This document shows, one piece after another, positions 1 through 64,000 of a stretch of DNA of 64,000 nucleotides. The notes below the pieces were generated by a model. The model saw only the letters and a program-made list of their open reading frames with translations, ran no database searches and was not told where the DNA came from. The translations under genes were made by a program, and so were the position numbers. Numbering within the stretch: the first letter of the stretch is position 1; the number at the start of each line of letters is the position of its first letter. Source of the DNA: Spirochaetia bacterium (GTDB lineage Bacteria; Spirochaetota; Spirochaetia; UBA9216); assembly GCA_963677925.2 (NCBI GenBank), contig CAXXYH010000003.1, positions 1,056,001 through 1,120,000 of the forward strand. The letters are read 5' to 3'.

Positions 1-915
1 TGAGTGCAGGTAAAAGATATCACCAGGATAGGCTTCACGCCCCGGTGAACGCCTCATTAGAAGCGAGAGCTCTCTGTAAGCCTGTGAATGCTTGGTTAGA
101 TCATCGAATACAACAAGGGCATGCATTCCGTTGTCGCGAAAGTATTCCGCCATTGCGGTTGCCGCATAGGGAGCAAGATACTGCAGCGATGCGGGATCGG
201 AGCTGGTTGCAGCTACAATAATGGTATTCTGCATAACATTATGCTTCTTGAAGGTTTCAGCAAGCTGAACAACCGATGAGCGCTTCTGACCGATTGCAAC
301 ATAGACACAGTAAACCCTGTCTGAGCCCTCGGTATTGGACTGGTTGATAATTGTATCAACTGCGATTGTTGTCTTTCCGGTTCTGCGGTCGCCGATTATC
401 AGTTCACGCTGACCACGGCCGATGGGAATCATAGCATCAATAGCCTTGATACCGGTCTGCAGAGGCTCTTCAACGTTACGCCTGGCAACAATTCCGGGGC
501 CTTTCACTTCTACCCTGTTCATAGTATCGGTTTTTATTGCCCCCAGGCCGTCGAGTGCATTGCCGAGGGGATCTACAACCCTGCCCAGCAGTTCCATTCC
601 TGCCGGAACTTCAGCTACCCTCTTTGTCCGGCGGACATTGCAGCCTTCAACAACTTTCTCATAATCGGAAAACAGGATTACTCCGACGGTTTCCTCTTCG
701 AGGTTCATAACCATGCCGTGAACGATGCTGCCGTCCTCTATATCAATTTCTACCAGCTCTCCCGAAAGGATGTTATCAAGTCCCCAGACCTGGGCAATAC
801 CGTCACCGGCCTGAATTACTCTTCCGATTTCAGTTTCACCTGTCGACGGGGAAAATCCGGATATCCTGCTTTTAAGGATCTCAAGAATTTCAGCCGGTTT
901 AATATCTTCTCTCAT
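1..915 (-). CDS. atpA: F1 ATP synthase subunit alpha (partial; runs off the left edge)
   Basis: Not in the ORF track. Manual translation from ATG at 915 ([11 protein letters not shown]...) gives [25 protein letters not shown] and [18 protein letters not shown]. Confidence 0.97.
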
Positions 916-926
916 ATCTTTTCCTG

Positions 927-1457
927 CTATTTCAGTAATGTTTTCAAGGTTTTCAGACGCCCTTTCAGCGATATATCTATCCGCCTGTTCTGCCAGGTAA
1001 GCCTGAAGCCGCCGATGAGGCCCTTATTAATCCGGATTTCAGATCTGATTTTCTTTCCCGTTCTGGCACTCATCTTTTTCTCTATCTCTGATACAGTCTC
1101 TTCAGAGAGCTGATTCACGGTCTCAATTATCAGCGGGGTAAGGCCGTTCTCTATGTCTTCCTGAGACCTGAAAGCTTCAGGAAGAAAGGGAATTGCTGAC
1201 AGCCTTCCGTTTTCACAGATAGCATCCATCAGTCTTGATGTTGCTTCACTGACATACGGATTTATTGCCGTATTGATAAATTCCCTTTCGCTGTTTATGC
1301 TGTGACGATTCATACAGAACGATCTTATCTCCGGGACTTCCGAAACAAGTTTCGCGATAAACTCCATATCGGATTTTGCTACATCCAGTATCCCTTCTTC
1401 CGCGGATGACTCATACAGAGCACGGGCATAGCGCCTTACGACTTTAACTCCGCTCAT
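927..1457 (-). CDS. atpH: F1 ATP synthase subunit delta
   Basis: N-terminal VVRRYARAL and C-terminal LIGGF...IDISLKGRL; lies between atpF and atpA. Confidence 0.93.
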
Positions 1458-1936
1458 AAGGCCTTAACAGTCTCCCTTGCCCAGGATTTTTCCTTCTCAC
1501 CTGTAACAGCCATTCCGACCACAGTATCGGAGGCTTCGCAGATCAGATCTGCAATTTCCTCCTGCAGAGACTGGAGGGCTGCAGCTCTTTCCTCTACAGC
1601 CGACTGTTTTGCCTGCTCTATTATGGAAGCAGCTTCATCCTCCGCTTTTTTTACAAGGTTTTTACGGAGAGCCTCGGCATCATCCCTTGTTCGGTGGAGT
1701 ATTTCATCGGCTTCCTTATTCGCCGCGTTAATTATAGCCTCACGTTCATCCTGGACTTCTTTCAGACGGTTCTCAATCTTTGAAGCATTATCCACAGCTG
1801 ATGAAATATATTCTTCGCGTTTGGATATATTACCGAGTATAATCGGCAGGACAAATTTCCAGAGAATGAAAAAAAGGATTCCGAATGTTATCCAGGTCCA
1901 TATCGCAAGACCGGGTTCCAGTTTAAATAAATCCAT
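1454..1936 (-). CDS. atpF: Fo ATP synthase subunit b
   Basis: One N-terminal TM helix (PGLAIWTWITFGILFFILWKF) followed by a long charged coiled coil; operon position. Confidence 0.95.
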   Translation of the reverse strand: MDLFKLEPGLAIWTWITFGILFFILWKFVLPIILGNISKREEYISSAVDNASKIENRLKEVQDEREAIINAANKEADEILHRTRDDAEALRKNLVKKAEDEAASIIEQAKQSAVEERAAALQSLQEEIADLICEASDTVVGMAVTGEKEKSWARETVKAL

Positions 1937-1942
1937 CGTTTA

Positions 1943-2173
1943 CTAGTTCATGAAGACAACAAGAAGCGCGATAATTGCACCGAAAAACGCAAGACCTTCG
2001 ATAAGCGCTGCAGCCAGAATCATATTTGATCTGAGATCCTTCTTCTCCTGCGGCTGCCTGGCGATAGCATCAAGTGCTTTTGATCCTACCAGACCAATTC
2101 CAATACTGCCTCCGGCTATACCAATACCGGCACCGAGAATAGCAATTGCGCGTGCTAACATTGTAAGATCCAT
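1943..2173 (-). CDS. atpE: Fo ATP synthase subunit c (H+-type)
   Basis: Two-TM hairpin, GxGxG repeats, ARQP loop, conserved Glu in ALIEGL. Confidence 0.97.
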   Translation of the reverse strand: MDLTMLARAIAILGAGIGIAGGSIGIGLVGSKALDAIARQPQEKKDLRSNMILAAALIEGLAFFGAIIALLVVFMN

Positions 2174-2259
2174 ATTTACTCCTTAGATTTTACTATCAAA
2201 TTATTCAAAACCGCTGAAAATAAAATAACAGCAGTTATTTTCAAAAGAATTACCCCGGC

Positions 2260-3111
2260 TTAATGCGAGCCGGCCATACCGATAAAGATACAGCTCAGCA
2301 GGGTAAAAACATAGGCCTGAAGAAAGGCCACCAGAACCTCAAGCACATATGTAAATACTGCAAAGGGAACCGATACCATACTGAAAAAAGGGCTGATTAC
2401 AAAAATAAGAACAAGAAAAGAAAGAATGGCCAGATGACCGGCAAACATGTTTGCAAAAAGCCTCAGCGCCAGAACAATAGCCTTTGTAAAAAGACTTATA
2501 AACTCAAGAAGCGCAACAAAGATCCCAATCGGAAGAGGAGCTCCCTCGGGAAGCAGATTTTTAAAGAAATGGAAAAAACCAACTTCTTTGAATCCGACTG
2601 CGAAGGTAAGTATAAAAATTATTACAGCTAAAGCTCCGGTCACATTGATATTGCCTGTAGCGCTTTTGAAGGCCGGGATAAGTCCCAGAAAATTAATAAA
2701 AAGAAGGTAAAAAAAGATACTGGTAAAAAAGGGCATCCATTTTTTACCCTTTTCCTCACCCATAACCGGATACACTACATCATCACGGACAAAAAGCACT
2801 ATGCTTTCCACTCCGATAAGCAGTTTCCCGGGCTTTATAATTCCCTTTCTGGTGACGACAGCAAACACAGCAAGAATTAACACGGTGGCAAACACAAGCA
2901 TAAACTGGTGAACACTCATCCATTCAGGAAGCTCTATTGCAGGTAAAAAAGGAAATAGGTCAAGTTCCTGCCCGTCAAGGACATGGTTGAAAAGTGTTCC
3001 TGAAACATCCTCTCCTTCTGCAAACAGGGAGGCATTGGGAAGCAGAAACATTAAAAAGAATATAACTATGCCTGATAACCGGGTTTTAAGATGTTTATGC
3101 ACATTTGTCAT
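2260..3111 (-). CDS. atpB: Fo ATP synthase subunit a
   Basis: LALRLFANMFAGH and EVLVAFLQAYVF motifs; N-terminal extension. Confidence 0.97.
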   Translation of the reverse strand: MTNVHKHLKTRLSGIVIFFLMFLLPNASLFAEGEDVSGTLFNHVLDGQELDLFPFLPAIELPEWMSVHQFMLVFATVLILAVFAVVTRKGIIKPGKLLIGVESIVLFVRDDVVYPVMGEEKGKKWMPFFTSIFFYLLFINFLGLIPAFKSATGNINVTGALAVIIFILTFAVGFKEVGFFHFFKNLLPEGAPLPIGIFVALLEFISLFTKAIVLALRLFANMFAGHLAILSFLVLIFVISPFFSMVSVPFAVFTYVLEVLVAFLQAYVFTLLSCIFIGMAGSH

Positions 3112-3268
3112 GAATTTAAACTCCGAACAATGGAAAGCAACAAATATCCGCTGTCTTATAACATCATAGTAATTTTTGAATTAAGGATCCATAAGTCCCG
3201 GGAAGATTTTTTCATTTTAAATGATCATTTAGTTAATGATTCGTTATAAGATTTAAAAATTCACTGTA

Positions 3269-4066
3269 TCAGCGCCATAGAAAGGCAACTGATCGCTTCC
3301 CGGCTATGTAGTCATGGAATACAAGCTCAGCCTTTGTACCGGCCATAGCCTGGCAGACGTGGAGCGGCAGCAGATGCTCTTCCCTTGGATGACAGTACCG
3401 CGCGCCGGGTGCATTCTGCCACTGACTCAGCATTGATTCACGTTCATCAGCCGGGTGCTCACCTGTGCATACATTTATTAACCAATTCTGAAACGAGTCA
3501 TTCCGCTCATCAATCTCACCGTCGATTGAAAAAGTAAATGCACCCATGTTATGAAAGGAGAATCCGGAGCCTATGATTAAAATATCTTCATCGAGCAGGG
3601 GTTTAAGAGCCTTACCCAATGCAAGATGCTTTTCTGCATCAAGCCCCTTAATCAGCGAGAGCTGAATTGACGGGATATCCGCATCGGGATACATCATCAA
3701 TAATGGAATAAACAGGCCGTGATCGAAACCCCGCTCAGTGTTGATATCAGCGCCAAGGCCTGCACTCTGCAGCAGAGCTGAGGTTCTTTCTGCAAGCTCA
3801 GGATTGCCAGGAGCCGGATACTGGACGGAGTAGGTTTCTGCCGGAAAGCCGTAGTAATCGTAGAACATGGAGGGGGCTTCACCGCCGAGAAGGGTTGGAA
3901 CACGTTCCTCCCAGTGAGCACTGATTACAATAATGGCTTTTGGCTTTCGGATAATTTCGGGAAGCTTCTGCATAAAATCAACCATATTCTGATGAGACGG
4001 CTCACCGATAATAGGCATTGGACCGCCGCCGTGCGAAAAATATATAATCTGTGCTTTATTTTCCAT
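3269..4066 (-). CDS. Class III extradiol ring-cleavage dioxygenase (LigB/DODA/YgiD-like)
   Basis: SHGGGP, ISAHWE, YDYYGFP, RGFDHG, GSGFSFHN and HPREEHLLPL motifs. Confidence 0.9.
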   Translation of the reverse strand: MENKAQIIYFSHGGGPMPIIGEPSHQNMVDFMQKLPEIIRKPKAIIVISAHWEERVPTLLGGEAPSMFYDYYGFPAETYSVQYPAPGNPELAERTSALLQSAGLGADINTERGFDHGLFIPLLMMYPDADIPSIQLSLIKGLDAEKHLALGKALKPLLDEDILIIGSGFSFHNMGAFTFSIDGEIDERNDSFQNWLINVCTGEHPADERESMLSQWQNAPGARYCHPREEHLLPLHVCQAMAGTKAELVFHDYIAGKRSVAFLWR

Positions 4067-4128
4067 AATTAAACTGCTCCTGATTTGAAGTATGCAGTAT
4101 AGAATTAGTTAAGTCAAACTGTCTGTGA

Positions 4129-4347
4129 TTAAAGCTTCTCATGTCCGAAAACATCGGTTACAGGTACATTAAAAACATCAGATATCCTGAATGCCAGCTC
4201 GAGGGAGGGAGAATACTTCCCTGCCTCTAAAGCCACTATTGTCTGCCTTGAAACCCCTGCAGCCTCTGCAAGAGAGGCCTGGGTCATTTCACCGTTGAAA
4301 AATCGAAGCTGCCTAATATTATTTGAGAGGATGATTTTTTCAGGCAT
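4129..4347 (-). CDS. XRE-family HTH transcriptional regulator
   Basis: MTQASLAEAAGVSRQTIVALEAGKYSPSLELAFRI. Start moved to ATG 4347, which overlaps the upstream stop (translational coupling). Confidence 0.9.
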   Translation of the reverse strand: MPEKIILSNNIRQLRFFNGEMTQASLAEAAGVSRQTIVALEAGKYSPSLELAFRISDVFNVPVTDVFGHEKL

Positions 4348-4846
4348 GGACATTACCCTTCCTGTAATAAACAAGTTTTGCAATTCCTTCAACAATGCTT
4401 CCGGTAAAAAAAGCAAGGAACATGATATTCATCATCACAGCAGGCGAATAGTTAAGGACAATCGAAAAGAGTGCCGCAATAAAGCCGACTCCGGATATCA
4501 CAAAACTGATTCTAACTGATTTAAGATCAATCAGTTTGTCACGTTCATCTTCAGTCATTTCAATCTTGATGTTTCTCTCAATTTCTTTTTCATCACATAC
4601 ATTGTCCCTGACCGCACTTACTGCAGCCATCCCTATGGACATGAATATATGAAACAGAATCTGACTGATAATTATTAGCACAACACTTATCCCGGTGAAT
4701 TTCAGCATTGAAATTGCCAGGCCCCTGTAATCATCAGGAGCCAGCATTCCGCTGCTGTACTTACCGGTGATATAGAATAGATAGATAATTATAAAAGCAA
4801 TTCCGGTAATAAGACCCATGACTGTTCTTTTTTCCTGATATGACAT
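4340..4846 (-). CDS. Membrane protein (about 4 TM) paired with the XRE regulator
   Basis: Hydrophobic helices plus an EDERDKLI motif, typical of membrane partners of small XRE regulators. Confidence 0.75.
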   Translation of the reverse strand: MSYQEKRTVMGLITGIAFIIIYLFYITGKYSSGMLAPDDYRGLAISMLKFTGISVVLIIISQILFHIFMSIGMAAVSAVRDNVCDEKEIERNIKIEMTEDERDKLIDLKSVRISFVISGVGFIAALFSIVLNYSPAVMMNIMFLAFFTGSIVEGIAKLVYYRKGNVHA

Positions 4847-4868
4847 AAATTGTACCCCCTGTACGTTA

Positions 4869-4926
4869 GTAACTTATTTCTTACTAAATGTAATATATTT
4901 CTTACATTTTGTCAAATTTATATTAC
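4869..4926. promoter_or_regulatory. Three tandem GTAA-N8-TTAC boxes (21-bp period) over a minus-strand TTGACA; putative XRE operator array
   Basis: Boxes at 4869-4884, 4890-4905 and 4911-4926 (GTCA variant), upstream of the 4846 start. Confidence 0.65.
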
Positions 4927-4946
4927 GATAAATCATTCAAAAAGGC

Positions 4947-4975
4947 AAAAAAACAGCCCGCCCTAAGGCAGGCTG
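4947..4975 (-). terminator. Intrinsic terminator
   Basis: Minus strand CAGCCUGCC-UUAG-GGCGGGCUG followed by U7, downstream of the CDS ending at 4997. Confidence 0.8.
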
Positions 4976-4996
4976 ATAAAAGAATTCAGAAGATAT

Positions 4997-6670
4997 TTAA
5001 TAATTCAGGTATTCAGGCATCTTCCCCGGATATCTATCAACAAGTGATTGCCAGTCTGAAGGCAGAACAGCCTTCTTACAGCAGGGACCGCCGTGGTCGC
5101 CTCCGCCAAGGTATACAGTGCCCCAGTCCGCCCCGCCTACAATCACAAACATATGCTCGGTATTCCAGAACAGGCGGGCATGATGCTTGAGGCCGGGTGA
5201 AGGAAAAACAAGCCCCTTTCGGGGATGATTGTTTCCGATAGCAGCCCTGGGGATTTCGGTTGAGGGTCTATGGTTGTATTCAACAACGTACTCAAGGATG
5301 TCCTGTTTTGTGAAACCGGCGTCCTTAAACTGTTTCGCATTCTCAGGAGGCAGTATAAACAGCGCACCGACATCAAATCCGCCGTGCCAGAGAGTGCACA
5401 TTCGGTCCAGGGTTGCGTTTACATTTACTGTCGGCAGCTGGGTATGCTCACTCGGCCAGAACAGAGTTATTGTAGAATCTTCATCAGAATAACCATAATC
5501 GGTCTGAAGCGGTGTCCATGGTGAATCTTCCTCGTTCTCGGCTATACAGACACCGAAGCGCCCGTCACTTCCCGGACCGCTCATATCTTCTATTCCCGAA
5601 CGGCAGCCGCTTATATTCATAATCATATATGTCACTGCCCGTGAGATGCAGGCTGCAGGTCTTGTATAGGGTGAAAGGATATTCCGGCCTGTGTTGATGC
5701 CGAGAGCTTCTCTTATAGGACCGTTTATGACCATAACCGGATACCAGCTGGCATTGCTGCAGGTCCAGCCTTCAAGCTTGATGATATCATCACCCATAGC
5801 CTCAACAGCTGCAATCAGCAGGGGCATATGGGTAGGCAGGCATCCGGCCATTACACCGTTGATCGCTATCTTTTCAACCGTTGCTTTACCGAGCATCGGC
5901 GGCAGTTCTGCTACGACATGGGAAGCCGGAAGATCCGTACCATTAAGCATTTCATTTACAGCTTCCCGGGTTGGAGGAACGACCGGGGTGCCGTTAGTCC
6001 AACCGTGCTGATAGAAAATATCATTGATTTCCTGAAGTGAACCGGTAAATGTCAGTTCTGAAAAATCATCAACCTTTCCAGGATTTTTCTCTTTATCAGA
6101 GAGAGGCGAAGTCAGTCCATCGATAATTTTATCAAGCATCCCTGAAATAACATCATGGTAGGTTGTTAATGTCCATTCGTTACAGTCTACACCGTTCGGG
6201 ACAAATCCGGGGCCGTCATAGGTAACCATACGGAGCCCCGGATATGAGCGGGCAGTTGAACCGTTTCTTGCGGAAGGTTCATACTGCCATTTGGACAGCA
6301 GAAGGGCAGGTTTTCCAAGACTCTCTATATGAGCAAATATGTATCCCATAAAAAGTGCGCATGATCCCATGTCGGCACCGACTCCGACAACGGCATCAAC
6401 ACCGGAGAGCCAGTTCTGAAATTCCGGATAATGCTCAGGATCCTGATCTATTTCACAGGTATCGGTAATATATGTGTAATGTGAGAAATTCACTCCTGAT
6501 ACTTTTTCATTTAACTGCCTCTCTACTTCCTGCATGAAAAAGGGATGATATTCCTTGAAAGAGGCATAGAGGCCGATTGTTTTTCCTTCGAGTGTTTCAA
6601 GTCTGGGCTGAATTGGTTTTTTTGACAGATAATCACTGCCGGCCCAGGGGGATAGAACCGTGTATTCCAT
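4997..6670 (-). CDS. UGSC-family (seleno)protein-like domain fused to its usual partner domain; function unknown
   Basis: PRLETLEGKTIGL...GADMGSC in the N-terminal part; GWTNGTPVVPPT and ATVEKIAINGVMAGC in the C-terminal part. Start taken at ATG 6670. Confidence 0.7.
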   Translation of the reverse strand: MEYTVLSPWAGSDYLSKKPIQPRLETLEGKTIGLYASFKEYHPFFMQEVERQLNEKVSGVNFSHYTYITDTCEIDQDPEHYPEFQNWLSGVDAVVGVGADMGSCALFMGYIFAHIESLGKPALLLSKWQYEPSARNGSTARSYPGLRMVTYDGPGFVPNGVDCNEWTLTTYHDVISGMLDKIIDGLTSPLSDKEKNPGKVDDFSELTFTGSLQEINDIFYQHGWTNGTPVVPPTREAVNEMLNGTDLPASHVVAELPPMLGKATVEKIAINGVMAGCLPTHMPLLIAAVEAMGDDIIKLEGWTCSNASWYPVMVINGPIREALGINTGRNILSPYTRPAACISRAVTYMIMNISGCRSGIEDMSGPGSDGRFGVCIAENEEDSPWTPLQTDYGYSDEDSTITLFWPSEHTQLPTVNVNATLDRMCTLWHGGFDVGALFILPPENAKQFKDAGFTKQDILEYVVEYNHRPSTEIPRAAIGNNHPRKGLVFPSPGLKHHARLFWNTEHMFVIVGGADWGTVYLGGGDHGGPCCKKAVLPSDWQSLVDRYPGKMPEYLNY

Positions 6671-6796
6671 GTTAATACTCCAATGGTGCATTCAATATAA
6701 AACATAAGTTTCACGGTTATTATATTTTCGGGGAGGAGGGATCGTCCAATATTATATATTCATCAAAATAATAAGCGAAAGCTATAAGTCAGTGCA

Positions 6797-7219
6797 TTAT
6801 CTTCTTGTGAGTTTGATTACCCTGTAATCCTCTTTTTCAGATGAGTCATCTGCCATCCTGCTGATTTCAATACTTTTACTGTTCTTATTGATAATCTGCA
6901 TTTCAACCGTCCAGGGAACATCTGCTTCAGGACTCTGTCCGAGAATCCGGCTTGTTTCCTCGGTTATCGTAAAAGTAATTATATCATCTTCAATAAGGAA
7001 AGAACCCTTCATAAAGATATCGAGATCGTACTCTTCTTCGGTTTCGAGCCCGGGAACCTTCCAGTTAAAGGTAAAACTGCCGTCATCCATGAATATATAT
7101 TGATAGACACTGCCGGGTATTTCATTTTCAGTTGCAAGATCCGCATAAGTACCTTTGAGACTGCTGCTGCAGCTGCTGATTAGAATAACCAGGACTGTAA
7201 GTATTGCAAGTTTTTTCAT
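6797..7219 (-). CDS. Hypothetical lipoprotein
   Basis: MKK + hydrophobic stretch + ISSC lipobox-like signal; GGAG RBS upstream. Confidence 0.75.
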   Translation of the reverse strand: MKKLAILTVLVILISSCSSSLKGTYADLATENEIPGSVYQYIFMDDGSFTFNWKVPGLETEEEYDLDIFMKGSFLIEDDIITFTITEETSRILGQSPEADVPWTVEMQIINKNSKSIEISRMADDSSEKEDYRVIKLTRR

Positions 7220-7253
7220 AATTTCTCCTCTTGTAAGCCGGGGAATTATATCA

Positions 7254-8048
7254 TTAAGCCGGGAGAAAGGGAATGAGCGGATAATGTTCCAGAACTATCA
7301 GTAAACCAAGCAGGATTAATGTGAAAACAGGCAGCAGAATATCACGTCCATGAAAGAATACATCTTTGACATAGGTCCGTTCTGTATGATGGCCGAAGGC
7401 TCTGCAGTCAAGTGCGTCGGCCGTGATTTCCGCTTTCCTAAGACCGTTTACAAGAATGGTAAAGACATAGCGCTGCCATAGGGCAAAACGGTGACCGAGG
7501 CCCGAGCCTGATGCTTTTCCCCTGATGGCATGAGCCGATCGTACAGCATTAACCTCACGCTGTATAAGGGGCAGAAAGCGAAGTGCCAGAAAGATGGTAA
7601 ATGCATAGCGGTAGGGCATACGGGCCTTTACCAGTGAACGCATCAGATCCCTGGTATCTGTGGTCCAGATAAGAACAAAACTTGCAAGTACAATAACAGA
7701 GAGCCGGAAAAAGAATATAGGCCCCTGAAAGAGTCCGTTATCTGTAATGGTAATAAAACCGATTTTCATCAGGGGTTCACCCGGATCGGCAAACATATGG
7801 AAAATCATCAGAAGTATCCCCAAACCGAAGACTATCAGACCGCTGCGGAGAATCTCCAATATGGAAATTCTCCCTGCTGAAACAGCCAGTGCAACCATAA
7901 AAACAAACATCACAGCTCCACTGTAGGGTGTTTTAAAAATGAAGAGTCCGACTGCAACAAGAAAAACCCAGATAAGCTTAACCAGAGGATATGTACGGTT
8001 AAGTGCCGAGCCGCGCTCTTTAAACTGAAGAAAATTACTGTCAGCCAT
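7254..8048 (-). CDS. ECF transporter T component (EcfT/CbiQ family)
   Basis: LALRFLPLI, HAIRG and ALDCRAF coupling motifs. Confidence 0.92.
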   Translation of the reverse strand: MADSNFLQFKERGSALNRTYPLVKLIWVFLVAVGLFIFKTPYSGAVMFVFMVALAVSAGRISILEILRSGLIVFGLGILLMIFHMFADPGEPLMKIGFITITDNGLFQGPIFFFRLSVIVLASFVLIWTTDTRDLMRSLVKARMPYRYAFTIFLALRFLPLIQREVNAVRSAHAIRGKASGSGLGHRFALWQRYVFTILVNGLRKAEITADALDCRAFGHHTERTYVKDVFFHGRDILLPVFTLILLGLLIVLEHYPLIPFLPA

Positions 8049-9805
8049 TACATCTTTCCTCCTGCGCTCAGCAGTTCAAGAAACATCCCGCTGCCCGGAA
8101 TGCTTCCGTTAATCTCAAGTCCTTTCTGCTCGAGTTTTTTCAGAATTTCGCTCAGCAGGGTCGGCTGAAGATTCGACTGCTGCAGTATCTCAGGCTTCCT
8201 GAAGAGCTCTGAGGGTATTCCGTCATAATATTTTTTACCCTCACTAAGGACAATCACCCTGTCGGCATACTCCTCAACAAGCCTCATATCATGACTTATC
8301 ATAATCACGGCTACTCCGCGGCTCTGAATGTCTTTCATAAGCTTCATTAGATTGCGGGTCATCTCACGGTCCTGCCCGTATGTCGGTTCATCGACAATCA
8401 GGACTGAGGGATTACCTACAAGCATCGTAGCAACGCCCAGTCTGCGTTTTTTTCCGGCACTCAGTGCAAAGGGATGAGAATCCGCAGAATCTGTAAGCTC
8501 AAGCTCCTCGAGAAGCCGTTTCAGTTCAGCAGCCATCTCATCCTTGTTAAACACACCCTTGGACTTCAGACTGTACTCAATTTCCTCTGATACTGTATCT
8601 GTAAGAAACTGATGCTCCGGATTCTGAAAAACCAGAGCAATATGATTTGCAAGCTTCGGAATTTTCCATTTTACAGAGGGTTTGCCCATCAGCATCAGGC
8701 TGCCTTCTGTGCATTTGTTAAGACCAATCAGAAGTTTGGCAAGGGTGCTCTTCCCCGCTCCGTTTCTGCCGACAACTGCAAGCATCTCACCTGCCCTTAC
8801 ATCAAAAGAGACTCCTTTTAAAGCGTACAGCCCCGCGCCGTAGGAGTAGCGAAGATCTTCGGCCTTTATCAGGATATCTTCCGAAACAGAACCAGTATGC
8901 AACTGTGAAGATTCATCATTTTTAGATGGCCGTCCGGTCAGACTCTTTACTGATGCAGTCAGCCCGGAATCATCAAGCAGTTTAAGGGTTTCATCTATAC
9001 GTATGGGAATTATCGGAACTGAATACCCGAGCTTCTTAAGGCCCAGACCTATCTCAACTGTTTCGGGAAGCCAGATGCCAAGAGAATTGATATACTCGCC
9101 TTTTTCAGACAATAGACTGCAGGGCTCACCTGATGCAGCAAGTTGTCCGTCTTCGAGGACAAGAATCTGATCCGCTTCGGCCATAAAATCATCGAGCTCC
9201 CTTGTAACAAGAAGTACTGTGATACCCTCACTTCGAAGACTGAGTATCAGCTCATGCACCTGTCTTGAGGCTGCAGGATCAAGGTTTGCCGTAGGTTCAT
9301 CAAGGACGATGATTTTGGGTTTCATTGCAAGAACTGAAGCCAGGCCGAGCTTCTGAATCTGTCCGCCGGAAAGATTCCAGACAAGATTCTTTCTGTAAGG
9401 TGCAAGCTCGGTTAATTCAAGAAGTTCATCAACTGAGCTCTTGATCTGCTCCGCCGGATGAATCAGGTTCTCGGGACCGAAGGCTATCTCATCTTCAACC
9501 GACAAGGTAGCGAACATGTTCTCGGGATCCTGAAACACATATCCAACTGAGCATGAGAGCTCTTTCATTTCAGTATCCGCGCTGTTCATAGAGTCGATCA
9601 GCACGGATCCTTCAAGCCTGCCGGGAATAAGATGGGGAATTCGTCCGTTAAGAAGGTTACAGAGTGTAGATTTACCGCTTCCTCCAGGGCCGACAAGTAT
9701 TGAGAAACTTCCGGCCGGAAGTGAAAAACTAAGATCGCTTAATACAGGCTTTTCCTCCCCGTCAAAGGTGAAAGTTACATTATTAAGTTCTATTATACCC
9801 GGCAT
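8048..9805 (-). CDS. ECF transporter duplicated ATPase (YkoD-like)
   Basis: Two ABC cassettes: GPGGSGKS/LSGGQ/LDEPT and GRNGAGKS/LSAGK/VDEPT; FQDPE and FQNPE Q-loops. Confidence 0.93.
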   Translation of the reverse strand: MPGIIELNNVTFTFDGEEKPVLSDLSFSLPAGSFSILVGPGGSGKSTLCNLLNGRIPHLIPGRLEGSVLIDSMNSADTEMKELSCSVGYVFQDPENMFATLSVEDEIAFGPENLIHPAEQIKSSVDELLELTELAPYRKNLVWNLSGGQIQKLGLASVLAMKPKIIVLDEPTANLDPAASRQVHELILSLRSEGITVLLVTRELDDFMAEADQILVLEDGQLAASGEPCSLLSEKGEYINSLGIWLPETVEIGLGLKKLGYSVPIIPIRIDETLKLLDDSGLTASVKSLTGRPSKNDESSQLHTGSVSEDILIKAEDLRYSYGAGLYALKGVSFDVRAGEMLAVVGRNGAGKSTLAKLLIGLNKCTEGSLMLMGKPSVKWKIPKLANHIALVFQNPEHQFLTDTVSEEIEYSLKSKGVFNKDEMAAELKRLLEELELTDSADSHPFALSAGKKRRLGVATMLVGNPSVLIVDEPTYGQDREMTRNLMKLMKDIQSRGVAVIMISHDMRLVEEYADRVIVLSEGKKYYDGIPSELFRKPEILQQSNLQPTLLSEILKKLEQKGLEINGSIPGSGMFLELLSAGGKM

Positions 9806-9812
9806 ATTTCAA

Positions 9813-10454
9813 TTATTTCTTTGCTGATCTTATAAGACCGGTCTTTGCGATTCGTCCTGCAAGGAAATAGCCGAGTAGACCGCTGAATACAGCACCTGAA
9901 ATCATATTGACAGGAACGGCAATCCAGACATCCTTTGAATAGGCGGGATCCCATCCGTAGAAAACAGAACTCCACAGTGTACCGAACTGTGAGGATGCAA
10001 TACCTGCCATCAGTGCTGTCATAAGGCCGAAGCGTGAATAAGCGGTAATAATAAGTATGACCTCAATAGCAAGGCCCTGTGAGATACCCCATCCGAGGGT
10101 TCCGATTCCGGCAGCATTGCCCAGAAGAACTTCTGTGGCAGCTTCGATAATACCGAAAGCAAGTGCAACACCGGGCTTTCTTACCATAAATACAGCAAGT
10201 ATATATGCCCACATGAACATTCCCTGAATCAGGGCTCCGCCCAGAGGTCCGAGTGAAGTGTTGGCAAGATACCAGATGTTGCCGACACCAGTATTGATTA
10301 CACCCGCAATTGCAGCAAGTACCGCAACTACAACAAGGTTCCGTGTGGAATATCCACCCTTCTCTTTTTCAAAGACATTCTTGTCCGTGAGTCTGGCAAC
10401 CAGCCCAAGGACAACCAGGACCGCAACGTTAAAAACCGTGTACAGAGCCATCAT
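9813..10454 (-). CDS. ECF transporter substrate-specific S component (YkoE-like)
   Basis: About 6-7 TM helices, VRKPGVAL and QGLAIE motifs; adjacent to ECF A and T genes. Confidence 0.82.
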   Translation of the reverse strand: MMALYTVFNVAVLVVLGLVARLTDKNVFEKEKGGYSTRNLVVVAVLAAIAGVINTGVGNIWYLANTSLGPLGGALIQGMFMWAYILAVFMVRKPGVALAFGIIEAATEVLLGNAAGIGTLGWGISQGLAIEVILIITAYSRFGLMTALMAGIASSQFGTLWSSVFYGWDPAYSKDVWIAVPVNMISGAVFSGLLGYFLAGRIAKTGLIRSAKK

Positions 10455-10465
10455 TTTCTCCTGTT

Positions 10466-11833
10466 CTATAATTTTAAGCCGATATCGGCTAATTCTGCCT
10501 TTACTTCTTCATAGATGGAAAGCCATTCGGCTTTCGGCTCGCAGGTATCCATATCATAAGCTTCATCGAACGGGAGCCCGGGATTTCCGCCTTTTTTTTC
10601 AAATACAAACTCGTACCTTGAAAGAAGTTCCAGAATAATCCTGTTGCCTTCCTTAAAGTCTATCCGCTGCCCTGTAACCGCATGACCGGTTTCTCCCATC
10701 ACACGAACTTCAATACCCGTTCCGTGAGGAACACTGCCGTCAGCGGAACCGACACCTTCCAGATGCCCTCCAGCCACTGTAAGGGTAACGGCATTGGCGG
10801 CAACCTCATACAGAACTTCTTTTGTCATTGCTCCGCTCTTGGGATATATATCACCGACAATAATTGCAGGGGCGTTCCGAGCAAAGGCCTGGCAGACCAT
10901 GCTCTGAAGCCACATGCAGCCGCGGGCGGATGTAGCCACATACCTGATATGTATGGGGTGGCAGAGATGGTAGTCTGCAAGACAGATTATATTGGCTGCA
11001 AGAAAGGATGCTATCTGCACGACCGCAGCACCCGGAGCATCACCGGCAAGTCCGCCTACCATTACGGTAGCAAGCGAGGCATTAGCCATGCCGTAGTGCA
11101 CTGAATTTGCAGCCCGCAGCATATTACCGCGGTCTATCATAAGCTCATTGTACATTGCAACGAGGTGTGAATCGCAGGGTCTGAGAAGTTCAGGATGCGC
11201 TGATGCCAGGTCGCCTATTTCGGTGACACTGCTTTCAGCACCGAGCATTCCGATACCGGGGCGGCCGCATTCCTCGCGGACTTCCTTCAGAATTGAAAGT
11301 TCCCGTTTGGAGGCGTAGAGTTCGCTGACTTCGCCTGAACGCACCTGGACTCCGTCTACATCGATGAGGGAGCCGCAGGTAATCAGATCTACAACAGGCT
11401 CCTTTGTCCAGCTTTTCACAGTTGCCTTGAAAACGCGTTCGGGAGTCGGCGCACCGGGATTTCCGGCCCACACTGCGGGCGGACGCTCATCAAGGGGTTT
11501 TCTCGGGTGCAGTGTATATGCCTGTTCGCCCTCACCCATCACAAAAGATTTGTTCATAGCCTTCGCAGCAGAGTCTATTTCTTCCGCGGAAAGCTCCAGC
11601 ACAGTACCTTCTGACAGGTAGTATATTCCGGTATCAAGCAGGAGTTCCCGACCGGCATTATAAAGTCTGTCGGCAAGTTCCGGGTTGTCTTCAAGAATTA
11701 ACTCGGGGTTCCAGCTTAAGCTGTACTTGTCTACAAGCTTCATAGCCTTTTCGACAATAAGAAAATCCCAGTCATTTTTTGACATCTTTCTGCCTTTTAA
11801 GGCACGTTCAGATATTTCAAGGTAATTAATCAT
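10466..11833 (-). CDS. Monomethylamine:corrinoid methyltransferase (MtmB) family homologue, pyrrolysine-free
   Basis: Colinear with Methanosarcina MtmB as recalled: ERALKG..WD, GRPGIGMLGAESS vs GRPGMGV(Pyl)GPETS, DSH..NEL, IHIRY, TGIEVRVMGE, F.EAYD..T.EP. Start ATG 11833. Confidence 0.85.
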   Translation of the reverse strand: MINYLEISERALKGRKMSKNDWDFLIVEKAMKLVDKYSLSWNPELILEDNPELADRLYNAGRELLLDTGIYYLSEGTVLELSAEEIDSAAKAMNKSFVMGEGEQAYTLHPRKPLDERPPAVWAGNPGAPTPERVFKATVKSWTKEPVVDLITCGSLIDVDGVQVRSGEVSELYASKRELSILKEVREECGRPGIGMLGAESSVTEIGDLASAHPELLRPCDSHLVAMYNELMIDRGNMLRAANSVHYGMANASLATVMVGGLAGDAPGAAVVQIASFLAANIICLADYHLCHPIHIRYVATSARGCMWLQSMVCQAFARNAPAIIVGDIYPKSGAMTKEVLYEVAANAVTLTVAGGHLEGVGSADGSVPHGTGIEVRVMGETGHAVTGQRIDFKEGNRIILELLSRYEFVFEKKGGNPGLPFDEAYDMDTCEPKAEWLSIYEEVKAELADIGLKL

Positions 11834-12010
11834 AATTCCACCGTACAGGCTGGTACGGATTAAAGAAAGGAAAGAACAAGAAGATAATTCCACCGCAGCA
11901 GCCTAAAAATAAATTTATTTTACAGCTTGCGCGACCGCGGCACCTCACAGATTTTTTCTGAATCGGTACGAACAGGCTTCCCGTCCTCAATGTCTGCGCA
12001 TGGAATTTTC
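11832..12010 (-). ncRNA. Candidate cis-regulatory structured RNA leader (class unassigned)
   Basis: 11994-12007 can pair with 11886-11898 to close several internal hairpins. The 3' strand is repeated at the RBS/start (ATAATTCCACCG at 11832-11843 and 11884-11895). Confidence 0.45.
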
Positions 12011-12016
12011 TGCACC

Positions 12017-12042
12017 CGCAATTATTTCAATAAATAATTGCG
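12017..12042. repeat. Perfect 11-bp inverted repeat (operator or hairpin)
   Basis: CGCAATTATTT-CAAT-AAATAATTGCG. Confidence 0.7.
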
Positions 12043-12131
12043 AAACCAAAGTATAAATAGCAGATTAATTGTTTTTATTCAATAGTCGCACCTTATATTC
12101 AGCTTAAAAAAACTTAACATACCCGAAACTT

Positions 12132-12335
12132 TCAGATGTCGATGCTGATAACATGGGATTTTTTGGGAATCGGATAGCGCTTATCAGGACTTAGATAGAT
12201 TTCTACAGCTTCTTTTATTTTTTTACATACGGCTTCTTCGGAATCAGCATAACAAATACATCCCGGAAGCTCCGGGCAGACGGCATCGTATGAACCTGTT
12301 TTCTCATCAAACTTTACTACTACACGAATTTGCAT
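12132..12335 (-). CDS. HicB-family antitoxin-like protein (short, orphan)
   Basis: Y.A.CPELPGC...A.S.EE....IKEAVEIYL pattern; no HicA ORF adjacent. Confidence 0.8.
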   Translation of the reverse strand: MQIRVVVKFDEKTGSYDAVCPELPGCICYADSEEAVCKKIKEAVEIYLSPDKRYPIPKKSHVISIDI

Positions 12336-12439
12336 AAGTTTCCCTGACCAAAATCATTAAGTAAAATGAGTACCTTGCTTTTGTACCTTTAATTCTATGG
12401 ATTTTTATCAGGTATGCAAATTTCTGCAGTGAAAAGTTC

Positions 12440-12664
12440 TCACCCCCCTCCGACAGGAGGGAAGAGAGACACAATATCTGTTGAAGTGAGCGCCCTGTCC
12501 ATAGTTCCGGTTCTTCCATTAATCAGAAGAATCGCAACCTCCTCTTTCGGAATATCCAGTTTTTCAATGATATCCCGGACAGTAGCTCTTTCTTCAAAAT
12601 CCAGCTTTAGCTCTTTGCCCCGCCCATTTCGGAGTGTGGCAAAGAGCCTTACCGTTACAGTCAT
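12440..12664 (-). CDS. moaD: MoaD/ThiS sulfur-carrier protein
   Basis: Ubiquitin-like size, VRLFATLR start, ends FPPVGGG; overlaps the aor stop. Confidence 0.9.
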   Translation of the reverse strand: MTVTVRLFATLRNGRGKELKLDFEERATVRDIIEKLDIPKEEVAILLINGRTGTMDRALTSTDIVSLFPPVGGG

Positions 12665-14469
12665 AGGACTGCAGAAAGCTTAATACCCAGAGACTCAACT
12701 CTTTCAGCAGTAGGTATTCCGTCAGAGCCCCAGCCCCGAAGATTATAATATTCGGGAAGAAGATCAGATAACTTGTGTGTCCATCCCTTCGATGGGCCGT
12801 CCGGGATTTCTTCTGTTAGCAGTCTTTTCGGAAGAGTATCCTGTGAGGGCTCGATTCCCGCCTTAAGATTGTATATTCTTTCTATATTATATATGCGTTC
12901 ACCGGCTGCAAGTATATCCTCGGCAGACCAGCCGGTCCCGAGAACTGCATTCAGCATATCCGCATAGTCACCGGCACCCATTGCAAATGAAGTAAACAGA
13001 CAGAGTCCTGATGAATCAATCAGGGCAGTAAGGTCCTGGAAGATCTTTGCCCAGGAAGCCTTGCCCTCAAGCTTGAAACGGTCCAGAGCCTCCGGCAGTC
13101 CGAGTATCTCCGGAGAAATAAGGTAGCCGCGGACATGGCAGCCGCCTCTGTTTGATGTTGCATACTGCAGACCCTGGCCCTGGATACCGCGTGGATCATA
13201 TGCAGGAATCTCCTGCTTCTTAACAGACATGGAAAGTTCCGGGACTCCGTATGATTCGGTCAGTCTGTAGGAACCCAGAGCCATCCTGGCTCCAAAGCCT
13301 TTTCCTCTACCCATGCGTTTAGTCCACTCAACAACAGCCTCTGCATCACCGAATTTTAAGGAAACACCATCAAGCTCGGATTCATCAATATATCCCTTCT
13401 GGTAAAGTTCCATAGCCGCAGCTATTGTAGCACCGGCAGAAATTGTATCCATACCTGTTTCATTGCACCAGTAGTTGGCCTTGATTACCGCACCCATATC
13501 CGAAACCCCACAGTCTCCGCCGAAGGCCCAGACGGTTTCATATTCCGGTCCGCCGCCCTCAATATCATCAGCCTTGCAGTATCTGCCGCAGGCAATCGGA
13601 CATCGGTAGCAGGGGTCTTTCTTGACCAGGTAGCTTTCAGACATTGTTTCACCGCTGATTTCTTCAGCTTCAGCAAACTGTGATGTCTGAAAATTGTTCG
13701 TAGGAAATACCCCGTTTTCATTAATAATATTTACAAGAACAGCTGTCCCGTAGGTCGGAAGGCCCTGACCGGTAACACCGTTTTCCTTTATCTGCTTCAT
13801 GCATCTTTTATTAACTTCTTTTAGAGCAGCTTCATCGGCTACAGAGGGTTTAGCTGAGCCTTTCACAGTTATTGCTTTAAGATTTTTGGAACCCATTACA
13901 GCCCCGACACCTGAGCGGCCCGCAGCCCTCCAGAGGTCATTCATGATTGCGGCGATTGGTGAAAGGTTCTCACCAGCAGGTCCTATTGTCATGACCTTTG
14001 CTTTTGCAGGTATTTCCTTCTGCAGCGCTTCGGTCGTTTCAGATACCAGCTTTCCCCAGAGATGTCCGGCATCCCTTATCTCAACACTATCATCTTCAAT
14101 AGCAATATAAACAGGCTTTTCAGCTTTTCCTTCAATTATGATGGCATCATAACCGGCAAACTTAAGCTCGGCACCCCAGTACCCTCCGGAATTGGATGAT
14201 GCTATAGTTCCTGTAAGCGGTGATTTAGTTACAACCATATAGCGGCCGCCGGTTGGTGTAGGTGTGCCTGTGAGCGGTCCGGTAACAACCATCAGTTTGT
14301 TTTCAGCTGAGAGGGCATCAACTTCCGGAGAAGTCTCCTTTGTCATCAGGTATGTACCCAGCCCCCTGCCGCCTATATATTTCAAGGCGGCCTCATGATC
14401 AAGTTTTTCAGTTGATACTGCCCCGGTACTGAGATCTATCCGAAGAATCTTTCCTGTATATCCGTTCAT
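12661..14469 (-). CDS. aor: Tungsten-dependent aldehyde:ferredoxin oxidoreductase
   Basis: GYTGKILRIDL, YIGGRGLG, KSPLTG, AAGRSGVGAVMGSKNLKAI, CYRCPIACG, GPEYET, YDPRG and NRGGCH. Confidence 0.95.
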   Translation of the reverse strand: MNGYTGKILRIDLSTGAVSTEKLDHEAALKYIGGRGLGTYLMTKETSPEVDALSAENKLMVVTGPLTGTPTPTGGRYMVVTKSPLTGTIASSNSGGYWGAELKFAGYDAIIIEGKAEKPVYIAIEDDSVEIRDAGHLWGKLVSETTEALQKEIPAKAKVMTIGPAGENLSPIAAIMNDLWRAAGRSGVGAVMGSKNLKAITVKGSAKPSVADEAALKEVNKRCMKQIKENGVTGQGLPTYGTAVLVNIINENGVFPTNNFQTSQFAEAEEISGETMSESYLVKKDPCYRCPIACGRYCKADDIEGGGPEYETVWAFGGDCGVSDMGAVIKANYWCNETGMDTISAGATIAAAMELYQKGYIDESELDGVSLKFGDAEAVVEWTKRMGRGKGFGARMALGSYRLTESYGVPELSMSVKKQEIPAYDPRGIQGQGLQYATSNRGGCHVRGYLISPEILGLPEALDRFKLEGKASWAKIFQDLTALIDSSGLCLFTSFAMGAGDYADMLNAVLGTGWSAEDILAAGERIYNIERIYNLKAGIEPSQDTLPKRLLTEEIPDGPSKGWTHKLSDLLPEYYNLRGWGSDGIPTAERVESLGIKLSAVL

Positions 14470-14503
14470 AATCTCTCCTCTTTAGTTTTATCAGCAGATA
14501 TAT

Positions 14504-14520
14504 CGCAATTATCATGCCAA
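14504..14520 (-). promoter_or_regulatory. sigma54 (-24/-12) promoter of aor-moaD
   Basis: Minus strand TTGGCATGATAATTGCG, with exact GG-N10-GC spacing; a bEBP gene lies directly upstream. Confidence 0.88.
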
Positions 14521-14612
14521 TTGCGAATTAAGGCCTGATTCTGGTGGGATACAGTAATTCTTATCAGAGTTTGTGTGATATAAAGTGTGTATTACGGGAT
14601 TATTTACGTATG

Positions 14613-14706
14613 TGTTCCAAAAGAGGACATACAGAGGCTGTAATCAAAGAATTTATCTGTTCCTGCATGGAACAGATAAAAAGCGGAAGTGTTCCATATC
14701 AGAACA
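14613..14706. promoter_or_regulatory. Three putative upstream activator sites TGTTCC-N5-RGRACA
   Basis: 14613-14629, 14658-14674 (inside a perfect 12-bp-arm palindrome, 14652-14680) and 14690-14706; about 90-190 bp upstream of the sigma54 site. Confidence 0.7.
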
Positions 14707-14717
14707 CCCGGGCTTTT

Positions 14718-16616
14718 TCAGACGTATCTGATTCCGTAGTTTTTCATCTTCCGATAGAGAGTATTTCTTCCGATTCTGAGATATCTGGCGGAAACCGAGA
14801 TGTTATAGTCATTTTCCTCAAGAACTTTCTCAATATGGTTTTTCTCAATTGCCTCCAGGGCTTCGGGACCGTGCCCTTCCTGCGGGGTTTCAATTTCAGA
14901 ACAGGAACCTCCCTGCATCAGAGGGAATGAGGCAGGAACCTTTTCATAGTTGATAATAAGCTCTACAAGGTTTTCAAGTTCGCGTATATTTCCCGGCCAG
15001 TCATAACTGCACAGGAGCTGAAGATTATCTCCTGCAAGCTTGACCTCGCGTTTGTTCAGTTTTTTGGAGATCTTTCTGCTGTAATGCTCGATGAGCAGTG
15101 GAATGTCCTCACGGCGCCGACGCAGAGACGGAAGAGTGATCGGCAGAACATTCAATCTGTAAAACAGATCCTTCCGGAACGCGCCGTCATTAACTTCATC
15201 AATCAGATTTTTATTGGTTGCTGCAATAATTCTTACATCAACAGGTGTATAATTATTGCTGCCGACCCTGCTTACAACCCTGTCTTCCAGAACCCGCAGC
15301 AGTTTGACCTGCATATCAAGCGGCATCTCGCCGATTTCATCAAGAAAAAGGGTTCCTCCGTCTGCAATTTCAAACTTGCCGGCCTGCCCGCCTTTCTTGG
15401 CACCGGTAAACGCTCCTTCATTGTATCCGAAAAGTTCAGACTCGATCAGGGTTCTTGGTATGGCACCGCAGTTAAGAACAACAAAAGCTTCATCTCTTCG
15501 ACTGCTTTCATTATGGATAGACTGGGCAAATATCTCTTTACCGGTACCGCTTTCGCCGGTTATTAGAATGGTAGAGTTGCTGTCTGCCACCTGCCTTGCA
15601 AAAGATACAGCTTCCGTAAAAGCCTTTGAACAGCCTATCATCTTATCGAAGGTATACACCGCCTTTCGCCCGATTATTTCATTCGCATGCCTGCGAACAC
15701 GTTTTATATCTTTAACAACAATAATCAGAGCACTCAGCGTCCCGTCATTGTAGCTGACTGGATATACATTCAGATTAAAGTAGACCTTGTTTGCTTTGAC
15801 ATTAAAAACGACATCACGGTTCTGAAACTCTTCATCAGCCATGACTGCCTTAAAAACTTCGTTCCATGACGGAATCAGGTTACGCACATTTGATGAGAGT
15901 AAACCCCGCTTATCCATTCCGAGCAGCTCTACTACCCTGCTGTTTACCGTAAGAACCCGGCCGTCTAAACCGCATGAAAGGATTCCGGCATCTATTGAAT
16001 CGATCAGTTTTTCACTGAAAAGCTTGCTCTGCATAAGCTGGGCATTAGTACTGTTAAGACGGAGGTTTTTTTCAATAGCATTAACAGCGGCGACAACCAT
16101 CCCAAGTGTGTGCTTATGCACATTCTCAATAGCACCCGTCAGGTCAAGCGCTCCGATGACACGGCCGTGCTGATCATGGATGGGAGCGCCTGAGCAGGTC
16201 CATCGAAAGTACTGTTCGATATAATGCTCATCTCCTGAAACCTGAACCGGAAGATCCTCGGCAAGAGCGGTTCCCATGGCATTTGTACCTATGTTACGCT
16301 CATTCATAAAGGCCCCGGGAACCATCTTCAGGGAGAAAGCATCCTGCATGATATCATCATCACCTATCACTTTTAAAATACAGCCTTCAGAATCAGTCAA
16401 GATTGAGAAAAAGCTGGTACCTTTCAGAAAATTGCATAGCTGGTCTACAAAGGGTTCCGCGATGGAAATCAGTTCCCTGTTCTCATACAGACGCTCTTCC
16501 AGTTCAGAGTCTGTGATGAATTTTCTGCTGTAAATCTGAGAGGTTTCCAGCCCGTAACTTCTGCATCGTTCTTTTGATCGGTGAATATAATCTTTTGCCA
16601 TGGTGACTAAAATCAT
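14718..16616 (-). CDS. sigma54-dependent enhancer-binding protein, GAF-PAS-AAA+-HTH (AcoR-like)
   Basis: [13 protein letters not shown] motif, [31 protein letters not shown] and a Fis-type HTH. Start uncertain (16601/16616/16640). Confidence 0.93.
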
Positions 16617-16721
16617 ACTACCAGATTTCCAAAAAAACAATCTTTGATTCTATACATCTTAATAAGTTCTTTTTTTATCTATTTATGATGATAAATACTT
16701 GTCAATTTTAATAATCTATAA

Positions 16722-16751
16722 TAAATTGTACATGCATGCATGTACAATTTA
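16722..16751. promoter_or_regulatory. Perfect 30-bp palindrome; putative TetR-family operator
   Basis: TAAATTGTACATGCA|TGCATGTACAATTTA, between TATAAT (16717-16722) and the AGGAGA RBS. Confidence 0.75.
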
Positions 16752-16765
16752 ATCAGGAGAAACTC

Positions 16766-17155
16766 ATGAAAGTGAAAACTTTACACGCCCTGTCAGGGCT
16801 GGCTATAGCTGCGCTTCTGCTCATAGCCGGATGTACCAGCCTTAATCAAACTAAATCCATATGGGCTGACGGCAGTTATAAAGGGTCCGGAGAAGGTATA
16901 CACGGAACAATAGAGCTTACGGTTGTAATCTCAGACGGAAGTATATCTGAAATCACCATCGATCAGCAGCATGAAACCGAAGGAGTCTCGGAACTGGCTC
17001 TTGAAGAAATTCCGGCGGCAATTATTGATGCTCAGTCAGTTGAAGTAGATACGGTAGCCGGAGCATCTGTCACTTCGGGAGCTGTTATCGATGCAGTTTC
17101 ACAGGCACTCGCAGAAGCTGAAAAAGTGAAAAAAGAAGAACAGGAGATAAAATAA
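16766..17155 (+). CDS. FMN-binding domain lipoprotein (flavinylation target)
   Basis: IAGC lipobox, DGSYKGSGEG, and DTVAGASVTS flavinylation-type motif; AGGAGA precedes ATG 16766. Confidence 0.88.
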   Translation: MKVKTLHALSGLAIAALLLIAGCTSLNQTKSIWADGSYKGSGEGIHGTIELTVVISDGSISEITIDQQHETEGVSELALEEIPAAIIDAQSVEVDTVAGASVTSGAVIDAVSQALAEAEKVKKEEQEIK

Positions 17156-18576
17156 TGAAAAAAGCTTTGACAATATTATTAATTCTGGCCGCTATGGTAT
17201 CAGCCTGTACCAGCAGCAGTAATTCAGAAAAAGCAGTAACTGCAGGCAGTTACGATGTAATAGTTATAGGCGGAGGTGCAGCAGGACTGGCCGCTTCAAT
17301 TGAGGCTGCTGAAGCAGGAGCCACTGTCGCACTTCTTGAAAAGATGCCCATGGTTGGAGGCAGCACAGTGCTGTCAGGCGGAATAGTTTATGCAACCGGC
17401 TCAAGTATGCAGAAGGCGGCAGGTGTAGAGGACAATGTCGATGCACTTGTAAACTACTGGACAGAGAGAGCTGATGGACTAAATGATCCTGACTTTCTGA
17501 GATATGTGGCTGAGAGGTCCGGGCAGACTATCGACTGGCTCATAGATATGGGTGTGGAGTTTACCGGCCCTACCCCGTCAGGTACAAGCCCTGTGCTGAG
17601 GGCACATAACTCAACTACCCACGGAGCCGGACTCATAAATCCAATGAAAGCAAAAGCTGAATCGTTAGGAGTAGAGTTTTACACAAGGACTCCGGCTCAG
17701 CAGCTTTTAACCGAAGACGGCAGAATATCCGGAGTAACAGCAACAGACAAGGAAGGCAAAAAGCTCCTTTTTAAAACAAAATCTGTTGTACTTGCAACCG
17801 GAGGATTTGACCGGAATCCGGAGCTTGTAAAAAAATACGCACCGATTGCTGAAGGTCAGCCGAGTTTCGCAGGTTCAGGAAATAAGGGCGACGGTCTTAC
17901 AATGGCTCTGGAGCTTGATGCCGATGTTATTTCAAAAGGCGGTGTTATCGGATTCAGAGCCGTAGAGGGTGAACCGGCCTATACTACCGACATCTGTATG
18001 CTGATGTGGATGCCCTACCTTTATGTGAATATCCATGGAGAAAGATTTGTAAATGAAATGATTGACTACCCCCTGTTCTATGAAGAACTGGTGAAACAGG
18101 ATGAACAGGTTTCATATCTAATTTTTGACGGTAACACATATACCGAAACCCTCGATGCTGCAGTTGCCAAGGGTTCAGCATTTAAAGCAGACAGCCTTGA
18201 AGAGCTTGCAATGCAGGCAGGAATAGAACCTGAGGGTTTCATGAACACTGTAAACAATTACAATAGAATGATTGATGAAGGAATTGATACCGAATTCGGT
18301 AAGCCTGTGACCGGTTTTCCAAAAGTCGATAAACCGGGCTATTATGCTGTTAAAATCGTTCCTGCTATCCTGGGAACAATGTCCGGCATAAAGACTGATT
18401 TGGATACACGGGTGATTGATAAATCAGGAGATGCTATCCCTGGATTGTATGCAGCCGGTGAAGTGGCTAACGGAAGTTTTTTCAATAAAGTATATCCGGC
18501 AAGCGGAACATCCATCCAGATGTCTCTTACATTCGGACGAACTGCAGGCAGAAACGCCACAAAAAACAGTATTTAA
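17155..18576 (+). CDS. Flavocytochrome c / fumarate-reductase-superfamily flavoprotein, lipoprotein; substrate unknown
   Basis: VSAC lipobox, DVIVIGGGAAG, VVLATGGF, GNKGDG and IPGLYAAGE motifs. Confidence 0.88.
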   Translation: MKKALTILLILAAMVSACTSSSNSEKAVTAGSYDVIVIGGGAAGLAASIEAAEAGATVALLEKMPMVGGSTVLSGGIVYATGSSMQKAAGVEDNVDALVNYWTERADGLNDPDFLRYVAERSGQTIDWLIDMGVEFTGPTPSGTSPVLRAHNSTTHGAGLINPMKAKAESLGVEFYTRTPAQQLLTEDGRISGVTATDKEGKKLLFKTKSVVLATGGFDRNPELVKKYAPIAEGQPSFAGSGNKGDGLTMALELDADVISKGGVIGFRAVEGEPAYTTDICMLMWMPYLYVNIHGERFVNEMIDYPLFYEELVKQDEQVSYLIFDGNTYTETLDAAVAKGSAFKADSLEELAMQAGIEPEGFMNTVNNYNRMIDEGIDTEFGKPVTGFPKVDKPGYYAVKIVPAILGTMSGIKTDLDTRVIDKSGDAIPGLYAAGEVANGSFFNKVYPASGTSIQMSLTFGRTAGRNATKNSI

Positions 18577-18579
18577 TTT

Positions 18580-18622
18580 ATAAAGATGCCCGGTGGAATA
18601 ATATTTTACCGGGCATCTTTAT
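18580..18622 (+). terminator. Intrinsic terminator
   Basis: ATAAAGATGCCCGGT...ACCGGGCATCTTTAT inverted repeat right after the stop at 18576. Confidence 0.8.
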
Positions 18623-18667
18623 TCTATTCTCATCAGCTTATTTTTAAGTTATTATATATATAAAGTT

Positions 18668-19297
18668 ATGTCAGATAAATCAGAAAAAGAAAGCACCAGA
18701 GAACGGGTTATAGAAAAAGCAATTGAAATCTTTTCTCAGAAAGGCTACGACACTGCAAACCTCACGGATATTACCGAGGCTCTGGGAGTTACCAGAAGCC
18801 CGATTTATTATCATTTCAAGGACAAATACGGACTTTATCAAGCGGCATATCTGCGCTGGGAAGACGAATTCATATCTGCGATGGAGGTAATCCTCGGCAG
18901 CGAAAAGGACATTCTCAGCATATTCAGGGATATACTTGACTGCTGCATATGGTCCTATAAACGTTTCGCCCCGAACTTCTTTGTTGGACTGGAATCATCA
19001 CCCGATCTTGCAGAATTAAAACAGCGTTACTGTGTGCTTGTTGAGGATATTTTCAGCAGGGAAAAGGCAATCACCCAGGCCGCAATTGATAAGGGGGAAT
19101 TATGCAGCAACACAGATCCGGACCTTGTTGTCGGACTTCTCTTTGCCATTTATGACGGTCTCCGAATCGGGCTTGAAAGACCTGTTTCCGGCCTTAAAAG
19201 TTCTGATATTACCACTTTAATCGAGATTCAATTGTCCGGGATTAGAAATTATTTCTGTAATCCAGGCGATAAAAACGGACCGGGCGGCAAAACTTGA
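18668..19297 (+). CDS. TetR/AcrR-family regulator
   Basis: TRERVIEKAIEIFSQKGY...LGVTRSPIYYHFKDK HTH. Confidence 0.92.
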   Translation: MSDKSEKESTRERVIEKAIEIFSQKGYDTANLTDITEALGVTRSPIYYHFKDKYGLYQAAYLRWEDEFISAMEVILGSEKDILSIFRDILDCCIWSYKRFAPNFFVGLESSPDLAELKQRYCVLVEDIFSREKAITQAAIDKGELCSNTDPDLVVGLLFAIYDGLRIGLERPVSGLKSSDITTLIEIQLSGIRNYFCNPGDKNGPGGKT

Positions 19298-19347
19298 CGG
19301 CCTATATGGGCCGTGGTATAAATATTTAAGGTCAAAGAGCTTATTAA

Positions 19348-20262
19348 ATGAAAGACAGCCAGTCATTGTTCAGTGAAGTTTCTCTTAACGGCTACCAGGA
19401 CACCGGTGGTGCGGGCGTGCAGGATGACTGCGTAATAATAAAATCAGGGTTCAGACCTCTGATTGAAGATTTCCGAATGACTTTTGATGTAAGAATTTCA
19501 CTTTATTCGCCGTCGGATCATCTACTTCTTCAGAGTCCTGCAGGTGCCATGAATGATTTCTGCAAGGCTGTAGGTTCCACAGTATCGAACCCTAAAAAAT
19601 GTATTGCCCAGGTAACCAGGATGAGACATGTAGCTGCGGACAGGATGGTCCCGCTGTTTTTCACCTGTCATGCAGGAATGAGATACTGTATTTATCCTAT
19701 CGTATCGGGTACCCATCTTATTGCAGTTGCCGATATAGGTAATTTCCGTTCAGGAAATTCTCCAAGCAAAGAGGTGCTTGGAAAACTTCGCAAACAGCTT
19801 GATGATACCAATGAACTTGTAAATAAATTTGATTCACTTGCTAAATTTGACATTACAGCGGAGGAACGGCTGGCGCGGATGTTCAGCCTGGTAGCAGATT
19901 ATTCTGTAAATAAGGGGCTGATTGCATTGAGACTGAATCCGATATTCGAGAAGGTTGTCGAGTATATACGGGAACGGATAACCCTTCCAAAAATCGGCCT
20001 TGAAGATGTCGCCCATTACGTGCATCGCAGCCAGTCCACTGTTTCTCATGTAATAAAAAAAGAAGCCAATATGAGCTTCTCTCAGCTTGTAATAGAAGAA
20101 AAGCTTAAAGCAGCAGAAACCATGCTTGCAACTAATCCGGTCATAACTATCGGCGAGATAGCGGATGAACTTGGATATTCGGATCAGTTCTACTTTTCCA
20201 AGCTTTTCAAAAAATACAGAGGGGTTTCACCCAGCGAATATATGCGGGCTTTCTCGCATTAA
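19348..20262 (+). CDS. PocR-sensor-domain AraC-family regulator
   Basis: PocR-like Cys pattern (FC...C...FTCHAGM...PI) and C-terminal IADELGYSDQFYFSKLFKKYRGVSPSEY. Confidence 0.88.
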   Translation: MKDSQSLFSEVSLNGYQDTGGAGVQDDCVIIKSGFRPLIEDFRMTFDVRISLYSPSDHLLLQSPAGAMNDFCKAVGSTVSNPKKCIAQVTRMRHVAADRMVPLFFTCHAGMRYCIYPIVSGTHLIAVADIGNFRSGNSPSKEVLGKLRKQLDDTNELVNKFDSLAKFDITAEERLARMFSLVADYSVNKGLIALRLNPIFEKVVEYIRERITLPKIGLEDVAHYVHRSQSTVSHVIKKEANMSFSQLVIEEKLKAAETMLATNPVITIGEIADELGYSDQFYFSKLFKKYRGVSPSEYMRAFSH

Positions 20263-20274
20263 TATACAGAGCAT

Positions 20275-20312
20275 AAAAAAAGCCTGCATCATAATAGCTG
20301 CAGGCTTTTTTT
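20275..20312. terminator. Bidirectional intrinsic terminator
   Basis: A7-GCCTGCA...TGCAGGC-T7 between convergent genes. Confidence 0.85.
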
Positions 20313-20378
20313 GGAAATATCGAATCAGTACGATAGGATATCGAAATGACTGTAAGTCATATGATTAGAAATCAACGA

Positions 20379-21386
20379 TTAAAAATCGTACTGGTCGATG
20401 TTTTCAGGTGTGAAGATGAGGGGTCGGCCGTAAACGATCTCTCCATCTTCACCCACTGTAAACTCGCCGAGTTCACCGGCAGAAACCTTGGTTCCCGGAG
20501 TCTTGCTGAGTGTTCCGTCAAGAGCAGCTTTTGCTACATAAACTGACATGTAACCGAGCATTGCGGGATCCCAGATAAAGAAAGCTTTCTGTGAGCCGTC
20601 TTTAAGATATGATCTGATTGATGAAGGAAGTGCTACACCGGTTGCATATACCTGACCTTCCTTACCTGCACTCTTGATAGCACGTGCTGCAGCCGGAGCT
20701 GAAACTGCTGAAGAAGAGATGATAACTTTAAGGTCAGGATAAGCCTGCATGAGGTTCATTGCAACTTCAATACTTTTTGCTTCATCATCAGCGGCAAACT
20801 GAGTAGCTACAGGAGTAAACATCTTGTATTTATCTTCTGTTGCACAAAGTTCAGTCATAATGCGGATATGAGCCATGTGGTTGGGACTTGTAGGAGATGC
20901 AGCGATAAATGCGATTTCTCCGCCTTCAGGTGCATCAAGCAGAGCACAGTCAAGCATTGCCCGGGCAGCGCCTTCGTATGACATCTGGTTACAGAAATAG
21001 TCACGGGCATCTACAGCTGTATCAGCATCATAGGAAACAACAGTAATTCCCTGAGCCATTGCATTTTTCAGCGGGGGAGCAACTGCATTAAGGTCGATTG
21101 CTGAAACGATGATTGCGTCCGGTCGCTGGGAAACAATGTTCTCAAGTGACTGAACCTGAAGCTGGACATCTGCCTGCTCTGAACCTGTGTAAACAAAATC
21201 TACACCGAGTTCCTCTGCAGCTTTCTTTGCGCCGTCGGCACAAACCTCAAAGTAAGAAAGACCTGTAAACTTAGGGTTCATAAAGATTCTGTAAGTATCT
21301 GAACCTTTTGCTTCAGTCTGACCACCGGCAAAAACTGTTCCTGCAAGAACCAGCACCAGTGCGATCGCTATGATCGTTCTTTTCAT
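20379..21386 (-). CDS. Sugar ABC transporter substrate-binding protein (RhaS/LsrB-like)
   Basis: PKFTGLSYF, VVSYDAD and WDPAMLGY motifs; signal peptide ending FAGGQTE; GGAGG RBS before 21386. Confidence 0.88.
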   Translation of the reverse strand: MKRTIIAIALVLVLAGTVFAGGQTEAKGSDTYRIFMNPKFTGLSYFEVCADGAKKAAEELGVDFVYTGSEQADVQLQVQSLENIVSQRPDAIIVSAIDLNAVAPPLKNAMAQGITVVSYDADTAVDARDYFCNQMSYEGAARAMLDCALLDAPEGGEIAFIAASPTSPNHMAHIRIMTELCATEDKYKMFTPVATQFAADDEAKSIEVAMNLMQAYPDLKVIISSSAVSAPAAARAIKSAGKEGQVYATGVALPSSIRSYLKDGSQKAFFIWDPAMLGYMSVYVAKAALDGTLSKTPGTKVSAGELGEFTVGEDGEIVYGRPLIFTPENIDQYDF

Positions 21387-21452
21387 AGGAAACCTCCAAA
21401 ATTTTTTTATTGAGATATGGTCTTTAAAAAGCCGCATCTCATAAATACCTTT

Positions 21453-22439
21453 TTAATCTCCGAATCTCTTAAGAGATCCGGTAAAGTTGGAAACAAGGAC
21501 TGCGGAAACAAGCAGCAGACCGATTATCAGCTGCTGGATAGGACCTGCAATATTGGCAATTCCCATTCCGTTTCTTAATGTCCACAGAAAGAGTATTGAA
21601 GTCACGACTCCGAAAACATTACCCTTTCCGCCGTTAATATCCACACCGCCTAAAACAACCGAGGTAATAACGGCAAGAATTACTCCGTTGGCATTATCGC
21701 CTCTGGCTGAACCATACTGCCCGATGAATATCCAGGCACCCATTGCTGCAGTGAGACCGCCGACCATATAGGCAGCCATCTTTGTTTTTACAACTGATAT
21801 CCCGGAGTATGAAACGGCTGACGAATTATTTCCAATCGCAAAGATTCTACGACCGTAGGTTGTGTAGTGAAAAATCACAGCAAATACAGCAACAATCACA
21901 AAAAAGACAGGGAGCATCAGCGGCACGGCAAATGGACCAAGCGTCTTGCTGCCGAGAAACATGTATGTTGCATCAAAACCTGTATATCCCACTTCCGAGC
22001 CGATTATAAAAGCAAGACCGCGGTAAGCTCCCATGGTTCCCAAAGTTACCGCAAGTGAGGGAAGTCTGAGCTTTGCAACCAGGAATCCGTTTAATGCACC
22101 GAGACAGGCTGCAACTATAAAAATCATTGGTATTGCTGCGCCAAGCGGCATCTGTGCAGCCGAGGCCTTTGACAGAAGCACCGTGCATACCGCAAGTATG
22201 GATGGAAGTGAAAGATCCATTTCACCGGTTATTATTACTCCCATGAGGCCGAGGGCCATTATTCCGGTGAATACGAAGTTACGTGATGAATAAAGCAGCT
22301 GAAATGCATTCAGGTAGTAGGGAGACATTCTGCTGAACCAGAATACGGCGACAGCAATCAGTCCCCAGAGAATCAGCTCCCATCTGTAATGTTTAGCCCA
22401 TATTTTTAGTGAAAACATCTTCTTACTTCCTTTATTCAT
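21453..22439 (-). CDS. Sugar ABC transporter permease
   Basis: GEMDLS, LPSLAVTLGT and VVLGGVDINGGKG motifs. Confidence 0.92.
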   Translation of the reverse strand: MNKGSKKMFSLKIWAKHYRWELILWGLIAVAVFWFSRMSPYYLNAFQLLYSSRNFVFTGIMALGLMGVIITGEMDLSLPSILAVCTVLLSKASAAQMPLGAAIPMIFIVAACLGALNGFLVAKLRLPSLAVTLGTMGAYRGLAFIIGSEVGYTGFDATYMFLGSKTLGPFAVPLMLPVFFVIVAVFAVIFHYTTYGRRIFAIGNNSSAVSYSGISVVKTKMAAYMVGGLTAAMGAWIFIGQYGSARGDNANGVILAVITSVVLGGVDINGGKGNVFGVVTSILFLWTLRNGMGIANIAGPIQQLIIGLLLVSAVLVSNFTGSLKRFGD

Positions 22440-23460
22440 GTTTAAACATCTTCTGTATTCTTCTTTCAATTCCGGCATCAAGGGCAATCGCAACAACTAT
22501 TGCTGTACCCTGGATAAACATTCTCCAGAATTCCGGAGCACGGGCCAGAACCAGACCGTTATCTATAGAAGAAAGAATAAGAGCGCCGAAGAGGACTCCG
22601 AAAAGACTGCCGCTTCCGCCGGTGGTACTCACCCCGCCAAGAACTACTGCAGCCAGTGCCGTCATTTCCCAGTCACGCCCGAGGTTGACAGTAATGGTTC
22701 CGACCCTGGATATATAGAGGAAAGCTGCAAGACCGACCAGCGCGCCTGCGAAACTGTAGGCAAGCAGAATCACACGGTTTGCCCTGAGTCCGTAGAAGAT
22801 AGCGGCATCAGGATTTGAACCGATAGCATAGATCCTTCTGAACAGTGGGATGTTGCTCAGCAGATAACTGAGAACAATGACTATTGCTATTGCAATGAGA
22901 ACTATAAAGGGAATACCCAGTATCGTTGCGTCGGCACTTTTTATCATCCACTGGGGAAGATCGCCTGACGGGACTTCTACACCATGCCCGATGATGTATG
23001 TGATGCCGCGGAAAATGGAAAGCGTACCCAAAGTAGCAACAATCGATGGAACCCTTCCGTAGGCAACAATCAGACCGTTGATAATTCCCATAGCCAGACC
23101 AATCAGTACCGCAAAAAGAATGATGATGATACCGGAATGAGGAAAGGCCTGGGCAAGCTTTGCTGCAGCATAACCGGCGAGGCCGATTATTGACCCGACC
23201 GAAACATCAAGGTTTCTTGTCAGAACAACAAGAGCCTCTGCGCAGGCAATTATCGTCAGAAGCGCTGCATTGAATGCAATAATCTTCATGTTCTGGAGTG
23301 TAAAAAAGTTGTCTGTGGTAAAACCGAAAATGGCTATAACAATCAAAAAAGAAAGAAATACCGATACAACACGAAGACGCAGAGTGTTTCGTGATATATT
23401 TGATGCAATATTTGATCTGAGACCGGGTTTTCCGGATGTCTGTGTATCTTTGATGCCCAT
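22432..23460 (-). CDS. Sugar ABC transporter permease
   Basis: TRNLDVSVGS, VPSIVATLGT and AAVVLGGVSTTGGSG motifs. Confidence 0.92.
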   Translation of the reverse strand: MGIKDTQTSGKPGLRSNIASNISRNTLRLRVVSVFLSFLIVIAIFGFTTDNFFTLQNMKIIAFNAALLTIIACAEALVVLTRNLDVSVGSIIGLAGYAAAKLAQAFPHSGIIIILFAVLIGLAMGIINGLIVAYGRVPSIVATLGTLSIFRGITYIIGHGVEVPSGDLPQWMIKSADATILGIPFIVLIAIAIVIVLSYLLSNIPLFRRIYAIGSNPDAAIFYGLRANRVILLAYSFAGALVGLAAFLYISRVGTITVNLGRDWEMTALAAVVLGGVSTTGGSGSLFGVLFGALILSSIDNGLVLARAPEFWRMFIQGTAIVVAIALDAGIERRIQKMFKHE

Positions 23461-24977
23461 TATTCATCCCCTCCGGCTGAAATATTACTGCTTCCAAGTG
23501 AAGCGGCTTCCATTATTTTTTCCTGGGTAGCCTCTTCCTTTGAAAACTCGGCAACTATCTTTCCGTTGGCTACAACAAGAACCCTGTCCGACATTCCAAG
23601 GATTTCCGGTAGATCGGATGATATAAGAAGTACCGGATATCCCGCTGAGGCGAGTTCGGAAACACGCTGGTGCACCTGAGATTTAGTGCCTACATCAATG
23701 CCGTGGGTAGGTTCATCAAGAATTAGAACCTTCGGCACAGTAGCCATCCACTTGGCAAGTACAACCTTCTGTCGGTTCCCGCCTGAAAGGCTTGAAACAG
23801 GAGCCGCCAGTCCGGCGGTTTTTATCTCAAAATCCTCTGCGTAGCGTCCGGCAAAATCCTCTTCCTTATCGCGTTTTGTAAATCCGGCCTTTGCAACCCT
23901 CTTAAATGCAGCAATGCAGATATTATCCGAAACACCCAATGAGGTAATTGCACCGTTAAGATCGCGATCTTCGGGAATATATGCAATACCAAGATCCATC
24001 ATCTGCTTCGGAGTCCTTGGAACAGCCTCGGTCCCGTGAACTGTAACACTGCCTGATGTAGGCTTGCGGATACCGAATATTGTTTCAGCAATCTCTGTTC
24101 TGCCTGCTCCGATAAGTCCGGCCATACCTACAACCTCACCGCCCTTTATGGAAAAGTTAACATCGCTGAAAACTCCGTCAAGCGAAAGATTGTTTACTTC
24201 AAACAGAGGTTCATCGGTTACAGGAGCTTCAACCCTTACAAATAGTGAGGAGAGATCGCGGCCTACCATCAGCTGAACCATATCGTGCTCACTCAAATCC
24301 TGAGCAGGACCGGTATGAATATGCTCACCGTCACGCAGAACCGTGACCGAGTCGCAGACTTCACGTATTTCCTGCAGTCTGTGTGAAATAAAAACTACCG
24401 AAACGCCCTTCTCTGTCAGAGAGCGTACGATTTTAAAGAATCTGTCCGCTTCTGTCGGAGTTAACGATGCAGTAGGCTCATCAAGGAAAAGAACCTTTAA
24501 ATCCGCATACATTGCTCTGACTATCTCCACAAACTGTATTTCCGCTACGGTCTTTCCCGCAAGCGGAGAGTGCGGATCAATATCAACACCCAGTTCCCGG
24601 AGGCTTTTTCCCGCCTCCCTGTACATCACTGCCTTATCTATCATACCTGATTTTGTTCGAGGATAGATGCCCATGAAAATATTTTCAGCCACATCGAGAT
24701 GCGGAAAAAGTTTAGGGTCCTGATATACTGCTGTAATACCCGCACGACGGGCATCGATGGGAGTTTCAAAACGGCATGGAACACCATCCAGGAGTATTTC
24801 TCCTGTGTCAGGCTGCTGCATACCTGTGATCATTTTTACAAGCGTCGATTTGCCGGCTCCATTCTCACCGATAAGGGCATGCGCCGAGCCGGGAGCAACA
24901 GAGAATGAGACATTCCTGACAGCTTTAACCGGGCCGAAACTTTTGCTCACCCCGTTCAGTGTCAATCTGCTTTCCAT
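23460..24977 (-). CDS. Sugar ABC transporter ATP-binding protein (CUT2, two NBDs)
   Basis: GENGAGKST, LDEPTASL, LSGGNRQKV and DEPTHGIDVG. Confidence 0.94.
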   Translation of the reverse strand: MESRLTLNGVSKSFGPVKAVRNVSFSVAPGSAHALIGENGAGKSTLVKMITGMQQPDTGEILLDGVPCRFETPIDARRAGITAVYQDPKLFPHLDVAENIFMGIYPRTKSGMIDKAVMYREAGKSLRELGVDIDPHSPLAGKTVAEIQFVEIVRAMYADLKVLFLDEPTASLTPTEADRFFKIVRSLTEKGVSVVFISHRLQEIREVCDSVTVLRDGEHIHTGPAQDLSEHDMVQLMVGRDLSSLFVRVEAPVTDEPLFEVNNLSLDGVFSDVNFSIKGGEVVGMAGLIGAGRTEIAETIFGIRKPTSGSVTVHGTEAVPRTPKQMMDLGIAYIPEDRDLNGAITSLGVSDNICIAAFKRVAKAGFTKRDKEEDFAGRYAEDFEIKTAGLAAPVSSLSGGNRQKVVLAKWMATVPKVLILDEPTHGIDVGTKSQVHQRVSELASAGYPVLLISSDLPEILGMSDRVLVVANGKIVAEFSKEEATQEKIMEAASLGSSNISAGGDE

Positions 24978-25048
24978 AAACCATCCTGTGTCTTTCTTAC
25001 TGTTAATTACATAAATATTTTCACACGGGATCCGGCAGAAGTACATGT

Positions 25049-25100
25049 AGTCAATCTGCAATTTTTATGGACTATTCTGCAGTTTATGGACAAATTTGCA
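25049..25100 (-). promoter_or_regulatory. Tandem repeats (about 20-bp period) next to a TTGACT -35; putative AraC-type activator site
   Basis: TGCA at 25057, 25078 and 25097; ATGGAC at 25067 and 25086; minus-strand TTGACT at 25054-25049. Confidence 0.5.
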
Positions 25101-25121
25101 CTTTTTTGATGTTGGAGAGCT

Positions 25122-25155
25122 TAAAAAAAGCCTGCTGAATATTTTTCAGCAGGCT
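25122..25155 (-). terminator. Intrinsic terminator after the MCP gene
   Basis: AGCCTGCTGAA...TTCAGCAGGCT with an A7 tract; 32/34 identical to 27092-27125. Confidence 0.85.
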
Positions 25156-25174
25156 GTGTTATTTGTTCGGATTT

Positions 25175-27034
25175 TTATTCATTCTTCACTTTAAAAAATG
25201 ATATAACATCCTTCATAGTTTCAGCCTGGGAACTAAGCTCTTCCGCCATTGATGCCATCTTCTCTGAAATTGAAGCATTACCCTGAATTACCTTGTTCAG
25301 CTCAAGAATTCCCCGGTTTACCTGCTCTGCCCCTGTATTCTGTTCTGAGCCGGCATGAAAGATTTCCTGAACGAGGTCCGAAGTTTTTGTAATATCCGGA
25401 ACAAGCTTCTCTATCAGCTCTCCGGCTTTTCTGGCCCTGCCTACACTCGACATAGAAATTTCAGAGATTTCTGTTGAGGCCTCCTGGCTTCTGCCTGCAA
25501 GCTTTCTTACTTCATCAGCAACCACTGCAAAGCCCTTTCCTGATTCTCCGGCTCTTGCCGCTTCAATTGCAGCATTAAGAGCAAGCAGATTTGTATTCCG
25601 GGCAATCTCCTCGATAATCGTAATCTTCTCAGTTATCGTGTTCATTGCATCAACCATTTCTGAAACCGCAGAACCGCCTTCCGATGCATCAGCTGCGGCT
25701 TTGGAAGCGATCTTATTTGAGTGGCTTGCATTTTCAGTATTCTGTTCAATATTTGCAACAAGCTGCTCCATACTGGCTGAAATTTCCTCAGTGCTTGCCG
25801 CCTGTTCACTGGATCCGGCAGACAGAGCCTGCGCGGTATCACTGATTTCGGAACTTCCGCTTGTAACTTCATTCGCGGCAATTGTTATCTGCAGAATTGT
25901 CTGATTTATATTTGCCGTCATTTTAAAAAGAGATTCAGCAAGCAGCCCGATTTCATCTTTTCTTTTTATCAGTTTTGAGTCAATTTCGACATCAAGATAT
26001 CCTTCTGAAATTCTGGCGATTTCACTTGAAATGATGGAGACGGGACTGGAGATACTTCTGCCCAAAAAGACACTGACGATAAGGAATATCACAAGTGATG
26101 CTATAAAAACTATAATAAATCTGCGTACAAGCGCCCTTATTCCTGAATTAAGTTCTGTCATTGACGGAACCGCCAGAAGGATCCACCCTGTTGAAAGTTT
26201 TGAAAAACCAATAACCTGATCGCCTGAGTATATAACACCATCCCGCATTCCATCATCCAAAAGGATCTGTTTATTTATTTCAAAATCTTCGGAATAAATA
26301 TCAGAAAAATCCTTTCCTTCTAATTCATTTTCAGGATGACCGATAAAAAGGAGATCTGTATTAAGAAGAGCAAAATATCCTTCATTCTGAAAACTCTGCG
26401 AGAGAAGCTGGTCTTTAAGTTGACCAATATAACTGTCGGTTCCGACAACACCTACAGTACGTCCTTCAATTTCAACTGCACGGCAGATCGAAACTATAAA
26501 AGAATTGAATTCTTCCCAGTAATAGGGATCGGTTATATAAGTGCCTAACTCTTCTGTCTTATAAAACCATTTCCAGTCATCATTTATGATATCCTGCCGC
26601 GTATAAGTGGAATCAGTATTAAAAGTCAGATTTCCATCATTCTTTAAATCTCTGATTGAAAGGATTTGTTTCGAGCCTGTATATTCAGGAGCCAGCCAGG
26701 TATACAGCGTCGTAAGCTTATTACCAGTCAGGATAGGGCTGCCGATTCCTTTCATTTTATCAACAAAATCGGCAAAAAGCTCATCATCTCCAATATTTTC
26801 GAAATTCAGGTTTGCCTCAATTATCGCCTTATAACTGTCTACAATAGCAAGCTGCTGCGAAAAAAAGCTCTCAAACTCCGTCGCCCATAAATCGGTAGAG
26901 GTTATCAGCATTTCCCTTGTGCTTGAGTTAAGTGAACTAGTTGAGCTGCTGATGGTTATGATCACAAACACTGAAATTATAATAATAAACGGTATTGTTA
27001 TTGAAAAAATAATACGGTAAACCATTCGTTTCAT
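25175..27034 (-). CDS. Methyl-accepting chemotaxis protein (TM-dCache-TM-HAMP-MA)
   Basis: WF...TDPY Cache motif, [13 protein letters not shown], and [33 protein letters not shown]. Confidence 0.96.
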
Positions 27035-27090
27035 GACTTGCCCTCCATATAAAAATATTCGTATATGAAGAAGGCAAAATCAATCTAACA

Positions 27091-27133
27091 ATAAAAAAAG
27101 CCTGCTGAAAATATTTCAGCAGGCTTTTTTTAT
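27091..27133 (-). terminator. Intrinsic terminator of the BMC operon
   Basis: Perfect 20-bp arms ATAAAAAAAGCCTGCTGAAA / TTTCAGCAGGCTTTTTTTAT. Confidence 0.88.
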
Positions 27134-27151
27134 TTATTCAGTTTTGGAGAT

Positions 27152-27949
27152 TTAATATCCTGATTCTATGGTCTGTCCCTGCACTATTTTCACCCCGCCG
27201 CTTGTTCCAAGCCTGGTTGCTCCGGCGTTGATCATAGCAACTGCATCATCAAAGGTCCGGACTCCGCCGGCAGCCTTTACTCCCATATCAGGACCGACAG
27301 TCCTTCTCATAAGAGCGACATGCTCGGGAGTTGCACCGTGAGTTGAAAATCCGGTTGAAGTCTTTACAAAGTCAGCCCCGGCTTTTTTAGTAATTTCTGA
27401 AGCAAGAACAATTTCCTCGGTTGTAAGCAGGGCTGTTTCAATAATAACCTTCAGCAGGGCACGCTGTCCGCAGGCGCGTCTTACCCATTTGATATCCTCT
27501 TCAACAAGTTTCAGATCACGGTCTTTCATGGCTCCGATATTCATAACCATATCAATCTCGGTGGCTCCGTCTTCAATGGCATGCCTTGTCTCAAAGTTTT
27601 TAGCTCTTGAGCTCATGGCGCCAAGCGGAAAACCGACAACACAGCAGACTTTAACATCAGTACCCTGAAGATTTTTCGCACAGCGGGCTACCCAGGTAGT
27701 ATTAACACATACCGAGCAGAAGTTGTACTGTTTTGCCTCAGCACAGAGTTTATCAATCTGTTCAGCAGTTGCATCAGCTTTAAGCAGGGTGTGATCAATA
27801 TATTTAGCGATGTCAGAAGGAATTAATACCTTGCTGCTCTCCGACGGGGCTGCTGCCGCAGACTGCGGAGCCAAAGCGGTTGCGCCTTCGTTTTTAAGTT
27901 TCTCTACTATCTCTCTGGTTATTTTATCGATTAGTTCTTTGTCGTCCAT
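27152..27949 (-). CDS. deoC: Deoxyribose-phosphate aldolase with N-terminal encapsulation peptide
   Basis: [32 protein letters not shown] and VKAAGGVR. Extra N-terminal amphipathic helix [19 protein letters not shown] plus an Ala/Pro/Ser linker. Confidence 0.93.
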
Positions 27950-27952
27950 GAG

Positions 27953-28447
27953 TTAACCATTACCTCTCTCTATTGCCATTATTTTATTGATTCTGGGCCA
28001 GTGTCTTCCGCCCTCAAACCTTGTCTCAAGCCATACCTTGCACATCTCACACAGCTCTTCCGGGCTGTGCAGAGGACCTCCAAGGGTCAGCACGTTTGCA
28101 TTGTTATGCACCCTGCTGTTTTCTATTGTACGCATGTTATAGCATAAGGCGGCTCTGATTCCCTTCACCTTGTTGCAGGCCATGGAGGAGCCTATTCCCG
28201 CTCCGTCTATCATAATACCGCGCTCGGCTTCCCCGCTGGCAACGCTCTTTGCCACCTTAAGTGCGTAGTCGGGATAGTCTACACTATCTGTTGAATATGT
28301 TCCAACATCTATGACCCTGTACCCGAGAACTTCAAGATATTTTTTCAGGATTTCTTTTGACATATATCCGCCGTGATCTCCGCCTATTGCGACACGGGAC
28401 ACATTCTCTTTCCTGTTTGCAGCTGTAAAATCTGTTTCACCGTACAT
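27953..28447 (-). CDS. rpiB: RpiB/LacAB-family sugar-phosphate isomerase
   Basis: GGDHGG, VDYPDYA, NKVKGIRAA, HNNANVL and FEGGRH; DGAGIG replaces the usual CGTGIG. Confidence 0.9.
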   Translation of the reverse strand: MYGETDFTAANRKENVSRVAIGGDHGGYMSKEILKKYLEVLGYRVIDVGTYSTDSVDYPDYALKVAKSVASGEAERGIMIDGAGIGSSMACNKVKGIRAALCYNMRTIENSRVHNNANVLTLGGPLHSPEELCEMCKVWLETRFEGGRHWPRINKIMAIERGNG

Positions 28448-28728
28448 TACTTACCTTCTTTTACCATATCTACGCGATCTACGATTGCCGCTGTTACAGT
28501 CCTGATAGGCTGAGAGCTCATCCCGAGCATAATACCCGCTGATCCGCCTTCATCTATAATCAAAACTGTATCACCCGCTCCGGCCTGAACAGTGTCAACA
28601 GCAACAATTTCCTTACCAATGATATTTCCTTCAGGGTCAATCTGCCTGAGAATCAGAAGCTTCTGACTTTCAAGTTTCCTGCTTTTCTGGGTTGAAACAA
28701 CCGTGCCGGTAACCTTTGCAAGTATCAT
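28447..28728 (-). CDS. BMC vertex pentamer (BMC-P, EutN/CcmL family)
   Basis: MILAKVTGTVVSTQK...VAVDTVQAGAGDTVL...AIVD. Confidence 0.93.
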   Translation of the reverse strand: MILAKVTGTVVSTQKSRKLESQKLLILRQIDPEGNIIGKEIVAVDTVQAGAGDTVLIIDEGGSAGIMLGMSSQPIRTVTAAIVDRVDMVKEGK

Positions 28729-28997
28729 GATTCCGCCCTGTCTATTCTGTCAATAATTCCAAGTACAGCCGCATCAGAAGGGTTAAACCAGTTATCCAGT
28801 GCAAGAGCAGCTTCGCGTCCGCCCTCATAGATAACAGTATCACCGGGCCCAGCCTGAACTGTATCACAGGCAACAACGGGGCTTCCGCTTTCTTTCATTT
28901 GATCATCAAGCGGCTGAACAAGCAGAAATTTTATCCCTTCAAGCGATTCATCCTTTCTGGTGCATATCACCGTACCGGTGACTCTTCCTATTTTCAT
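28725..28997 (-). CDS. BMC vertex pentamer (BMC-P)
   Basis: MKIGRVTGTVICTRK...VACDTVQAGPGD...DAAVLGIID. Confidence 0.93.
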   Translation of the reverse strand: MKIGRVTGTVICTRKDESLEGIKFLLVQPLDDQMKESGSPVVACDTVQAGPGDTVIYEGGREAALALDNWFNPSDAAVLGIIDRIDRAES

Positions 28998-29009
28998 GTC
29001 CCGGCTCCC

Positions 29010-30431
29010 TTATACTATTCTGAAATAATCAATAAGCGCACATCGTCTTTCCCGGGTAAATGTTCTGGCCCTTGTAAAGCCTTCCCCGGTTGGACTTGCA
29101 ATGGTAAAGGAGGTGTATCCTGCACCGCCGGTTCCCATTCCGTTGAAATTGGAACCGTTTTTCACAAACAGTGAGCAGTTGATTACCCTTGCCATCTTTG
29201 AAAGTTTTGCAATATTCATTGAGTGCATTGATGCCGAATGCCGGAAACCGTGTTCAACCTCAACAGCAAATGATATTGCTTCATCAACATCATCAACCCG
29301 CACAAGAGGCATTACCGGCATAAGCTGTTCGGTCCATACCAGAGGATGGGATCTATCAACTTCACAGAGAAGCAGCTTTGTCTCAGGCGGAACAGTGATT
29401 CCGGCAGCTGCAGCGATGACCGAAGCGTTCCTGCCTACAAACTTCTTGTTTGCAGCGCCCTCATCACCCTTTCGCCCCGGCTTATCTATAACATTGGCAG
29501 TTACGGCTTTGATCTGGTCGCTGTTTAATTCATAGGCGCCGTTTTTAACCATCTCAGCCTTAAGCCTGTCGGCTATAGACCGAACGGCAATAACTTCCTT
29601 CTCGCATATGCAGACTATGTTGTTATCAAAGCTCGCACCGGCAACGATATCCTTTCCCGCCTTTACAAGATCCGCGGTCTCATCGACTATACATGGAGGG
29701 TTGCCCGGACCTGCAGCAATAACCTTCTTGGTTGACTGCATTGCCTGCTTTACAACACCGGGACCGCCGGTAACTGTGAGAAGGTTTATATAGGGATGGG
29801 TCATCAGAACCTGAGCGCTTTCTATAGTAGGATTTGCAACAGTAACTATGATATTATCCGGTCCGCCGGCCTTTTTTACGGCTTCATTGAGAAGCCCCAC
29901 CGCAAAGACTGAGACATTCCTGGCACCCGGATGGGCGTTGAATACAACAGTGTTTCCGGCGGACAGCATGCTTATTGAGTTGTTGATTATGGTTTCGGTC
30001 GGATTTGTGCTTGGTGCAATTGCCCCTATAACTCCGTAGGGAGCCCTTTCAGTCAGGGTGAGGCCGTGATCATCGGTAAAGGTATGCGGCTGCACATCCT
30101 CCACTCCGGGAGTCATTGTCGCTGCAAGGATATTTTTCTTTATCTTATCCTCATAGCGGCCCATTCCGGTTTCTTCAACAGCCATCCGGGCGAATTCTTG
30201 TGCATTGGCAGATGCGGTATCACGAATTGATTGAATCACTGCCCGCCGTATTTCAAGAGATGTCTCCTGAAATACCTGAAATGCCTTATGAGATTCATAA
30301 ATTGCTGTGTTTATATCATCGAAGACACCGGGAACCGGTTTCATTGAATAGGAAACCGTCTTCTCTTTTCCTGAATATCCGCTGACTATTGATGTCACCA
30401 TTTCACGAATGGCTGATTCATTAATTTCCAC
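29010..30431 (-). CDS. CoA-acylating aldehyde dehydrogenase (EutE/PduP family) with N-terminal encapsulation peptide
   Basis: EETGMGRYEDK, PSTNPTET, TGGPGVV, AGPGNPP, SFDNNIVCICEKE and TIASPTGEG; leader MEINESAIREMVTSIV. Confidence 0.95.
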   Translation of the reverse strand: MEINESAIREMVTSIVSGYSGKEKTVSYSMKPVPGVFDDINTAIYESHKAFQVFQETSLEIRRAVIQSIRDTASANAQEFARMAVEETGMGRYEDKIKKNILAATMTPGVEDVQPHTFTDDHGLTLTERAPYGVIGAIAPSTNPTETIINNSISMLSAGNTVVFNAHPGARNVSVFAVGLLNEAVKKAGGPDNIIVTVANPTIESAQVLMTHPYINLLTVTGGPGVVKQAMQSTKKVIAAGPGNPPCIVDETADLVKAGKDIVAGASFDNNIVCICEKEVIAVRSIADRLKAEMVKNGAYELNSDQIKAVTANVIDKPGRKGDEGAANKKFVGRNASVIAAAAGITVPPETKLLLCEVDRSHPLVWTEQLMPVMPLVRVDDVDEAISFAVEVEHGFRHSASMHSMNIAKLSKMARVINCSLFVKNGSNFNGMGTGGAGYTSFTIASPTGEGFTRARTFTRERRCALIDYFRIV

Positions 30432-30978
30432 TTACATACCCCTTGATATCACTGTGCGGCACCGGTATTACTACGCTTCGGAAAAGTCTTTCCTTGCCTC
30501 GAAGAACAGCGCATGCGGTTTCAACCGCGTATTCCATATCACCGACAGGACCATTGAGTTTCAACAGACTTTTTCCGCCGGTTTCATTCCCGGCATTTAT
30601 TTCGACAACCTCGACTCCGGCGGCTTTCACCGCGGTATCAGCTGCTTCTATAGCCGATACAATTGAAGTTGTTTCAATCAGGCCCAGAGCATCCCAGTCT
30701 TCAGGCTCCCTCACCTGCTGTACGCAGCCGAGAACAGAATCATCAAGATTTCTAAGGACTGCCCGGTCATATATGGTATCTTCACCCGCTCCATATGCTT
30801 CATTCATAGCAGACTCTACCGAGGCAACATCACCGCATATAATTATCAGAAACTTTCCCGGATTTATAGTTTCAGCACGAAGAATCTCAACCGGGGCCTG
30901 TTTAACCATTGCATCAAGGGCAAAATATCCGTCGGCTATACTCTGGTACTCAAGCAGTCCTACTATTTCTATACTCAT
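30421..30978 (-). CDS. BMC tandem-domain shell protein (BMC-T, PduT-like)
   Basis: Two BMC domains: GLLEYQSIADG..ALDAMVK...GDVASV and ALGLIET....AIEAAD.AVKAA...VIPVPH. Confidence 0.9.
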   Translation of the reverse strand: MSIEIVGLLEYQSIADGYFALDAMVKQAPVEILRAETINPGKFLIIICGDVASVESAMNEAYGAGEDTIYDRAVLRNLDDSVLGCVQQVREPEDWDALGLIETTSIVSAIEAADTAVKAAGVEVVEINAGNETGGKSLLKLNGPVGDMEYAVETACAVLRGKERLFRSVVIPVPHSDIKGYVSGN

Positions 30979-31262
30979 TTGCGGAACACAACCTTATCTT
31001 TTTCTTCCACCTGATCAACAATCCCGATAATTATCGCATCTACAGGTTTATCCTTGCTGATTTTAGTCTGCCTGGTTGAGCTGCCCTGAGATAGAAGTAC
31101 AAGCTCACCGGCCGAGGCTCCCAGAGGATCCAGGGCGACAATACCGCCGCTTCCTTCTTTTCCGGAAGTATCACAGGGAATCACCAGCAGGTACCGGGCT
31201 TCATCTATTCCATCGGAACGTATAGCGGACACCACTGTTCCGGCCACCTTTGCAAGCATCAT
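30975..31262 (-). CDS. BMC vertex pentamer (BMC-P)
   Basis: LAKVAGTVVS...VALDPLGASAGELVL..QGSSTR...PVDAIIIGIVD. Confidence 0.93.
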   Translation of the reverse strand: MMLAKVAGTVVSAIRSDGIDEARYLLVIPCDTSGKEGSGGIVALDPLGASAGELVLLSQGSSTRQTKISKDKPVDAIIIGIVDQVEEKDKVVFRK

Positions 31263-31564
31263 CCGGCTGCCCCGCCTTTTTTATAGACTATTTTTCCCGA
31301 CATATCATAACTGTCCACTATACCGATGATAGTAGCGTCACTCGGTTTTCCTGCAGTTATATCTGTCTGCCGGCTGCTGCTGCCTCCGACAAAGAAAACG
31401 ATCTCGCCTTCACCGGCGCCGACAGCGTCCATAGCCACCACATAATCTTTTTTGCCTTCAAGAGTCTTTACATCTATCTTTTCAAGAAGGAGCAGTTTTA
31501 TCCCTTCAAGACGGGCTTCCTTTGCAGTCGAAACTACTGAGCCCACTACTCTTGCAAGTACCAT
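31259..31564 (-). CDS. BMC vertex pentamer (BMC-P)
   Basis: LARVVGSVVSTAK...VAMDAVGAGEGE..GSSSR...DATIIGIVD. Confidence 0.93.
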   Translation of the reverse strand: MVLARVVGSVVSTAKEARLEGIKLLLLEKIDVKTLEGKKDYVVAMDAVGAGEGEIVFFVGGSSSRQTDITAGKPSDATIIGIVDSYDMSGKIVYKKGGAAG

Positions 31565-31566
31565 AA

Positions 31567-31869
31567 TTATTTTTTCCCTTTAGTGTTTCTTCCAAGCGGC
31601 AGAACTTCATCGACACTGGCATGAGGTCTGGGGATAATATGCACGCTGATTACCTCACCGACCCTTTCGGCTGCCCTGCTGCCCGCGTCAAGAGCGGCTC
31701 TTACTGCAGCAACTTCACCGCGGCAGATTGATGTAATAAAACCGCCGCCGATTCTCTTGCATCCTATGAAATCAATATTGGCCGCCTTGGCCATTGCATC
31801 AGAGGCCTCTACCATCGCGGCAAATCCTCTTGTTTCTATCATGCCAAGCGCATTGTTTGTTGTAGACAT
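31567..31869 (-). CDS. BMC hexamer shell protein (BMC-H)
   Basis: ALGMIETRG..AMVEASDAMAKAA...RGEVAAVRAA...HIIPRPH. Confidence 0.96.
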   Translation of the reverse strand: MSTTNNALGMIETRGFAAMVEASDAMAKAANIDFIGCKRIGGGFITSICRGEVAAVRAALDAGSRAAERVGEVISVHIIPRPHASVDEVLPLGRNTKGKK

Positions 31870-31882
31870 TTATAAACTCTCC

Positions 31883-32506
31883 TTATAGTGCTTTTCCGCT
31901 GATATCAGCGAGCTTAGACTCTACGGTATCTTTACTTACAAGTACTTCCGATTCTTCACCGGCTATATAGATTCTTCCAAACTTTCCTATGCCCGATACA
32001 TTGATTATGTTGATGTTTGAAGCTTTTTCAGCCTCATTGGCAGCATAGTAGGCGTACCCGGCCGGCTCAATCTCAAGGATGAATACTGTATCTCCGCGGA
32101 GCACCATATTGCCGAACCTGACTTTGTTGATCAGCTGTGCATGGTGATCGCTTATGTTCTTAATCAGCTGGCTTGTGAGAATCTTCGGCTTAAGCCGATC
32201 TTCCTCTTTAAGATTAAGAGCTTCAAGAATTGCAGCGCCTGCCTGTCTTGCATCGCCCTGGCTGTCAGAATGAACCTCGAGTAGACCGAAAGACCTTTCT
32301 ACCACCTGAATACCCGGAGTTACACCGGTAGCCTTTAATGCGATGTCGGTAAGCCTGTTGATCTCTATACCGGGTGCAATCTCTACAATTGCACAGGCCT
32401 GTCCGCCCACCGGAAAATAACCTCTTGATACAGTACACATGTAAGAGGCCATCTGCAGCTGCAGTGAATCTATAAAGTTAAATGTCCTCAGTTCTATATT
32501 CTGCAT
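31883..32506 (-). CDS. BMC permuted tandem-domain shell protein (BMC-Tdp, CcmP-like)
   Basis: ELRTFNFIDSLQ, EIAPGIEIN, QVVERSFGLLEVH and AANEAEKA, as in gated double-stacking trimers. Confidence 0.9.
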   Translation of the reverse strand: MQNIELRTFNFIDSLQLQMASYMCTVSRGYFPVGGQACAIVEIAPGIEINRLTDIALKATGVTPGIQVVERSFGLLEVHSDSQGDARQAGAAILEALNLKEEDRLKPKILTSQLIKNISDHHAQLINKVRFGNMVLRGDTVFILEIEPAGYAYYAANEAEKASNINIINVSGIGKFGRIYIAGEESEVLVSKDTVESKLADISGKAL

Positions 32507-32805
32507 TACTTGGCTCCTGATTCACTCAGGGGGAGTTTGCTGTCTACGGATGCATCAGGTCTTGGAATAATATGTACGGATACAACTTCTCCAACCCTTT
32601 CAGCAGCCTTGCTGCCTGCATCAAGCGCTGCTCTTACAGCCGCAACATCTCCTCTGATTATTGCTGTAACATAACCGCCGCCGGTTTCCTCGTGGCCCTT
32701 AAGCTCTACTTTAGCAGCCTTTACCATAGCATCCGCAGCTTCTACCATTGCGGCGAAGCCCCTGGTTTCTATCATGCCCAGAGCGTTTTCTTTGTTATCA
32801 GTCAT
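32506..32805 (-). CDS. BMC hexamer shell protein (BMC-H)
   Basis: ALGMIETRGFAAMVEAADAMVKAAKV...TGGGYVT..RGDVAAV...HIIPRP. Confidence 0.96.
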   Translation of the reverse strand: MTDNKENALGMIETRGFAAMVEAADAMVKAAKVELKGHEETGGGYVTAIIRGDVAAVRAALDAGSKAAERVGEVVSVHIIPRPDASVDSKLPLSESGAK

Positions 32806-32851
32806 CTTTCCTCCAGAAAATAAATTTCTTTTTATTTATGCATTCACGGAA

Positions 32852-33607
32852 TTAATCCATGTAATAGCCGCCGTTGATATTAACTGTCTCTCCGTTTATA
32901 AAGGATGATTCGTCTGAAGACAGGAACATCATCAGATTAGACATATCCTTAATTGTACCGAGTCTCTTAACCGGAATTTTATCAGCCATAGACTGCTTTT
33001 TCTCATCATCCCAGTATTCCATCATTTTAGTCATTACAGCGTGGGGAGCGATTGCATTGCAGGTTACACCAAAGGGTCCAAGCTGTCTGGCAACAGACCG
33101 GGTAATGGTAATTACAGCGCCCTTGGATGCTCCATAAACGAAAGTAGTGCTGTTGTCACCGTTTTTGCCGGTGATTGAAGCCACATTTACAATTTTGCCA
33201 TATTTCTGTTTTTTCATGATCGGTGTTACAGCACGTATGGCATAAAGTACACCTTTAATATTAATGTCTATAGTCGCGTCGATCAAATCATTTGATGTAT
33301 CTTCAATTGTTGCAGATTTCAGCAGACCGGCATTGTTCACGAGTATATCCATACTTCCGAACTTAGCCACTGCATCATTTATACATGCCTTAACCGCTTC
33401 ATCATCAGAAACATCGCACACGGCTGACATATATTTTACACCCTTTTTCTCAAGTACGCCCCTAGTTTCTTCAAGAGCTTTTTCATCTATATCTGTAATT
33501 ACAACAATAGCTCCTTCATCAGCCATATCAAATGCAAGCTGCTGCCCCATACCCTGTCCGGCACCGGTTATAAATGCAACTCTGCCGGTAAATCTGTCTT
33601 CTCTCAT
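32852..33607 (-). CDS. SDR-family oxidoreductase, first gene of the BMC operon
   Basis: TGAGQGMG, NNAG and YGASK; Asp after beta-2 (ITDID) suggests NAD(H). GGAGG RBS before ATG 33607; only 46 bp separate it from BMC-H. Confidence 0.92.
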   Translation of the reverse strand: MREDRFTGRVAFITGAGQGMGQQLAFDMADEGAIVVITDIDEKALEETRGVLEKKGVKYMSAVCDVSDDEAVKACINDAVAKFGSMDILVNNAGLLKSATIEDTSNDLIDATIDINIKGVLYAIRAVTPIMKKQKYGKIVNVASITGKNGDNSTTFVYGASKGAVITITRSVARQLGPFGVTCNAIAPHAVMTKMMEYWDDEKKQSMADKIPVKRLGTIKDMSNLMMFLSSDESSFINGETVNINGGYYMD

Positions 33608-33668
33608 ATTTCCTCCGCTAAGAATGTATAAAAAGATAATTTCAAATATTTTATTTAACAGTAGCAAC

Positions 33669-33698
33669 ATTCTAATGTTATTTTTGCAACATTGTCAA
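33669..33698 (-). promoter_or_regulatory. sigma70 promoter of the SDR-BMC operon, overlapped by a putative DeoR operator
   Basis: Minus strand TTGACA-18 bp-TAGAAT; the operator ATGTTGCAAAAATAACATT (33692-33674) fills the spacer. Confidence 0.72.
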
Positions 33699-33902
33699 TC
33701 AATTTTTATAACATTTGTTGTGCATAATTTATATATACTACATTTTGCTATCTATTTACATCTTTTTATGATAGCTTAAAATAAAGAGACAGGATAATAA
33801 TGAACTCATCATAACATTTATAACAATAGTAACATTTTTATATTGACAGAACGCAGCTTAGATGTATTAAATATATCATAAGAATTTACCAAGCAAGGAA
33901 TT

Positions 33903-34697
33903 ATGGATAAAAAAGAACAGAGGCTAAATTATATCATTGAGCACCTGAAAAAAAATAATGCGGCCAGCATCAGAGAACTATCCGAATTATGCAATGTTAC
34001 AATGATGACAATTCGCCGCGATCTGGAAATTCTGAAAGAACGGAACATAATCAAGTTTTTTCATGGCGGAGCCGTTTATAACCCGGATTACAAAGAAAAC
34101 CCAGAGCAGCATATAGACTATCTAATACAAAAACAGAAGATGCTGCACAAAGAGGAAAAGCTTGCTATCGCGAAATCAGCCGCAGCTCTTATTTCCGAAA
34201 ATGAAACAATCATGCTGGACAGCGGCACCACAATCTTTTATTTGAGTAAAGAGATTCCAAATGAATTCAGCTTAACCACAATCTGCTGGTCTTTAAATAT
34301 AATTGAAGTTCTTACTAAAAAACAAAAATGCAACATGATTGCAAGCGGAGGTATTTACCACCACGAGACCCAGATGTTTGAAAGTCTCCAGGGTCTTGAT
34401 TTGGTAAAAAATACACGAGCCTCAAAAGCCTTTATTTCCGCCGGCGGCGTACACAAAGATCTTGGTGTAACATGCCCCTTCCCCTATGAAGCAGAAACAA
34501 AAAGAGCGGCAATAAAATCGAGTATGACAAACATTCTTCTTGTTGACTCATCAAAGTTCAATAAGGTCTGTACAGGACATTTAGGTGATATAACTGATTT
34601 CGACATCGTCATCACAGATCATAATATATCGGATGAATACAGAGAGTTCCTCTTAGAAAAAGGAGTCTCTCTGATTATTGCCGAAGATCCTAAATAG
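33903..34697 (+). CDS. DeoR/GlpR-family transcriptional regulator
   Basis: ELCNVTMMTIRRDLEIL wHTH, EKLAIAKSAA, LDSGTT and LLVDSSKF. Confidence 0.95.
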   Translation: MDKKEQRLNYIIEHLKKNNAASIRELSELCNVTMMTIRRDLEILKERNIIKFFHGGAVYNPDYKENPEQHIDYLIQKQKMLHKEEKLAIAKSAAALISENETIMLDSGTTIFYLSKEIPNEFSLTTICWSLNIIEVLTKKQKCNMIASGGIYHHETQMFESLQGLDLVKNTRASKAFISAGGVHKDLGVTCPFPYEAETKRAAIKSSMTNILLVDSSKFNKVCTGHLGDITDFDIVITDHNISDEYREFLLEKGVSLIIAEDPK

Positions 34698-36360
34698 AAC
34701 GAATCGAATTCCGTATATCAATTAATTCCTTCATAACACCGGACAAATCCTGCTGCTGGCCGCTGATTCCGAATGAGTCATGAAGCATCAGATACAGCCT
34801 GTATAACTTATTATAAACTTCAACATTCCGCTCAATCGGTTTATATACCATCGCTGAGACATCTGTCATCTTTTCAATAGCACTTACAAAATCCGGATAT
34901 GCACCTGCAACCACGGCCGCAGCAATTGCCCCGCCTAATGCACAGGTCTCTTCATTTTTCGAGATATAAATATCGGAATTAAAAACATCTGAATAGATCT
35001 GCATCAATAACGGGGATTTTCTGGGGACACCTCCGCATACAATAATTTTACTTACAGCAACACCGTTTTCAACCATGCGTTCCTGAATAACTCTTGCACC
35101 GAATGCAGTAGCCTCTATAAGTGCCCGGTAAATTTCAGCTGCAGTAGAATGAAGAGTCAAACCCAGAATCAGGCCAGTCAGGCGTTGATCAATAAGCACC
35201 GTTCTGTTTCCGTTATGCCAGTCAAGAGAAAGCAGACCGCTCTCGCCCGGTTTAAGCTGCTCCGCCTCAAGCATTAGCTCACTCTGTTTCCTGCCAGAAG
35301 GTGCTATGTATTTTTCAAACCAGTTAAAGATGTCTCCCACACCGGACTGACCGGCTTCAATTCCGAAAAATCCGGGAATTATCGAGTCTTTGACAATACC
35401 GGCCATACCTTTTATATTTTCACTTCCGGAAGTAACTGTTAAATCACAGGTCGAAGTGCCTATAGTTTTCACAAGTGTACCTGGCTTTACACCGCCGCCG
35501 ATACCTCCGAAGTGAGCATCAAAGGCCGGCATTGAGAGAGGAATTCCGGAAGGCAGTCCCGTCTTTGAAGCCCATTCACTGCTCAGCAAACCGGCGCTCT
35601 GACCGGAATCCTTAACCTCGGATCCATTCAGCGTTTCAAGCAGACGCAGAAGCTCAGGGTTAAGACTTTCAATAAATTTCTTATCCGGATACCCGCCCCA
35701 GGCCGTGTTGTACAGGGCTTTATGCCCGGCCGCACATATTCCCCTGGGAATAGAGGACATATCAGTAAGGCCGCAAAGCTTTGCAACAAGCCAGTCTGAA
35801 ACCTCCACCCAGGTAAAAGCTGCATCATATACCCGCTTATCTGTATTCAGACAGTGAAGTACTTTTGACCAGAACCATTCTGATGAATAACGGCCGCCTA
35901 CCATTTCCAGATATTCCGGATATAGTTCCTGACCGGTTTGAGTTATATACTCAGCCTCCTCCAGCGCACTATGATCCTTCCACAGCCAGATATGTGCAGA
36001 AAGATTGTTCCGGAATTCATCAAGATCTACAAGGGGAGTTCCGTCCTTAAGTACAGGCAGCAGGGTCGTACCGGTGGTATCAACACCCATAGCTATAACA
36101 TTCTGCGAAATTCCCGGACTTACCTCTGAGGCTTTAATTAGGGCAGTCCTGACTGTTTCCTCAATACCCCGGATATAATCAACAGGATGCTGCCTTGCAA
36201 CAAGCGGATCCCGCGTATCAGAAATACAGCCCTCACATCCTTCTATCCCCTCTTTATACTGATATACTGCAGAACTTATCTCATTGCCGTCGCTTACACG
36301 TACCACAACCGAACGAACAGAAGCAGTACCGAAATCAACACCGATCGTATATTTTTCCAC
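34690..36360 (-). CDS. araB: Ribulokinase-like FGGY kinase
   Basis: IGVDFGT, GVDTTG, LWKDH, GGRYSSEWFWSK, CAAGHKA, GTSTCD, EAGQS and LDWHNGNRT. True substrate uncertain because araA and araD are absent. Confidence 0.85.
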   Translation of the reverse strand: MEKYTIGVDFGTASVRSVVVRVSDGNEISSAVYQYKEGIEGCEGCISDTRDPLVARQHPVDYIRGIEETVRTALIKASEVSPGISQNVIAMGVDTTGTTLLPVLKDGTPLVDLDEFRNNLSAHIWLWKDHSALEEAEYITQTGQELYPEYLEMVGGRYSSEWFWSKVLHCLNTDKRVYDAAFTWVEVSDWLVAKLCGLTDMSSIPRGICAAGHKALYNTAWGGYPDKKFIESLNPELLRLLETLNGSEVKDSGQSAGLLSSEWASKTGLPSGIPLSMPAFDAHFGGIGGGVKPGTLVKTIGTSTCDLTVTSGSENIKGMAGIVKDSIIPGFFGIEAGQSGVGDIFNWFEKYIAPSGRKQSELMLEAEQLKPGESGLLSLDWHNGNRTVLIDQRLTGLILGLTLHSTAAEIYRALIEATAFGARVIQERMVENGVAVSKIIVCGGVPRKSPLLMQIYSDVFNSDIYISKNEETCALGGAIAAAVVAGAYPDFVSAIEKMTDVSAMVYKPIERNVEVYNKLYRLYLMLHDSFGISGQQQDLSGVMKELIDIRNSIRSI

Positions 36361-36372
36361 ATGACGCCCCTT

Positions 36373-37428
36373 CTATAAAACCTGCGGATTACCAACCATC
36401 CTCGGCCTTCCCCCGCCTAGATAGGTGAGCAGTTCACCTCTCATTATATTCGGAGCATTCCAGTAGGAAGCCCTTGTGTCACCCGCTCTGTGATTTGAGA
36501 GAGTAAGATTATCAAGCTTCACAAGCGGACTGTCTGCAGGAAGTGGTTCCTGTTCAAAGACATCCATTGCCGCCCCCTGAATTTGTTTTGATTCAAGCGC
36601 GGATATCAAAGCCTGGGTATTCACAAGTCCCGCCCGTGCAGAATTAATAAGATATGCTGATGATTTCATCATTTCGAACTGCGGAGCATCGATCAGTTTT
36701 GAAGTCTCAGGAGTCAGTCTAACATGCAGAGAAATAATATCTGCTTCTTTCAGGAGTTCTTCGAATTTGACAGGAATGCAGCCCCTGGCTTTAACAGCAT
36801 CATCGGGAACGAAGGGATCACTTACCATTATTCTGCAGTCGAATGATTTAAGTTTATCCGCAAGCAGCTGTCCATTCTGTCCAAATCCCACAAGCCCTAC
36901 CGTCAATTCATTCAACTCGGGGATATATGCCGAATTCGGATAAAATTCCCTCCATTCACCGGTCTTAAGCGCATAATGAGACCTGGCAATATTTCGGGTC
37001 TCTGAAAGTATAAGCCCTACTGTATATTCTGCCACTGCCATTGCGTTATGATTAGGCGTATGAATAACAGGAATACCCCGCTTTGTAGCTTCCTCCATGT
37101 CAATATTTTCAAGGCCTCCTCTGGCGGAAAGAATGACCTTCAGATTTTCAGCACTGTCGAGAATTTCTTTATTAATAGGACATATATTTACAGCAACAAA
37201 TTCAACATCCTTAATCAGTTCCGGCAGTTCATCAGGAAACGGAACTCCGGAGGGACCATGCTCCTCAAGCAGTCTGTATACATTTCTAATCTCTGCACGA
37301 TCATTACAGGGAAAATCAAGCATTTTAAAACTCTGGACATCTTTTTCAATATTATCGCCGATAAATACCTTTTTCAGTATTTCCGTAGGCAGGAGATAAT
37401 CTCCAACAACCAATCCTTTCATAATCAA
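36373..37428 (-). CDS. D-isomer-specific 2-hydroxyacid dehydrogenase (PGDH-like)
   Basis: NAMAVAEY, VGLVGFGQNG, ISLHVRL, INSARAGLV, MDVFEQEP and NHRAG. Confidence 0.9.
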   Translation of the reverse strand: MIMKGLVVGDYLLPTEILKKVFIGDNIEKDVQSFKMLDFPCNDRAEIRNVYRLLEEHGPSGVPFPDELPELIKDVEFVAVNICPINKEILDSAENLKVILSARGGLENIDMEEATKRGIPVIHTPNHNAMAVAEYTVGLILSETRNIARSHYALKTGEWREFYPNSAYIPELNELTVGLVGFGQNGQLLADKLKSFDCRIMVSDPFVPDDAVKARGCIPVKFEELLKEADIISLHVRLTPETSKLIDAPQFEMMKSSAYLINSARAGLVNTQALISALESKQIQGAAMDVFEQEPLPADSPLVKLDNLTLSNHRAGDTRASYWNAPNIMRGELLTYLGGGRPRMVGNPQVL

Positions 37429-38627
37429 CTCCTTCCTTTAATTAACTTGTATGCCTCATCAAGGGGTATGCCATCCTGAGGAATATACTTTCGCCAGTAA
37501 GCTACAGTATCCTTCAGATGCTGAAGTGCATCCTGAGGATATTGAACATTAGATATAAAGATCTCAAATGCAAGTAAAATTTCATCAGTCGGTTCCGGCA
37601 TTCCGGCCTCGCCGGTCTTTTCGCAGGCCTTCATCAGAGATTCAATCATCCTCTCACCTATAATTATGCCTTCTTTATTTGTTTCATCAGTAAAGGGCGC
37701 ATGTGATGATTTCACACCGTCAGTCTGCTGCATGTGAACTATAGGTGAATAGGCTCCAAGTTCTTCTATCCACAAGTAAGGATCACTTTCAGCCCCGTCA
37801 GCAAACATATAACTGTACTTATCAAGCAGCGAGAGCATATCCCTGATGAAATTATCATCGGTATTCCGGCCTGACTGTATATACTCCCTGATTCTGGTAT
37901 ACACAGGCTCCGGCCCCAGCCAATAGTCGAAAGCCATTCGGCCTTCCCTAGCTTTATCCAGAGCATACTTAATCATTTCCGGATCCGGCTTAGTGAATTT
38001 CCTCTGCCCTACCATATGCCCTACATCGAGAGCTATGTAAAAAGGCCTTCCTGACTTTTTATATACATCAGATATTAATTTTTTTGATTCAGCGATTCTC
38101 CACGGATGCTGATATGGCGCATACATCTGCTCACAGCACAATTTTACTCCTGAGTGAGCAGCAGCATATTCAGATAATTCCGCATACTCTTTAACAACAG
38201 TATCAACGGCAGCTTTATATTTATCACTGTCATTTAAATCTTCCTCCTGAAATGCATGGAAGGAAAATCCGATTGACGCTGAGTTCAGCTCTTCAGCATG
38301 ATCAATTAAAGGCTTAAACCACTCATCTTTAATTTTATTCCGAATTCTTGGATCAGGATGTGCCAAACCTGCTGTCCTGTAGGTTTGATAACCGGTGAAG
38401 AAGCTTTTAACCTGCATCCCGTACAAAGATTCATACTTCTTAACTTCTCTTACCCAATCTTTCCTATAATCCTCAGGACAAAAGAGGGGATCAATTTCAT
38501 TATCGGTACTCGCTTCTATCACAGAGGCTCCTAAATCTTTAATAACCCTCATCCACTGCTCAGGAGTAATCCATCGCTTAATGGCAAAACAGTTATCCAT
38601 TGACAGATAAAGTTTCGGATACTTCAT
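37425..38627 (-). CDS. TIM-barrel sugar-phosphate epimerase (EryC-like, xylose isomerase/AP-endonuclease-2 fold)
   Basis: HPD..R....WFK, CEQM, LDVGH, DPYLW, SPIVHMQQ, H.PFT..N..G and FE motifs resemble my recollection of Brucella EryC, with an insertion after DVGH. Confidence 0.7.
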   Translation of the reverse strand: MKYPKLYLSMDNCFAIKRWITPEQWMRVIKDLGASVIEASTDNEIDPLFCPEDYRKDWVREVKKYESLYGMQVKSFFTGYQTYRTAGLAHPDPRIRNKIKDEWFKPLIDHAEELNSASIGFSFHAFQEEDLNDSDKYKAAVDTVVKEYAELSEYAAAHSGVKLCCEQMYAPYQHPWRIAESKKLISDVYKKSGRPFYIALDVGHMVGQRKFTKPDPEMIKYALDKAREGRMAFDYWLGPEPVYTRIREYIQSGRNTDDNFIRDMLSLLDKYSYMFADGAESDPYLWIEELGAYSPIVHMQQTDGVKSSHAPFTDETNKEGIIIGERMIESLMKACEKTGEAGMPEPTDEILLAFEIFISNVQYPQDALQHLKDTVAYWRKYIPQDGIPLDEAYKLIKGRS

Positions 38628-38768
38628 AAATGACCTCAATTTATTATGTTTCTTTTGTATCATAACTTTATATATATTTACCACTTTCTGTCAATAGAAT
38701 GTTTTTTTTCTAAATTTTATTTCTATATTTTTTTCTTGACAATACATATTTCCCATTTTAATCTATTT

Positions 38769-38787
38769 ATGTTGCTAATATAACATT
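38769..38787 (+). promoter_or_regulatory. Putative DeoR operator, second copy
   Basis: ATGTTGCTAATATAACATT is 17/19 identical to the site at 33692-33674; a degenerate copy lies at 38646-38663. Confidence 0.7.
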
Positions 38788-38820
38788 TTACTTGATAAAC
38801 CTTACATAACGGAGACCACA

Positions 38821-39864
38821 ATGCTTGCATATGTATATGACGGAGAAAAAAACCTGCACTTGAAAGAAGTTGAAAAGCCTTCGGCAAAAAAGAAAAGTGC
38901 TGTAATAAAAGTTGATGCAACATCTATCTGCGGGACAGATTTAAGAGCATACAGATTCGGTTCTACAAAAATAAACTCAGGTTCAATCATGGGGCATGAA
39001 TCTGTAGGCACAATTATTGAAATAGGCAGTGAAGTTTCAAATTTTAAAGTTGGAGATCGGGTACAGATAGCGCCTGCAATCGGATGCGGTCAATGTCACT
39101 ACTGCAAAAAAGGTTTCACAAACCTCTGTGACAGCTTAAAAACCATAGGATTTAACTTTGACGGAACTTTTGCTGAATACATGGAAATTCCGGCAGAGGC
39201 TTTTGAACAGGATCATGTTACAAAGGTACCTGAGGGACTGCCTTCAGAGCAGGCGGTGCTGGCTGAACCTATAGCCTGTGTGGCTAATGCGCAGGAATAT
39301 CTCGATATCAAGGAAGGAGATATTGTACTTGTAATAGGCTCCGGATTTATAGGCTCCATGCATGCAGATCTTGCCTTCAGCAAGGGGGCGGCAAGAGTTT
39401 TCATGTCTGAACTCAATGATCACCGTATAAAGATGGCGAAAAAGTTCCTGCCCAGACTGGAAATGATCGATTCTTCTAAAGAAGACTTAAAAACAGCCGT
39501 TATGGACAAAACATCCGGAAGAGGTGTTGATGTAGTTATAGTGGCCTGCTCTGTTGGACCGGCACAAACCGATGCTATGAACGTTGTGGCCAAAAGGGGA
39601 AGAGTCAGTCTTTTCGGGGGGCTGCCGAAAGAAACAACGGGCTTCATTGACAGCAATATAATTCACTACAAGGAAGTCTCTGTATATGGAGCACATGCAT
39701 CAACTGTAAAACAAAACAGAGAAATGCTGAATCTTATTGCCAACGGTACATTGAATGTAAAACCTTTCATTGAGAAGACATTCCCCCTCAGAGAAATAGA
39801 AAATGCTTTCAAAGCACTTAATGATGAGAGTATAGTTAAGGCAGTTTTAAAACCAGGAGAGTGA
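38821..39864 (+). CDS. Zn-dependent polyol dehydrogenase (sorbitol/L-iditol dehydrogenase-like, MDR)
   Basis: ICGTD, GHE, CGQCHYC...C structural Zn motif, LAEP and GSGFIG. Confidence 0.92.
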   Translation: MLAYVYDGEKNLHLKEVEKPSAKKKSAVIKVDATSICGTDLRAYRFGSTKINSGSIMGHESVGTIIEIGSEVSNFKVGDRVQIAPAIGCGQCHYCKKGFTNLCDSLKTIGFNFDGTFAEYMEIPAEAFEQDHVTKVPEGLPSEQAVLAEPIACVANAQEYLDIKEGDIVLVIGSGFIGSMHADLAFSKGAARVFMSELNDHRIKMAKKFLPRLEMIDSSKEDLKTAVMDKTSGRGVDVVIVACSVGPAQTDAMNVVAKRGRVSLFGGLPKETTGFIDSNIIHYKEVSVYGAHASTVKQNREMLNLIANGTLNVKPFIEKTFPLREIENAFKALNDESIVKAVLKPGE

Positions 39865-39874
39865 ATTAACAGTT

Positions 39875-41374
39875 ATGGAGCATAAAGTCCTTGAGATGAG
39901 AGACATCTATAAAAGCTACTCATTTGTCAGTGTTTTAAGAGATGTTTCCTTCTCATTAAATGAAGGTGAAATTTTAGGTTTGGTCGGTGAAAATGGTGCG
40001 GGAAAGTCAACATTAATGAAGATACTCTCAGGCGGCACACAGCCTGATTCAGGAACCGTTATTATTGATGGAAATGAAGTTGAAATAGACAGTCCTATTA
40101 CTGCAAAACAGCATCGTATTGCTATGGTACAACAGGAATTGAGTCTGATATCCTCGCTTACCGTTACTGATAATATCGTACTTGGTACAGAATATAAGCG
40201 GCCATTTTTCAAATTTCTTGATTATGAGAAGAATAAAAAATATGCTCAGGCAGCTCTGGATACAGTGAAGCTTTCAGTACCGCTCAATGCCAGAATCAGC
40301 AGCCTTAAAGTTGCAAATCAGCAAATGATTGAGATAGCAAGAAATATCATCAGAGAACCCAGAGTTCTGATTCTTGATGAGCCTACAACAGCTCTGACAA
40401 TTATTGAAACTGAAGCCCTTCTAAACCAGCTTCTGGAACTTAAAGCCAAGGGAATATCGATAATTTTCATATCTCATAAACTTGAAGAAGTAATAAAGAT
40501 TTCCGACCGGATTATGATAATGCGTGATGGTGAGAAAGTCAGCGAACTGAAAAAAAATGAAGCAAGCAGAGATATTCTTATCAGACATATGGTTGGAGAT
40601 AAAGAGTTTTTTGTAAAATCTGCGAGTCGCTCAGATGAAGCCAGAAAGGATAACATTGTTTTTGAAGTTAAAGATTTCAATAAAGAAGGAGTTTTTAAAA
40701 ATATATCCTTCGCTCTTAATGAGGGAGAAATTCTGGGCTTTTTCGGATTAAAAGGCGCAGGAAGAAGCGAGACCTTTCACTCTATATTCGGAATTGACGC
40801 AAAGGATTCAGGAGAAGTTCTGATAGAAAAAGAAACCAGAAACTTTCGGAACCCTACTGATGCGATAAACGCCGGAATGGGTCTGGTAAGTGAAGATCGT
40901 AAATTTAACGGGATATTTCCGGATATGGATATAAAAAACAATATTCTGCTTTCTGATATGAAATCGGTATCAACAAAAGCCGGTTTTATCAGAACAATCC
41001 ATATGAGCAGAATAGCCAAAGAATTAATTAAAAGACTTGGAATAAAAACAACCAGCACTGAACAGCATATAAAACGGCTCAGCGGAGGAAATCAGCAGAA
41101 GGTCATGATTTCAAGATGGCTGCATACTAACAGCAAAATTCTAGTTCTGGACGAACCTACGAAAGGAGTAGATGTCGGAGCCAAACAGGATATATACAAA
41201 CAGATACGCAGCTTCTCGGAAGAAGGAAAAGGAGTCGTGGTCATTTCCTCGGAGCTGGAAGAAGTTATGCTGCTCAGTAATAGAATTGCTGTTATGAGGA
41301 GCGGGGAGATTCAGGCAATATTGAGCGGTTCGGATATAAATGCAAAAACCATAATGCATTATGCTGCCGGCTGA
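39875..41374 (+). CDS. Sugar ABC transporter ATP-binding protein (RbsA-like)
   Basis: GENGAGKST, LDEPTTAL, LSGGNQQKV and DEPTKGVDVGAK. Confidence 0.94.
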   Translation: MEHKVLEMRDIYKSYSFVSVLRDVSFSLNEGEILGLVGENGAGKSTLMKILSGGTQPDSGTVIIDGNEVEIDSPITAKQHRIAMVQQELSLISSLTVTDNIVLGTEYKRPFFKFLDYEKNKKYAQAALDTVKLSVPLNARISSLKVANQQMIEIARNIIREPRVLILDEPTTALTIIETEALLNQLLELKAKGISIIFISHKLEEVIKISDRIMIMRDGEKVSELKKNEASRDILIRHMVGDKEFFVKSASRSDEARKDNIVFEVKDFNKEGVFKNISFALNEGEILGFFGLKGAGRSETFHSIFGIDAKDSGEVLIEKETRNFRNPTDAINAGMGLVSEDRKFNGIFPDMDIKNNILLSDMKSVSTKAGFIRTIHMSRIAKELIKRLGIKTTSTEQHIKRLSGGNQQKVMISRWLHTNSKILVLDEPTKGVDVGAKQDIYKQIRSFSEEGKGVVVISSELEEVMLLSNRIAVMRSGEIQAILSGSDINAKTIMHYAAG

Positions 41375-41400
41375 TTGGTTTTAGAAAGGAGATACTGACT

Positions 41401-42372
41401 GTGGTTGAAAAAATAAATGAAAGATTATCCGGCAGAAGAATATCAACAATTTTAAAAGACAACGGAGTCTTAATTGTATTACTGGGAATTATTATTGTTC
41501 TATCATTTGCATCGCCCTACTTCCTGCAAATCGGAAATATTATGGATGTGGCTAAACAGGCGGCTATCAATGGAATTATCGCGCTGGGTATGACCTATGT
41601 CATAACTACCGGAGGTATTGATCTTTCAGTTGGTTCTACCTGGGCATTAAGCGGAGTTACTGCGGCGCTACTCATGAAAGCAGGAATTCCATGGCCTCTT
41701 GCTCTTATCGCCTGTATAATAGTCGGCTGTATATGCGGATATCTTTCCGGATTACTGATCACAAAGGGAAAACTTCAGCCCTTTATTGCAACCCTTGCAA
41801 CCATGAATGTATACCGCGGACTTGCACTGATAATCACAGGGGGCTACACAATTTACGGACTTCCGCAGTCTTTCAGAACTATAGGCGGAGGAACTGTTTT
41901 ACAGTTTATACCGATGGCAGTAATTATTTTCCTTTTTATCTATATAATCTCATGGCTTATTTTCAGCCATCAGGTTTTCGGAAGATACTTGACTGCTATA
42001 GGAAATAACAGGGAAGCCGCCCGCCTCACAGGTATAAATGTGAATAAAATGATTACTCTATCTTATATGTATTCCGGACTTCTTTGCGCAATAGGCGGCG
42101 GTATTGTGGCGACATCAAGACTTGGAGCCGCAGAACCAACTATTGGCAGCGGCGCTGAACTTAATGCAATTGCTGCAGTGGTAATAGGCGGTACTTCAAT
42201 GGCAGGCGGTGAAACAAAAATTCGTGGAACCTTATTTGGTGCAATTTTATTAAGTGCAATCAACAATGGGCTGACACTCCTTAATGTACCTACTTACTAC
42301 AAGATTGCTGTAATCGGTCTGATCATCATAATTGCAATGCTCGTTGATTCATTCAGCAGAGCTGAAAAATAA
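41401..42372 (+). CDS. Sugar ABC transporter permease (RbsC-like)
   Basis: TGGIDLSVGS, LQPFIATL and ELNAIAAVVIGGTSMAGG. Confidence 0.94.
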   Translation: MVEKINERLSGRRISTILKDNGVLIVLLGIIIVLSFASPYFLQIGNIMDVAKQAAINGIIALGMTYVITTGGIDLSVGSTWALSGVTAALLMKAGIPWPLALIACIIVGCICGYLSGLLITKGKLQPFIATLATMNVYRGLALIITGGYTIYGLPQSFRTIGGGTVLQFIPMAVIIFLFIYIISWLIFSHQVFGRYLTAIGNNREAARLTGINVNKMITLSYMYSGLLCAIGGGIVATSRLGAAEPTIGSGAELNAIAAVVIGGTSMAGGETKIRGTLFGAILLSAINNGLTLLNVPTYYKIAVIGLIIIIAMLVDSFSRAEK

Positions 42373-42426
42373 AATTGGTTGATTAAATTCCAGCTAAAAC
42401 TGGAAAATTATTTAAGGAGGAAGCAA

Positions 42427-43506
42427 ATGAGGAAAGTTGCTTTCATAGCAGTATTATTACTGTTGACTTGTCTGACTTTTACTTGGGCAGGAGGAAATCA
42501 GGAAACTAAATCAGTACCTGCAACAGGAAGTGTTGCATTCTTGGATGACTCAGAAGGTCTTGTTAATGGAGAATTCCTGGACGGCGTACCTAAACCCAGC
42601 AAGAATTATAAAATTGCAAACATCACACGAACACTCCTGAACGCTCACTGGATTAAAAACGGTGAAGGATTTGAAGCTGCAGGTGCACATTACGGAGTGA
42701 CCGCAGATGTATTCGCAGTTCAGTCTGAACAGGACGTAATGGATCAGGCAAACATTCTTGATACAGTAATTGAAAAAGGATACGACGCAATTGTCTGCTC
42801 TCCGATTACGGAACAGAATCTGCTTCCCGGCCTTTCTAAAGCCAGTGCAGCAGGTATAGTAATTGTTAATGTCGATACAGCAGCAATTACAAAAGCTGAT
42901 GCAAAGCTTAATAACATTGAAATTACAACATTTATTGGTTCTGATAACTATGATGCAGGTGTTATGGCAGCTGATTACATAAGTAAACAGCTCGGCAGCA
43001 AATCAGGCAAGGTTGCAATTATTGAAGGTAATCCTGCTGATACATGTGCTGTTGACAGAACAGGCGGTTTCGCCAACAGAGCAAAAGAACTCTCAAACCT
43101 TACACTTGTAGCTTCACAGACTGCAAAATGGGACAGACTCCAGGCTCTTGATGTCACAACAAGTATCCTCCGTGCTAATCCTGATATTCGGGGTATTTAT
43201 TGCAACAACGACACCATGGTTCTTGGTGCAATGCAGGCAGCTCAGGATCTAGGATATGAAATACTTACCAGCGATACTCTTAATAAAGCAGGACAGGATA
43301 AGACTCTGCTGCTCATAGGTAATGACGGAGTAGCCGAAGCTCTTGAGGCTGTTCAGAATGGTGCTCTTACCGGTACCATCGCTCAGAAACCCTACCTTAT
43401 GGGATATGCAGCAGTAGAAGCAGCAATCATGAAACTGGAAGGTAAAACACCTGAAAGTCTGATTGCAACACCAATCAAGCTAGTTGTTAAGAGCGACTAT
43501 AAATAA
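42427..43506 (+). CDS. Sugar ABC transporter substrate-binding protein (RbsB/AlsB-like)
   Basis: RTLLNAHW, IGSDNYDAG, AKWDR, CNNDTMVLGA and IAQKPYLMGY; signal ends WAGGNQE; AGGAGG RBS before ATG 42427. Confidence 0.9.
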   Translation: MRKVAFIAVLLLLTCLTFTWAGGNQETKSVPATGSVAFLDDSEGLVNGEFLDGVPKPSKNYKIANITRTLLNAHWIKNGEGFEAAGAHYGVTADVFAVQSEQDVMDQANILDTVIEKGYDAIVCSPITEQNLLPGLSKASAAGIVIVNVDTAAITKADAKLNNIEITTFIGSDNYDAGVMAADYISKQLGSKSGKVAIIEGNPADTCAVDRTGGFANRAKELSNLTLVASQTAKWDRLQALDVTTSILRANPDIRGIYCNNDTMVLGAMQAAQDLGYEILTSDTLNKAGQDKTLLLIGNDGVAEALEAVQNGALTGTIAQKPYLMGYAAVEAAIMKLEGKTPESLIATPIKLVVKSDYK

Positions 43507-43530
43507 GATTATTTACCAGAAGTAAAAGTA

Positions 43531-43562
43531 CAGAAGGGATGGCAGCAATGTCATCCCTTCTG
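43531..43562. terminator. Hairpin between convergent genes
   Basis: CAGAAGGGATGGCA-GCAA-TGTCATCCCTTCTG; weak U-tract. Confidence 0.65.
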
Positions 43563-43616
43563 ATTGCAACCTGTCATTGTGTTCGAATTTACCTGATATA
43601 ATATGTCGGAAAGTCA

Positions 43617-44216
43617 TCAGCTATGAATCGACAGTCCATAATCAATTTTTTTGATGCATGAAATCATTTTTAATTCCAGATTGTAAGACCCATTGTGCAT
43701 ACACCAGTCAAAAGCAAAACCTCGGGCAATTATCAGCAGATTATTTGCAACAATATTAGGGTTAAAATAAATTAATCCGTTTTCATTATTAGATGAAGAT
43801 ACAATTATAGCTTCAATTCTACGGATTAAATAATGTTCAATATTAAAAATCATTTTATTGTCATAATTCAATATCTGTCTTATATAATAGACTCCGCTGT
43901 CTTTAATAAACTTTGCATATCTTGAAAAAAACAAAACGATTTTTTCCTGAGCGGTAACAGCCCTTTCGATATTTGTGCAAAACGCCTCTTCTTCAAATAT
44001 TTCATATATCCTGTAAAGCAGTTCCTGAACCGCCTCATCCTTGGATTTATAATGATGATAAAACGCTCCCACAGAAATATTTATTTTCTGTACAATATCC
44101 TGAACAGTGAAATTATCTAAACCGTTTTCTTCAATAAGTTCTTTTACAGAATCAGAAATTGATCTTTTTGTTTTTTCCGCCTGTATTTTTCTTTTTGATA
44201 CAACTGCAACAGCCAC
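43617..44216 (-). CDS. TetR/AcrR-family regulator
   Basis: KRKIQAEKTKRSI...TVQDIVQKINISVGAFYHHYKSK. Confidence 0.9.
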   Translation of the reverse strand: MAVAVVSKRKIQAEKTKRSISDSVKELIEENGLDNFTVQDIVQKINISVGAFYHHYKSKDEAVQELLYRIYEIFEEEAFCTNIERAVTAQEKIVLFFSRYAKFIKDSGVYYIRQILNYDNKMIFNIEHYLIRRIEAIIVSSSNNENGLIYFNPNIVANNLLIIARGFAFDWCMHNGSYNLELKMISCIKKIDYGLSIHS

Positions 44217-44261
44217 ACTCTTACTCCATAATCAGGATTTTAATTTCATATCAGGAACCAG

Positions 44262-45254
44262 TTATCTGAAAAAACGTTTCCCGTATGATTGCAATTCATC
44301 TTCATATATCATTTTTACATCCGGAAATATAGGAACTATATTGGGAATACACGGAATAAAATTCCCCTGGGGTACATATAAATCGATGCATCTTCTGACT
44401 TCGTCTCTTATTACGGGTTCATCGAAATCAGGCCGATCGATAACGGGGGCATCAATACCGCCGATCAGAGCCATTCTTCCATTTATAATATTTTGAATTT
44501 CCTGAATATTGTTCTGTGGAATTATCCCCTGCCAGCCGTCAATTCCCATCTCAACCATATCTTCAACAATCGGTTCGCATATACTGTCTGAATGATGAAG
44601 GAAGATAACCCCGCGTGATTTAACATAACTGACGATCTCCTGATGGTGTGGTTTAATCAGACTCCTCCAAACTTCCGGAGGGAGAAACAGGTTGTCTTTA
44701 CTGCCCCAGTCATCATGATATAGAATTACATCCGGTTTAATATTGTCGATTACCTGTTTAAGATGCTCAATTTTCCACTTCTTTATTTCTCCGATTAAAT
44801 CAAACATATGCTCCTGCTCAAGCATATAATTTACAAGCGCATCCTCGAATCCCATCAGGTAATGGGTCCTTTCAAAAAGTCCGCTGGAGATCATGCTGCA
44901 GACAAGATATTCGGAACGATCTATTTTACCCGAGCTTTCTATTGCAGAACTCCAGTTGTGCCCGGAGAGAGGCGGAAGGAGCAAATCATCCTTCCACCTT
45001 TTAATATCTTTAATTGCTTTATTTTCACTGTTGACTATCGGAGTTCCACCGAGATGGCCTTCGGCCATCTTCCAGGTTACTCCAAATTGATCCGGATACT
45101 CTCCAACTCTCCTGTTTCCTTTACTTGTGACTGTAATAGGATCCTGTATAAATTTATTGTGAAACGTGTCGCCCTTAAAAGCTTCCCAGGGTTCTGCAAT
45201 CCATCCGGGGGCTTCATTTTTCAGCAGCCTAAGCCAATTTTCTTTTTTAGTCAT
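44262..45254 (-). CDS. URO-D/MtaA-CmuA-family protein (putative corrinoid-dependent methyltransferase MT1)
   Basis: DQFGVTW, GLFERTHYLMGFEDAL, HDDWGS, HHSDS and LIGGID. Confidence 0.82.
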   Translation of the reverse strand: MTKKENWLRLLKNEAPGWIAEPWEAFKGDTFHNKFIQDPITVTSKGNRRVGEYPDQFGVTWKMAEGHLGGTPIVNSENKAIKDIKRWKDDLLLPPLSGHNWSSAIESSGKIDRSEYLVCSMISSGLFERTHYLMGFEDALVNYMLEQEHMFDLIGEIKKWKIEHLKQVIDNIKPDVILYHDDWGSKDNLFLPPEVWRSLIKPHHQEIVSYVKSRGVIFLHHSDSICEPIVEDMVEMGIDGWQGIIPQNNIQEIQNIINGRMALIGGIDAPVIDRPDFDEPVIRDEVRRCIDLYVPQGNFIPCIPNIVPIFPDVKMIYEDELQSYGKRFFR

Positions 45255-45273
45255 CTTATACTCCGCTTTACTG

Positions 45274-46569
45274 CTAAATTAAAAGAAGTGTAATTGCAGG
45301 AAAGGCTACTAACAGTACAACTCTAACAACATCAGCAAAAACAAACGGTATTACACTTTTATAGATCTCACCGGTGGTAGCTTCCTTTTCAAAAAGTCCC
45401 TTCATCATGAAAAGGTTCATACCTACTGGAGGGGTCACAACTGCGAGCTCAGCCATTATGGCAACAATTACACCAAACCAAATTCCGCTGTATCCAAGAA
45501 CCTGTGTGAAGATTGGATAGAGGAAGGGAACAATAAGTACAATCGTAGAAGTTACAGGCATAACAAATCCAAGAAGGAAAAGTACGAGAAGAGACAATAT
45601 GACAACTACAATGTTCGGCAGGTTATTGGCTGTAATCAGATCAATCAGCCAGATATTCAATCCGCTTAATGCCATTAAACGGGAAAATATTACCGAACCG
45701 ATGATAATGCTGAATGCCATACAGCTTAATTTCACAGTATCGACAAGGCATTTCTTTATTACCAACCAGTCAAAGCCCTTCTTCGAAATCATGATTATAA
45801 GCGCACCGATAGCTCCTATTGCAGAAGCTTCTGTTGGAGAGAAAACTCCAAGATAAATCCCGCCGATAACAAGAACCATAAGAACCAGCATTCCCCATGT
45901 TCCTTTCAGGCTGGCAAGTTTCTGCATGAAGGTAGTCTTTTCCCCCCTGGGACCTTTCCATTTTCCTAATGAAATTAAAAGTATTATTACAAGACAGTAA
46001 AGAATTGCTTCAAGTGCTCCGGGAATAATACCGGCAATAAAAAGTTTGCCTATTGATTCATCTGTAATACTACCGTATACGATAAATGAAATACTTGGAG
46101 GAATCATGCTTCCCAGAGTTGCCGAGCAGCAGATTGTTCCAAGTGACAGCTCTTTACTATAACCATGTTCTTTCATTGGACCATAGGATACTGGTCCGAA
46201 AACCAGCATTCCGGAACTGCTTGAACCGGTACAGGCAGCAAACCCGGCACAACCCCAGATTGTAGCGAAAGCTAATCCACCCGGAAGTCTGCCCAGCCAT
46301 GCTGATGCAGTTTTATATAAATCAGAACCAATACCGGAATGATTTGCAAACATACCCATCAGTACAAATAATGGAACTGCCATCAGTTCATAACTTGTAC
46401 CCTGTGTCCATGCTGAGATTGACAGATAGCTTAATGCAGGATGAAATCCCAGCAAGGCTACAAGACCTGCAAATCCGGTCAGCATAAATGCAAATGCTAT
46501 AGGCATTCGGCTGAATATCAGAATAAATAAAACTATTAAAGCGATTAGACCAATTGTAAATGGTTCCAT
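45274..46569 (-). CDS. dctM: TRAP transporter large permease
   Basis: AVPLFVLMG, GGLA, LGSMIPPS, SIGKLFIAGIIPG, FSPTEAS and TPPVGMNLF. Confidence 0.95.
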   Translation of the reverse strand: MEPFTIGLIALIVLFILIFSRMPIAFAFMLTGFAGLVALLGFHPALSYLSISAWTQGTSYELMAVPLFVLMGMFANHSGIGSDLYKTASAWLGRLPGGLAFATIWGCAGFAACTGSSSSGMLVFGPVSYGPMKEHGYSKELSLGTICCSATLGSMIPPSISFIVYGSITDESIGKLFIAGIIPGALEAILYCLVIILLISLGKWKGPRGEKTTFMQKLASLKGTWGMLVLMVLVIGGIYLGVFSPTEASAIGAIGALIIMISKKGFDWLVIKKCLVDTVKLSCMAFSIIIGSVIFSRLMALSGLNIWLIDLITANNLPNIVVVILSLLVLFLLGFVMPVTSTIVLIVPFLYPIFTQVLGYSGIWFGVIVAIMAELAVVTPPVGMNLFMMKGLFEKEATTGEIYKSVIPFVFADVVRVVLLVAFPAITLLLI

Positions 46570-46571
46570 TG

Positions 46572-47057
46572 CTATTCACACTCCTTAAAGCTGCAGTTTT
46601 CGATTAAATCGATAAAAAATTGTAGAACCATGGCAACAGAACCAATCAGCATAAATGACTTTATAGGCCAAACCGGAAGTCCAAGCATATCAGTAGTTTC
46701 ATGTAAAGCCATGCTGTCTTTTATAAAAATTATTGACTGCCAGCCCATAAAGAAAAATAAAGCAAGTCCAAGAATCGGCATCAAGACATTCAATATTTTC
46801 TTTGTCAGCTCAGGCATTTTGTTATATACAACATCAATTTCAATGTGAAATTTTTCAGATTGGGTAAATCCCCACCCTAGAAATACAATCGTTGCCATAC
46901 ATAATTCTGAAAGCTCAAATGCACCTATAAGGGGTTTGCCCAGCACATATCTGCCGAAAACATCTATTCCTGTAATTGCCATTACGAAAATCAATGAAAA
47001 AGCAGCTATTGTACTTAAGACTTTTCTATTGAAAAAGTTAACAATTTTCTTGAACAT
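46572..47057 (-). CDS. dctQ: TRAP transporter small permease
   Basis: DVFGRY..GKP..GAFEL and HIEID motifs; 4 TM helices. Confidence 0.92.
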   Translation of the reverse strand: MFKKIVNFFNRKVLSTIAAFSLIFVMAITGIDVFGRYVLGKPLIGAFELSELCMATIVFLGWGFTQSEKFHIEIDVVYNKMPELTKKILNVLMPILGLALFFFMGWQSIIFIKDSMALHETTDMLGLPVWPIKSFMLIGSVAMVLQFFIDLIENCSFKECE

Positions 47058-47079
47058 GCTTATTATCTCCAGATAGTAT

Positions 47080-48165
47080 TTAGTTCAGTTTGGGGGGCTT
47101 CTCGCCCAATGATTCAAGTATTTCTATAAATCTGTTTACAAGTTTATCTCCATCATAACCTTTAGAGTTCAAATCTTTTATGTAGGATTTCCAGATAGGA
47201 GCAGCTGTGGCTTTCAAGTCATCAAGATCAGATTCCTTCCAGTTATAAACTTCGATATTATTCTCTGCAAGAACATTATATGCTTCAATATCCTGATCCA
47301 GTCCGGACTGCATATATATAAATGCATATTCGTGAAAAACATCTTTTATTGTTTCCTGAATATCTTCAGGCAGACTGTTAAACTTTGCTTTATTCATAGC
47401 ATTAGTACCGTTTGCCATAGCGTAAAAACCTACGTCCAGCAAAGCTTCGCATTCCAGTTCATAGAATTTGTATTTAATAACTGAACTTGCAGGATGTACC
47501 CAGACATCTACAAGGCCTGTCTGCCAGGATGTGTATGCATCACTTATTGCAATATTCACTGGAACCATACCTATTGACTCTTCCCATTTTGTTGCAAGCC
47601 CACCGGGAGCTCTTGCTTTCAATCCTTTTAATTCTTTAACATTCATAGGTTTACTTGATCTAAACATAAACCTGTATGAAGGTGTTGAATGAAAGCCGAG
47701 CCATTCTACTTCATCCCACATGTCATCAAAATATCCCTCTTCAGTCAGGGTATACATAGCTTTCATCAGATTGCGTGGGTCCTGAGCGGCAAAGGGAAGA
47801 TTGGCAACATCAGCAAGCGGAAACTTGCCTGGTACATAAGGCGTTGCAAAATCGGTTACATCAGCAATTCCATCTCTAATTAGATTATACTGGTCCGAAG
47901 ACTTGCCAAGCGCGCTTGACCAGTAAACTTTAAATTCAACACGGCCCTGTGTTCTTTCTGTAATTTCATCAAGCATCGGTGTCAGCCAGATTACCGACTG
48001 GGGATCATTAGGCGGCCTGTTTGTTGCATATGACAACACTATCGGTTTATCACTTGTGACCCCAGCGCCTTCCTGATCACCATTTGCAAATACACCTGAA
48101 CTAATACTTAGAGTTAAAAGTATTAGACAGATGAATACTTTTCTAAAATCCTGTCCTTTCAACAT
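47080..48165 (-). CDS. dctP: TRAP transporter substrate-binding protein
   Basis: ERTQGRVEF, LKGLKARAPG, YTSWQTGLVD and MNKAKFNSLPEDIQ; GGAGG RBS before 48165. Confidence 0.92.
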   Translation of the reverse strand: MLKGQDFRKVFICLILLTLSISSGVFANGDQEGAGVTSDKPIVLSYATNRPPNDPQSVIWLTPMLDEITERTQGRVEFKVYWSSALGKSSDQYNLIRDGIADVTDFATPYVPGKFPLADVANLPFAAQDPRNLMKAMYTLTEEGYFDDMWDEVEWLGFHSTPSYRFMFRSSKPMNVKELKGLKARAPGGLATKWEESIGMVPVNIAISDAYTSWQTGLVDVWVHPASSVIKYKFYELECEALLDVGFYAMANGTNAMNKAKFNSLPEDIQETIKDVFHEYAFIYMQSGLDQDIEAYNVLAENNIEVYNWKESDLDDLKATAAPIWKSYIKDLNSKGYDGDKLVNRFIEILESLGEKPPKLN

Positions 48166-48403
48166 AAATATTCCTCCATTCCTTTTTTTCAAGCATCAAC
48201 TTCTTTTTAGTGTTGGTCGTATGCTTAATTTTGTGAGATATTATCAGCGAAATTTTTTGCTGTCAAATTTTATTTTTCATAAATTTTTAATTTTTGTAAC
48301 AAATTTTTAATTTTAAATGGAATCCGGAGGTCGAATTTTTTACATTAATTTATTATCTCATCAGAAGTTAAAACAAGATCTTTCACAGTTATTTTTATTT
48401 TAA

Positions 48404-49282
48404 TTATATTTTTATAAATTTATTTTCAATTTCCCTGCTCACTTCAAGAACAAGCGGGTTTTCCATATTTTCCCTTCTCACACATAATATTCCAACATGT
48501 GAACCCGCAATTGGTATATCTTTGAAAATCAATGTGTCAGAATCACTTCCTTCAAAGTTTTTAGGTAAGATTGCGAACCCATGTCCGGATTCCAGATGCA
48601 CCAGCAAAGTAATCAAGTCATGGCATAAAAGTTTGTTTCGATAAGTTATTGAACTATCCCAGGCAATTGCCTCATTTTGTATCACACGCCTCGGCATCAT
48701 TAACCTGGTATCATTTTTTAAATCGCTGATACTGAAATCCGGCTTCTCCGACAAAGGATGTCGTTTAGAAAAAACAATATACAGTTTATCATTTCTCAGT
48801 ACATTAGTTTTAACAGAAGGCCAGGACTGCCAGTGATTAGATGTGGAAATACAGATATCAAGCTCTCCGTCATGGAGTCTGTTTTTTAAATTAGTTAAAT
48901 CATACAGCTTAATATCAAAATAAACTTCAGGATATTTTTCAGACAGGAAATCCATTATGGGTAGTATAATTTTCTTTCTTGAGAAGTATGCAAAAAAACC
49001 AATAGTGATTATTGAGTTTTTATCCTGTGTAACCCCATGTACTCTTTCCATCACTTCATCAATCTGAAAATTGATTTTAAAGAACTCATCTCTCAATATC
49101 TTTCCTGCAACAGTAAGAGTCACACTCCTGGTAGTTCTATAAAATAAAATTACCCCCAGTCTTTGTTCTAGAAAATTTATCTGCTTTGTCACAGCCTGCT
49201 GCGTTATACACAAACGTTCTGCAGCCTTGGTAAAACTTAAATAATTCGCGACTTCAAGAAAACACCTTATCTGATGATACAT
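48404..49282 (-). CDS. LysR-family regulator
   Basis: LSFTKAAERLCITQQAVTKQINFLEQRLGVILFYRTTRSVTLT. Confidence 0.94.
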   Translation of the reverse strand: MYHQIRCFLEVANYLSFTKAAERLCITQQAVTKQINFLEQRLGVILFYRTTRSVTLTVAGKILRDEFFKINFQIDEVMERVHGVTQDKNSIITIGFFAYFSRKKIILPIMDFLSEKYPEVYFDIKLYDLTNLKNRLHDGELDICISTSNHWQSWPSVKTNVLRNDKLYIVFSKRHPLSEKPDFSISDLKNDTRLMMPRRVIQNEAIAWDSSITYRNKLLCHDLITLLVHLESGHGFAILPKNFEGSDSDTLIFKDIPIAGSHVGILCVRRENMENPLVLEVSREIENKFIKI

Positions 49283-49291
49283 TTAACACCT

Positions 49292-49324
49292 CTTTTATTA
49301 ACAACTAGCGGTTGTTAATAAAAG
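49292..49324. promoter_or_regulatory. Perfect 14-bp-arm palindrome just upstream of the lysR start; putative LysR operator
   Basis: CTTTTATTAACAAC-TAGCG-GTTGTTAATAAAAG in the divergent promoter region. Confidence 0.7.
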
Positions 49325-49459
49325 TATAAGTTGTTTTATCTTTTTTGTTAAGAGATTTATACTCCAAAACATCAGTATGGTTCTGATTCTTCTTAGAGCC
49401 CCCGGAAAGCATACTGTTTACATATACAGCATACAAGAGCTATTTACTTAGGAGAAATT

Positions 49460-49921
49460 ATGAGCGAAACAAAATTCGGACACTTGATTCTTGAAGAGCC
49501 TTTCGGGAAATCAGTCCACTCAGAAATCATTCAGCCTATAATCAGTATAGGCAGGAAGGAACCGGTAAAACAGTGGGAAGGTTTTCCTTTCAACATGACA
49601 ATGGAGGCAATAACTACTCCGGTAAGCATGGGCGGTCATGGCCATACTCATGATTATGATGAGATACTTATGTTTTTCGGCGCGGATCCTATGAATTATC
49701 AGGATTTTCAGGCTGAAGCCTATATCATGCTCGGACCCGACAATGAAGAAAAGGAAAAACATATAATTAATAAAACATCTTTTATATGGATTCCCAAAGG
49801 ATTAATGCATTGCCCGCTTGTTTTTACTCGTATTGATTCACCAGTTGTTTTTGCATTTATTGAATTCACAGAAATCTATAAAGCCAACAAAAAACCGGAA
49901 GATTTAATCAAGCAGATGTAA
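49460..49921 (+). CDS. Cupin-like hypothetical protein
   Basis: HTHDYDE...IPKGLMHCPL metal-binding cupin pattern. Confidence 0.75.
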   Translation: MSETKFGHLILEEPFGKSVHSEIIQPIISIGRKEPVKQWEGFPFNMTMEAITTPVSMGGHGHTHDYDEILMFFGADPMNYQDFQAEAYIMLGPDNEEKEKHIINKTSFIWIPKGLMHCPLVFTRIDSPVVFAFIEFTEIYKANKKPEDLIKQM

Positions 49922-49926
49922 TTACT

Positions 49927-49955
49927 TCAAACTCCGTATTTTATACGGAGTTTGA
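49927..49955 (+). terminator. Intercistronic hairpin (terminator or stabiliser)
   Basis: TCAAACTCCGTAT-TTT-ATACGGAGTTTGA, perfect 13-bp arms. Confidence 0.65.
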
Positions 49956-49977
49956 TACTACCCATCAAGGATCAGCT

Positions 49978-50733
49978 ATGAATAATACAGACTTTTCAAT
50001 TTTTAATAATTTCTCATTTGAATACAAACCTATTGGAATTAAATTCCATCTTACTCAACCCAAAGATATTGAGTACCTTGATAAAAAACTTTCTTTCTGT
50101 GAAATGCTTAAAGAAGCCCAGATTTCAGATAAACCGTTTTATATAAAAAATGAAAACCACGAATGCAAAGCAGGCTCCATTGTTCTGGGAATGTCGGAGG
50201 CAGATCCGGTATTTGAGAGCGGACAAATAGGGCCTAGACTTGGGGTGTTTGAAGATACAAGAGCTAATGAAAAACTGTATATTGATCTTCCCAAAATTCA
50301 TACAAAAAGTATTAACTACGTATCATATACTCCGCTGGAGCATCTGAAGGAAGTTCCCGACTTACTGATCATTACAGCACCACCAAGTCAGGCAGAAATT
50401 CTATTAAGATCTTATAACTATAGAACAGGTGCATCCTGGAATGCAAAAGGTACTACTGTTGTCGGGTGCGCTTACCTTTATGCATATCCGTATATTAGCG
50501 GTGAACTCAATATTCTGATAAGCGGTCTTCATCATGGAATGAAGGCAAGAAACCTCTTCCCTGAAGGTTTGCTATTTTTATCAATTCCCTATAATTTAAT
50601 TCCTGAAATCACTGAAAATTTAAAAACAATTGACTGGGAACTACCTCAGTATTCATGGGGCAAGAAAGCTCATATCGAAAATATGAGCAGAATTATTAAT
50701 GAAGTAAATATTGAACTGCAGAATAGTAATTAA
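49978..50733 (+). CDS. DUF169-family protein
   Basis: PIGIKF, SFCEM..EA, HEC..G..VLG, PL....PDLLII...P.QA and GCA pattern. Confidence 0.75.
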   Translation: MNNTDFSIFNNFSFEYKPIGIKFHLTQPKDIEYLDKKLSFCEMLKEAQISDKPFYIKNENHECKAGSIVLGMSEADPVFESGQIGPRLGVFEDTRANEKLYIDLPKIHTKSINYVSYTPLEHLKEVPDLLIITAPPSQAEILLRSYNYRTGASWNAKGTTVVGCAYLYAYPYISGELNILISGLHHGMKARNLFPEGLLFLSIPYNLIPEITENLKTIDWELPQYSWGKKAHIENMSRIINEVNIELQNSN

Positions 50734-50749
50734 CTTATTAAACACTATT

Positions 50750-52864
50750 TCAGTCAGTTTTATCTATATTATACACTTCACAGAGGGAATCCTTATAGGC
50801 AGGCATTCCTGAAGTTTTGTCTATCCGATTATGATCAGTTAGAATATTTACATTAGCTCCGGGGGTGCTGTTTGCAATCTGCCAGGAACCTCCGAAGCTG
50901 TGACCCCATCCGTAGGGGATCATTACAACCCGCGGGTCAACCTTATCGTTCAGCTTTGCTTTTATCTGTATCTTTCCCCGCAGAGATTCGACAAAAACAA
51001 TCTCGCCGTCGGAAATGTCCCGTTCTGCGGCTGTTTGGGAATGCATTTCAACCCAGTTCTCGGATACCTTATCATGAAGCGACGGAAGGTTGTGTGAGGC
51101 GGAAAGATAGGACGCAGAGAGTCTGTTACCGCTTATTAGAATAAGCGGATATTTTTTACAGGTTTCCGAATCAGAGACCGGACTTTCTGAGGGTTCCCGG
51201 TACTCAGGCAGTGAAATTGCTCCGGCCTTTGCAAGGTCTTCCGAGGCAAGGTTTATTTTACCGTTTTTATCTGGAAATCCGTTTTTTCTGAAATATCCCA
51301 CAGGTCTTGGCTCAAATTCAAATCCGCTTCCGTCATTTCTGCTTTTCAGCTCATCAATTGACAGACCCCAGTCTCCCAGCATGTTCTCAAGAATTTCATC
51401 TTCCGATTCAGGAAAATATTCACCGAAGCCCAGCTTCCCGGACAATTCTTTAATTATCTGAAAATCCGGTTTTGCTTCACCCGCAGGTTCAATTAATTTC
51501 GGCTGGTACTGAAGTATTCTGGGTATTGCTACCTCAGGAGACTGAAAGTCAACCTTCTCGAAAAATGTCGCCACTGGAAGATTGTAATGAGAGAAGGTGG
51601 CAGTATCATTTCTGTACAAATCAAGCATAACCAGCAGATCAAGTTTCTTTAAGGCCTCCTGAACAACTGACGAATTGGGCCAGGCAAGGACGGGATTGCT
51701 TCCGATCACAATCAGGGCCTTTATCGGATATGGCTTTTCTTCCAGTATTGCACGGATTAGATTGGAGGGAACATCCCTGGTTATTTTATTATCAGCTGAA
51801 ACTGAGGGTCTGGTATTTGTAAGCATCTCAGGATAAGTAAGCCTTTTAAATGCCGGGGAAACAGGACTGAACATCTTTGTCTGCAGATGAACACCGCCTT
51901 CAACATCGATATTTCCGGTTATTGTATTCAGAATATCTACCGCCCGGCAGGTCTGCATGCCATGCTCGTGATGAATAACCCCTTCCCGCCTGTCTGCACA
52001 TGCAGACTTTGTTTTGGCAAATATTTCAGCTATGTTAATTATCTGTTCTGCCGGTATCCAGCAGATTTTCTCAACTTCTCGGGGCTCATATGCTTCTGTA
52101 ATTTTTTTAAGTTCATTAAAACCGGTTGTATGTTTATCAATAAAATCCTTATCATACCACCCGTTTTTGATAATAACGTGAACCATTGAAAGTATGAAAG
52201 CCGTATCTGTCCCGGGTCTGATTGTTGTGTGTATATCAGCAAGTGCTGCTGTCTCGGTTTTCTTCGGGTCAACAACTATCAGGACAGCTCCGTTTTTACG
52301 CGCATAATTAATGTCTCTCATAACACGCAGGGACCGGTGCATTCCGGTCACAGCAGGGTTGGTGCCCAGCAGCAGGATGCATTTTGAACTGCGGAAATCA
52401 CCGCAGGTGGATACTCCGGGGCCGAAACTGTATTTAGTGCTGAAGACCTTGGAACTCACACACAGCGCTGAATTTGAAGCGTAATTTGGTGTCCCAAACA
52501 GATTCATAAACCGCTGAAGCTGAACTGAAACCAGCCAGGAATAAACTGACATCCCCCTGTAAACAGCAAGACTCTCTGCTCCATATCTGCTTTTTAAATC
52601 AGAAAGCTTTTCGGCAATTTCTGAATATGCACTGTCCCATGAAATCCTTTGAAAACCATCTGGGGTCTTCTTTTCCGGAAACATGAGCCTGTCGGGGTCG
52701 TACTGAAGTTCAAGCATTGCACGGCCTCTTACGCATATTTTGCCATCGTTCTTACGGCAGTCCGGATCACCTTTAAATGAAATAATTTTTCCGTCTTCTA
52801 CAGTAACAATAATTCCGCAGCGGCAGTTGCACATCTTGCAGTGGGTTTTAACAGTTGATTTCAT
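50750..52864 (-). CDS. Mo/W-bisPGD oxidoreductase catalytic subunit (DMSO reductase superfamily; cytoplasmic)
   Basis: CKMCNCRC...ICVRG [4Fe-4S] motif, RISWD, SALC (probable Cys ligand), PIKAL...GSNP, LPVATFFEK and a C-terminal molydop-binding domain; no TAT signal. Confidence 0.9.
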   Translation of the reverse strand: MKSTVKTHCKMCNCRCGIIVTVEDGKIISFKGDPDCRKNDGKICVRGRAMLELQYDPDRLMFPEKKTPDGFQRISWDSAYSEIAEKLSDLKSRYGAESLAVYRGMSVYSWLVSVQLQRFMNLFGTPNYASNSALCVSSKVFSTKYSFGPGVSTCGDFRSSKCILLLGTNPAVTGMHRSLRVMRDINYARKNGAVLIVVDPKKTETAALADIHTTIRPGTDTAFILSMVHVIIKNGWYDKDFIDKHTTGFNELKKITEAYEPREVEKICWIPAEQIINIAEIFAKTKSACADRREGVIHHEHGMQTCRAVDILNTITGNIDVEGGVHLQTKMFSPVSPAFKRLTYPEMLTNTRPSVSADNKITRDVPSNLIRAILEEKPYPIKALIVIGSNPVLAWPNSSVVQEALKKLDLLVMLDLYRNDTATFSHYNLPVATFFEKVDFQSPEVAIPRILQYQPKLIEPAGEAKPDFQIIKELSGKLGFGEYFPESEDEILENMLGDWGLSIDELKSRNDGSGFEFEPRPVGYFRKNGFPDKNGKINLASEDLAKAGAISLPEYREPSESPVSDSETCKKYPLILISGNRLSASYLSASHNLPSLHDKVSENWVEMHSQTAAERDISDGEIVFVESLRGKIQIKAKLNDKVDPRVVMIPYGWGHSFGGSWQIANSTPGANVNILTDHNRIDKTSGMPAYKDSLCEVYNIDKTD

Positions 52865-52905
52865 TCCAGGTTCCAGTTTTTCCTTAAGACAATTTTTGAG
52901 GTTAA

Positions 52906-54252
52906 TCAGCTTTCAAAAAGCCGTTCCGGATTAAACCGGCTGATACTGTCACTGATGCTTATCGGGACATTTTCTGCATTCAGCGGTCTTGTTGCATCAA
53001 TTCCAATTTTACTGACAATACCCTCATCAGCAGCAGGATCTATCTGGCTCCCTTTTGCAAATGGAATAACGAAATTACATTTCGGATTCATATACAAATT
53101 TACAGCCTTCAGGACTTCCGAATCATTGAATATGTCGACATTGTCATCAACAACTACCACATTTCTGATAAAAGCATCTGCCCCGAATACAGCAGCGGCG
53201 GCATTGGACGGTTCACCTTCAACCATCTTCTTTATTGAAACATAGCAGGCAAATCTGCAGAAACCCGATGGCGGCAGATAGACATCCTGAACACCGGGAC
53301 AGGCTTTTTTTACTGCATTATAAATTTGACCTATGCGTGGAAGTCCGCCCATAAGCTGATGTTCAAGACTGCCTGAACAAATATCAAGATAGATTGGGTT
53401 CCGTCGCATTGTCACATGATGAACTTCGAGTACCGGATAATTTCTTACACCGCTGTACATGGAGTGAAATTCACCTATCGGGCCTTCAGGTTCCGACAGG
53501 TTCCATGCGATTGAACCTTCAAGACAGATTTCACCATCCGCAGGGACTTCAAGATCGACACTTCTGCAGTGCGTAATTCTCAGTGGTTCTCCGAGAAGCC
53601 CTCCCATTACAGAGAACTCATCATCATCAATTCCCAGAGAACTCAAACTGCCAAGCAGTACAGCCGGATGTGTTCCTATGGTTACCGCAACCGGCATATT
53701 CTCTTTCCGCTCAACATACTTCCTGTAAATATAGTATGCGTGACTTGTTTCTGAAAGATGAATACCTGTGCGGTGACCATCCTTAATCATAAGTCGGTAG
53801 ATACCGGAATTACGAACTCCGGTATCAGGATCTTTAACCGTCATCATTCCGGCAGTTATATAAGGTCCGTTATCCTCTAAATTATGCGCAATAACCGGAA
53901 GCTTCCTGAGATCAAGATTCTTTCTGTCAAACTCAATTTCCTGAATCGGAGCAGAGTCAACAATTTCAGGTTCTATCCGTTTTTTTTCATTATCACGGTA
54001 TACTTCATGCAGTGTCTTTTCTGCAGTACCAAGCGCGATTGCAAGACGTTTTCTTGTTCCAAAAACATTCGTGACAACAGGCACATCTGAATCATGCACT
54101 TTGTTGAACATAACAGCCTTGTTCTCATTCTTCGATAGAAGATAGTAGACTGCGGCAGTAAGCTCTCTGGATGAGCTTACTGCCTTATTTACCTCGATAA
54201 ATTCCTCGGGAAATTCATTCATTGCTTCAATAAATGATCTTAAACTCTGCAT
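52906..54252 (-). CDS. UbiD-family (prFMN-dependent) decarboxylase
   Basis: DNGPYITAG, RNSGIYRL, VPADGEICLEG, EPEGPIGEF, VVVVDDNVD and SKIGIDATRP. Confidence 0.93.
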   Translation of the reverse strand: MQSLRSFIEAMNEFPEEFIEVNKAVSSSRELTAAVYYLLSKNENKAVMFNKVHDSDVPVVTNVFGTRKRLAIALGTAEKTLHEVYRDNEKKRIEPEIVDSAPIQEIEFDRKNLDLRKLPVIAHNLEDNGPYITAGMMTVKDPDTGVRNSGIYRLMIKDGHRTGIHLSETSHAYYIYRKYVERKENMPVAVTIGTHPAVLLGSLSSLGIDDDEFSVMGGLLGEPLRITHCRSVDLEVPADGEICLEGSIAWNLSEPEGPIGEFHSMYSGVRNYPVLEVHHVTMRRNPIYLDICSGSLEHQLMGGLPRIGQIYNAVKKACPGVQDVYLPPSGFCRFACYVSIKKMVEGEPSNAAAAVFGADAFIRNVVVVDDNVDIFNDSEVLKAVNLYMNPKCNFVIPFAKGSQIDPAADEGIVSKIGIDATRPLNAENVPISISDSISRFNPERLFES

Positions 54253-54262
54253 TTTACAACCT

Positions 54263-56131
54263 TCAGGAAGCAGACTTAACCCGGTTAAAACCGGTATAGA
54301 TCCTCGCAAGAATCACAGAAACTAGAACAACAGCCAGACCTATATAATCAGAAGAACGCTCCGGAATTAAAAGAAAGACCGAGGCGATTCCCAATGACAC
54401 ACGTGCAAATACCGGCCATTTAACCAGGAGGATTCCCTCCATTGCAATTACAATACACAGCATTCCTATCGCTGCAGTTGAAACTGCCCAGATTATACTT
54501 GTTGTATCTCCCTGCAGAATAACTGAGGGTGATGTAATGAACATAAAGGGAATTATATAGGCCGCCAGACCGAATTTGAATGCAGTCATTCCGGTTTTAT
54601 TCGGATTCGACTCTGCTATAGCTGCGGCAGCATAGGCCGCAATAGCAACAGGTGGTGTTATTGCCCCGACTGATGCAAACAGGAAGATAAACATGTGAGC
54701 GGAAAGCGGAGTTGCACCCAGTGTGGTTAATGCCGGAACAATAATCGGTACAAGAATTACATACACCGCAGTCGGAGGCATGGCACATCCGAGAATCAGA
54801 GCAACAAGCATTGTAAAAAATGCAGCAAGATACAGATTACCGTGAGCAAGATCAATAAGTGTATAAGAAAGCTTTGCACCAAGGCCGGTAATCAGAAATG
54901 TTCCTACAATAATACCTGCAGCAGCACAGGCCGCAACAATGGAAACAACCTGTTTTGAGCCGCCTTCAAGAGCACTTAATATAGTAGAAAGTTTAGGTCT
55001 GGTAGATTTTTTGAAAAACCCGAAGACTATGGTCAGTAAAGTTGCATAAAATGCTGTCTTCATGGGACTCCAGCCGATAACCATTGCAGTAATCATGAAG
55101 ACAATCGGAATTCCGAGCAGTCCCCGTTCTTTCATAACTTTTGCAAAAGCGGGGAGTTTCTCTACCGGGAGACCGGACATTCCACCCTTTATAGCCCTGG
55201 CATCTACAACAAACATCAGTGTCAGATAATATAACAGCGATGGGATCAACGCGGCTACAATTACTTTCGAGTATTCAACACCAAGATACTGAGCCATTAT
55301 AAATGCACCGGCTCCCATAATGGGCGGAGTGAACATACCTCCGGTTGATGCAACAGCTTCTATTGCACCTGCTTCATGGGGTTTATACCCGGTCTGTTTC
55401 ATTAATGGAATGGTAAAGCAGCCTACTGTAGCAACATTGGCAGCCGGTGAACCGGAGATCATTCCCATCAGAGCGCTTCCAAGGATGGCGGTTTTTGCAG
55501 GACCGCCTCTGAAACGTCCGGCAATGGAGAATGAAACGTCAACAAACCATTGTCCTCCGCCGAACTTTTCAAGGAAGCTTCCGAAGATTACAAAGACAAC
55601 TATAAAGGTAGCAGCTACATCCATAGGAATACCGTATATCCCTTCAGTTGTCATGAAAAAGAAATTAACCAGTCGATCCCAGTGCTCACCCCTGTGAGCC
55701 AGAATTGAAGGGAAATACGGTCCAAGTAAAACATAAATAAGACAGAGTGCTGTTAGGCCTGTAAGTATCCATCCTGTCTTGCGCCTGGTGGCCTCGATAA
55801 CCAGAAATATCAGTGCGCTTCCTACAATAAGATCGGTAACCGGAATATCGTCAATCTTAAGAACTCGGTCCTGCCATACAAGAATAACATACAGATTTGC
55901 GGCAAGGAAAAAGACTCCCAGTGAAATATTCAGTATCTGCCTCCACACAGGTGTGGAAGCAGTTGATGCCTGAAAGAACACGACAGGACCTACAAGAGCC
56001 AGCAGCAGAGCGCGCTGAGTCATTGCCGAAAATGTACCGAAGCCGGCAGTAAAGAGGAATATGCAGGAGGCTGCAACAAGAAAAACTATAGATACATTTT
56101 TTTGCAACCGGGATAATCTTTCACCAATCAT
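54263..56131 (-). CDS. TAXI-type TRAP fused permease (4TM/12TM)
   Basis: EGIYGIP, GGPAK, GAIEAVASTGG..TPPIMGAGAFIMA and ITPPVAIAAYAAA. Confidence 0.94.
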   Translation of the reverse strand: MIGERLSRLQKNVSIVFLVAASCIFLFTAGFGTFSAMTQRALLLALVGPVVFFQASTASTPVWRQILNISLGVFFLAANLYVILVWQDRVLKIDDIPVTDLIVGSALIFLVIEATRRKTGWILTGLTALCLIYVLLGPYFPSILAHRGEHWDRLVNFFFMTTEGIYGIPMDVAATFIVVFVIFGSFLEKFGGGQWFVDVSFSIAGRFRGGPAKTAILGSALMGMISGSPAANVATVGCFTIPLMKQTGYKPHEAGAIEAVASTGGMFTPPIMGAGAFIMAQYLGVEYSKVIVAALIPSLLYYLTLMFVVDARAIKGGMSGLPVEKLPAFAKVMKERGLLGIPIVFMITAMVIGWSPMKTAFYATLLTIVFGFFKKSTRPKLSTILSALEGGSKQVVSIVAACAAAGIIVGTFLITGLGAKLSYTLIDLAHGNLYLAAFFTMLVALILGCAMPPTAVYVILVPIIVPALTTLGATPLSAHMFIFLFASVGAITPPVAIAAYAAAAIAESNPNKTGMTAFKFGLAAYIIPFMFITSPSVILQGDTTSIIWAVSTAAIGMLCIVIAMEGILLVKWPVFARVSLGIASVFLLIPERSSDYIGLAVVLVSVILARIYTGFNRVKSAS

Positions 56132-56132
56132 T

Positions 56133-57080
56133 TTACAGTAAACCCTTTTCTCTGAAATATTTTGCAGCGCCTGGATGGAGCTGAGTTGGAACAGCCTCTG
56201 TCGCCGATTCAATAGTTAAGCCTTTGGCTGCAGGATGTGACTCTTTAATTGTATCAATATTCTCAAATATCTGTTTGGTGATACGGTACACAAGATCTTC
56301 ACCAAGATCTTTTCTGACGACAACAACAAGCGGTGTATATACGGTAACTATGTCAGTACTGGTATTGTACATAGACTTGGGAATTACCTGTTTTGAGAAA
56401 TAAGGAGCTTTTGCCAGAATCCGTGTCAGCACACTTTCTTCTATAGAAAGAAGTCTTATAGGCTTTCTTGATGCTGTTATATTTGTGATTGCCGAGGCCG
56501 GAGCTGCAGACTGAACGACAATAGCATCAACATTTCCATCAGTAAGAGCATCGGCTGCCTGAGCATAGGAAATATAAACCGGTTTAAAATCCTTCTCTGT
56601 CATATTGTAGTATGAGAAAATATCAGAAGCAACTGCAATCGCTCCGCCGCCGGCAGGACCAAGTGCAACTTTTTTGCCTTTAAGATCATTAATCGAATAG
56701 ATATCAGAATCAGCATTTACAACTATGTGAAACACACCCTTTGAGAGCCCGGAAAACAATGTACTTACATTGCTCATGGGTTTAGTATAGGGTGCAATAC
56801 CCTTAGATGCATTATAGGCCATAAAACCCATAGTTATAGCAAGGTCAACGTTTTCTTTTTCAATCAGCGAGTTATTTTCAACTGCACCGCCTGTTACTAT
56901 AGCAGAAGTGGAAATTCCAACCTCATGTGTCAGCAGGTCAGCCATCGCTATACCCATCGGATAAAAGGCACCGCCTGTTGATGCAGTTCCAATTGAGAGA
57001 AATCTCGGGTCTCTTGCACTGGCCTGTCCGCAGACTATAAGGGCAAGGGCAATAAGGACAAAAAATCTTTTCTTATTCAT
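56133..57080 (-). CDS. TAXI-family TRAP solute receptor
   Basis: IGTASTGGAFYPMG, TGGAVEN, DLKGKKV and LHPGAAKYFRE. Confidence 0.94.
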   Translation of the reverse strand: MNKKRFFVLIALALIVCGQASARDPRFLSIGTASTGGAFYPMGIAMADLLTHEVGISTSAIVTGGAVENNSLIEKENVDLAITMGFMAYNASKGIAPYTKPMSNVSTLFSGLSKGVFHIVVNADSDIYSINDLKGKKVALGPAGGGAIAVASDIFSYYNMTEKDFKPVYISYAQAADALTDGNVDAIVVQSAAPASAITNITASRKPIRLLSIEESVLTRILAKAPYFSKQVIPKSMYNTSTDIVTVYTPLVVVVRKDLGEDLVYRITKQIFENIDTIKESHPAAKGLTIESATEAVPTQLHPGAAKYFREKGLL

Positions 57081-57154
57081 ACTTCCTCCATACTAATTTT
57101 TCAGCAATAATCTGTTTGCCGATTTCAAAAATATCCTGTCAAATGACAGTTTGA

Positions 57155-57943
57155 TCACAATTCAGGTACGTGAAGTCCGCCGTCAACATTTATAACGGAC
57201 CCTGTACTGTAAATAAAATTATCAGATACCAGAGCATTTACAGCCTTTCCGATATCTTCGGGAGTCCCCCATCTTCTCTGGGGCACAAGCCCATGATTGA
57301 TGAGCTCTTCATACTTATCTTTTATGCCGGCAGTCATATCAGTCATGATAATCCCCGGACGCACCTCAAACACACTGATATTTTCTTCCGCCAGTCTGCG
57401 TGCAAAAAGTTTGACTGTCATTGACAGACCGGCCTTCGCAATGCAGTAATCTCCGCGGTTAAGAGAAACCGTTTCTGCAGATATCGATGTTATGAAAATT
57501 ATGCTTCGGTTTTCTGAAGACTCAGGTTCCTGCTTCAGCCAGATATTCGACAGCTCCTGAGTCAGGAAAAAACCGCCTTTCAGGTTTACTGAAAGCAGAT
57601 CATCCAGAGAATCCTCAGACATCTGAAGAAGATCGGTTCGGTTCTTCGGGGCTATACCGGCATTGTTTACAAGCGAATGTATTTCACCAAAATCATTTAC
57701 CGCATCTTTGAGCATTCTGCTGCGATCCTCTTTTACCGAAATATCAGCCTTATAAATCAGGAATTTCTGCTCATCAAACTGCTTTACAGACTCGCAGATA
57801 CTTACCGTCTCTTCTGCCGCCTTGAGATTTCCTGCGCAATTAACAGCAACCGAATGTCCTGCAGCTGCCAGGGCAACTGCAATCCCGCGGCCTATTCCGC
57901 GGCTTGCCCCTGTAACCAGTACATTTCTTCCAATTTGATTCAT
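57155..57943 (-). CDS. SDR-family oxidoreductase
   Basis: TGASRGIG, NNAGIAP, YCIAKAG, EVRPGII.TDMT and STG.VINVDGG. Confidence 0.92.
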   Translation of the reverse strand: MNQIGRNVLVTGASRGIGRGIAVALAAAGHSVAVNCAGNLKAAEETVSICESVKQFDEQKFLIYKADISVKEDRSRMLKDAVNDFGEIHSLVNNAGIAPKNRTDLLQMSEDSLDDLLSVNLKGGFFLTQELSNIWLKQEPESSENRSIIFITSISAETVSLNRGDYCIAKAGLSMTVKLFARRLAEENISVFEVRPGIIMTDMTAGIKDKYEELINHGLVPQRRWGTPEDIGKAVNALVSDNFIYSTGSVINVDGGLHVPEL

Positions 57944-59964
57944 CTATAAACTTCCTTATGCTCAAAAATTTCTCCATTATTATAGCGTGACCACACGGTT
58001 TCAAACCATTCAACACTATCAGGAACCGGCCTGCAGGCAATCCAGTTAATCTCTATTTTATCAGTTGCCGGATTCAGCTTAAGCATTTGTATCATCCCGC
58101 GCAGACTCCTGTTGTCCGGTTTAATCCTCCAGGAATCTTCGAGGGTTGGGCAGATCCGTTCACCGTGGTCATCTGCGACAAGGGAGGATCCCCTGCTTCC
58201 GCCGCCCATCTGAAGATAATCTTTAACAGCTTCAAGATAAACCCTGTGAGCTATCACCATATGCCTTGATTTGAAGAATGATGACAGCCTGTCGGGTCTA
58301 ACCCGCAAGGTACCGATGAGAGACTGCTGTAGAGCCGCTTTATCACAGGCCCTGCTGATTGTTTGTTCAGAACGTATCAGCCCGCCGTGTTCAGTCATCC
58401 GGCTTTGGTATTCTTTTCTGTATTCAATCAGATCTGCTGCATCTGTATCATCAAAAACTGTCTTTTCCATCAGGATAAATACTGATTGCAGCTCCTTCTC
58501 TGCAGCGGCAAGAGCGGATTCAACATCAAGTGAATGTCCTTTATAGGAATTAGCAATCTTCTGCGCAGCTCTTAAGGCTCCGACCTGGCCTGAGTTAAGA
58601 GCGGATCCTCCGGGCCTTGAAACTCCGTGTGTTCCGTTCACCTCGCCTACAGGAAAAAAGTGTCCGATATTTGTTGATTCCCACCAGATATCACCTGCAA
58701 GACCGCCGTTATTATGCTGGGCACAGACGGCTATTTTCAGAGGAGCACTGTAAAGATCAATGTTATGATCTTTATAAAGTTCAATTGCCCTGGGATTCAG
58801 CTGCTCAAGTCTGCTGATTGGTGTATCACCGCTTAGACCGGATTTCCTCCAGTAGTCTTTTACTTCCCCGTTAAGAACTTCTTCCGAGAAACCACCGATG
58901 CGCTCATCTCCAGCCGGATTAATTCTGAAATCCAGATATACATCTCTTTTTTTGATCACGGACTCCCTGTAAACAAGGATATCTATCAGTGAAGAACCGT
59001 AATTCTCAATTTTATCCGGATCAAACGGCCACTGGTATCCCTTCAGAAATATTGCAGCTGCCATAGCTTCCATGCTCGGGAAATGTTCGTTTAAAAATGA
59101 AAAGCATTCTCCTGTTTCCGGATCACGGCTGAAATAACAGGGAATGACCTGCTGATAGCTTCCGGAAAGGTTCCATCTGAAATCTGTCGATGCGATTCCG
59201 AACTGTGATTCCGTAAGGTTTACAGCATCGGCGCCTATCTCAAACGCAAGCCCGATAGCTCCTGTGTGCCTGCCGGGATAAACAGATGTTTCATAGAGAC
59301 CTGCTGCGCCGCCCGGAGCAAAGATCATGTTGCTGCAGAGAAAGACTGAAATTGCATTCTTTCCTTCTGAAAGCCTGCTCCGGTCAAGGATAACTGCACC
59401 GGCGATCCGGTCATCATATTTGATTAATTTTATACATTCGTGCTTATCTATGATTTGTATTCCCAGAAGTCCGCATTCCTTTTCAAGATGCTCAACCATC
59501 TCTTTTGATGTGTAGGGGCCCAGTGATATGCCGCGTTCCCGCGGGTCGTGATCTGTTTTATAGCCGGTGTATCCTCCGTAGTCATTATGAGGAAAGGGAA
59601 CTCCGATACCGACAAGATGATAAAAGGCATTTATTGAACAAATCGATTCTACAAGCGCTATATCGCCATGCATTGCACCGCCGCCGCTTATGGCCTCTGC
59701 CATTTTGTAAGGAGAATCCGGTTCCTGTGTAGAATCTGATAGCTTATAATATGTCTGCTTATCAGAACCGGTATTCCGGGAAGTTCCGCCGAGTAAATCA
59801 TCTGTCAGAACCAGTAAATCATCTATGCCTTGCCGCTTTAATCTTACGGCTGAAGCAAGTGCTGCACTGCCGCTGCCGATTACCAGAGTATGGTTATATC
59901 TGCATTTAACTGCTTTATTATTTATTATAATAGAAGATTCCGGGGAGAATGATTTATAACTCAT
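57940..59964 (-). CDS. FAD-dependent oxidoreductase, SdhA/FrdA/NadB superfamily
   Basis: IGSGSAAL, GTSRNTGSDKQTYY, AQHNNGG and GEVNGTHGVSRPGGSALN. Confidence 0.82.
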   Translation of the reverse strand: MSYKSFSPESSIIINNKAVKCRYNHTLVIGSGSAALASAVRLKRQGIDDLLVLTDDLLGGTSRNTGSDKQTYYKLSDSTQEPDSPYKMAEAISGGGAMHGDIALVESICSINAFYHLVGIGVPFPHNDYGGYTGYKTDHDPRERGISLGPYTSKEMVEHLEKECGLLGIQIIDKHECIKLIKYDDRIAGAVILDRSRLSEGKNAISVFLCSNMIFAPGGAAGLYETSVYPGRHTGAIGLAFEIGADAVNLTESQFGIASTDFRWNLSGSYQQVIPCYFSRDPETGECFSFLNEHFPSMEAMAAAIFLKGYQWPFDPDKIENYGSSLIDILVYRESVIKKRDVYLDFRINPAGDERIGGFSEEVLNGEVKDYWRKSGLSGDTPISRLEQLNPRAIELYKDHNIDLYSAPLKIAVCAQHNNGGLAGDIWWESTNIGHFFPVGEVNGTHGVSRPGGSALNSGQVGALRAAQKIANSYKGHSLDVESALAAAEKELQSVFILMEKTVFDDTDAADLIEYRKEYQSRMTEHGGLIRSEQTISRACDKAALQQSLIGTLRVRPDRLSSFFKSRHMVIAHRVYLEAVKDYLQMGGGSRGSSLVADDHGERICPTLEDSWRIKPDNRSLRGMIQMLKLNPATDKIEINWIACRPVPDSVEWFETVWSRYNNGEIFEHKEVYR

Positions 59965-61334
59965 TTAATCAGTCCCCGTTTTTTCGCAGCTTCTCTTCCT
60001 TTGATAAGCTCAGGTTTATAAACTGCTCTATCTTTAACCGGACAGCCGTTCCGGCCGGCGCCGTCTTTCATTATCTGAGAACAAAGCGAACAGGTAATAC
60101 AGCATTTCTTTGAATCCATGCTGCCCTTCTCGATAATATCCCTTACAGATTCCGGATATGCAAAGCTGCCCCTGCCCTGTCCTATCAGTTTCACCCAGCC
60201 TTCTTCAACAAGTCCGGCTGCAACTGGAGGCATCAGATGCCTGAGCCAGCCGAGAGCAGCAGTCGCCAGGGGAACATCTCCCAGTACAGCCTGAAGCTGC
60301 CTGCCTGCATCCTGAAAACGGACAATTCCTTCAAGCGGATGTTCCGGGGGTGTGGGATCACTTTCAATAGGATTGTTGTAAGGTCTGGTGACATAAGGCT
60401 GAAAACGCGGATAGCCCAGTGAGTAATTAAACACAGGCATGGAAACAAGCTCAACCAGTTCTTTTGCAAAGCTTAGTGGTTCGGTGTAATCCATCTCAAT
60501 TTCTCCGGCTCTGGATTTAACGCCCCAGCCGTAGGGATATTCTGAGGGTTCGCACATCGTGAGTCTTGCAGTAACGAAACTGACGGAGGACATGTTCTGC
60601 TGCATTCCCTGTGCACATTCACGAACAAACCTGGTTCGGTTTTCATAGCTTCCGCCGTAAATTCCGGGACGTGTATAGGCACAAAGCATTTCAGCTGTAA
60701 GGTAGCCGTGTACAGCCTTCATCTCAACCCCGTCAAAACCGGCCTGCTCAGCAAGCCTGCTGTTTTCAACAAACAGATCCCTCATCCGCTTCAACTCATC
60801 ATCGGAAACAAGGGGAGAATCGATGCTGCATCCGACAGCGTAATCAAGTTTGGGATTGTGGTGAATCAGCACCGGTTTCGGCTTTCCCTGAGGCTTACTC
60901 CATCTGCCCGAGTGAGCCAGCTGAAGTACGGTTACTATTTCATGTCCGTGGTTTTTCCTTGCCGACTCCCGTGTTTCTTCAACGAGCTGCTTCCATATAT
61001 CAAGATTCTTTTCAGTCAGCATCAGCTGTCTGGGATTGCTGCGTCCGTCGGCTTCAATTACAGCCGCTTCAAACCATATCAGCCCCGCTCCTCCGGCGGC
61101 ATAACGTTTGTATCTTCTGAATGTATAATCAGTAGGTGCGGAAGTATCCTCATCTGCATCAAAGCCTTCCATCGGCTGCACAACAAACCTGTTGGGAAGC
61201 TGATAATTTCCGATTCTTACCGGCTCTGAGAGTATATCTATATTTGAACTGACAGGCAGTTCAAGATTCAGTCTGCCTAATTCATTTTTTAAATCATCCA
61301 ATGTTTCAAGATCAAAACGTTTGAATTCCGCCAC
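59961..61334 (-). CDS. NADH:flavin oxidoreductase (OYE family) with C-terminal Fe-S motif
   Basis: NRFVVQPMEG, LQLAHSGR, AGFDGVEMKAVHGYL, YGGSYENRTRF and CITCSLC...GC. Start probably GTG 61334. Confidence 0.9.
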   Translation of the reverse strand: MAEFKRFDLETLDDLKNELGRLNLELPVSSNIDILSEPVRIGNYQLPNRFVVQPMEGFDADEDTSAPTDYTFRRYKRYAAGGAGLIWFEAAVIEADGRSNPRQLMLTEKNLDIWKQLVEETRESARKNHGHEIVTVLQLAHSGRWSKPQGKPKPVLIHHNPKLDYAVGCSIDSPLVSDDELKRMRDLFVENSRLAEQAGFDGVEMKAVHGYLTAEMLCAYTRPGIYGGSYENRTRFVRECAQGMQQNMSSVSFVTARLTMCEPSEYPYGWGVKSRAGEIEMDYTEPLSFAKELVELVSMPVFNYSLGYPRFQPYVTRPYNNPIESDPTPPEHPLEGIVRFQDAGRQLQAVLGDVPLATAALGWLRHLMPPVAAGLVEEGWVKLIGQGRGSFAYPESVRDIIEKGSMDSKKCCITCSLCSQIMKDGAGRNGCPVKDRAVYKPELIKGREAAKKRGLIK

Positions 61335-61377
61335 AATAAATCCTGCCTGTATATTCAATGTAAGTATCATTCACTTA

Positions 61378-61452
61378 TGTTGCATGCAACAAAGCCAGTA
61401 TAGATGCTGTTTCTGATTGTTGTCAAGAAAAAAATCCATTTTTTGCATGCAA
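61378..61452. promoter_or_regulatory. Two TTGCATGCAA palindromes; putative LacI operators
   Basis: TGTTGCATGCAACA at 61378-61391 and TTGCATGCAA at 61443-61452, in the divergent intergenic region. Confidence 0.72.
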
Positions 61453-61507
61453 TAAATGATTTTTTATGATATAACTTAGAAAAACAGTTCAGGAGTTTCT
61501 TAAGAAG

Positions 61508-62503
61508 ATGGCAAAAAGGGTTACAGTCTATGACATAGCGCAGAAACTTAACATATCACCAAGTACTGTATCAAGAGTACTTAACAACTCTGCACTTATC
61601 AGCAATGAACGGGCTGTGCAGATACAAAAAACAGCTGCTGAAATGGGCTATAAGCAGCGGCCGATAAAAAAACAGATTAACAGGGCGATTCTTAATATTC
61701 ATCTTTTTCTCCCTGAATCGGATCTCAGCCTCACCCACTTCTTCTATAATGTCTCGGAACTGCTTGATTCTATTCAGAGAGGTTTCGGAAGCGTTCGATT
61801 AAACATAATTACCAGAGTTAATGACGGGAACATGGATTTTCTTTCATTCAAAAAGACAGGTGATATTGACGGATGCATTTTTGCATTTACTCAGCCGAAA
61901 AAAAAACTATCAAAGGCTCTTATGGAACGTGAGATTCCCGTTATACTTCTGAACAGACGTGATGACAGCCATTCCTGTATTTTCTATGACACAGAACAGG
62001 GCATGATTGCGCTCACTGAAGATGTATTGAAAAGAAAAGACGCAGCCGTTGCTCCCTGCTACATCGGTTTCCGCTCACTCGAAGCATTATCACGTGAAAG
62101 ATTCAGCGGCGTCAAGATTGCACTCGCAGGAGCAGGACTGGATTTCAATGATGATAATCTGATTTTTGTAGAGGAACTCACAGATATCGGGAATAAAGTC
62201 ATCCCCTGGATTATAGAAAATTCATACGACACAGCCTTCGCATTCAATGATTATATTGCTCTTTCGGTTCTTCACTCACTAATGAAAAACGGAAGGAGGG
62301 TACCGGAAGATATAGCTCTCACCGGCTTCGATAATTCACCTATTCTGGGTCTTGCTGAGCAGAAAATAACCACAGTAACTCTTTCAATCTCGGCTCTTGG
62401 CTTCCGAGCCGGAGAATGGCTGAAAAGAGCGATTATTGACAAGGAACAGCATAGACTTTATGAAGTAATGCCGGTTGAAATAGTCCCCGGCAATACTGTT
62501 TAA
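61508..62503 (+). CDS. LacI-family regulator
   Basis: VTVYDIAQKLNISPSTVSRVLN, FAFNDYIA and VPEDIALTGFDN. Confidence 0.94.
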   Translation: MAKRVTVYDIAQKLNISPSTVSRVLNNSALISNERAVQIQKTAAEMGYKQRPIKKQINRAILNIHLFLPESDLSLTHFFYNVSELLDSIQRGFGSVRLNIITRVNDGNMDFLSFKKTGDIDGCIFAFTQPKKKLSKALMEREIPVILLNRRDDSHSCIFYDTEQGMIALTEDVLKRKDAAVAPCYIGFRSLEALSRERFSGVKIALAGAGLDFNDDNLIFVEELTDIGNKVIPWIIENSYDTAFAFNDYIALSVLHSLMKNGRRVPEDIALTGFDNSPILGLAEQKITTVTLSISALGFRAGEWLKRAIIDKEQHRLYEVMPVEIVPGNTV

Positions 62504-64000
62504 TAGCTGATATCCTCAAGCGCCGGAACAGTTATTGTAATCCGCTCATCATCGTTGCCGCTTGTGAAGGTACGCTCATTCAGGTCGCTCACGGAATCGA
62601 CCTCTCCGTCCCAAAAGTCATCAAGAAAGACATCGGGTGAATCAAAACCGTTGTTGTAGAGCTTTCTCACCCTGGAATTGCTGCCGGTTTTTATTGCGGT
62701 CGAAGCGTTATAGAAATTATTGTAGTACATGTAAAGATTCCCGCCGTAGGCAGTATAGGCGCAGATTGATGAGTCTGCATCAGTTCCTGCACAGATGTTG
62801 TTAAATGCTATTTTACAGCTTCCGTTATTGATAAAATAGATACCGTAGGACTGACTCTCTGAACCCGATGCGGTTCCGCCGCTTATCAGAGCATTGCCGT
62901 AAATATCGACATAGTTGCTTGTAACGGCGGCCTCACTGCTGCTGTATATGGCAAATGAGGTGGACCCTACTCCGAGGGCCGTGCCCCCGCTGATTTCTTC
63001 ATTGGCATAGATAACAGGGCACGCGCCGTCAGTAATCATAATGCCGTATGTTTTGTAATTATCCTCATCATCGCCATCGGAAGTAAGCTCCGCCGCCGAG
63101 ACTGATGATGTTCCGCCGAGGATTATGTTGTACTGGATTTTAGGTGAAGCATAGCTTTCAACTGACACTGCGGAGGCTTCTGCACGGCCGCTGCCGCCTG
63201 TTATGGTATTGTACTGAAGTACGGGAGAGGCGCTGCTGCTTATAATAATCGGGGCCGCACTGTTTCCTGAGCCGGATTTTATAATTGTCAGGCCCTCAAT
63301 CACAACATCTTCACCGATATCCTCACCGTCGACTATGATACTGCCGGTTATTTCTATTGTTGTTCCGCTTTCACGGGATTCGGAATCCTTATAGTCGTCA
63401 TTTCGTGTTGTTGCATTGGTAAACCCGCCGCATAGTTTTACACCGGCAGGGATTGTCAGATCACCTGTAAGAGTATATGTAGCCTTATCAAGAGCTATTG
63501 AATCTCCGTTTGAATAAGCCGTATCAATTGCGGTCTGTACAGCAGTTATACTATTTGTTTGGGGAACAAAGGAAAAAAGGCTGTCCACATCTGCAGTTAT
63601 CTCAGTATTCTCCCTGATAGTAATTGTTGTATTTGCAGCCTCCTGATTTCCGAATACAGGTTCAAAGTCTGCTGTATGGGAAGAGTCGAGATGCCATTCC
63701 ACCAGTTCCGAGACATTTCCAACGTCACAGGTCAGCACAAAAACACCGGTACTTGAAGTAAAGGTTTTAATTTCGCCGGTTGCGGTAATTTTATTATCGG
63801 TATCATCATCAACAATAATATCGCAGGCAATGTTATCATCTCCTGTAACGGTAAGCTGCAGCTGCCCTTCACCGGAAAGGCCCAGCAGATACTCACGGCC
63901 TTCGGCCGTTACACTTAAGAGCTCTGAATAATATCCCAATGCTGCCGGAGAAAACTGAAGTACAAGATCCTCCTTTGAGGCTCCGGCTTCAATCGTATAC
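62500..64000 (-). CDS. Large surface/secreted protein, C-terminal part (Ig-like domains plus right-handed beta-helix); 5' end outside the window
   Basis: The frame stays open to the window edge (YTIEAGASKEDLVLQFSPAALGYY...LSGEG, Ig-like). It is followed by S/T/G-rich repeats (SPVLQYNTI, SPKIQYNII, CPVIYAN) typical of pectin-lyase-like beta-helices. Confidence 0.75.
   Translation of the reverse strand, partial: YTIEAGASKEDLVLQFSPAALGYYSELLSVTAEGREYLLGLSGEGQLQLTVTGDDNIACDIIVDDDTDNKITATGEIKTFTSSTGVFVLTCDVGNVSELVEWHLDSSHTADFEPVFGNQEAANTTITIRENTEITADVDSLFSFVPQTNSITAVQTAIDTAYSNGDSIALDKATYTLTGDLTIPAGVKLCGGFTNATTRNDDYKDSESRESGTTIEITGSIIVDGEDIGEDVVIEGLTIIKSGSGNSAAPIIISSSASPVLQYNTITGGSGRAEASAVSVESYASPKIQYNIILGGTSSVSAAELTSDGDDEDNYKTYGIMITDGACPVIYANEEISGGTALGVGSTSFAIYSSSEAAVTSNYVDIYGNALISGGTASGSESQSYGIYFINNGSCKIAFNNICAGTDADSSICAYTAYGGNLYMYYNNFYNASTAIKTGSNSRVRKLYNNGFDSPDVFLDDFWDGEVDSVSDLNERTFTSGNDDERITITVPALEDISY

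Follow-up and report, generated by a model that had tools for sequence, protein, structure and literature searches.

A pyrrolysine-free MtmB homologue in an ECF importer operon of a Spirochaetia bacterium, a putative demethylase of methylated adenine-type bases

Introduction

What does an MtmB-family methyltransferase act on when it carries no pyrrolysine and its gene heads an operon for an ECF importer? This question is raised by a 64,000-nucleotide stretch of a Spirochaetia genome (GCA_963677925.2, contig CAXXYH010000003.1, C3:1056001-1120000; hereafter the window). Pyrrolysine is held to be necessary for methylamine activation by MtmB, and ECF systems are importers of micronutrients. The MtmB family comprises more than 1,000 sequences, among which, according to PMC13044021, the only pyrrolysine-free member with a demonstrated function is MtqB (2026), which uses tetramethylammonium/choline in Methanococcoides methylutens Q3c; the other such proteins in its tree of 1,061 sequences are given there as of unknown function. 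The statement in the initial annotation of the window that functions of pyrrolysine-free MtmBs are poorly defined is thus slightly dated.

Results

A pyrrolysine-free MtmB-family protein heads a group-I ECF operon

The locus contains the following features.

10466..11833, minus strand: MtmB-like gene, 455 aa, PF05369; putative MT1, pyrrolysine-free, with Leu at the pyrrolysine position
9813..10454, minus strand: ECF S component, YkoE-like, 213 aa; PF09819, match to 5EDL
8048..9805, minus strand: fused A-A' ECF ATPase, 585 aa; two ABC_tran domains, TIGR04520 and TIGR04521
7254..8048, minus strand: ECF T component, CbiQ family, 264 aa; PF02361
6797..7219, minus strand: lipoprotein-like ORF, 140 aa; signal-peptide/Cys-like N-terminus, 34 nt downstream of the T gene
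11884..12010, minus strand: conserved structured 5' leader RNA, ~127 nt; candidate riboswitch or other cis-regulator

The MtmB-like protein matched PF05369 with an E-value of 1.1e-93 (315 bits, cut-off 25), the match spanning positions 4-450 of the 450-position profile, and is homologous over its full length to chain 1L2Q of Methanosarcina barkeri MtmB1 (E 5.9e-61). Pyrrolysine 202, the X of 1L2Q, aligned with the Leu of GRPGIGM-L-GAESS, a residue that is invariant at this column across 23 orthologues. The ORF has no in-frame stop and hence no in-frame UAG, the mark of MtmB proper. Its gene is present as a single copy in the genome (99.6% complete), in which PylS had no match and PylD none above the cut-off (best 23 bits against 150). 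Judged by its sequence, ORF 10466..11833 is a true MtmB-family member without pyrrolysine, as initially annotated, and the suggested genome search for pyl genes agrees with this status. Free methylamine is very unlikely to be its substrate. Orthologues with 56-70% identity are spread over several phyla. This clade forms one full-length 50% cluster (56%), the next clusters lying at 40% and 35%, and all remaining full-length 50% clusters of the family share at most 40% identity with the MtmB-like protein.

On the minus strand between 7254 and 11833, the genes run in the order MtmB-like, S, fused ATPase and T, separated by 11 nt (MtmB-like/S) and 7 nt (S/ATPase) and overlapping by 1 nt (ATPase/T). 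Pfam matches identified the S (PF09819, E 1.6e-25) and T components (PF02361 CbiQ, E 1.1e-33), and NCBIfam models ECF_ATPase_1 (TIGR04520) and ECF_ATPase_2 (TIGR04521) each scored above cut-off on the ATPase, bearing out the early description of YkoE-like S, double-ATPase and T genes close behind the MtmB-like ORF. S, A, A' and T are thus encoded as one tight, dedicated operon, as in group-I ECF systems. Although the longest ORF of the MtmB-like gene begins at a GTG at 11893, the ATG at 11833 agrees with the N-termini of orthologues and was taken as the start. The 140-aa ORF had no Pfam match and is kept only in L002, of the same genus. A terminator scan between it and the T gene revealed no terminator-like site, and it may be co-transcribed with the operon.

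Orthologues are paired with three types of importer

The MtmB-like gene lies directly upstream of the S gene in all 13 Spirochaetia genomes having an S orthologue (81-100% identity), so the MtmB-ECF pairing is kept beyond this genome; distant YkoE-like S genes had an MtmB-like neighbour in 0 of the 17 loci examined. We further sampled 81 neighbourhoods of MtmB-like orthologues with 52-70% identity. The ECF S gene occurs in 16 of these, a Bmp/PnrA nucleoside-type ABC system in 17 and a 510-aa UraA-fold permease in 10. Any one of the three is found in 43/81 loci; when only loci with 2.5 kb or more on each side are counted, the figure is 25 of 32. No importer was seen in the remaining 38 of 81, many of which lie on short contigs. 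The permease is predicted to be a 7+7 UraA-fold transporter (pLDDT 67); Foldseek matched this model to BicA, SLC26, SVCT1, UapA and UraA with E-values of 1e-6 to 1e-4, and its nearest named ESM cluster, a lead only, is Xan_ur_permease (0.90). The UraA fold is also found in anion transporters, which counts against a purine reading.

These neighbourhoods bear on the possibility that the protein is, like MtqB, a demethylase of quaternary amines (tetramethylammonium/choline) or simple methylamines, with the ECF system importing that amine. MtqB alone among pyrrolysine-free MtmBs has a function shown, and non-pyrrolysine MttB enzymes likewise act on quaternary amines, as described in PMC13044021. 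However, the clade is sharply separate from the other family clusters, transporters of the betaine, choline or amine types are absent among its recurrent neighbours, the importers that do recur being the three above, and the purine genes and purine riboswitches described below would be left without a role. We consider this explanation distinctly unlikely.

Purine genes and purine riboswitches recur in the loci of relatives

Adenine deaminase genes scoring above the TIGR01178 cut-off are present in 12 of the 81 orthologue loci and nucleoside phosphorylase genes in six, while 5'-deoxyadenosine-deaminase-like genes (2), xanthine dehydrogenase subunit genes (2), psuG/psuK (2) and MOSC genes (3) occur in fewer. 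Moreover, guanine-type purine riboswitches (RF00167) were detected in orthologue loci. In five of ten loci scanned, the riboswitch lies between the MtmB-like gene and ABC-adenine deaminase genes; being downstream of the MtmB-like gene, it controls the latter genes and not necessarily the methyltransferase. A separate scan of nine loci gave a single match, in L052, where the riboswitch lies upstream of an operon of adenine deaminase, MtmB-like and permease genes, spaced by 46 and 45 nt. Distant paralogues (27-32% identity) had any such importer or purine gene in 0/29 loci. As indirect evidence, these neighbours suggest methylated purine bases or nucleosides as the substrate. Two observations count against the purine reading: the spirochaete operon itself contains no purine gene, and an adenine deaminase C-domain gene is absent from its genome.

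One possibility raised in the initial annotation was that the system salvages a vitamin or cofactor precursor in methylated form. A group-I ECF importer here and purine-riboswitch operons in relatives fit the salvage of a scarce methylated compound, but the neighbours point to purine bases or nucleosides rather than to a vitamin or cofactor precursor. In salvage of the vitamin or cofactor kind, the MtmB-like enzyme would strip a blocking methyl from a compound such as a thiamine-pyrimidine, B6 or cobamide lower-ligand derivative. ECF systems generally bring in micronutrients, and the S component has a single PDB match, which is also its one relative of solved structure: YkoE, the S component for thiamine/HMP in Bacillus subtilis (5EDL, E 9e-17). 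Because YkoE binds thiamine (PMC5037267), S may have a vitamin-like ligand. In addition, PNPOx-family genes lie near some orthologues (L034-L037, L078, L094 and L095), and the Bmp binding protein has a weak match, at 51 bits, to a model of a putative B6 binding protein whose cut-off is 400. On the other hand, S is no more than ~30% identical to YkoE, neither a TPP nor another known vitamin riboswitch lies upstream, thiamine, B6 and cobamide biosynthesis genes are absent among the recurrent neighbours, and the recurrent enzymes work on adenine or nucleosides, the known riboswitches found being of the purine type. Vitamin or cofactor salvage is accordingly judged unlikely.

A two-step route would also link the enzyme to methylated purines: a YerA-like deaminase would free methylamine from N6-methyladenine/N6-methyladenosine, and the MtmB-like enzyme would use the monomethylamine without pyrrolysine. 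Some members of the adenine deaminase family are specific for N6-methyladenine according to PMC12133300. The 12 loci with an adenine-deaminase-family neighbour would fit this route, yet the spirochaete genome keeps the enzyme and importer while having no adenine deaminase C-domain gene, and the neighbouring deaminase scores 271 bits to adenine-specific Atu4426 against 50 to the C-terminal domain of YerA (the only part of YerA in the PDB, so that this comparison is not decisive). Furthermore, pyrrolysine is thought to be needed for methylamine activation, and Leu occupies its position here. This route appears highly improbable.

Corrinoid partners are encoded elsewhere in the genome

Profile searches detected no corrinoid protein, RACo/RamA or URO-D/MtaA gene in the window, and the genome-wide matches to PF02310 (8), PF14574 (1) and PF01208 (13) all lie outside it, in agreement with the earlier remark that no corrinoid protein, RamA or MT2 gene is nearby. 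This lack is a real peculiarity of the clade: a corrinoid protein adjoins the orthologue in 9 of 81 loci versus 23 of 29 loci of distant paralogues. A search for corrinoid proteins, as initially proposed, returned none in the window but did reveal, 680 kb away (C3:~1739.9-1744.8 kb), a cluster encoding a corrinoid protein (CoP; 211 aa, with a DxHxxG motif), an MtaA/CmuA-like URO-D protein, CobW and RACo; an MT1 is absent from this cluster. All components of a three-component corrinoid system (MT1, corrinoid protein, MT2 and RamA/RACo) are thus encoded in the genome, and the MtmB-like enzyme may be corrinoid-dependent. Other possible MT1s for this CoP are one MttB homologue and the 13 URO-D matches.

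Structure prediction of the MtmB-like protein with its own CoP gave a score of 0.39, compared with 0.02 for the best of three controls; runs agreed on at least 92% of contacts, and partner pLDDT was at least 82. Among solved complexes, 116 of 157 reach the mark applied, as do 2 of 215 mismatches, and scores of 0.60 or less include only 18 of the 157 solved complexes and both passing mismatches. Likeness to solved MT1-corrinoid complexes may contribute to the score of 0.39. The predicted complex lends weak support to the partnership. A CoP orthologue is present in 12 of 13 genomes with the MtmB-like-ECF operon, which is weak evidence of partnership since it is common in the class (156/401 genomes).

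The initial annotation had alternatively suggested an MtmB fold repurposed for other, corrinoid-free chemistry, for example a hydrolase, lyase or binding protein for the imported compound. The rarity of adjoining corrinoid proteins in the clade and their absence from the window speak for this idea. It is not needed, however, given the CoP, MtaA-like MT2 and RACo in the same genome. Furthermore, some relatives place corrinoid partners beside the orthologue: L106-L108 have complete MT1-CoP-homocysteine methyltransferase-RACo sets, to which L107 and L108 add ECF genes, and in L060, L061 and L092 the gene directly upstream encodes a CoP. RACo also stands beside the CoP orthologue in all five operon-bearing spirochaete genomes tested, and the complex prediction argues weakly in the same direction. 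We regard a repurposed fold as the most improbable of the explanations considered.

A conserved structured RNA precedes the operon

The leader RNA has an invariant 20-nt core and lies ~50 nt upstream of the start codon of the MtmB-like gene. RNAalifold indicated four helices with compensatory changes; in alignment A5, 96.1% of cells are paired and seven pairs change on both sides, a result matched by none of 500 shuffles, with slid controls at 29-49%. Rfam 15 gave no match for this RNA, none in the window at gathering score and, at E <= 5 in 11750..12450, only a chance snoRNA-like match. The genome has a single leader copy (102.8 bits), and all 13 MtmB-like-ECF genomes in the class sample carry the exact core once. 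Every spirochaete copy of the MtmB-like gene has this RNA in front of it, and the RNA is the same whether the importer is an ECF system or a permease (G667, G606). It probably controls operon expression.

Discussion

Our best reading, to which we give a probability of about one half, is that the MtmB-like protein removes an N-methyl group from an imported methylated base of the adenine type in a corrinoid-dependent reaction that serves both purine and methyl salvage. The dedicated group-I ECF transporter, through its YkoE-like S component, would bring in a scarce N-methylated heteroaromatic compound, most likely a methylated adenine base or nucleoside (N6-, 1- or 3-methyladenine type). As the substrate-specific MT1, the MtmB-like enzyme would methylate the corrinoid protein encoded 680 kb away, in its Co(I) state, with the N-methyl group, and an MT2 would hand this group on to a thiol, homocysteine or the C1 pool. 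The demethylated purine would enter salvage, in relatives via adenine deaminase to hypoxanthine, and the structured leader RNA would probably control expression of these genes. This methylated-adenine demethylase reading was not found in the literature.

A wider version is tentative, with odds well short of even: a widespread, oxygen-free pathway by which anaerobes regain the methyl group as well as the purine ring of methylated adenines released in nucleic-acid turnover, using a pyrrolysine-free MtmB-family corrinoid methyltransferase, interchangeable dedicated importers and, in spirochaetes, a riboswitch of a new class for which the methylated base is the signal. Its hosts would include marine spirochaetes, Anaerolineae, and Blautia and Eubacterium of the gut.

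The tightness of the clade (at least 52% identity across several phyla) and its unusually informative context make the substrate hypothesis concrete and testable. If true, modified nucleobases would be a new substrate class for corrinoid methyltransferases. In anoxic habitats, the gut among them, C1 metabolism and purine salvage would then be connected with the turnover of epigenetic and epitranscriptomic bases, and the leader RNA would be a new riboswitch candidate open to direct ligand screening. The operon pairing itself shows an ECF transporter whose genes are tied to the supply of a single enzyme.

Compared with known systems, the spirochaete enzyme shares with MtmB of M. barkeri (1L2Q/1NTH; PF05369) the GRPG motif preceding the pyrrolysine position and, presumably, the role of substrate-specific MT1 in a corrinoid methyl-transfer chain. 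In contrast, it has Leu for pyrrolysine, a genome without pyl genes and no adjoining MtmC, and its clade is bacterial and paired with importers and purine genes. MtqB/MtqC likewise involves a pyrrolysine-free MtmB-family MT1; as described in PMC13044021, MtqB adjoins its own corrinoid protein, in a methanogen host and with quaternary amine substrates, whereas the spirochaete clade is, by comparison with that description, usually apart from a corrinoid protein and tied to nucleobase-style importers. The thiamine/HMP transporter YkoEDC (with YkoF) of B. subtilis (5EDL; PMC5037267) likewise belongs to group I of the ECF systems, and a single operon encodes its PF09819 S component, its fused double ATPase and its T component. 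The spirochaete operon differs from it in the low identity of S to YkoE, in having no TPP riboswitch, in the absence of thiamine genes among the recurrent neighbours of orthologue loci, and in an S subfamily (81-100% identity within Spirochaetia) that always adjoins an MtmB-like gene. The purine riboswitch RF00167 regulates purine uptake and adenine deaminase genes in the loci of relatives, and the whole operon in L052; the spirochaete leader RNA does not match it and has its own conserved core and different helices. AlkB/FTO-type enzymes remove adenine N-methyl groups oxidatively. Hydrolytic deamination by YerA/Bsu06560, Add or MAPDA is a further route described in PMC8643624, PMC13296781 and PMC12133300. 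The proposed demethylation would share with these routes its substrate class and its outcome, a usable purine; in contrast to them, it would be oxygen-free, the methyl group would be conserved by way of a corrinoid, and the product would be adenine, not hypoxanthine plus methylamine.

Conservation of the methyltransferase and ECF operon

The following genes of the window are considered here, together with a small ORF next to them.

10466..11833, minus strand: MtmB-like gene (PF05369, E 1.1e-93, over the whole profile)
9813..10454, minus strand: ECF S component (PF09819)
8048..9805, minus strand: fused A-A' ATPase (two ABC_tran domains)
7254..8048, minus strand: ECF T component (PF02361)
3' of the operon, minus strand: lipoprotein-like ORF of 140 aa, kept in the same genus only

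From the MtmB-like gene to the T gene, the operon is spaced by 11 nt, 7 nt and a 1-nt overlap, and no terminator-like site was seen in the scan between it and the lipoprotein-like ORF. In NCBIfam, the ATPase exceeded the cut-offs of both ECF_ATPase_1 and ECF_ATPase_2; neither the methyltransferase nor the S component has a model there. The Pfam match places the first ORF in the MtmB family, as the initial annotation had assumed. In the alignment to the solved chain of M. barkeri MtmB1, the pyrrolysine (X) falls on the Leu of GRPGIGM-L-GAESS, so that the Leu reported earlier at this position is confirmed exactly. One MtmB-family gene is present in the genome, which is 99.6% complete; the pyl gene check proposed with that annotation gave no match to PylS, and none to PylD above the cut-off.

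Among 1054 matches to the MtmB-like protein, the best 120 are full-length orthologues of 56-100% identity, with source names from Spirochaetes (Oceanispirochaeta among them), Deltaproteobacteria, Anaerolineaceae, Planctomycetota, Bacteroidetes, Blautia and Eubacterium. When the library is clustered at a threshold of 50% identity, a single full-length cluster (56%) represents the group; the nearest others of full length lie at 40% and 35%. Judged by these identities, the protein is a member of a tight orthologous group. Its distribution is patchy: of the 11 genomes of the order, 2 contain an orthologue, both from this genus, and the phylum-wide sample gave no close orthologues, 18 other genomes yielding only paralogues of 25-32% identity.

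The S protein was used as query on a sample of 401 Spirochaetia genomes, 13 of which contain an orthologue (81-100% identity). In all 13 the MtmB-like gene (67-100%) lies directly upstream and the ATPase downstream, whereas for the 26 genomes whose YkoE-like S genes are all distant (25-35%), none of the 17 loci examined has an MtmB-like gene within 1.5 kb. The MtmB-ECF pairing, which had been put forward as refutable, is therefore conserved.

A conserved leader RNA upstream of the methyltransferase gene

All spirochaete copies of the MtmB-like gene are preceded by a conserved leader.

11884..12010, minus strand: conserved leader RNA of ~127 nt

Its 20-nt core is invariant while the MtmB-like proteins are only ~70% identical. 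RNAalifold folds the leader into an outer helix and a second helix that closes a three-way junction, plus two hairpins, one of 7 bp and invariant and the other variable, and the helices carry compensatory changes, e.g. CG/UA 5:5, AU/GC 7:3 and AU/GC/GU 6:3:1. Across 18 copies (16 distinct), 96.1% of the cells pair and 7 pairs show both-sided change, compared with 0 of 500 shuffles reaching the observed pairing or covariation and 29-49% pairing in slid controls, statistics that lean toward the model because the alignment was fitted to it and the sequences are related.

No Rfam match was obtained for the leader in searches of the window and the upstream region; no known riboswitch was found in the window, and the leader's cobalamin-like appearance by eye was not confirmed. 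With R1, a model of the leader, one copy was found in this genome, further copies among the loci searched only in L037 and L002, and none in 78 loci outside the spirochaete group, the genome's own corrinoid cluster included. The exact core occurs once in each of the 13 operon carriers of the 401-genome sample. Near-matches to the core appeared in six genomes of the class sample lacking the ECF operon (a reversed-pattern control gave 2 matches). Those in genomes G667 and G606 are true full leader copies (80 and 76 bits) upstream of an MtmB-like gene and a UraA-fold permease gene without an ECF system; therefore the RNA follows the methyltransferase and not the type of importer. The near-matches in G492, G467 and G547 (no model match at E <= 1) and in G613 (a partial 20.5-bit match within an ORF) were taken as chance. 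The leader may be a riboswitch or act as a cis-regulator of another kind.

Directly 5' of the leader, at 12017..12042 (minus strand), lies a perfect inverted repeat (arms of 11 nt, spacer of 4 nt). It is AT-rich with CGC/GCG ends, is located between the upstream small ORF and the leader, outside the conserved RNA alignment, and could serve as an operator or form a hairpin.

Other features of the window

12661..14469: aldehyde:ferredoxin oxidoreductase (AFOR) gene
4997..6691, minus strand: 564-aa ORF with an N-terminal domain weakly resembling the UGSC (seleno)protein family (Pfam E 2.3e-8; NCBIfam 23.7 bits vs a cut-off of 125)
27152..33670, minus strand: bacterial microcompartment locus with two BMC-domain shell genes and four EutN/CcmL genes

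Between the AFOR gene and the operon (12134..12335 and the 12414..12683 region, minus strand), a small MoaD/ThiS-like ORF follows AFOR and a HicB-like small ORF lies directly upstream of the operon's leader. Downstream of the operon, the 564-aa ORF shares its strand and has a promoter-like site before it and the region's sole terminator-like site after it (4954..4975). The microcompartment locus also encodes an aldehyde dehydrogenase, a DeoC-family aldolase, RpiB and a short-chain dehydrogenase, and is adjoined by sugar kinase and DeoR regulator genes.

Importers and purine genes around orthologues

Neighbours were scored at 81 orthologue loci (52-70% identity; 1 genome record and 80 metagenome contigs, with the same-genus locus L002 left out) by tblastn with representative proteins, after Pfam and NCBIfam annotation of ORF clusters.

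Table. Neighbours of MtmB-like orthologues (loci of 81)
YkoE-like ECF system: 16
Bmp/PnrA-type ABC system (nucleoside-type binding protein, two BPD_transp_2 permeases, double ATPase): 17
~510-aa membrane protein without Pfam family, directly downstream every time: 10
At least one of these three importers: 43
Adenine deaminase (above the TIGR01178 cut-off): 12
Corrinoid protein: 9
GntR regulator: 9
PNP_UDP_1 phosphorylase: 6
Corrinoid activase (RACo): 3
Homocysteine S-methyltransferase: 3
MOSC protein: 3
5'-deoxyadenosine-deaminase-like protein: 2
Xanthine dehydrogenase subunit: 2
psuG and psuK: 2

Where at least 2.5 kb is available on both sides, one of the three importers is present at 25 of 32 loci. 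The ~510-aa protein is predicted to be a 7+7 transporter (pLDDT 67, pTM 0.67). Foldseek matched its model to BicA, SLC26 proteins, SVCT1, UapA and UraA (E 1e-6 to 1e-4, TM 0.4-0.6), a fold common to nucleobase and anion carriers that thus does not settle its substrate, and the closest named ESM-Atlas cluster is a xanthine/uracil permease family (0.90), a match that serves as a lead only. As a control, distant pyrrolysine-free paralogues (27-32% identity) from the same phylum were examined at 29 loci, and neither the three importers nor purine genes were found within 1.5 kb of any of them. Therefore, the importer and purine context is specific to the clade of the window's protein.

At the metagenome loci L066 and L072, psuG, PfkB kinase (psuK-like), SIS-domain and BtpA-family genes lie on the same strand directly upstream of the MtmB-like-ECF genes, and the ECF-type operon there sits within a modified-nucleoside catabolism cluster. 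Four other metagenome loci, L101-L104, contain up to 4 MtmB-family paralogues each, together with two corrinoid proteins, cupin, HAD and MOSC genes, a xanthine-dehydrogenase-type subunit and a ThiS-like ORF, of the kind also present in the window; this arrangement reads as a multi-enzyme demethylation island surrounding the orthologue.

The purine riboswitch aptamer RF00167 was detected in six loci at 58-80 bits, against an Rfam gathering score of 37. In five of 10 loci scanned (L003, L051, L070, L087 and L091), it separates the MtmB-like gene from ABC transporter-adenine deaminase genes downstream, an order in which the MtmB-like gene is next to a purine-controlled operon and not within it. 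In L052, one of 9 loci scanned, it precedes adenine deaminase (6020..7954), MtmB-like (8001..9368) and permease (9414..10943) genes, and here the methyltransferase and its permease fall within a predicted purine-controlled operon. The aligned specificity position is C in the two copies examined, which we take, by the C74/U74 rule, to mark both as guanine/hypoxanthine class. Purine riboswitches of this class are the usual signal of purine-salvage regulons.

Judging by these neighbour genes, the chance that the substrate is a methylated purine (a methylated adenine base or nucleoside) is about even. Salvage of a vitamin precursor, the reading first offered for the ECF pairing, appears unlikely, and the adenine deaminase and purine riboswitch neighbours are those of purine salvage. 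These deaminases, which may be adenine-specific or YerA-like, also bear on a two-step route, in which a YerA-like N6-methyladenine deaminase would act first and the MtmB-like enzyme would use the free methylamine; we regard it as very unlikely.

Candidate corrinoid partners

As initially annotated, no corrinoid protein (CoP), RACo or second methyltransferase (MT2) is near the operon: the 64-kb window contains no CoP, RACo or URO-D gene. The oddity noted then is real for the clade, which is frequently separated from a corrinoid protein (CoP is adjacent in 9 of 81 loci, vs 23 of 29 paralogue loci). The genome search that the annotation called for located a cluster (locus L123, C3:1732000-1751999) ~680 kb away on the same contig.

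PocR/AraC regulator
Corrinoid protein, 211 aa, MtgC/MtbC-like, with DxHxxG
10662..12011 of L123, minus strand: MtaA/CmuA-like protein, 449 aa, with a thioredoxin-like tail
CobW GTPase, between the MtaA/CmuA-like gene and RACo
RACo

The tail, a C-terminal extension of ~90 aa, shows weak similarity to thioredoxin-like (seleno)protein models (HUIPC motif family, E 2.5e-4). No first methyltransferase (MT1) was found in the cluster, and further candidate MT1s in the genome are one MttB homologue and more URO-D proteins. In other spirochaete operon genomes, RACo is beside a CoP orthologue (65-75%) far from the MtmB-like-ECF genes in 5 of 5 tested. A CoP orthologue is present in 12 of the 13 operon carriers; because it occurs in 156 of 401 class genomes, phyletic coupling with the operon was dropped as evidence. 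The corrinoid protein looks like a shared hub rather than a dedicated partner.

In relatives the corrinoid link is direct. In L061 and L092, a corrinoid protein gene immediately precedes the MtmB-like and ECF genes, as it does in L060, which is cut at the locus end. L106-L108 share the order MtmB-like, corrinoid protein, homocysteine methyltransferase, unknown and RACo, with divergent ECF genes upstream of the MtmB-like gene in L107 and L108. For the window's protein and its own CoP, complex prediction scored 0.39 (best of 3 controls, 0.02), with at least 92% of contacts agreeing between runs and partner pLDDT of at least 82; of 157 solved complexes, 116 pass the mark used, as do 2 of 215 mismatches, and with a score <=0.60 it is passed by only 18 of the 157 and by both passing mismatches. 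This lends weak support to the pairing, to which resemblance to solved MT1-corrinoid complexes may contribute. Corrinoid-independent chemistry is very unlikely.

Proposed function and comparison with known systems

We propose, with a probability of roughly 75%, that the MtmB-like protein is a corrinoid-dependent MT1 fed by its co-encoded importer. The importer would bring in a scarce N-methylated heteroaromatic compound, and the MtmB-like enzyme would move its methyl group onto the Co(I) corrinoid protein, held active by RACo. An MT2 (MtaA-like in this genome, homocysteine methyltransferase in L106-L108) would hand the methyl group on, and the ring left after demethylation would enter salvage.

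Literature searches returned no paper that connects MtmB homologues with ECF transporters, with purines or with a riboswitch. A paper on mlp gene clusters (PMC10418091), which matched through its reference list only, does not bear on the operon. The non-pyrrolysine MtmB of 'Ca. Formimonas warabiya', elevated in dichloromethane-grown cells, was rejected as a guide: it is of a separate clade (~30% identity) to which no function is assigned (PMC9768040). The 2026 MtqB paper claims the first function for any non-pyrrolysine MtmB and describes other clades of its tree as of unknown function (PMC13044021). A quaternary-amine enzyme like MtqB is an unlikely alternative for the window's protein. Demethylation of methylated adenines is plausible chemically without pyrrolysine. 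In protonated N6-methyladenine the ring can, in principle, serve as electron sink, and in N1- and N3-methylated adenines the methyl group would sit on a cationic ring nitrogen, a plausible analogy to the quaternary amines of other pyrrolysine-free enzymes.

Follow-up and report, generated by a model that had tools for sequence, protein, structure and literature searches.

An SPU-type microcompartment core set beside a putative DeoR-regulated sugar module ending in DERA in a Spirochaetia genome

In the fucose and rhamnose bacterial microcompartments (BMCs; PVM and GRM5), a cytosolic isomerase and an FGGY kinase act first, and an aldolase inside the shell then sets an aldehyde free. In the enterobacterial deo regulon (DeoR, deoCABD) the effector of E. 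coli DeoR is 2-deoxyribose-5-phosphate (dR5P). EryC of erythritol catabolism is described as a racemase/epimerase, not a dehydratase; the Brucella pathway to which it belongs comprises a kinase, EryB, EryC, EryH and EryI (PMC5468441). Among the systems closest to the locus described here is the sugar-phosphate-utilisation (SPU) BMC (Axen 2014; Sutter 2021; Dwyer, Sutter & Kerfeld 2024). All SPU deoxyribose-phosphate aldolases (DeoC, DERA) have an N-terminal encapsulation peptide, and in all SPU RPIs the catalytic Cys is exchanged for Asp; SPU RPI showed negligible activity on R5P and a complex with DERA, and a scaffold role has been proposed for it (PMC11585597). In subtype SPU6, DERA is active on dR5P, RPI is inactive and the two form a complex; N-terminal encapsulation peptides are predicted on SPU AldDHs, and PduS is reported in all subtypes, in both cases except SPU6 (PMC11585597). 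The words 'transporter', 'DeoR' and 'short-chain' are absent from the main text of that paper, and 'kinase' occurs in its reference list only.

We analysed a window of 64,000 nucleotides of contig CAXXYH010000003.1, in which ORF, Pfam and NCBIfam analysis located every gene named in a preliminary description of this DNA. A minus-strand operon (33607→27152) encodes, in this order, an SDR oxidoreductase, a BMC-H, a CcmP-like BMC-Tdp, a BMC-H, two BMC-P, a BMC-Ts, an acylating AldDH, two BMC-P, an RpiB-like protein and DeoC. The first shell gene is a BMC-H (32506-32805; PF00936, 102.7 bits) and a second BMC-H lies at 31567-31869 (95.1 bits); one BMC-P (pentamer) pair occupies 30975-31262 and 31259-31564 (PF03319, 79.5 and 90.2 bits), the other 28447-28728 and 28725-28997 (82.6 and 96.2 bits), and BMC-Ts (30421-30978) carries tandem BMC domains (PF00936 in two stretches, 130.5 bits). 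The 207-aa Tdp protein (31883-32506) scores barely 19.7 bits with Pfam; a profile search against PDB gave 259.7 bits for 5v76, 259 bits for CcmP (5lsr/4ht5) and 192 bits for CsoS1D, and classes it as CcmP/HO-5816-like, the stacking gated trimer type. Judged by this Tdp, the core subtype appears SPU2/3-like. Downstream of DeoC, the operon is closed by a strong predicted terminator, a bidirectional intrinsic-terminator-like hairpin at 27090-27134 with a 20-pair stem, 6 GC pairs and T-runs on both sides.

DeoC (27152-27949; TIGR00126, 293 bits, residues 47-257) has an N-terminal extension of ~46 aa, an amphipathic helix followed by an A/S-rich linker, which is aligned in 10 out of 10 BMC-linked DeoCs and missing from all six DeoCs of the shell-free gene clusters described below. 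In the RpiB-like protein (27953-28447; TIGR01120, 155.5 bits with a cut-off of 138.65), the CGTG of solved RpiBs gives way in the alignment to DGAG (IDGAGIG), which changes the catalytic Cys to Asp. The same Asp is found in 31/31 SPU-linked RpiB-like copies examined, while the genome's other RpiB, on contig C4, retains CGTG; the protein is probably a partner or scaffold of DERA rather than an R5P isomerase. The CoA-acylating AldDH is of the EutE/PduP type (29010-30431; NF011927/PRK15398, 660 bits), and its N-terminus, VEINESAIREMVTSIVSG, ahead of the Pfam domain that begins at residue 38, is EP-like and may be an encapsulation peptide.

The shell core is, then, the known SPU microcompartment type (Dwyer 2024): it shares with it the extended DERA, the Asp-bearing RpiB-like gene beside DERA, the acylating AldDH, two BMC-H, at least three BMC-P, BMC-Ts and the CcmP-like BMC-Tdp, as well as the combination of a Tdp with the lack of PTAC and the status of sole BMC locus of its genome. 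Both the encapsulation peptide of DeoC and the Cys→Asp exchange in RpiB have been described before. Unlike in SPU loci other than SPU6, no PduS homologue was seen here; for the recycling of cofactors the Pfam/NCBIfam annotation of the locus offers no PduS, no PTAC and no alcohol dehydrogenase. In further contrast to the described type, the core no longer has a DeoR of its own, sits behind the SDR gene and is embedded among an importer, three dehydrogenases, a TIM-barrel enzyme and a kinase. The shell core itself being of a known type, what is new is the link between the SPU core and a sugar module.

The SDR (251 aa, 32852-33607, minus strand; PF13561, 207 bits) is the operon's first gene; its ORF spans 32852-33670, and the true start was taken as 33607 (MREDRFTG) from orthologue alignment, RBS and promoter. 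It belongs to the sugar module: its orthologues (64-77% identity) adjoin DeoC in shell-free clusters and are collinear with it at both termini. The other module genes lie on the divergent deoR side. FGGY-a, an AraB-like FGGY kinase (34690-36360, minus strand), is the sole match above the NF003154 ribulokinase cut-off (618 bits against 428) among the genome's 23 FGGY-like matches, although with TIGR01234 it scores 540 bits, below the 583 cut-off. Next to it are a D-isomer 2-hydroxyacid dehydrogenase (2HDH; 36373-37428, minus strand; PF02826, 185 bits), nearest to phosphoglycerate dehydrogenases (TIGR01327, 228 bits, below cut-off; PDB 1wwk, 176 bits), and a xylose-isomerase-like TIM-barrel protein (TIM; 400 aa, 37425-38627, minus strand; PF01261 AP_endonuc_2, 48 bits), whose likely start within the ORF 37425-38684 is 38627, fitting the family consensus MxYPKxYL. 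Transcribed in the opposite direction are a Zn-dependent ADH of the polyol/threonine-dehydrogenase type (38821-39864; PF08240 + PF00107) and an Rbs/Als-type ABC importer made of an ATPase (39875-41374; PF00005 twice), a permease (41401-42372; PF02653) and an SBP (42379-43506; PF13407). The Zn-ADH is below cut-off on both nearest models (tdh, 211 bits; IolM, 177 bits), and its translation shows Cys, His-Glu and four-Cys motifs, which we take to be zinc motifs; for the SBP the closest model is that of D-allose-binding protein (NCBIfam, 196 bits, below cut-off; 155 bits to 1gub). No encapsulation peptide was seen on the five module enzymes (for the SDR by alignment, for TIM by start-site reasoning).

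The name 'EryC-like' given to TIM previously holds as remote homology and not beyond it. Its best solved match is Brucella EryC (4k3z; hmmsearch E 7.6e-18; Foldseek E 1e-15 at 19% identity), its AF2 model has a pLDDT of 84, the NCBIfam models gave no match, the names of its 263 homologues are all generic or KO-style EryC, and an ESM Atlas search returned unnamed PF01261 clusters only. TIM belongs to an uncharacterised family, remotely EryC-like.

The repressor gene (33903-34697, plus strand; PF00455 + PF08220) has E. coli-type DeoR as its best NCBIfam model. As in the deo regulon, a DeoR-family repressor accompanies a DeoC-containing operon; unlike there, deoA, deoB and deoD are not in the locus and the repressor, at 181 bits, does not reach the equivalog cut-off of 244. 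In a quick tree it falls in a starred 6-row clade (99) with the DeoRs of the module loci L001, L003, L004, L007 and L025, apart from the DeoRs of stand-alone SPU cores; a 29-row group at 93 unites the two kinds in a single subfamily. Between deoR and the SDR gene, the divergent promoter region 33608-33902 carries repeated (G/A)(C/T)AACATT operator-like sites, a visible palindrome, AACATTCTAATGTT, and the best promoter-like site of the BMC operon (TTGACA-18-TAGAAT, minus strand, 33698-33669, 11/12 matches). The second divergent region, between the TIM and Zn-ADH/ABC operons (38628-38820), has a promoter-like site (minus strand, 38694-38665) and 9-11-mers in common with the first, ATGTTGCTA, TAGAATGTT and TATAACATTTT. 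The first region holds four of the 11 window-wide matches to RYAACATTNW, and the second has one site at 38780; AACATT-type repeats overlap both divergent promoters, the SDR promoter-like site included. Conservation among module loci is partial: TTTATAACATTT is common to the two equivalent regions of L005, and the motif is missing from L004 and L025.

We surveyed 80 loci with a TIM relative, counting neighbours within 10 kb; DeoC (≥40% identity) was present in 19 and shell genes in 13. A TIM orthologue of at least 50% identity occurred in nine loci, from Spirochaetota, Bacillota and Planctomycetota, and in all seven that were long enough to judge, SDR, FGGY-a, 2HDH, Zn-ADH, the three ABC genes and DeoC were all present. 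The three dehydrogenases and TIM are 55-79% identical across the three phyla, and the importer orthologues 58-79%. No shell gene lies within 10 kb of five of the seven, whose DeoCs are without the N-terminal extension. Because four of these five genomes contain no PF00936 match anywhere, the module appears to be an autonomous pathway ending in DERA. TIM relatives adjoin shells in at least three phyla, and the module and SPU shells have been joined in several architectures: those of the window and L001, of Treponema (L006), Rectinemataceae (L008) and Spirochaetaceae (L031, L066), of Atribacterota (L012, L013) and of Clostridia (L016, L019/L063, L067).

Coupling of SPU cores to the module is not general. 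Many metagenomic SPU loci have exactly the gene order of this core; of 80 SPU loci fetched, 21 extend over the whole 10 kb upstream of Tdp, and none of the 38 closely related cores of at least 6 kb with this order has TIM among the matches listed. In a sample of 201 genomes of the class, BMC domains were present in 57 and TIM in only 4, so that 53 of the 57 BMC-holding genomes are without TIM; in the window's family the counts are 4/10 for BMC and 1/10 for TIM. As a general statement, the 'new BMC pathway' of the preliminary description is not supported. Two relatives (G091 and G066) have the same core order led by the core's own DeoR (42% identity), and the flanks of G091, the only ones of the two annotated, are unrelated. 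DeoC of the window's genus and the SPU DeoCs from genomes of its family that have no TIM group together in a starred clade (100/92). DeoC and the RpiB-like gene arrived with the shell core and not with the module, and for this reason the adjacency of module and core could be a recent genus-level accident. In the window's genus the SPU core would have replaced the module DeoC, behind the SDR promoter and beside the module-type DeoR; this mixed ancestry of the parts fits splicing.

We propose, with a probability of about 0.6, that the locus is a composite: the terminal operon of a conserved, DeoR-regulated sugar/polyol module ending in DERA would carry a spliced-in SPU core. The AlsB/Rbs-type ABC system would import a neutral sugar or a polyol (our first choice is a C5 compound, either a pentitol or a ketopentose), and the cytosolic Zn-ADH, PGDH-like 2HDH, EryC-like TIM, AraB-like kinase and SDR would remodel and phosphorylate it to dR5P or a very close 2-deoxy-aldose phosphate. 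This 2-deoxy sugar phosphate would pass into the shell, where DERA would split it and the encapsulated AldDH would convert the acetaldehyde to acetyl-CoA. The module-type DeoR, probably sensing a sugar-phosphate intermediate, would repress both divergent promoter pairs and so allow their co-expression. As in PVM/GRM5, the sugar would be phosphorylated outside the shell, with aldolase, aldehyde and AldDH enclosed together, and many TIM relatives pair with a rhamnulokinase-like FGGY kinase, sometimes along with a class II aldolase; unlike there, the aldolase is a class I DERA, the aldehyde is acetaldehyde rather than lactaldehyde, and the isomerase family differs. Counting against the proposal, we know of no chemistry by which these enzyme families would turn an ordinary sugar or polyol into a 2-deoxy-aldose phosphate, and EryC, the nearest characterised relative of TIM, is described as a racemase/epimerase. 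The rarity of the coupling, the module enzymes without encapsulation peptides, the missing partners for cofactor recycling and the patchy conservation of the operator motif also tell against it. The functional wiring of the two modules, claimed previously, is supported by the constant presence of DeoC in the long loci, the module-type DeoR and the repeats at both promoters. A non-nucleoside input is also probable: as stated before, nucleoside phosphorylase and phosphopentomutase are missing from the locus, and deoB, PNP and a nucleoside-type ABC system are encoded ~1 Mb away, in a genome that has a second DeoC without an encapsulation peptide. The polyol substrate and the erythritol analogy of the preliminary description are either not supported or unproven; we favour a pentitol or a ketopentose and regard free deoxyribose and a tetritol as possible substrates. 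These findings suggest that the widespread SPU organelle may have a feed in addition to DNA, with the module as a candidate source.

It is unlikely, in our estimate, that core and module are adjacent without common flux, the SPU degrading nucleoside- or DNA-derived dR5P and its neighbours being an ordinary pentitol/ketopentose cluster, which would take, for example, L-arabitol or ribitol through L-ribulose to L-ribulose-5-P and so to AraD and into the pentose phosphate pathway. The survey counts (0/38 cores; 53/57 genomes), the nucleoside genes elsewhere in the genome, SPU cores standing alone with their own DeoR in same-family genomes, and the dR5P activity of SPU6 DERA, for which the authors proposed a DNA origin (PMC11585597), all speak for it. 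In addition, araA and araD, rightly reported as absent from the locus, are present on C4 (the araD a true one), and since FGGY-a is the sole AraB-type kinase, passing the ribulokinase cut-off, it could simply supply L-ribulose-5-P to AraD; however, the ara locus on C4 already has its own FGGY-family kinase adjoining araA. Adjacency alone also leaves unexplained why DeoC lies inside the module in 7/7 long orthologous loci, including those of shell-free genomes, why the BMC genes follow the module's SDR beside a module-type DeoR, and why TIM relatives adjoin shells in several architectures.

We find it very doubtful that the locus serves a tetritol (erythritol or threitol) route of the Brucella/Mycobacterium kind, in which a polyol dehydrogenase, a kinase, an EryC-like isomerase and an RpiB-like erythrulose-4-P isomerase would yield erythrose-4-phosphate and the organelle would take care of a side reaction. 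Compared with the system of Brucella and rhizobia (EryA kinase, EryB, EryC, EryH/TpiA2, EryI/RpiB and EryD), the locus likewise has an FGGY kinase, a TIM barrel whose best solved match is EryC, an RpiB-family protein, a DeoR-type regulator and a sugar ABC importer. TPI paralogues adjoin TIM and shells in L013, L016, L063 and L067, a Eubacterium variant has a GlpA/EryB-like FAD dehydrogenase, and an SPU RPI without R5P activity could have another substrate. The analogy fails at several points: neither EryB nor EryH is in the window, the kinase is AraB-like, that is, a C5 ketose kinase, TIM is ~90 aa longer than EryC, and the RpiB-like protein, part of the shell core, reaches 77 bits on the erythrulose-4-P isomerase model, whose cut-off is 240. 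RpiB-like and TPI genes are missing from the shell-free clusters, and DeoC, the one enzyme always present, would have no role, the erythritol route being without DERA.

Scavenging of free 2-deoxy-D-ribose, perhaps with its reduced or oxidised forms, would need no deoxygenation chemistry of an unknown kind: after ABC import, the AraB-like kinase would produce dR5P directly, and the dehydrogenases and TIM would handle side substrates or anomers. The ribose/allose-binding type of the SBP, the fully canonical DeoC and a regulator closest to E. coli DeoR agree with this, as does the Sphaerochaeta genome G203, which has five DeoC paralogues and in which deoB/phosphopentomutase was not found. We nevertheless regard it as quite improbable. 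The known deoxyribokinases are, to our knowledge, of the ribokinase family and not FGGY, and the conservation of three dehydrogenases and TIM over three phyla argues for obligatory steps. In other variants, TIM is partnered by a rhamnulokinase-like kinase (497 bits), by an aldolase of class I (PF01791) or by a GlpA-like dehydrogenase, and such partners point to ketose-1-phosphate chemistry.

Every gene that a preliminary description had assigned to the locus was recovered in the ORF listing and by profile searches. The BMC genes form a single minus-strand transcription unit, bounded by a promoter-like site (33698-33669) and a bidirectional terminator with a 20-bp stem (27090-27134). The first gene, SDR (true start 33607, 251 aa), is followed in order by genes for BMC-H, a 207-aa BMC-Tdp, BMC-H, two BMC-P and a tandem BMC-T, and then for an acylating AldDH, two more BMC-P, an RpiB homologue and DeoC. 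The two BMC-H, four BMC-P and one tandem BMC-T match the shell set of a sugar-phosphate-utilising (SPU) microcompartment. The 207-aa protein is a BMC-Tdp of the CcmP/HO-5816 type (about 260 bits in a profile search against the PDB; 192 bits for CsoS1D), and the AldDH is, as in SPU loci, CoA-acylating and of the EutE/PduP type (NF011927, 660 bits). DeoC is a canonical deoxyribose-phosphate-type aldolase (DERA) with visible KTSTG and VKAAGG motifs, and TIGR00126 matches it (293 bits) over residues 47-257, behind the N-terminal extension characteristic of SPU DERAs. This extension and its linker could be aligned in 10 of 10 BMC-linked DeoCs, and were absent from 6 of 6 DeoCs of shell-free clusters. 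The RpiB homologue, encoded beside DERA as expected of an SPU RPI, reads IDGAGIG where solved RpiBs have ICGTG; Asp occupies the catalytic Cys position in all 31 SPU-linked RpiB copies, while the other RpiB of the same genome (G000) retains CGTG. No other BMC locus is present in the 5.04-Mb genome.

The shell core is, thus, an SPU microcompartment, an already known kind of organelle, of which 206 loci have been curated (Dwyer, Sutter & Kerfeld 2024; PMC11585597). According to the part of that paper used here, all SPU DERAs carry an N-terminal extension absent from other DERAs, and all SPU RPIs have Asp replacing Cys66 of the E. coli enzyme, so that both features are confirmations here rather than discoveries. 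The same part reports negligible ribose-5-phosphate isomerase activity of the SPU RPI, its complex with DERA and cleavage of 2-deoxyribose-5-phosphate (dR5P) by an SPU6 DERA, and proposes DNA breakdown as the source of dR5P. It also gives a CcmP-like Tdp as the mark of SPU2/SPU3, with PTAC usually absent, reports PduS in all SPU subtypes except SPU6 (by a rule of >50% of loci), and proposes the Tdp pore as the exit for acetyl-CoA in such types. The CcmP-like Tdp, together with the absence of PTAC (PF06130) among the locus ORFs scanned, provisionally suggests the SPU2/SPU3 subtype. A PduS homologue (PF01512), which those subtypes would carry, was absent among the ORFs of 23460-47057; alcohol dehydrogenase, PTAC and PduS, which could serve cofactor recycling, are all missing from the locus. 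In the main text of PMC11585597 the words 'transporter', 'DeoR' and 'short-chain' do not occur, and 'kinase' occurs in the reference list only. Limited searches of one literature library returned no paper connecting SPU to a sugar/polyol feeder module, and none on clusters of DeoC with a ribulokinase.

The genes beyond the BMC operon make up the rest of what we call the module. deoR is divergent from the BMC operon, and a second minus-strand operon, encoding TIM, a PGDH-like 2-hydroxyacid dehydrogenase (2HDH) and an FGGY kinase, converges on the 3' end of deoR. TIM is a 400-aa xylose-isomerase-like TIM-barrel protein with a likely start at 38627. The kinase scores above the NCBI ribulokinase cut-off (618 versus 428 bits). 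Divergent from the TIM operon are genes for a Zn polyol-type dehydrogenase (Zn-ADH) and an ABC importer; the binding protein of the importer most resembles D-allose-binding protein. Searches of PDB sequences for clues to the substrate returned generic names only: allose/ribose-binding proteins for the binding protein, threonine dehydrogenases for Zn-ADH, PGDH and glyoxylate reductases for 2HDH, and FabG for SDR. An ESM Atlas search with TIM gave only unnamed PF01261 clusters. Two apparent encapsulation peptides were discarded: the 272-aa SDR ORF looked extended, though orthologues and the ribosome-binding site place the start at 33607, and the TIM ORF from GTG 38684 was long through ORF calling, consensus and promoter placing its start at 38627. 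The 23 FGGY-kinase-like matches across the genome point to an unusually broad sugar and polyol repertoire.

We looked at the intergenic regions for a shared operator. Four of the 11 window-wide matches to RYAACATTNW fall within the 295-bp deoR-SDR region, where AACATT-type matches overlap the -35 and -10 elements of the best promoter-like site. The TIM/Zn-ADH intergenic region has one more match, and several 9-11-mers in common with the deoR-SDR region. In one comparison locus (L005) a 12-mer of the same kind is common to both equivalent regions. The motif stands out in the window and L005, is only weakly visible in L003, L006 and L007, and is missing from L004 and L025, a pattern compatible with, though no proof of, a common DeoR operator. 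Just past the terminator of the BMC operon, on the minus strand, lies a gene for a methyl-accepting chemotaxis protein with a dCache_1 sensor and HAMP (25175-27034), with its own terminator (25129-25155), followed by an ABC ATPase gene (23460-25061, minus strand). The chemotaxis protein could sense the same substrate as the pathway. On the other flank, after the binding-protein gene, 43617-47057 (minus strand) encodes a TetR regulator, a URO-D-like protein (weak PF01208) and TRAP DctM/DctQ; the TetR and URO-D-like genes are at the same position in L001, a Spirochaetia MAG locus.

We compared the locus with the known pathways that it partly resembles. TIM is remotely like Brucella EryC, a tetrulose-4-phosphate racemase, which is its best solved match (4k3z, 19% identity), and no NCBIfam model matches it. 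The Brucella erythritol pathway also uses EryB, a FAD polyol-phosphate dehydrogenase, and EryH, a TPI paralogue, and neither family is found among the locus ORFs; such families were seen only in variant loci of other organisms. The RpiB homologue falls short of the EryI/DerI-type erythrulose-4-phosphate isomerase model NF051858, at 77.5 bits against a cut-off of 240. Although the kinase is of the AraB type (618 bits), araA and araD map to another contig, beside an FGGY-family kinase of their own, unlike an araBAD route in one regulon. DeoC, in contrast to the deoCABD operon, is encoded here without phosphopentomutase or nucleoside phosphorylases; deoB (C3:2101021-2102181), a nucleoside-type ABC system and PNP are about 1 Mb from the window. 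The preliminary description had read the locus as an SPU-like core wired into a DeoR-controlled module, and the organelle as one that may process a polyol or a rare/deoxy sugar. Comparative evidence supports the wiring; a polyol or erythritol-like substrate is unproven.

This evidence comes mainly from a survey with TIM, the most distinctive module gene, as bait. From one-genome-per-species contigs we collected 80 TIM loci with 10-kb flanks, and searched them with all window proteins. TIM is at least 50% identical in nine loci, from Spirochaetota, Bacillota (Christensenellales) and Planctomycetota, and all seven of those long enough carry the whole module (binding protein, permease, ATPase, Zn-ADH, TIM, 2HDH, AraB-like kinase and SDR), each protein being 48-99% identical to that of the window (48-79% without the near-identical L001, the closest public relative, most of whose proteins are 91-100% identical). 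DeoC is always present in these seven, and DeoR nearly always. In five of the seven, shell genes, AldDH and RpiB are all lacking within 10 kb and DeoC is without the extension, and in four of these five genomes (MAGs, one a 4.07-Mb chromosome record) no BMC-domain match was found anywhere. Full modules with DeoC in shell-free loci argue that the module and a cytosolic DeoC form an autonomous catabolic unit, to which both DeoC and SDR belong. Two near-identical relatives show irregularities: in G039 the TIM match (C5:15682-16935) has one in-frame TAG, and in L001 the AldDH match (about 18262-19672) does not span the whole gene. Errors of assembly, or inactivation in the recent past, may account for them.

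Over all 80 TIM loci, DeoC at 40% identity or more is found in 19, shell genes in 13, Zn-ADHs in 23 and sugar ABC systems in about 23-30, and in 21 a rhamnulokinase-like FGGY kinase clusters with TIM, mostly as the adjacent gene. The aldolase encoded alongside TIM varies: a PF01791 class I aldolase in Paenibacillus and Cohnella, DeoC together with a GlpA/EryB-like FAD dehydrogenase in Eubacterium, and class II aldolases with TPI paralogues in Clostridia and Atribacterota. A distant variant in Cohnella, Paenibacillus and a MAG labelled Pleurocapsa (L032, L058, L051 and L074) combines DeoR, an ABC importer, TIM and a rhamnulokinase-like FGGY kinase (497 bits against a cut-off of 528) with a 286-aa class I aldolase of PF01791, distinct from the deoC type, and with a GFO/IDH/MocA oxidoreductase.

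Phylogenies and gene order suggest how the window locus was assembled. In a careful DeoC tree of 75 rows, the DeoC of the window genus falls in a starred clade (100/92) with the SPU DeoCs of G066, G091 and G184, genomes of the same family with shells and no TIM, with the metagenomic L090, with the DeoC beside the module in Treponema L006, and with three DeoCs without extension. DeoCs from shell-free module clusters fall outside this clade. In a quick DeoR tree, the window DeoR is in a starred six-row clade with module DeoRs, and the DeoRs at the head of stand-alone SPU cores fall, within one subfamily with it, into clades close by. G091 and G066 each have a free-standing core of the same gene order (DeoR, H, Tdp, H, P, P, T, AldDH, P, P, RpiB, DeoC); in G091, the only one with annotated flanks, it is bordered on one side by genes for a GntR regulator, TRAP and glycerate-kinase-like proteins, and on the opposite side by galactose genes. 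Our reading of these trees and gene orders is that in the window genus the SPU core took the place of the module DeoC behind the module SDR, and lost its own regulator. Other lineages join module genes to shells differently: in Treponema L006 a pair of SDR and peptide-bearing DeoC flanks the module, with a second, PduS-containing shell locus on the other side, and in Atribacterota and Clostridia a kinase-TIM pair abuts shells carrying PduS and TPI. Nothing speaks more strongly for a functional link than this variety of junction architectures. That the SPU core is wired into a DeoR-controlled sugar/polyol module appears, on genomic comparison, well supported.

The DeoC tree gave no special 'module-type' DERA, since module, SPU and single-copy DeoCs all belong to the mainstream DeoC group, and the encapsulation-peptide label needs at least four changes on starred branches. 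Three DeoCs without extension, 69-75% identical to that of the window (L170, L183 and L174, from G009, G134 and G113), are nested in the starred SPU clade, and their genomes gave no BMC-domain match, which suggests that shell and encapsulation peptide were lost there, or else gained repeatedly.

We then asked how general the link is, with the Tdp protein as bait. It returned 80 metagenomic SPU loci, 21 of them with the full 10 kb upstream of Tdp. TIM is absent from all 38 loci that are 6 kb or longer. An SDR orthologue (62-65% identity) is present in three SPU loci, and L128 has genes for SDR, an FGGY kinase and an ABC system after the core. Among 201 genomes sampled from the class, 57 have BMC domains and four have TIM, all four with BMC domains as well. 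The rarity of TIM among SPU loci and BMC genomes indicates that most SPU organelles are fed otherwise, or from unlinked genes. Several stand-alone SPU loci (L095, L148, L157, L119 and L145) have an aldose-1-epimerase-like gene after DeoC, preceded in L148 and L119 by a ribulose-phosphate 3-epimerase and sometimes followed by an SDR orthologue; this accessory sugar-phosphate set differs from that of the window.

Since DeoC is canonical, what reaches the shell should be dR5P or a 2-deoxy-aldose phosphate very similar to it. We know of no established chemistry by which these enzyme families would convert an ordinary sugar into such a compound. The cluster variants, by analogy with EryC, suggest that TIM acts on a ketose-1-phosphate, which could be supplied by the AraB-like kinase and the PGDH-like dehydrogenase or, in variants, by a rhamnulokinase-like kinase or a kinase with a GlpA-like dehydrogenase. 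TIM would enolise the ketose-1-phosphate as EryC does, and then eliminate the beta-hydroxyl; SDR and 2HDH would carry out two ketoreductions of the resulting diketone, Zn-ADH would oxidise the terminal alcohol to the aldehyde, and DERA would release G3P and acetaldehyde, balancing the extra reducing power of a polyol. We infer that conversion of a pentitol to dR5P by this route would involve zero net redox change and avoid radical chemistry. The SPU organelles would then be, in these lineages at least, sugar/polyol fermentation organelles rather than DNA scavengers, fed by a redox-neutral 'dehydrative' route from pentitol or ketopentose to dR5P, a proposal to which we give a probability of roughly 0.12. 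If true, a 2-deoxy sugar phosphate would arise by a new enzymatic route, and the EryC superfamily would gain a function.

The rival explanations are also of low probability. The core and the module may merely be adjacent, the module being a pentitol/L-ribulose cluster that supplies the AraD encoded on contig C4; the AraB-type kinase would fit such a cluster, which we nonetheless consider unlikely. That the module scavenges free deoxyribose, for which the canonical DeoC would be apt, seems to us somewhat less likely still. A tetritol route to erythrose-4-phosphate, suggested by the remote likeness of TIM to EryC, is the most doubtful of these. All three leave unexplained why DeoC is constantly found together with three dehydrogenases and TIM.

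DeoC seems to be used outside nucleoside catabolism elsewhere in these bacteria. The second DeoC of G000 (250 aa, no extension, 198 bits; L088, C3:1616000-1634000) was considered as a housekeeping nucleoside enzyme, an idea weakened by its neighbours, which are not nucleoside genes. They encode two regulators, one SorC/Bacillus-DeoR-like and one of the AraC type, a GlpA-like FAD dehydrogenase of 615 aa, and a 409-aa protein with a class II aldolase as its C-terminal half. L088 may represent a further cluster for polyol phosphates in which a DERA takes part. Three to six DeoC paralogues are present in genomes with the module, and the same range holds for G201-G205 and the relatives G001, G066 and G091, with all copies above the equivalog cut-off. 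In the Sphaerochaeta genome G203 deoB was not found despite five DeoC copies, one of which (L199) has genes for two FGGY kinases, a Zn-ADH and a 2-hydroxyacid dehydrogenase around it. Multiple paralogues with sugar-gene neighbours suggest that DERA-type aldolases are repeatedly used in sugar clusters here.

In the part of the published account used here, DNA debris is no more than an inferred source of the SPU substrate, and the RPI partner has no assigned reaction. With the window locus and its relatives there is, for the first time, a specific and testable candidate for what supplies the organelle: a module of seven genes ending in DERA. These loci make the question of what feeds SPU microcompartments directly accessible to experiment. 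The module would define an undescribed DERA-terminating sugar pathway, into which a ready-made organelle core appears to have been plugged, an encapsulated aldolase replacing the cytosolic one. Shell-free carriers occur in groups with cultivable members (Sphaerochaeta, Eubacterium and Christensenellales), where the substrate could be sought by ordinary growth, binding and enzyme assays. In cultured acetogens (L021, Eubacterium callanderi NZ_FRBP01000007.1, as well as L020 and L022), an operon under RpiR control combines TIM with two Zn-ADHs, one of them galactitol-1-P dehydrogenase-like, a DeoC without extension, an FGGY kinase and a GlpA/GlpB/DUF1667-type FAD dehydrogenase; carriers of the L021 type would be tractable for finding the substrate.
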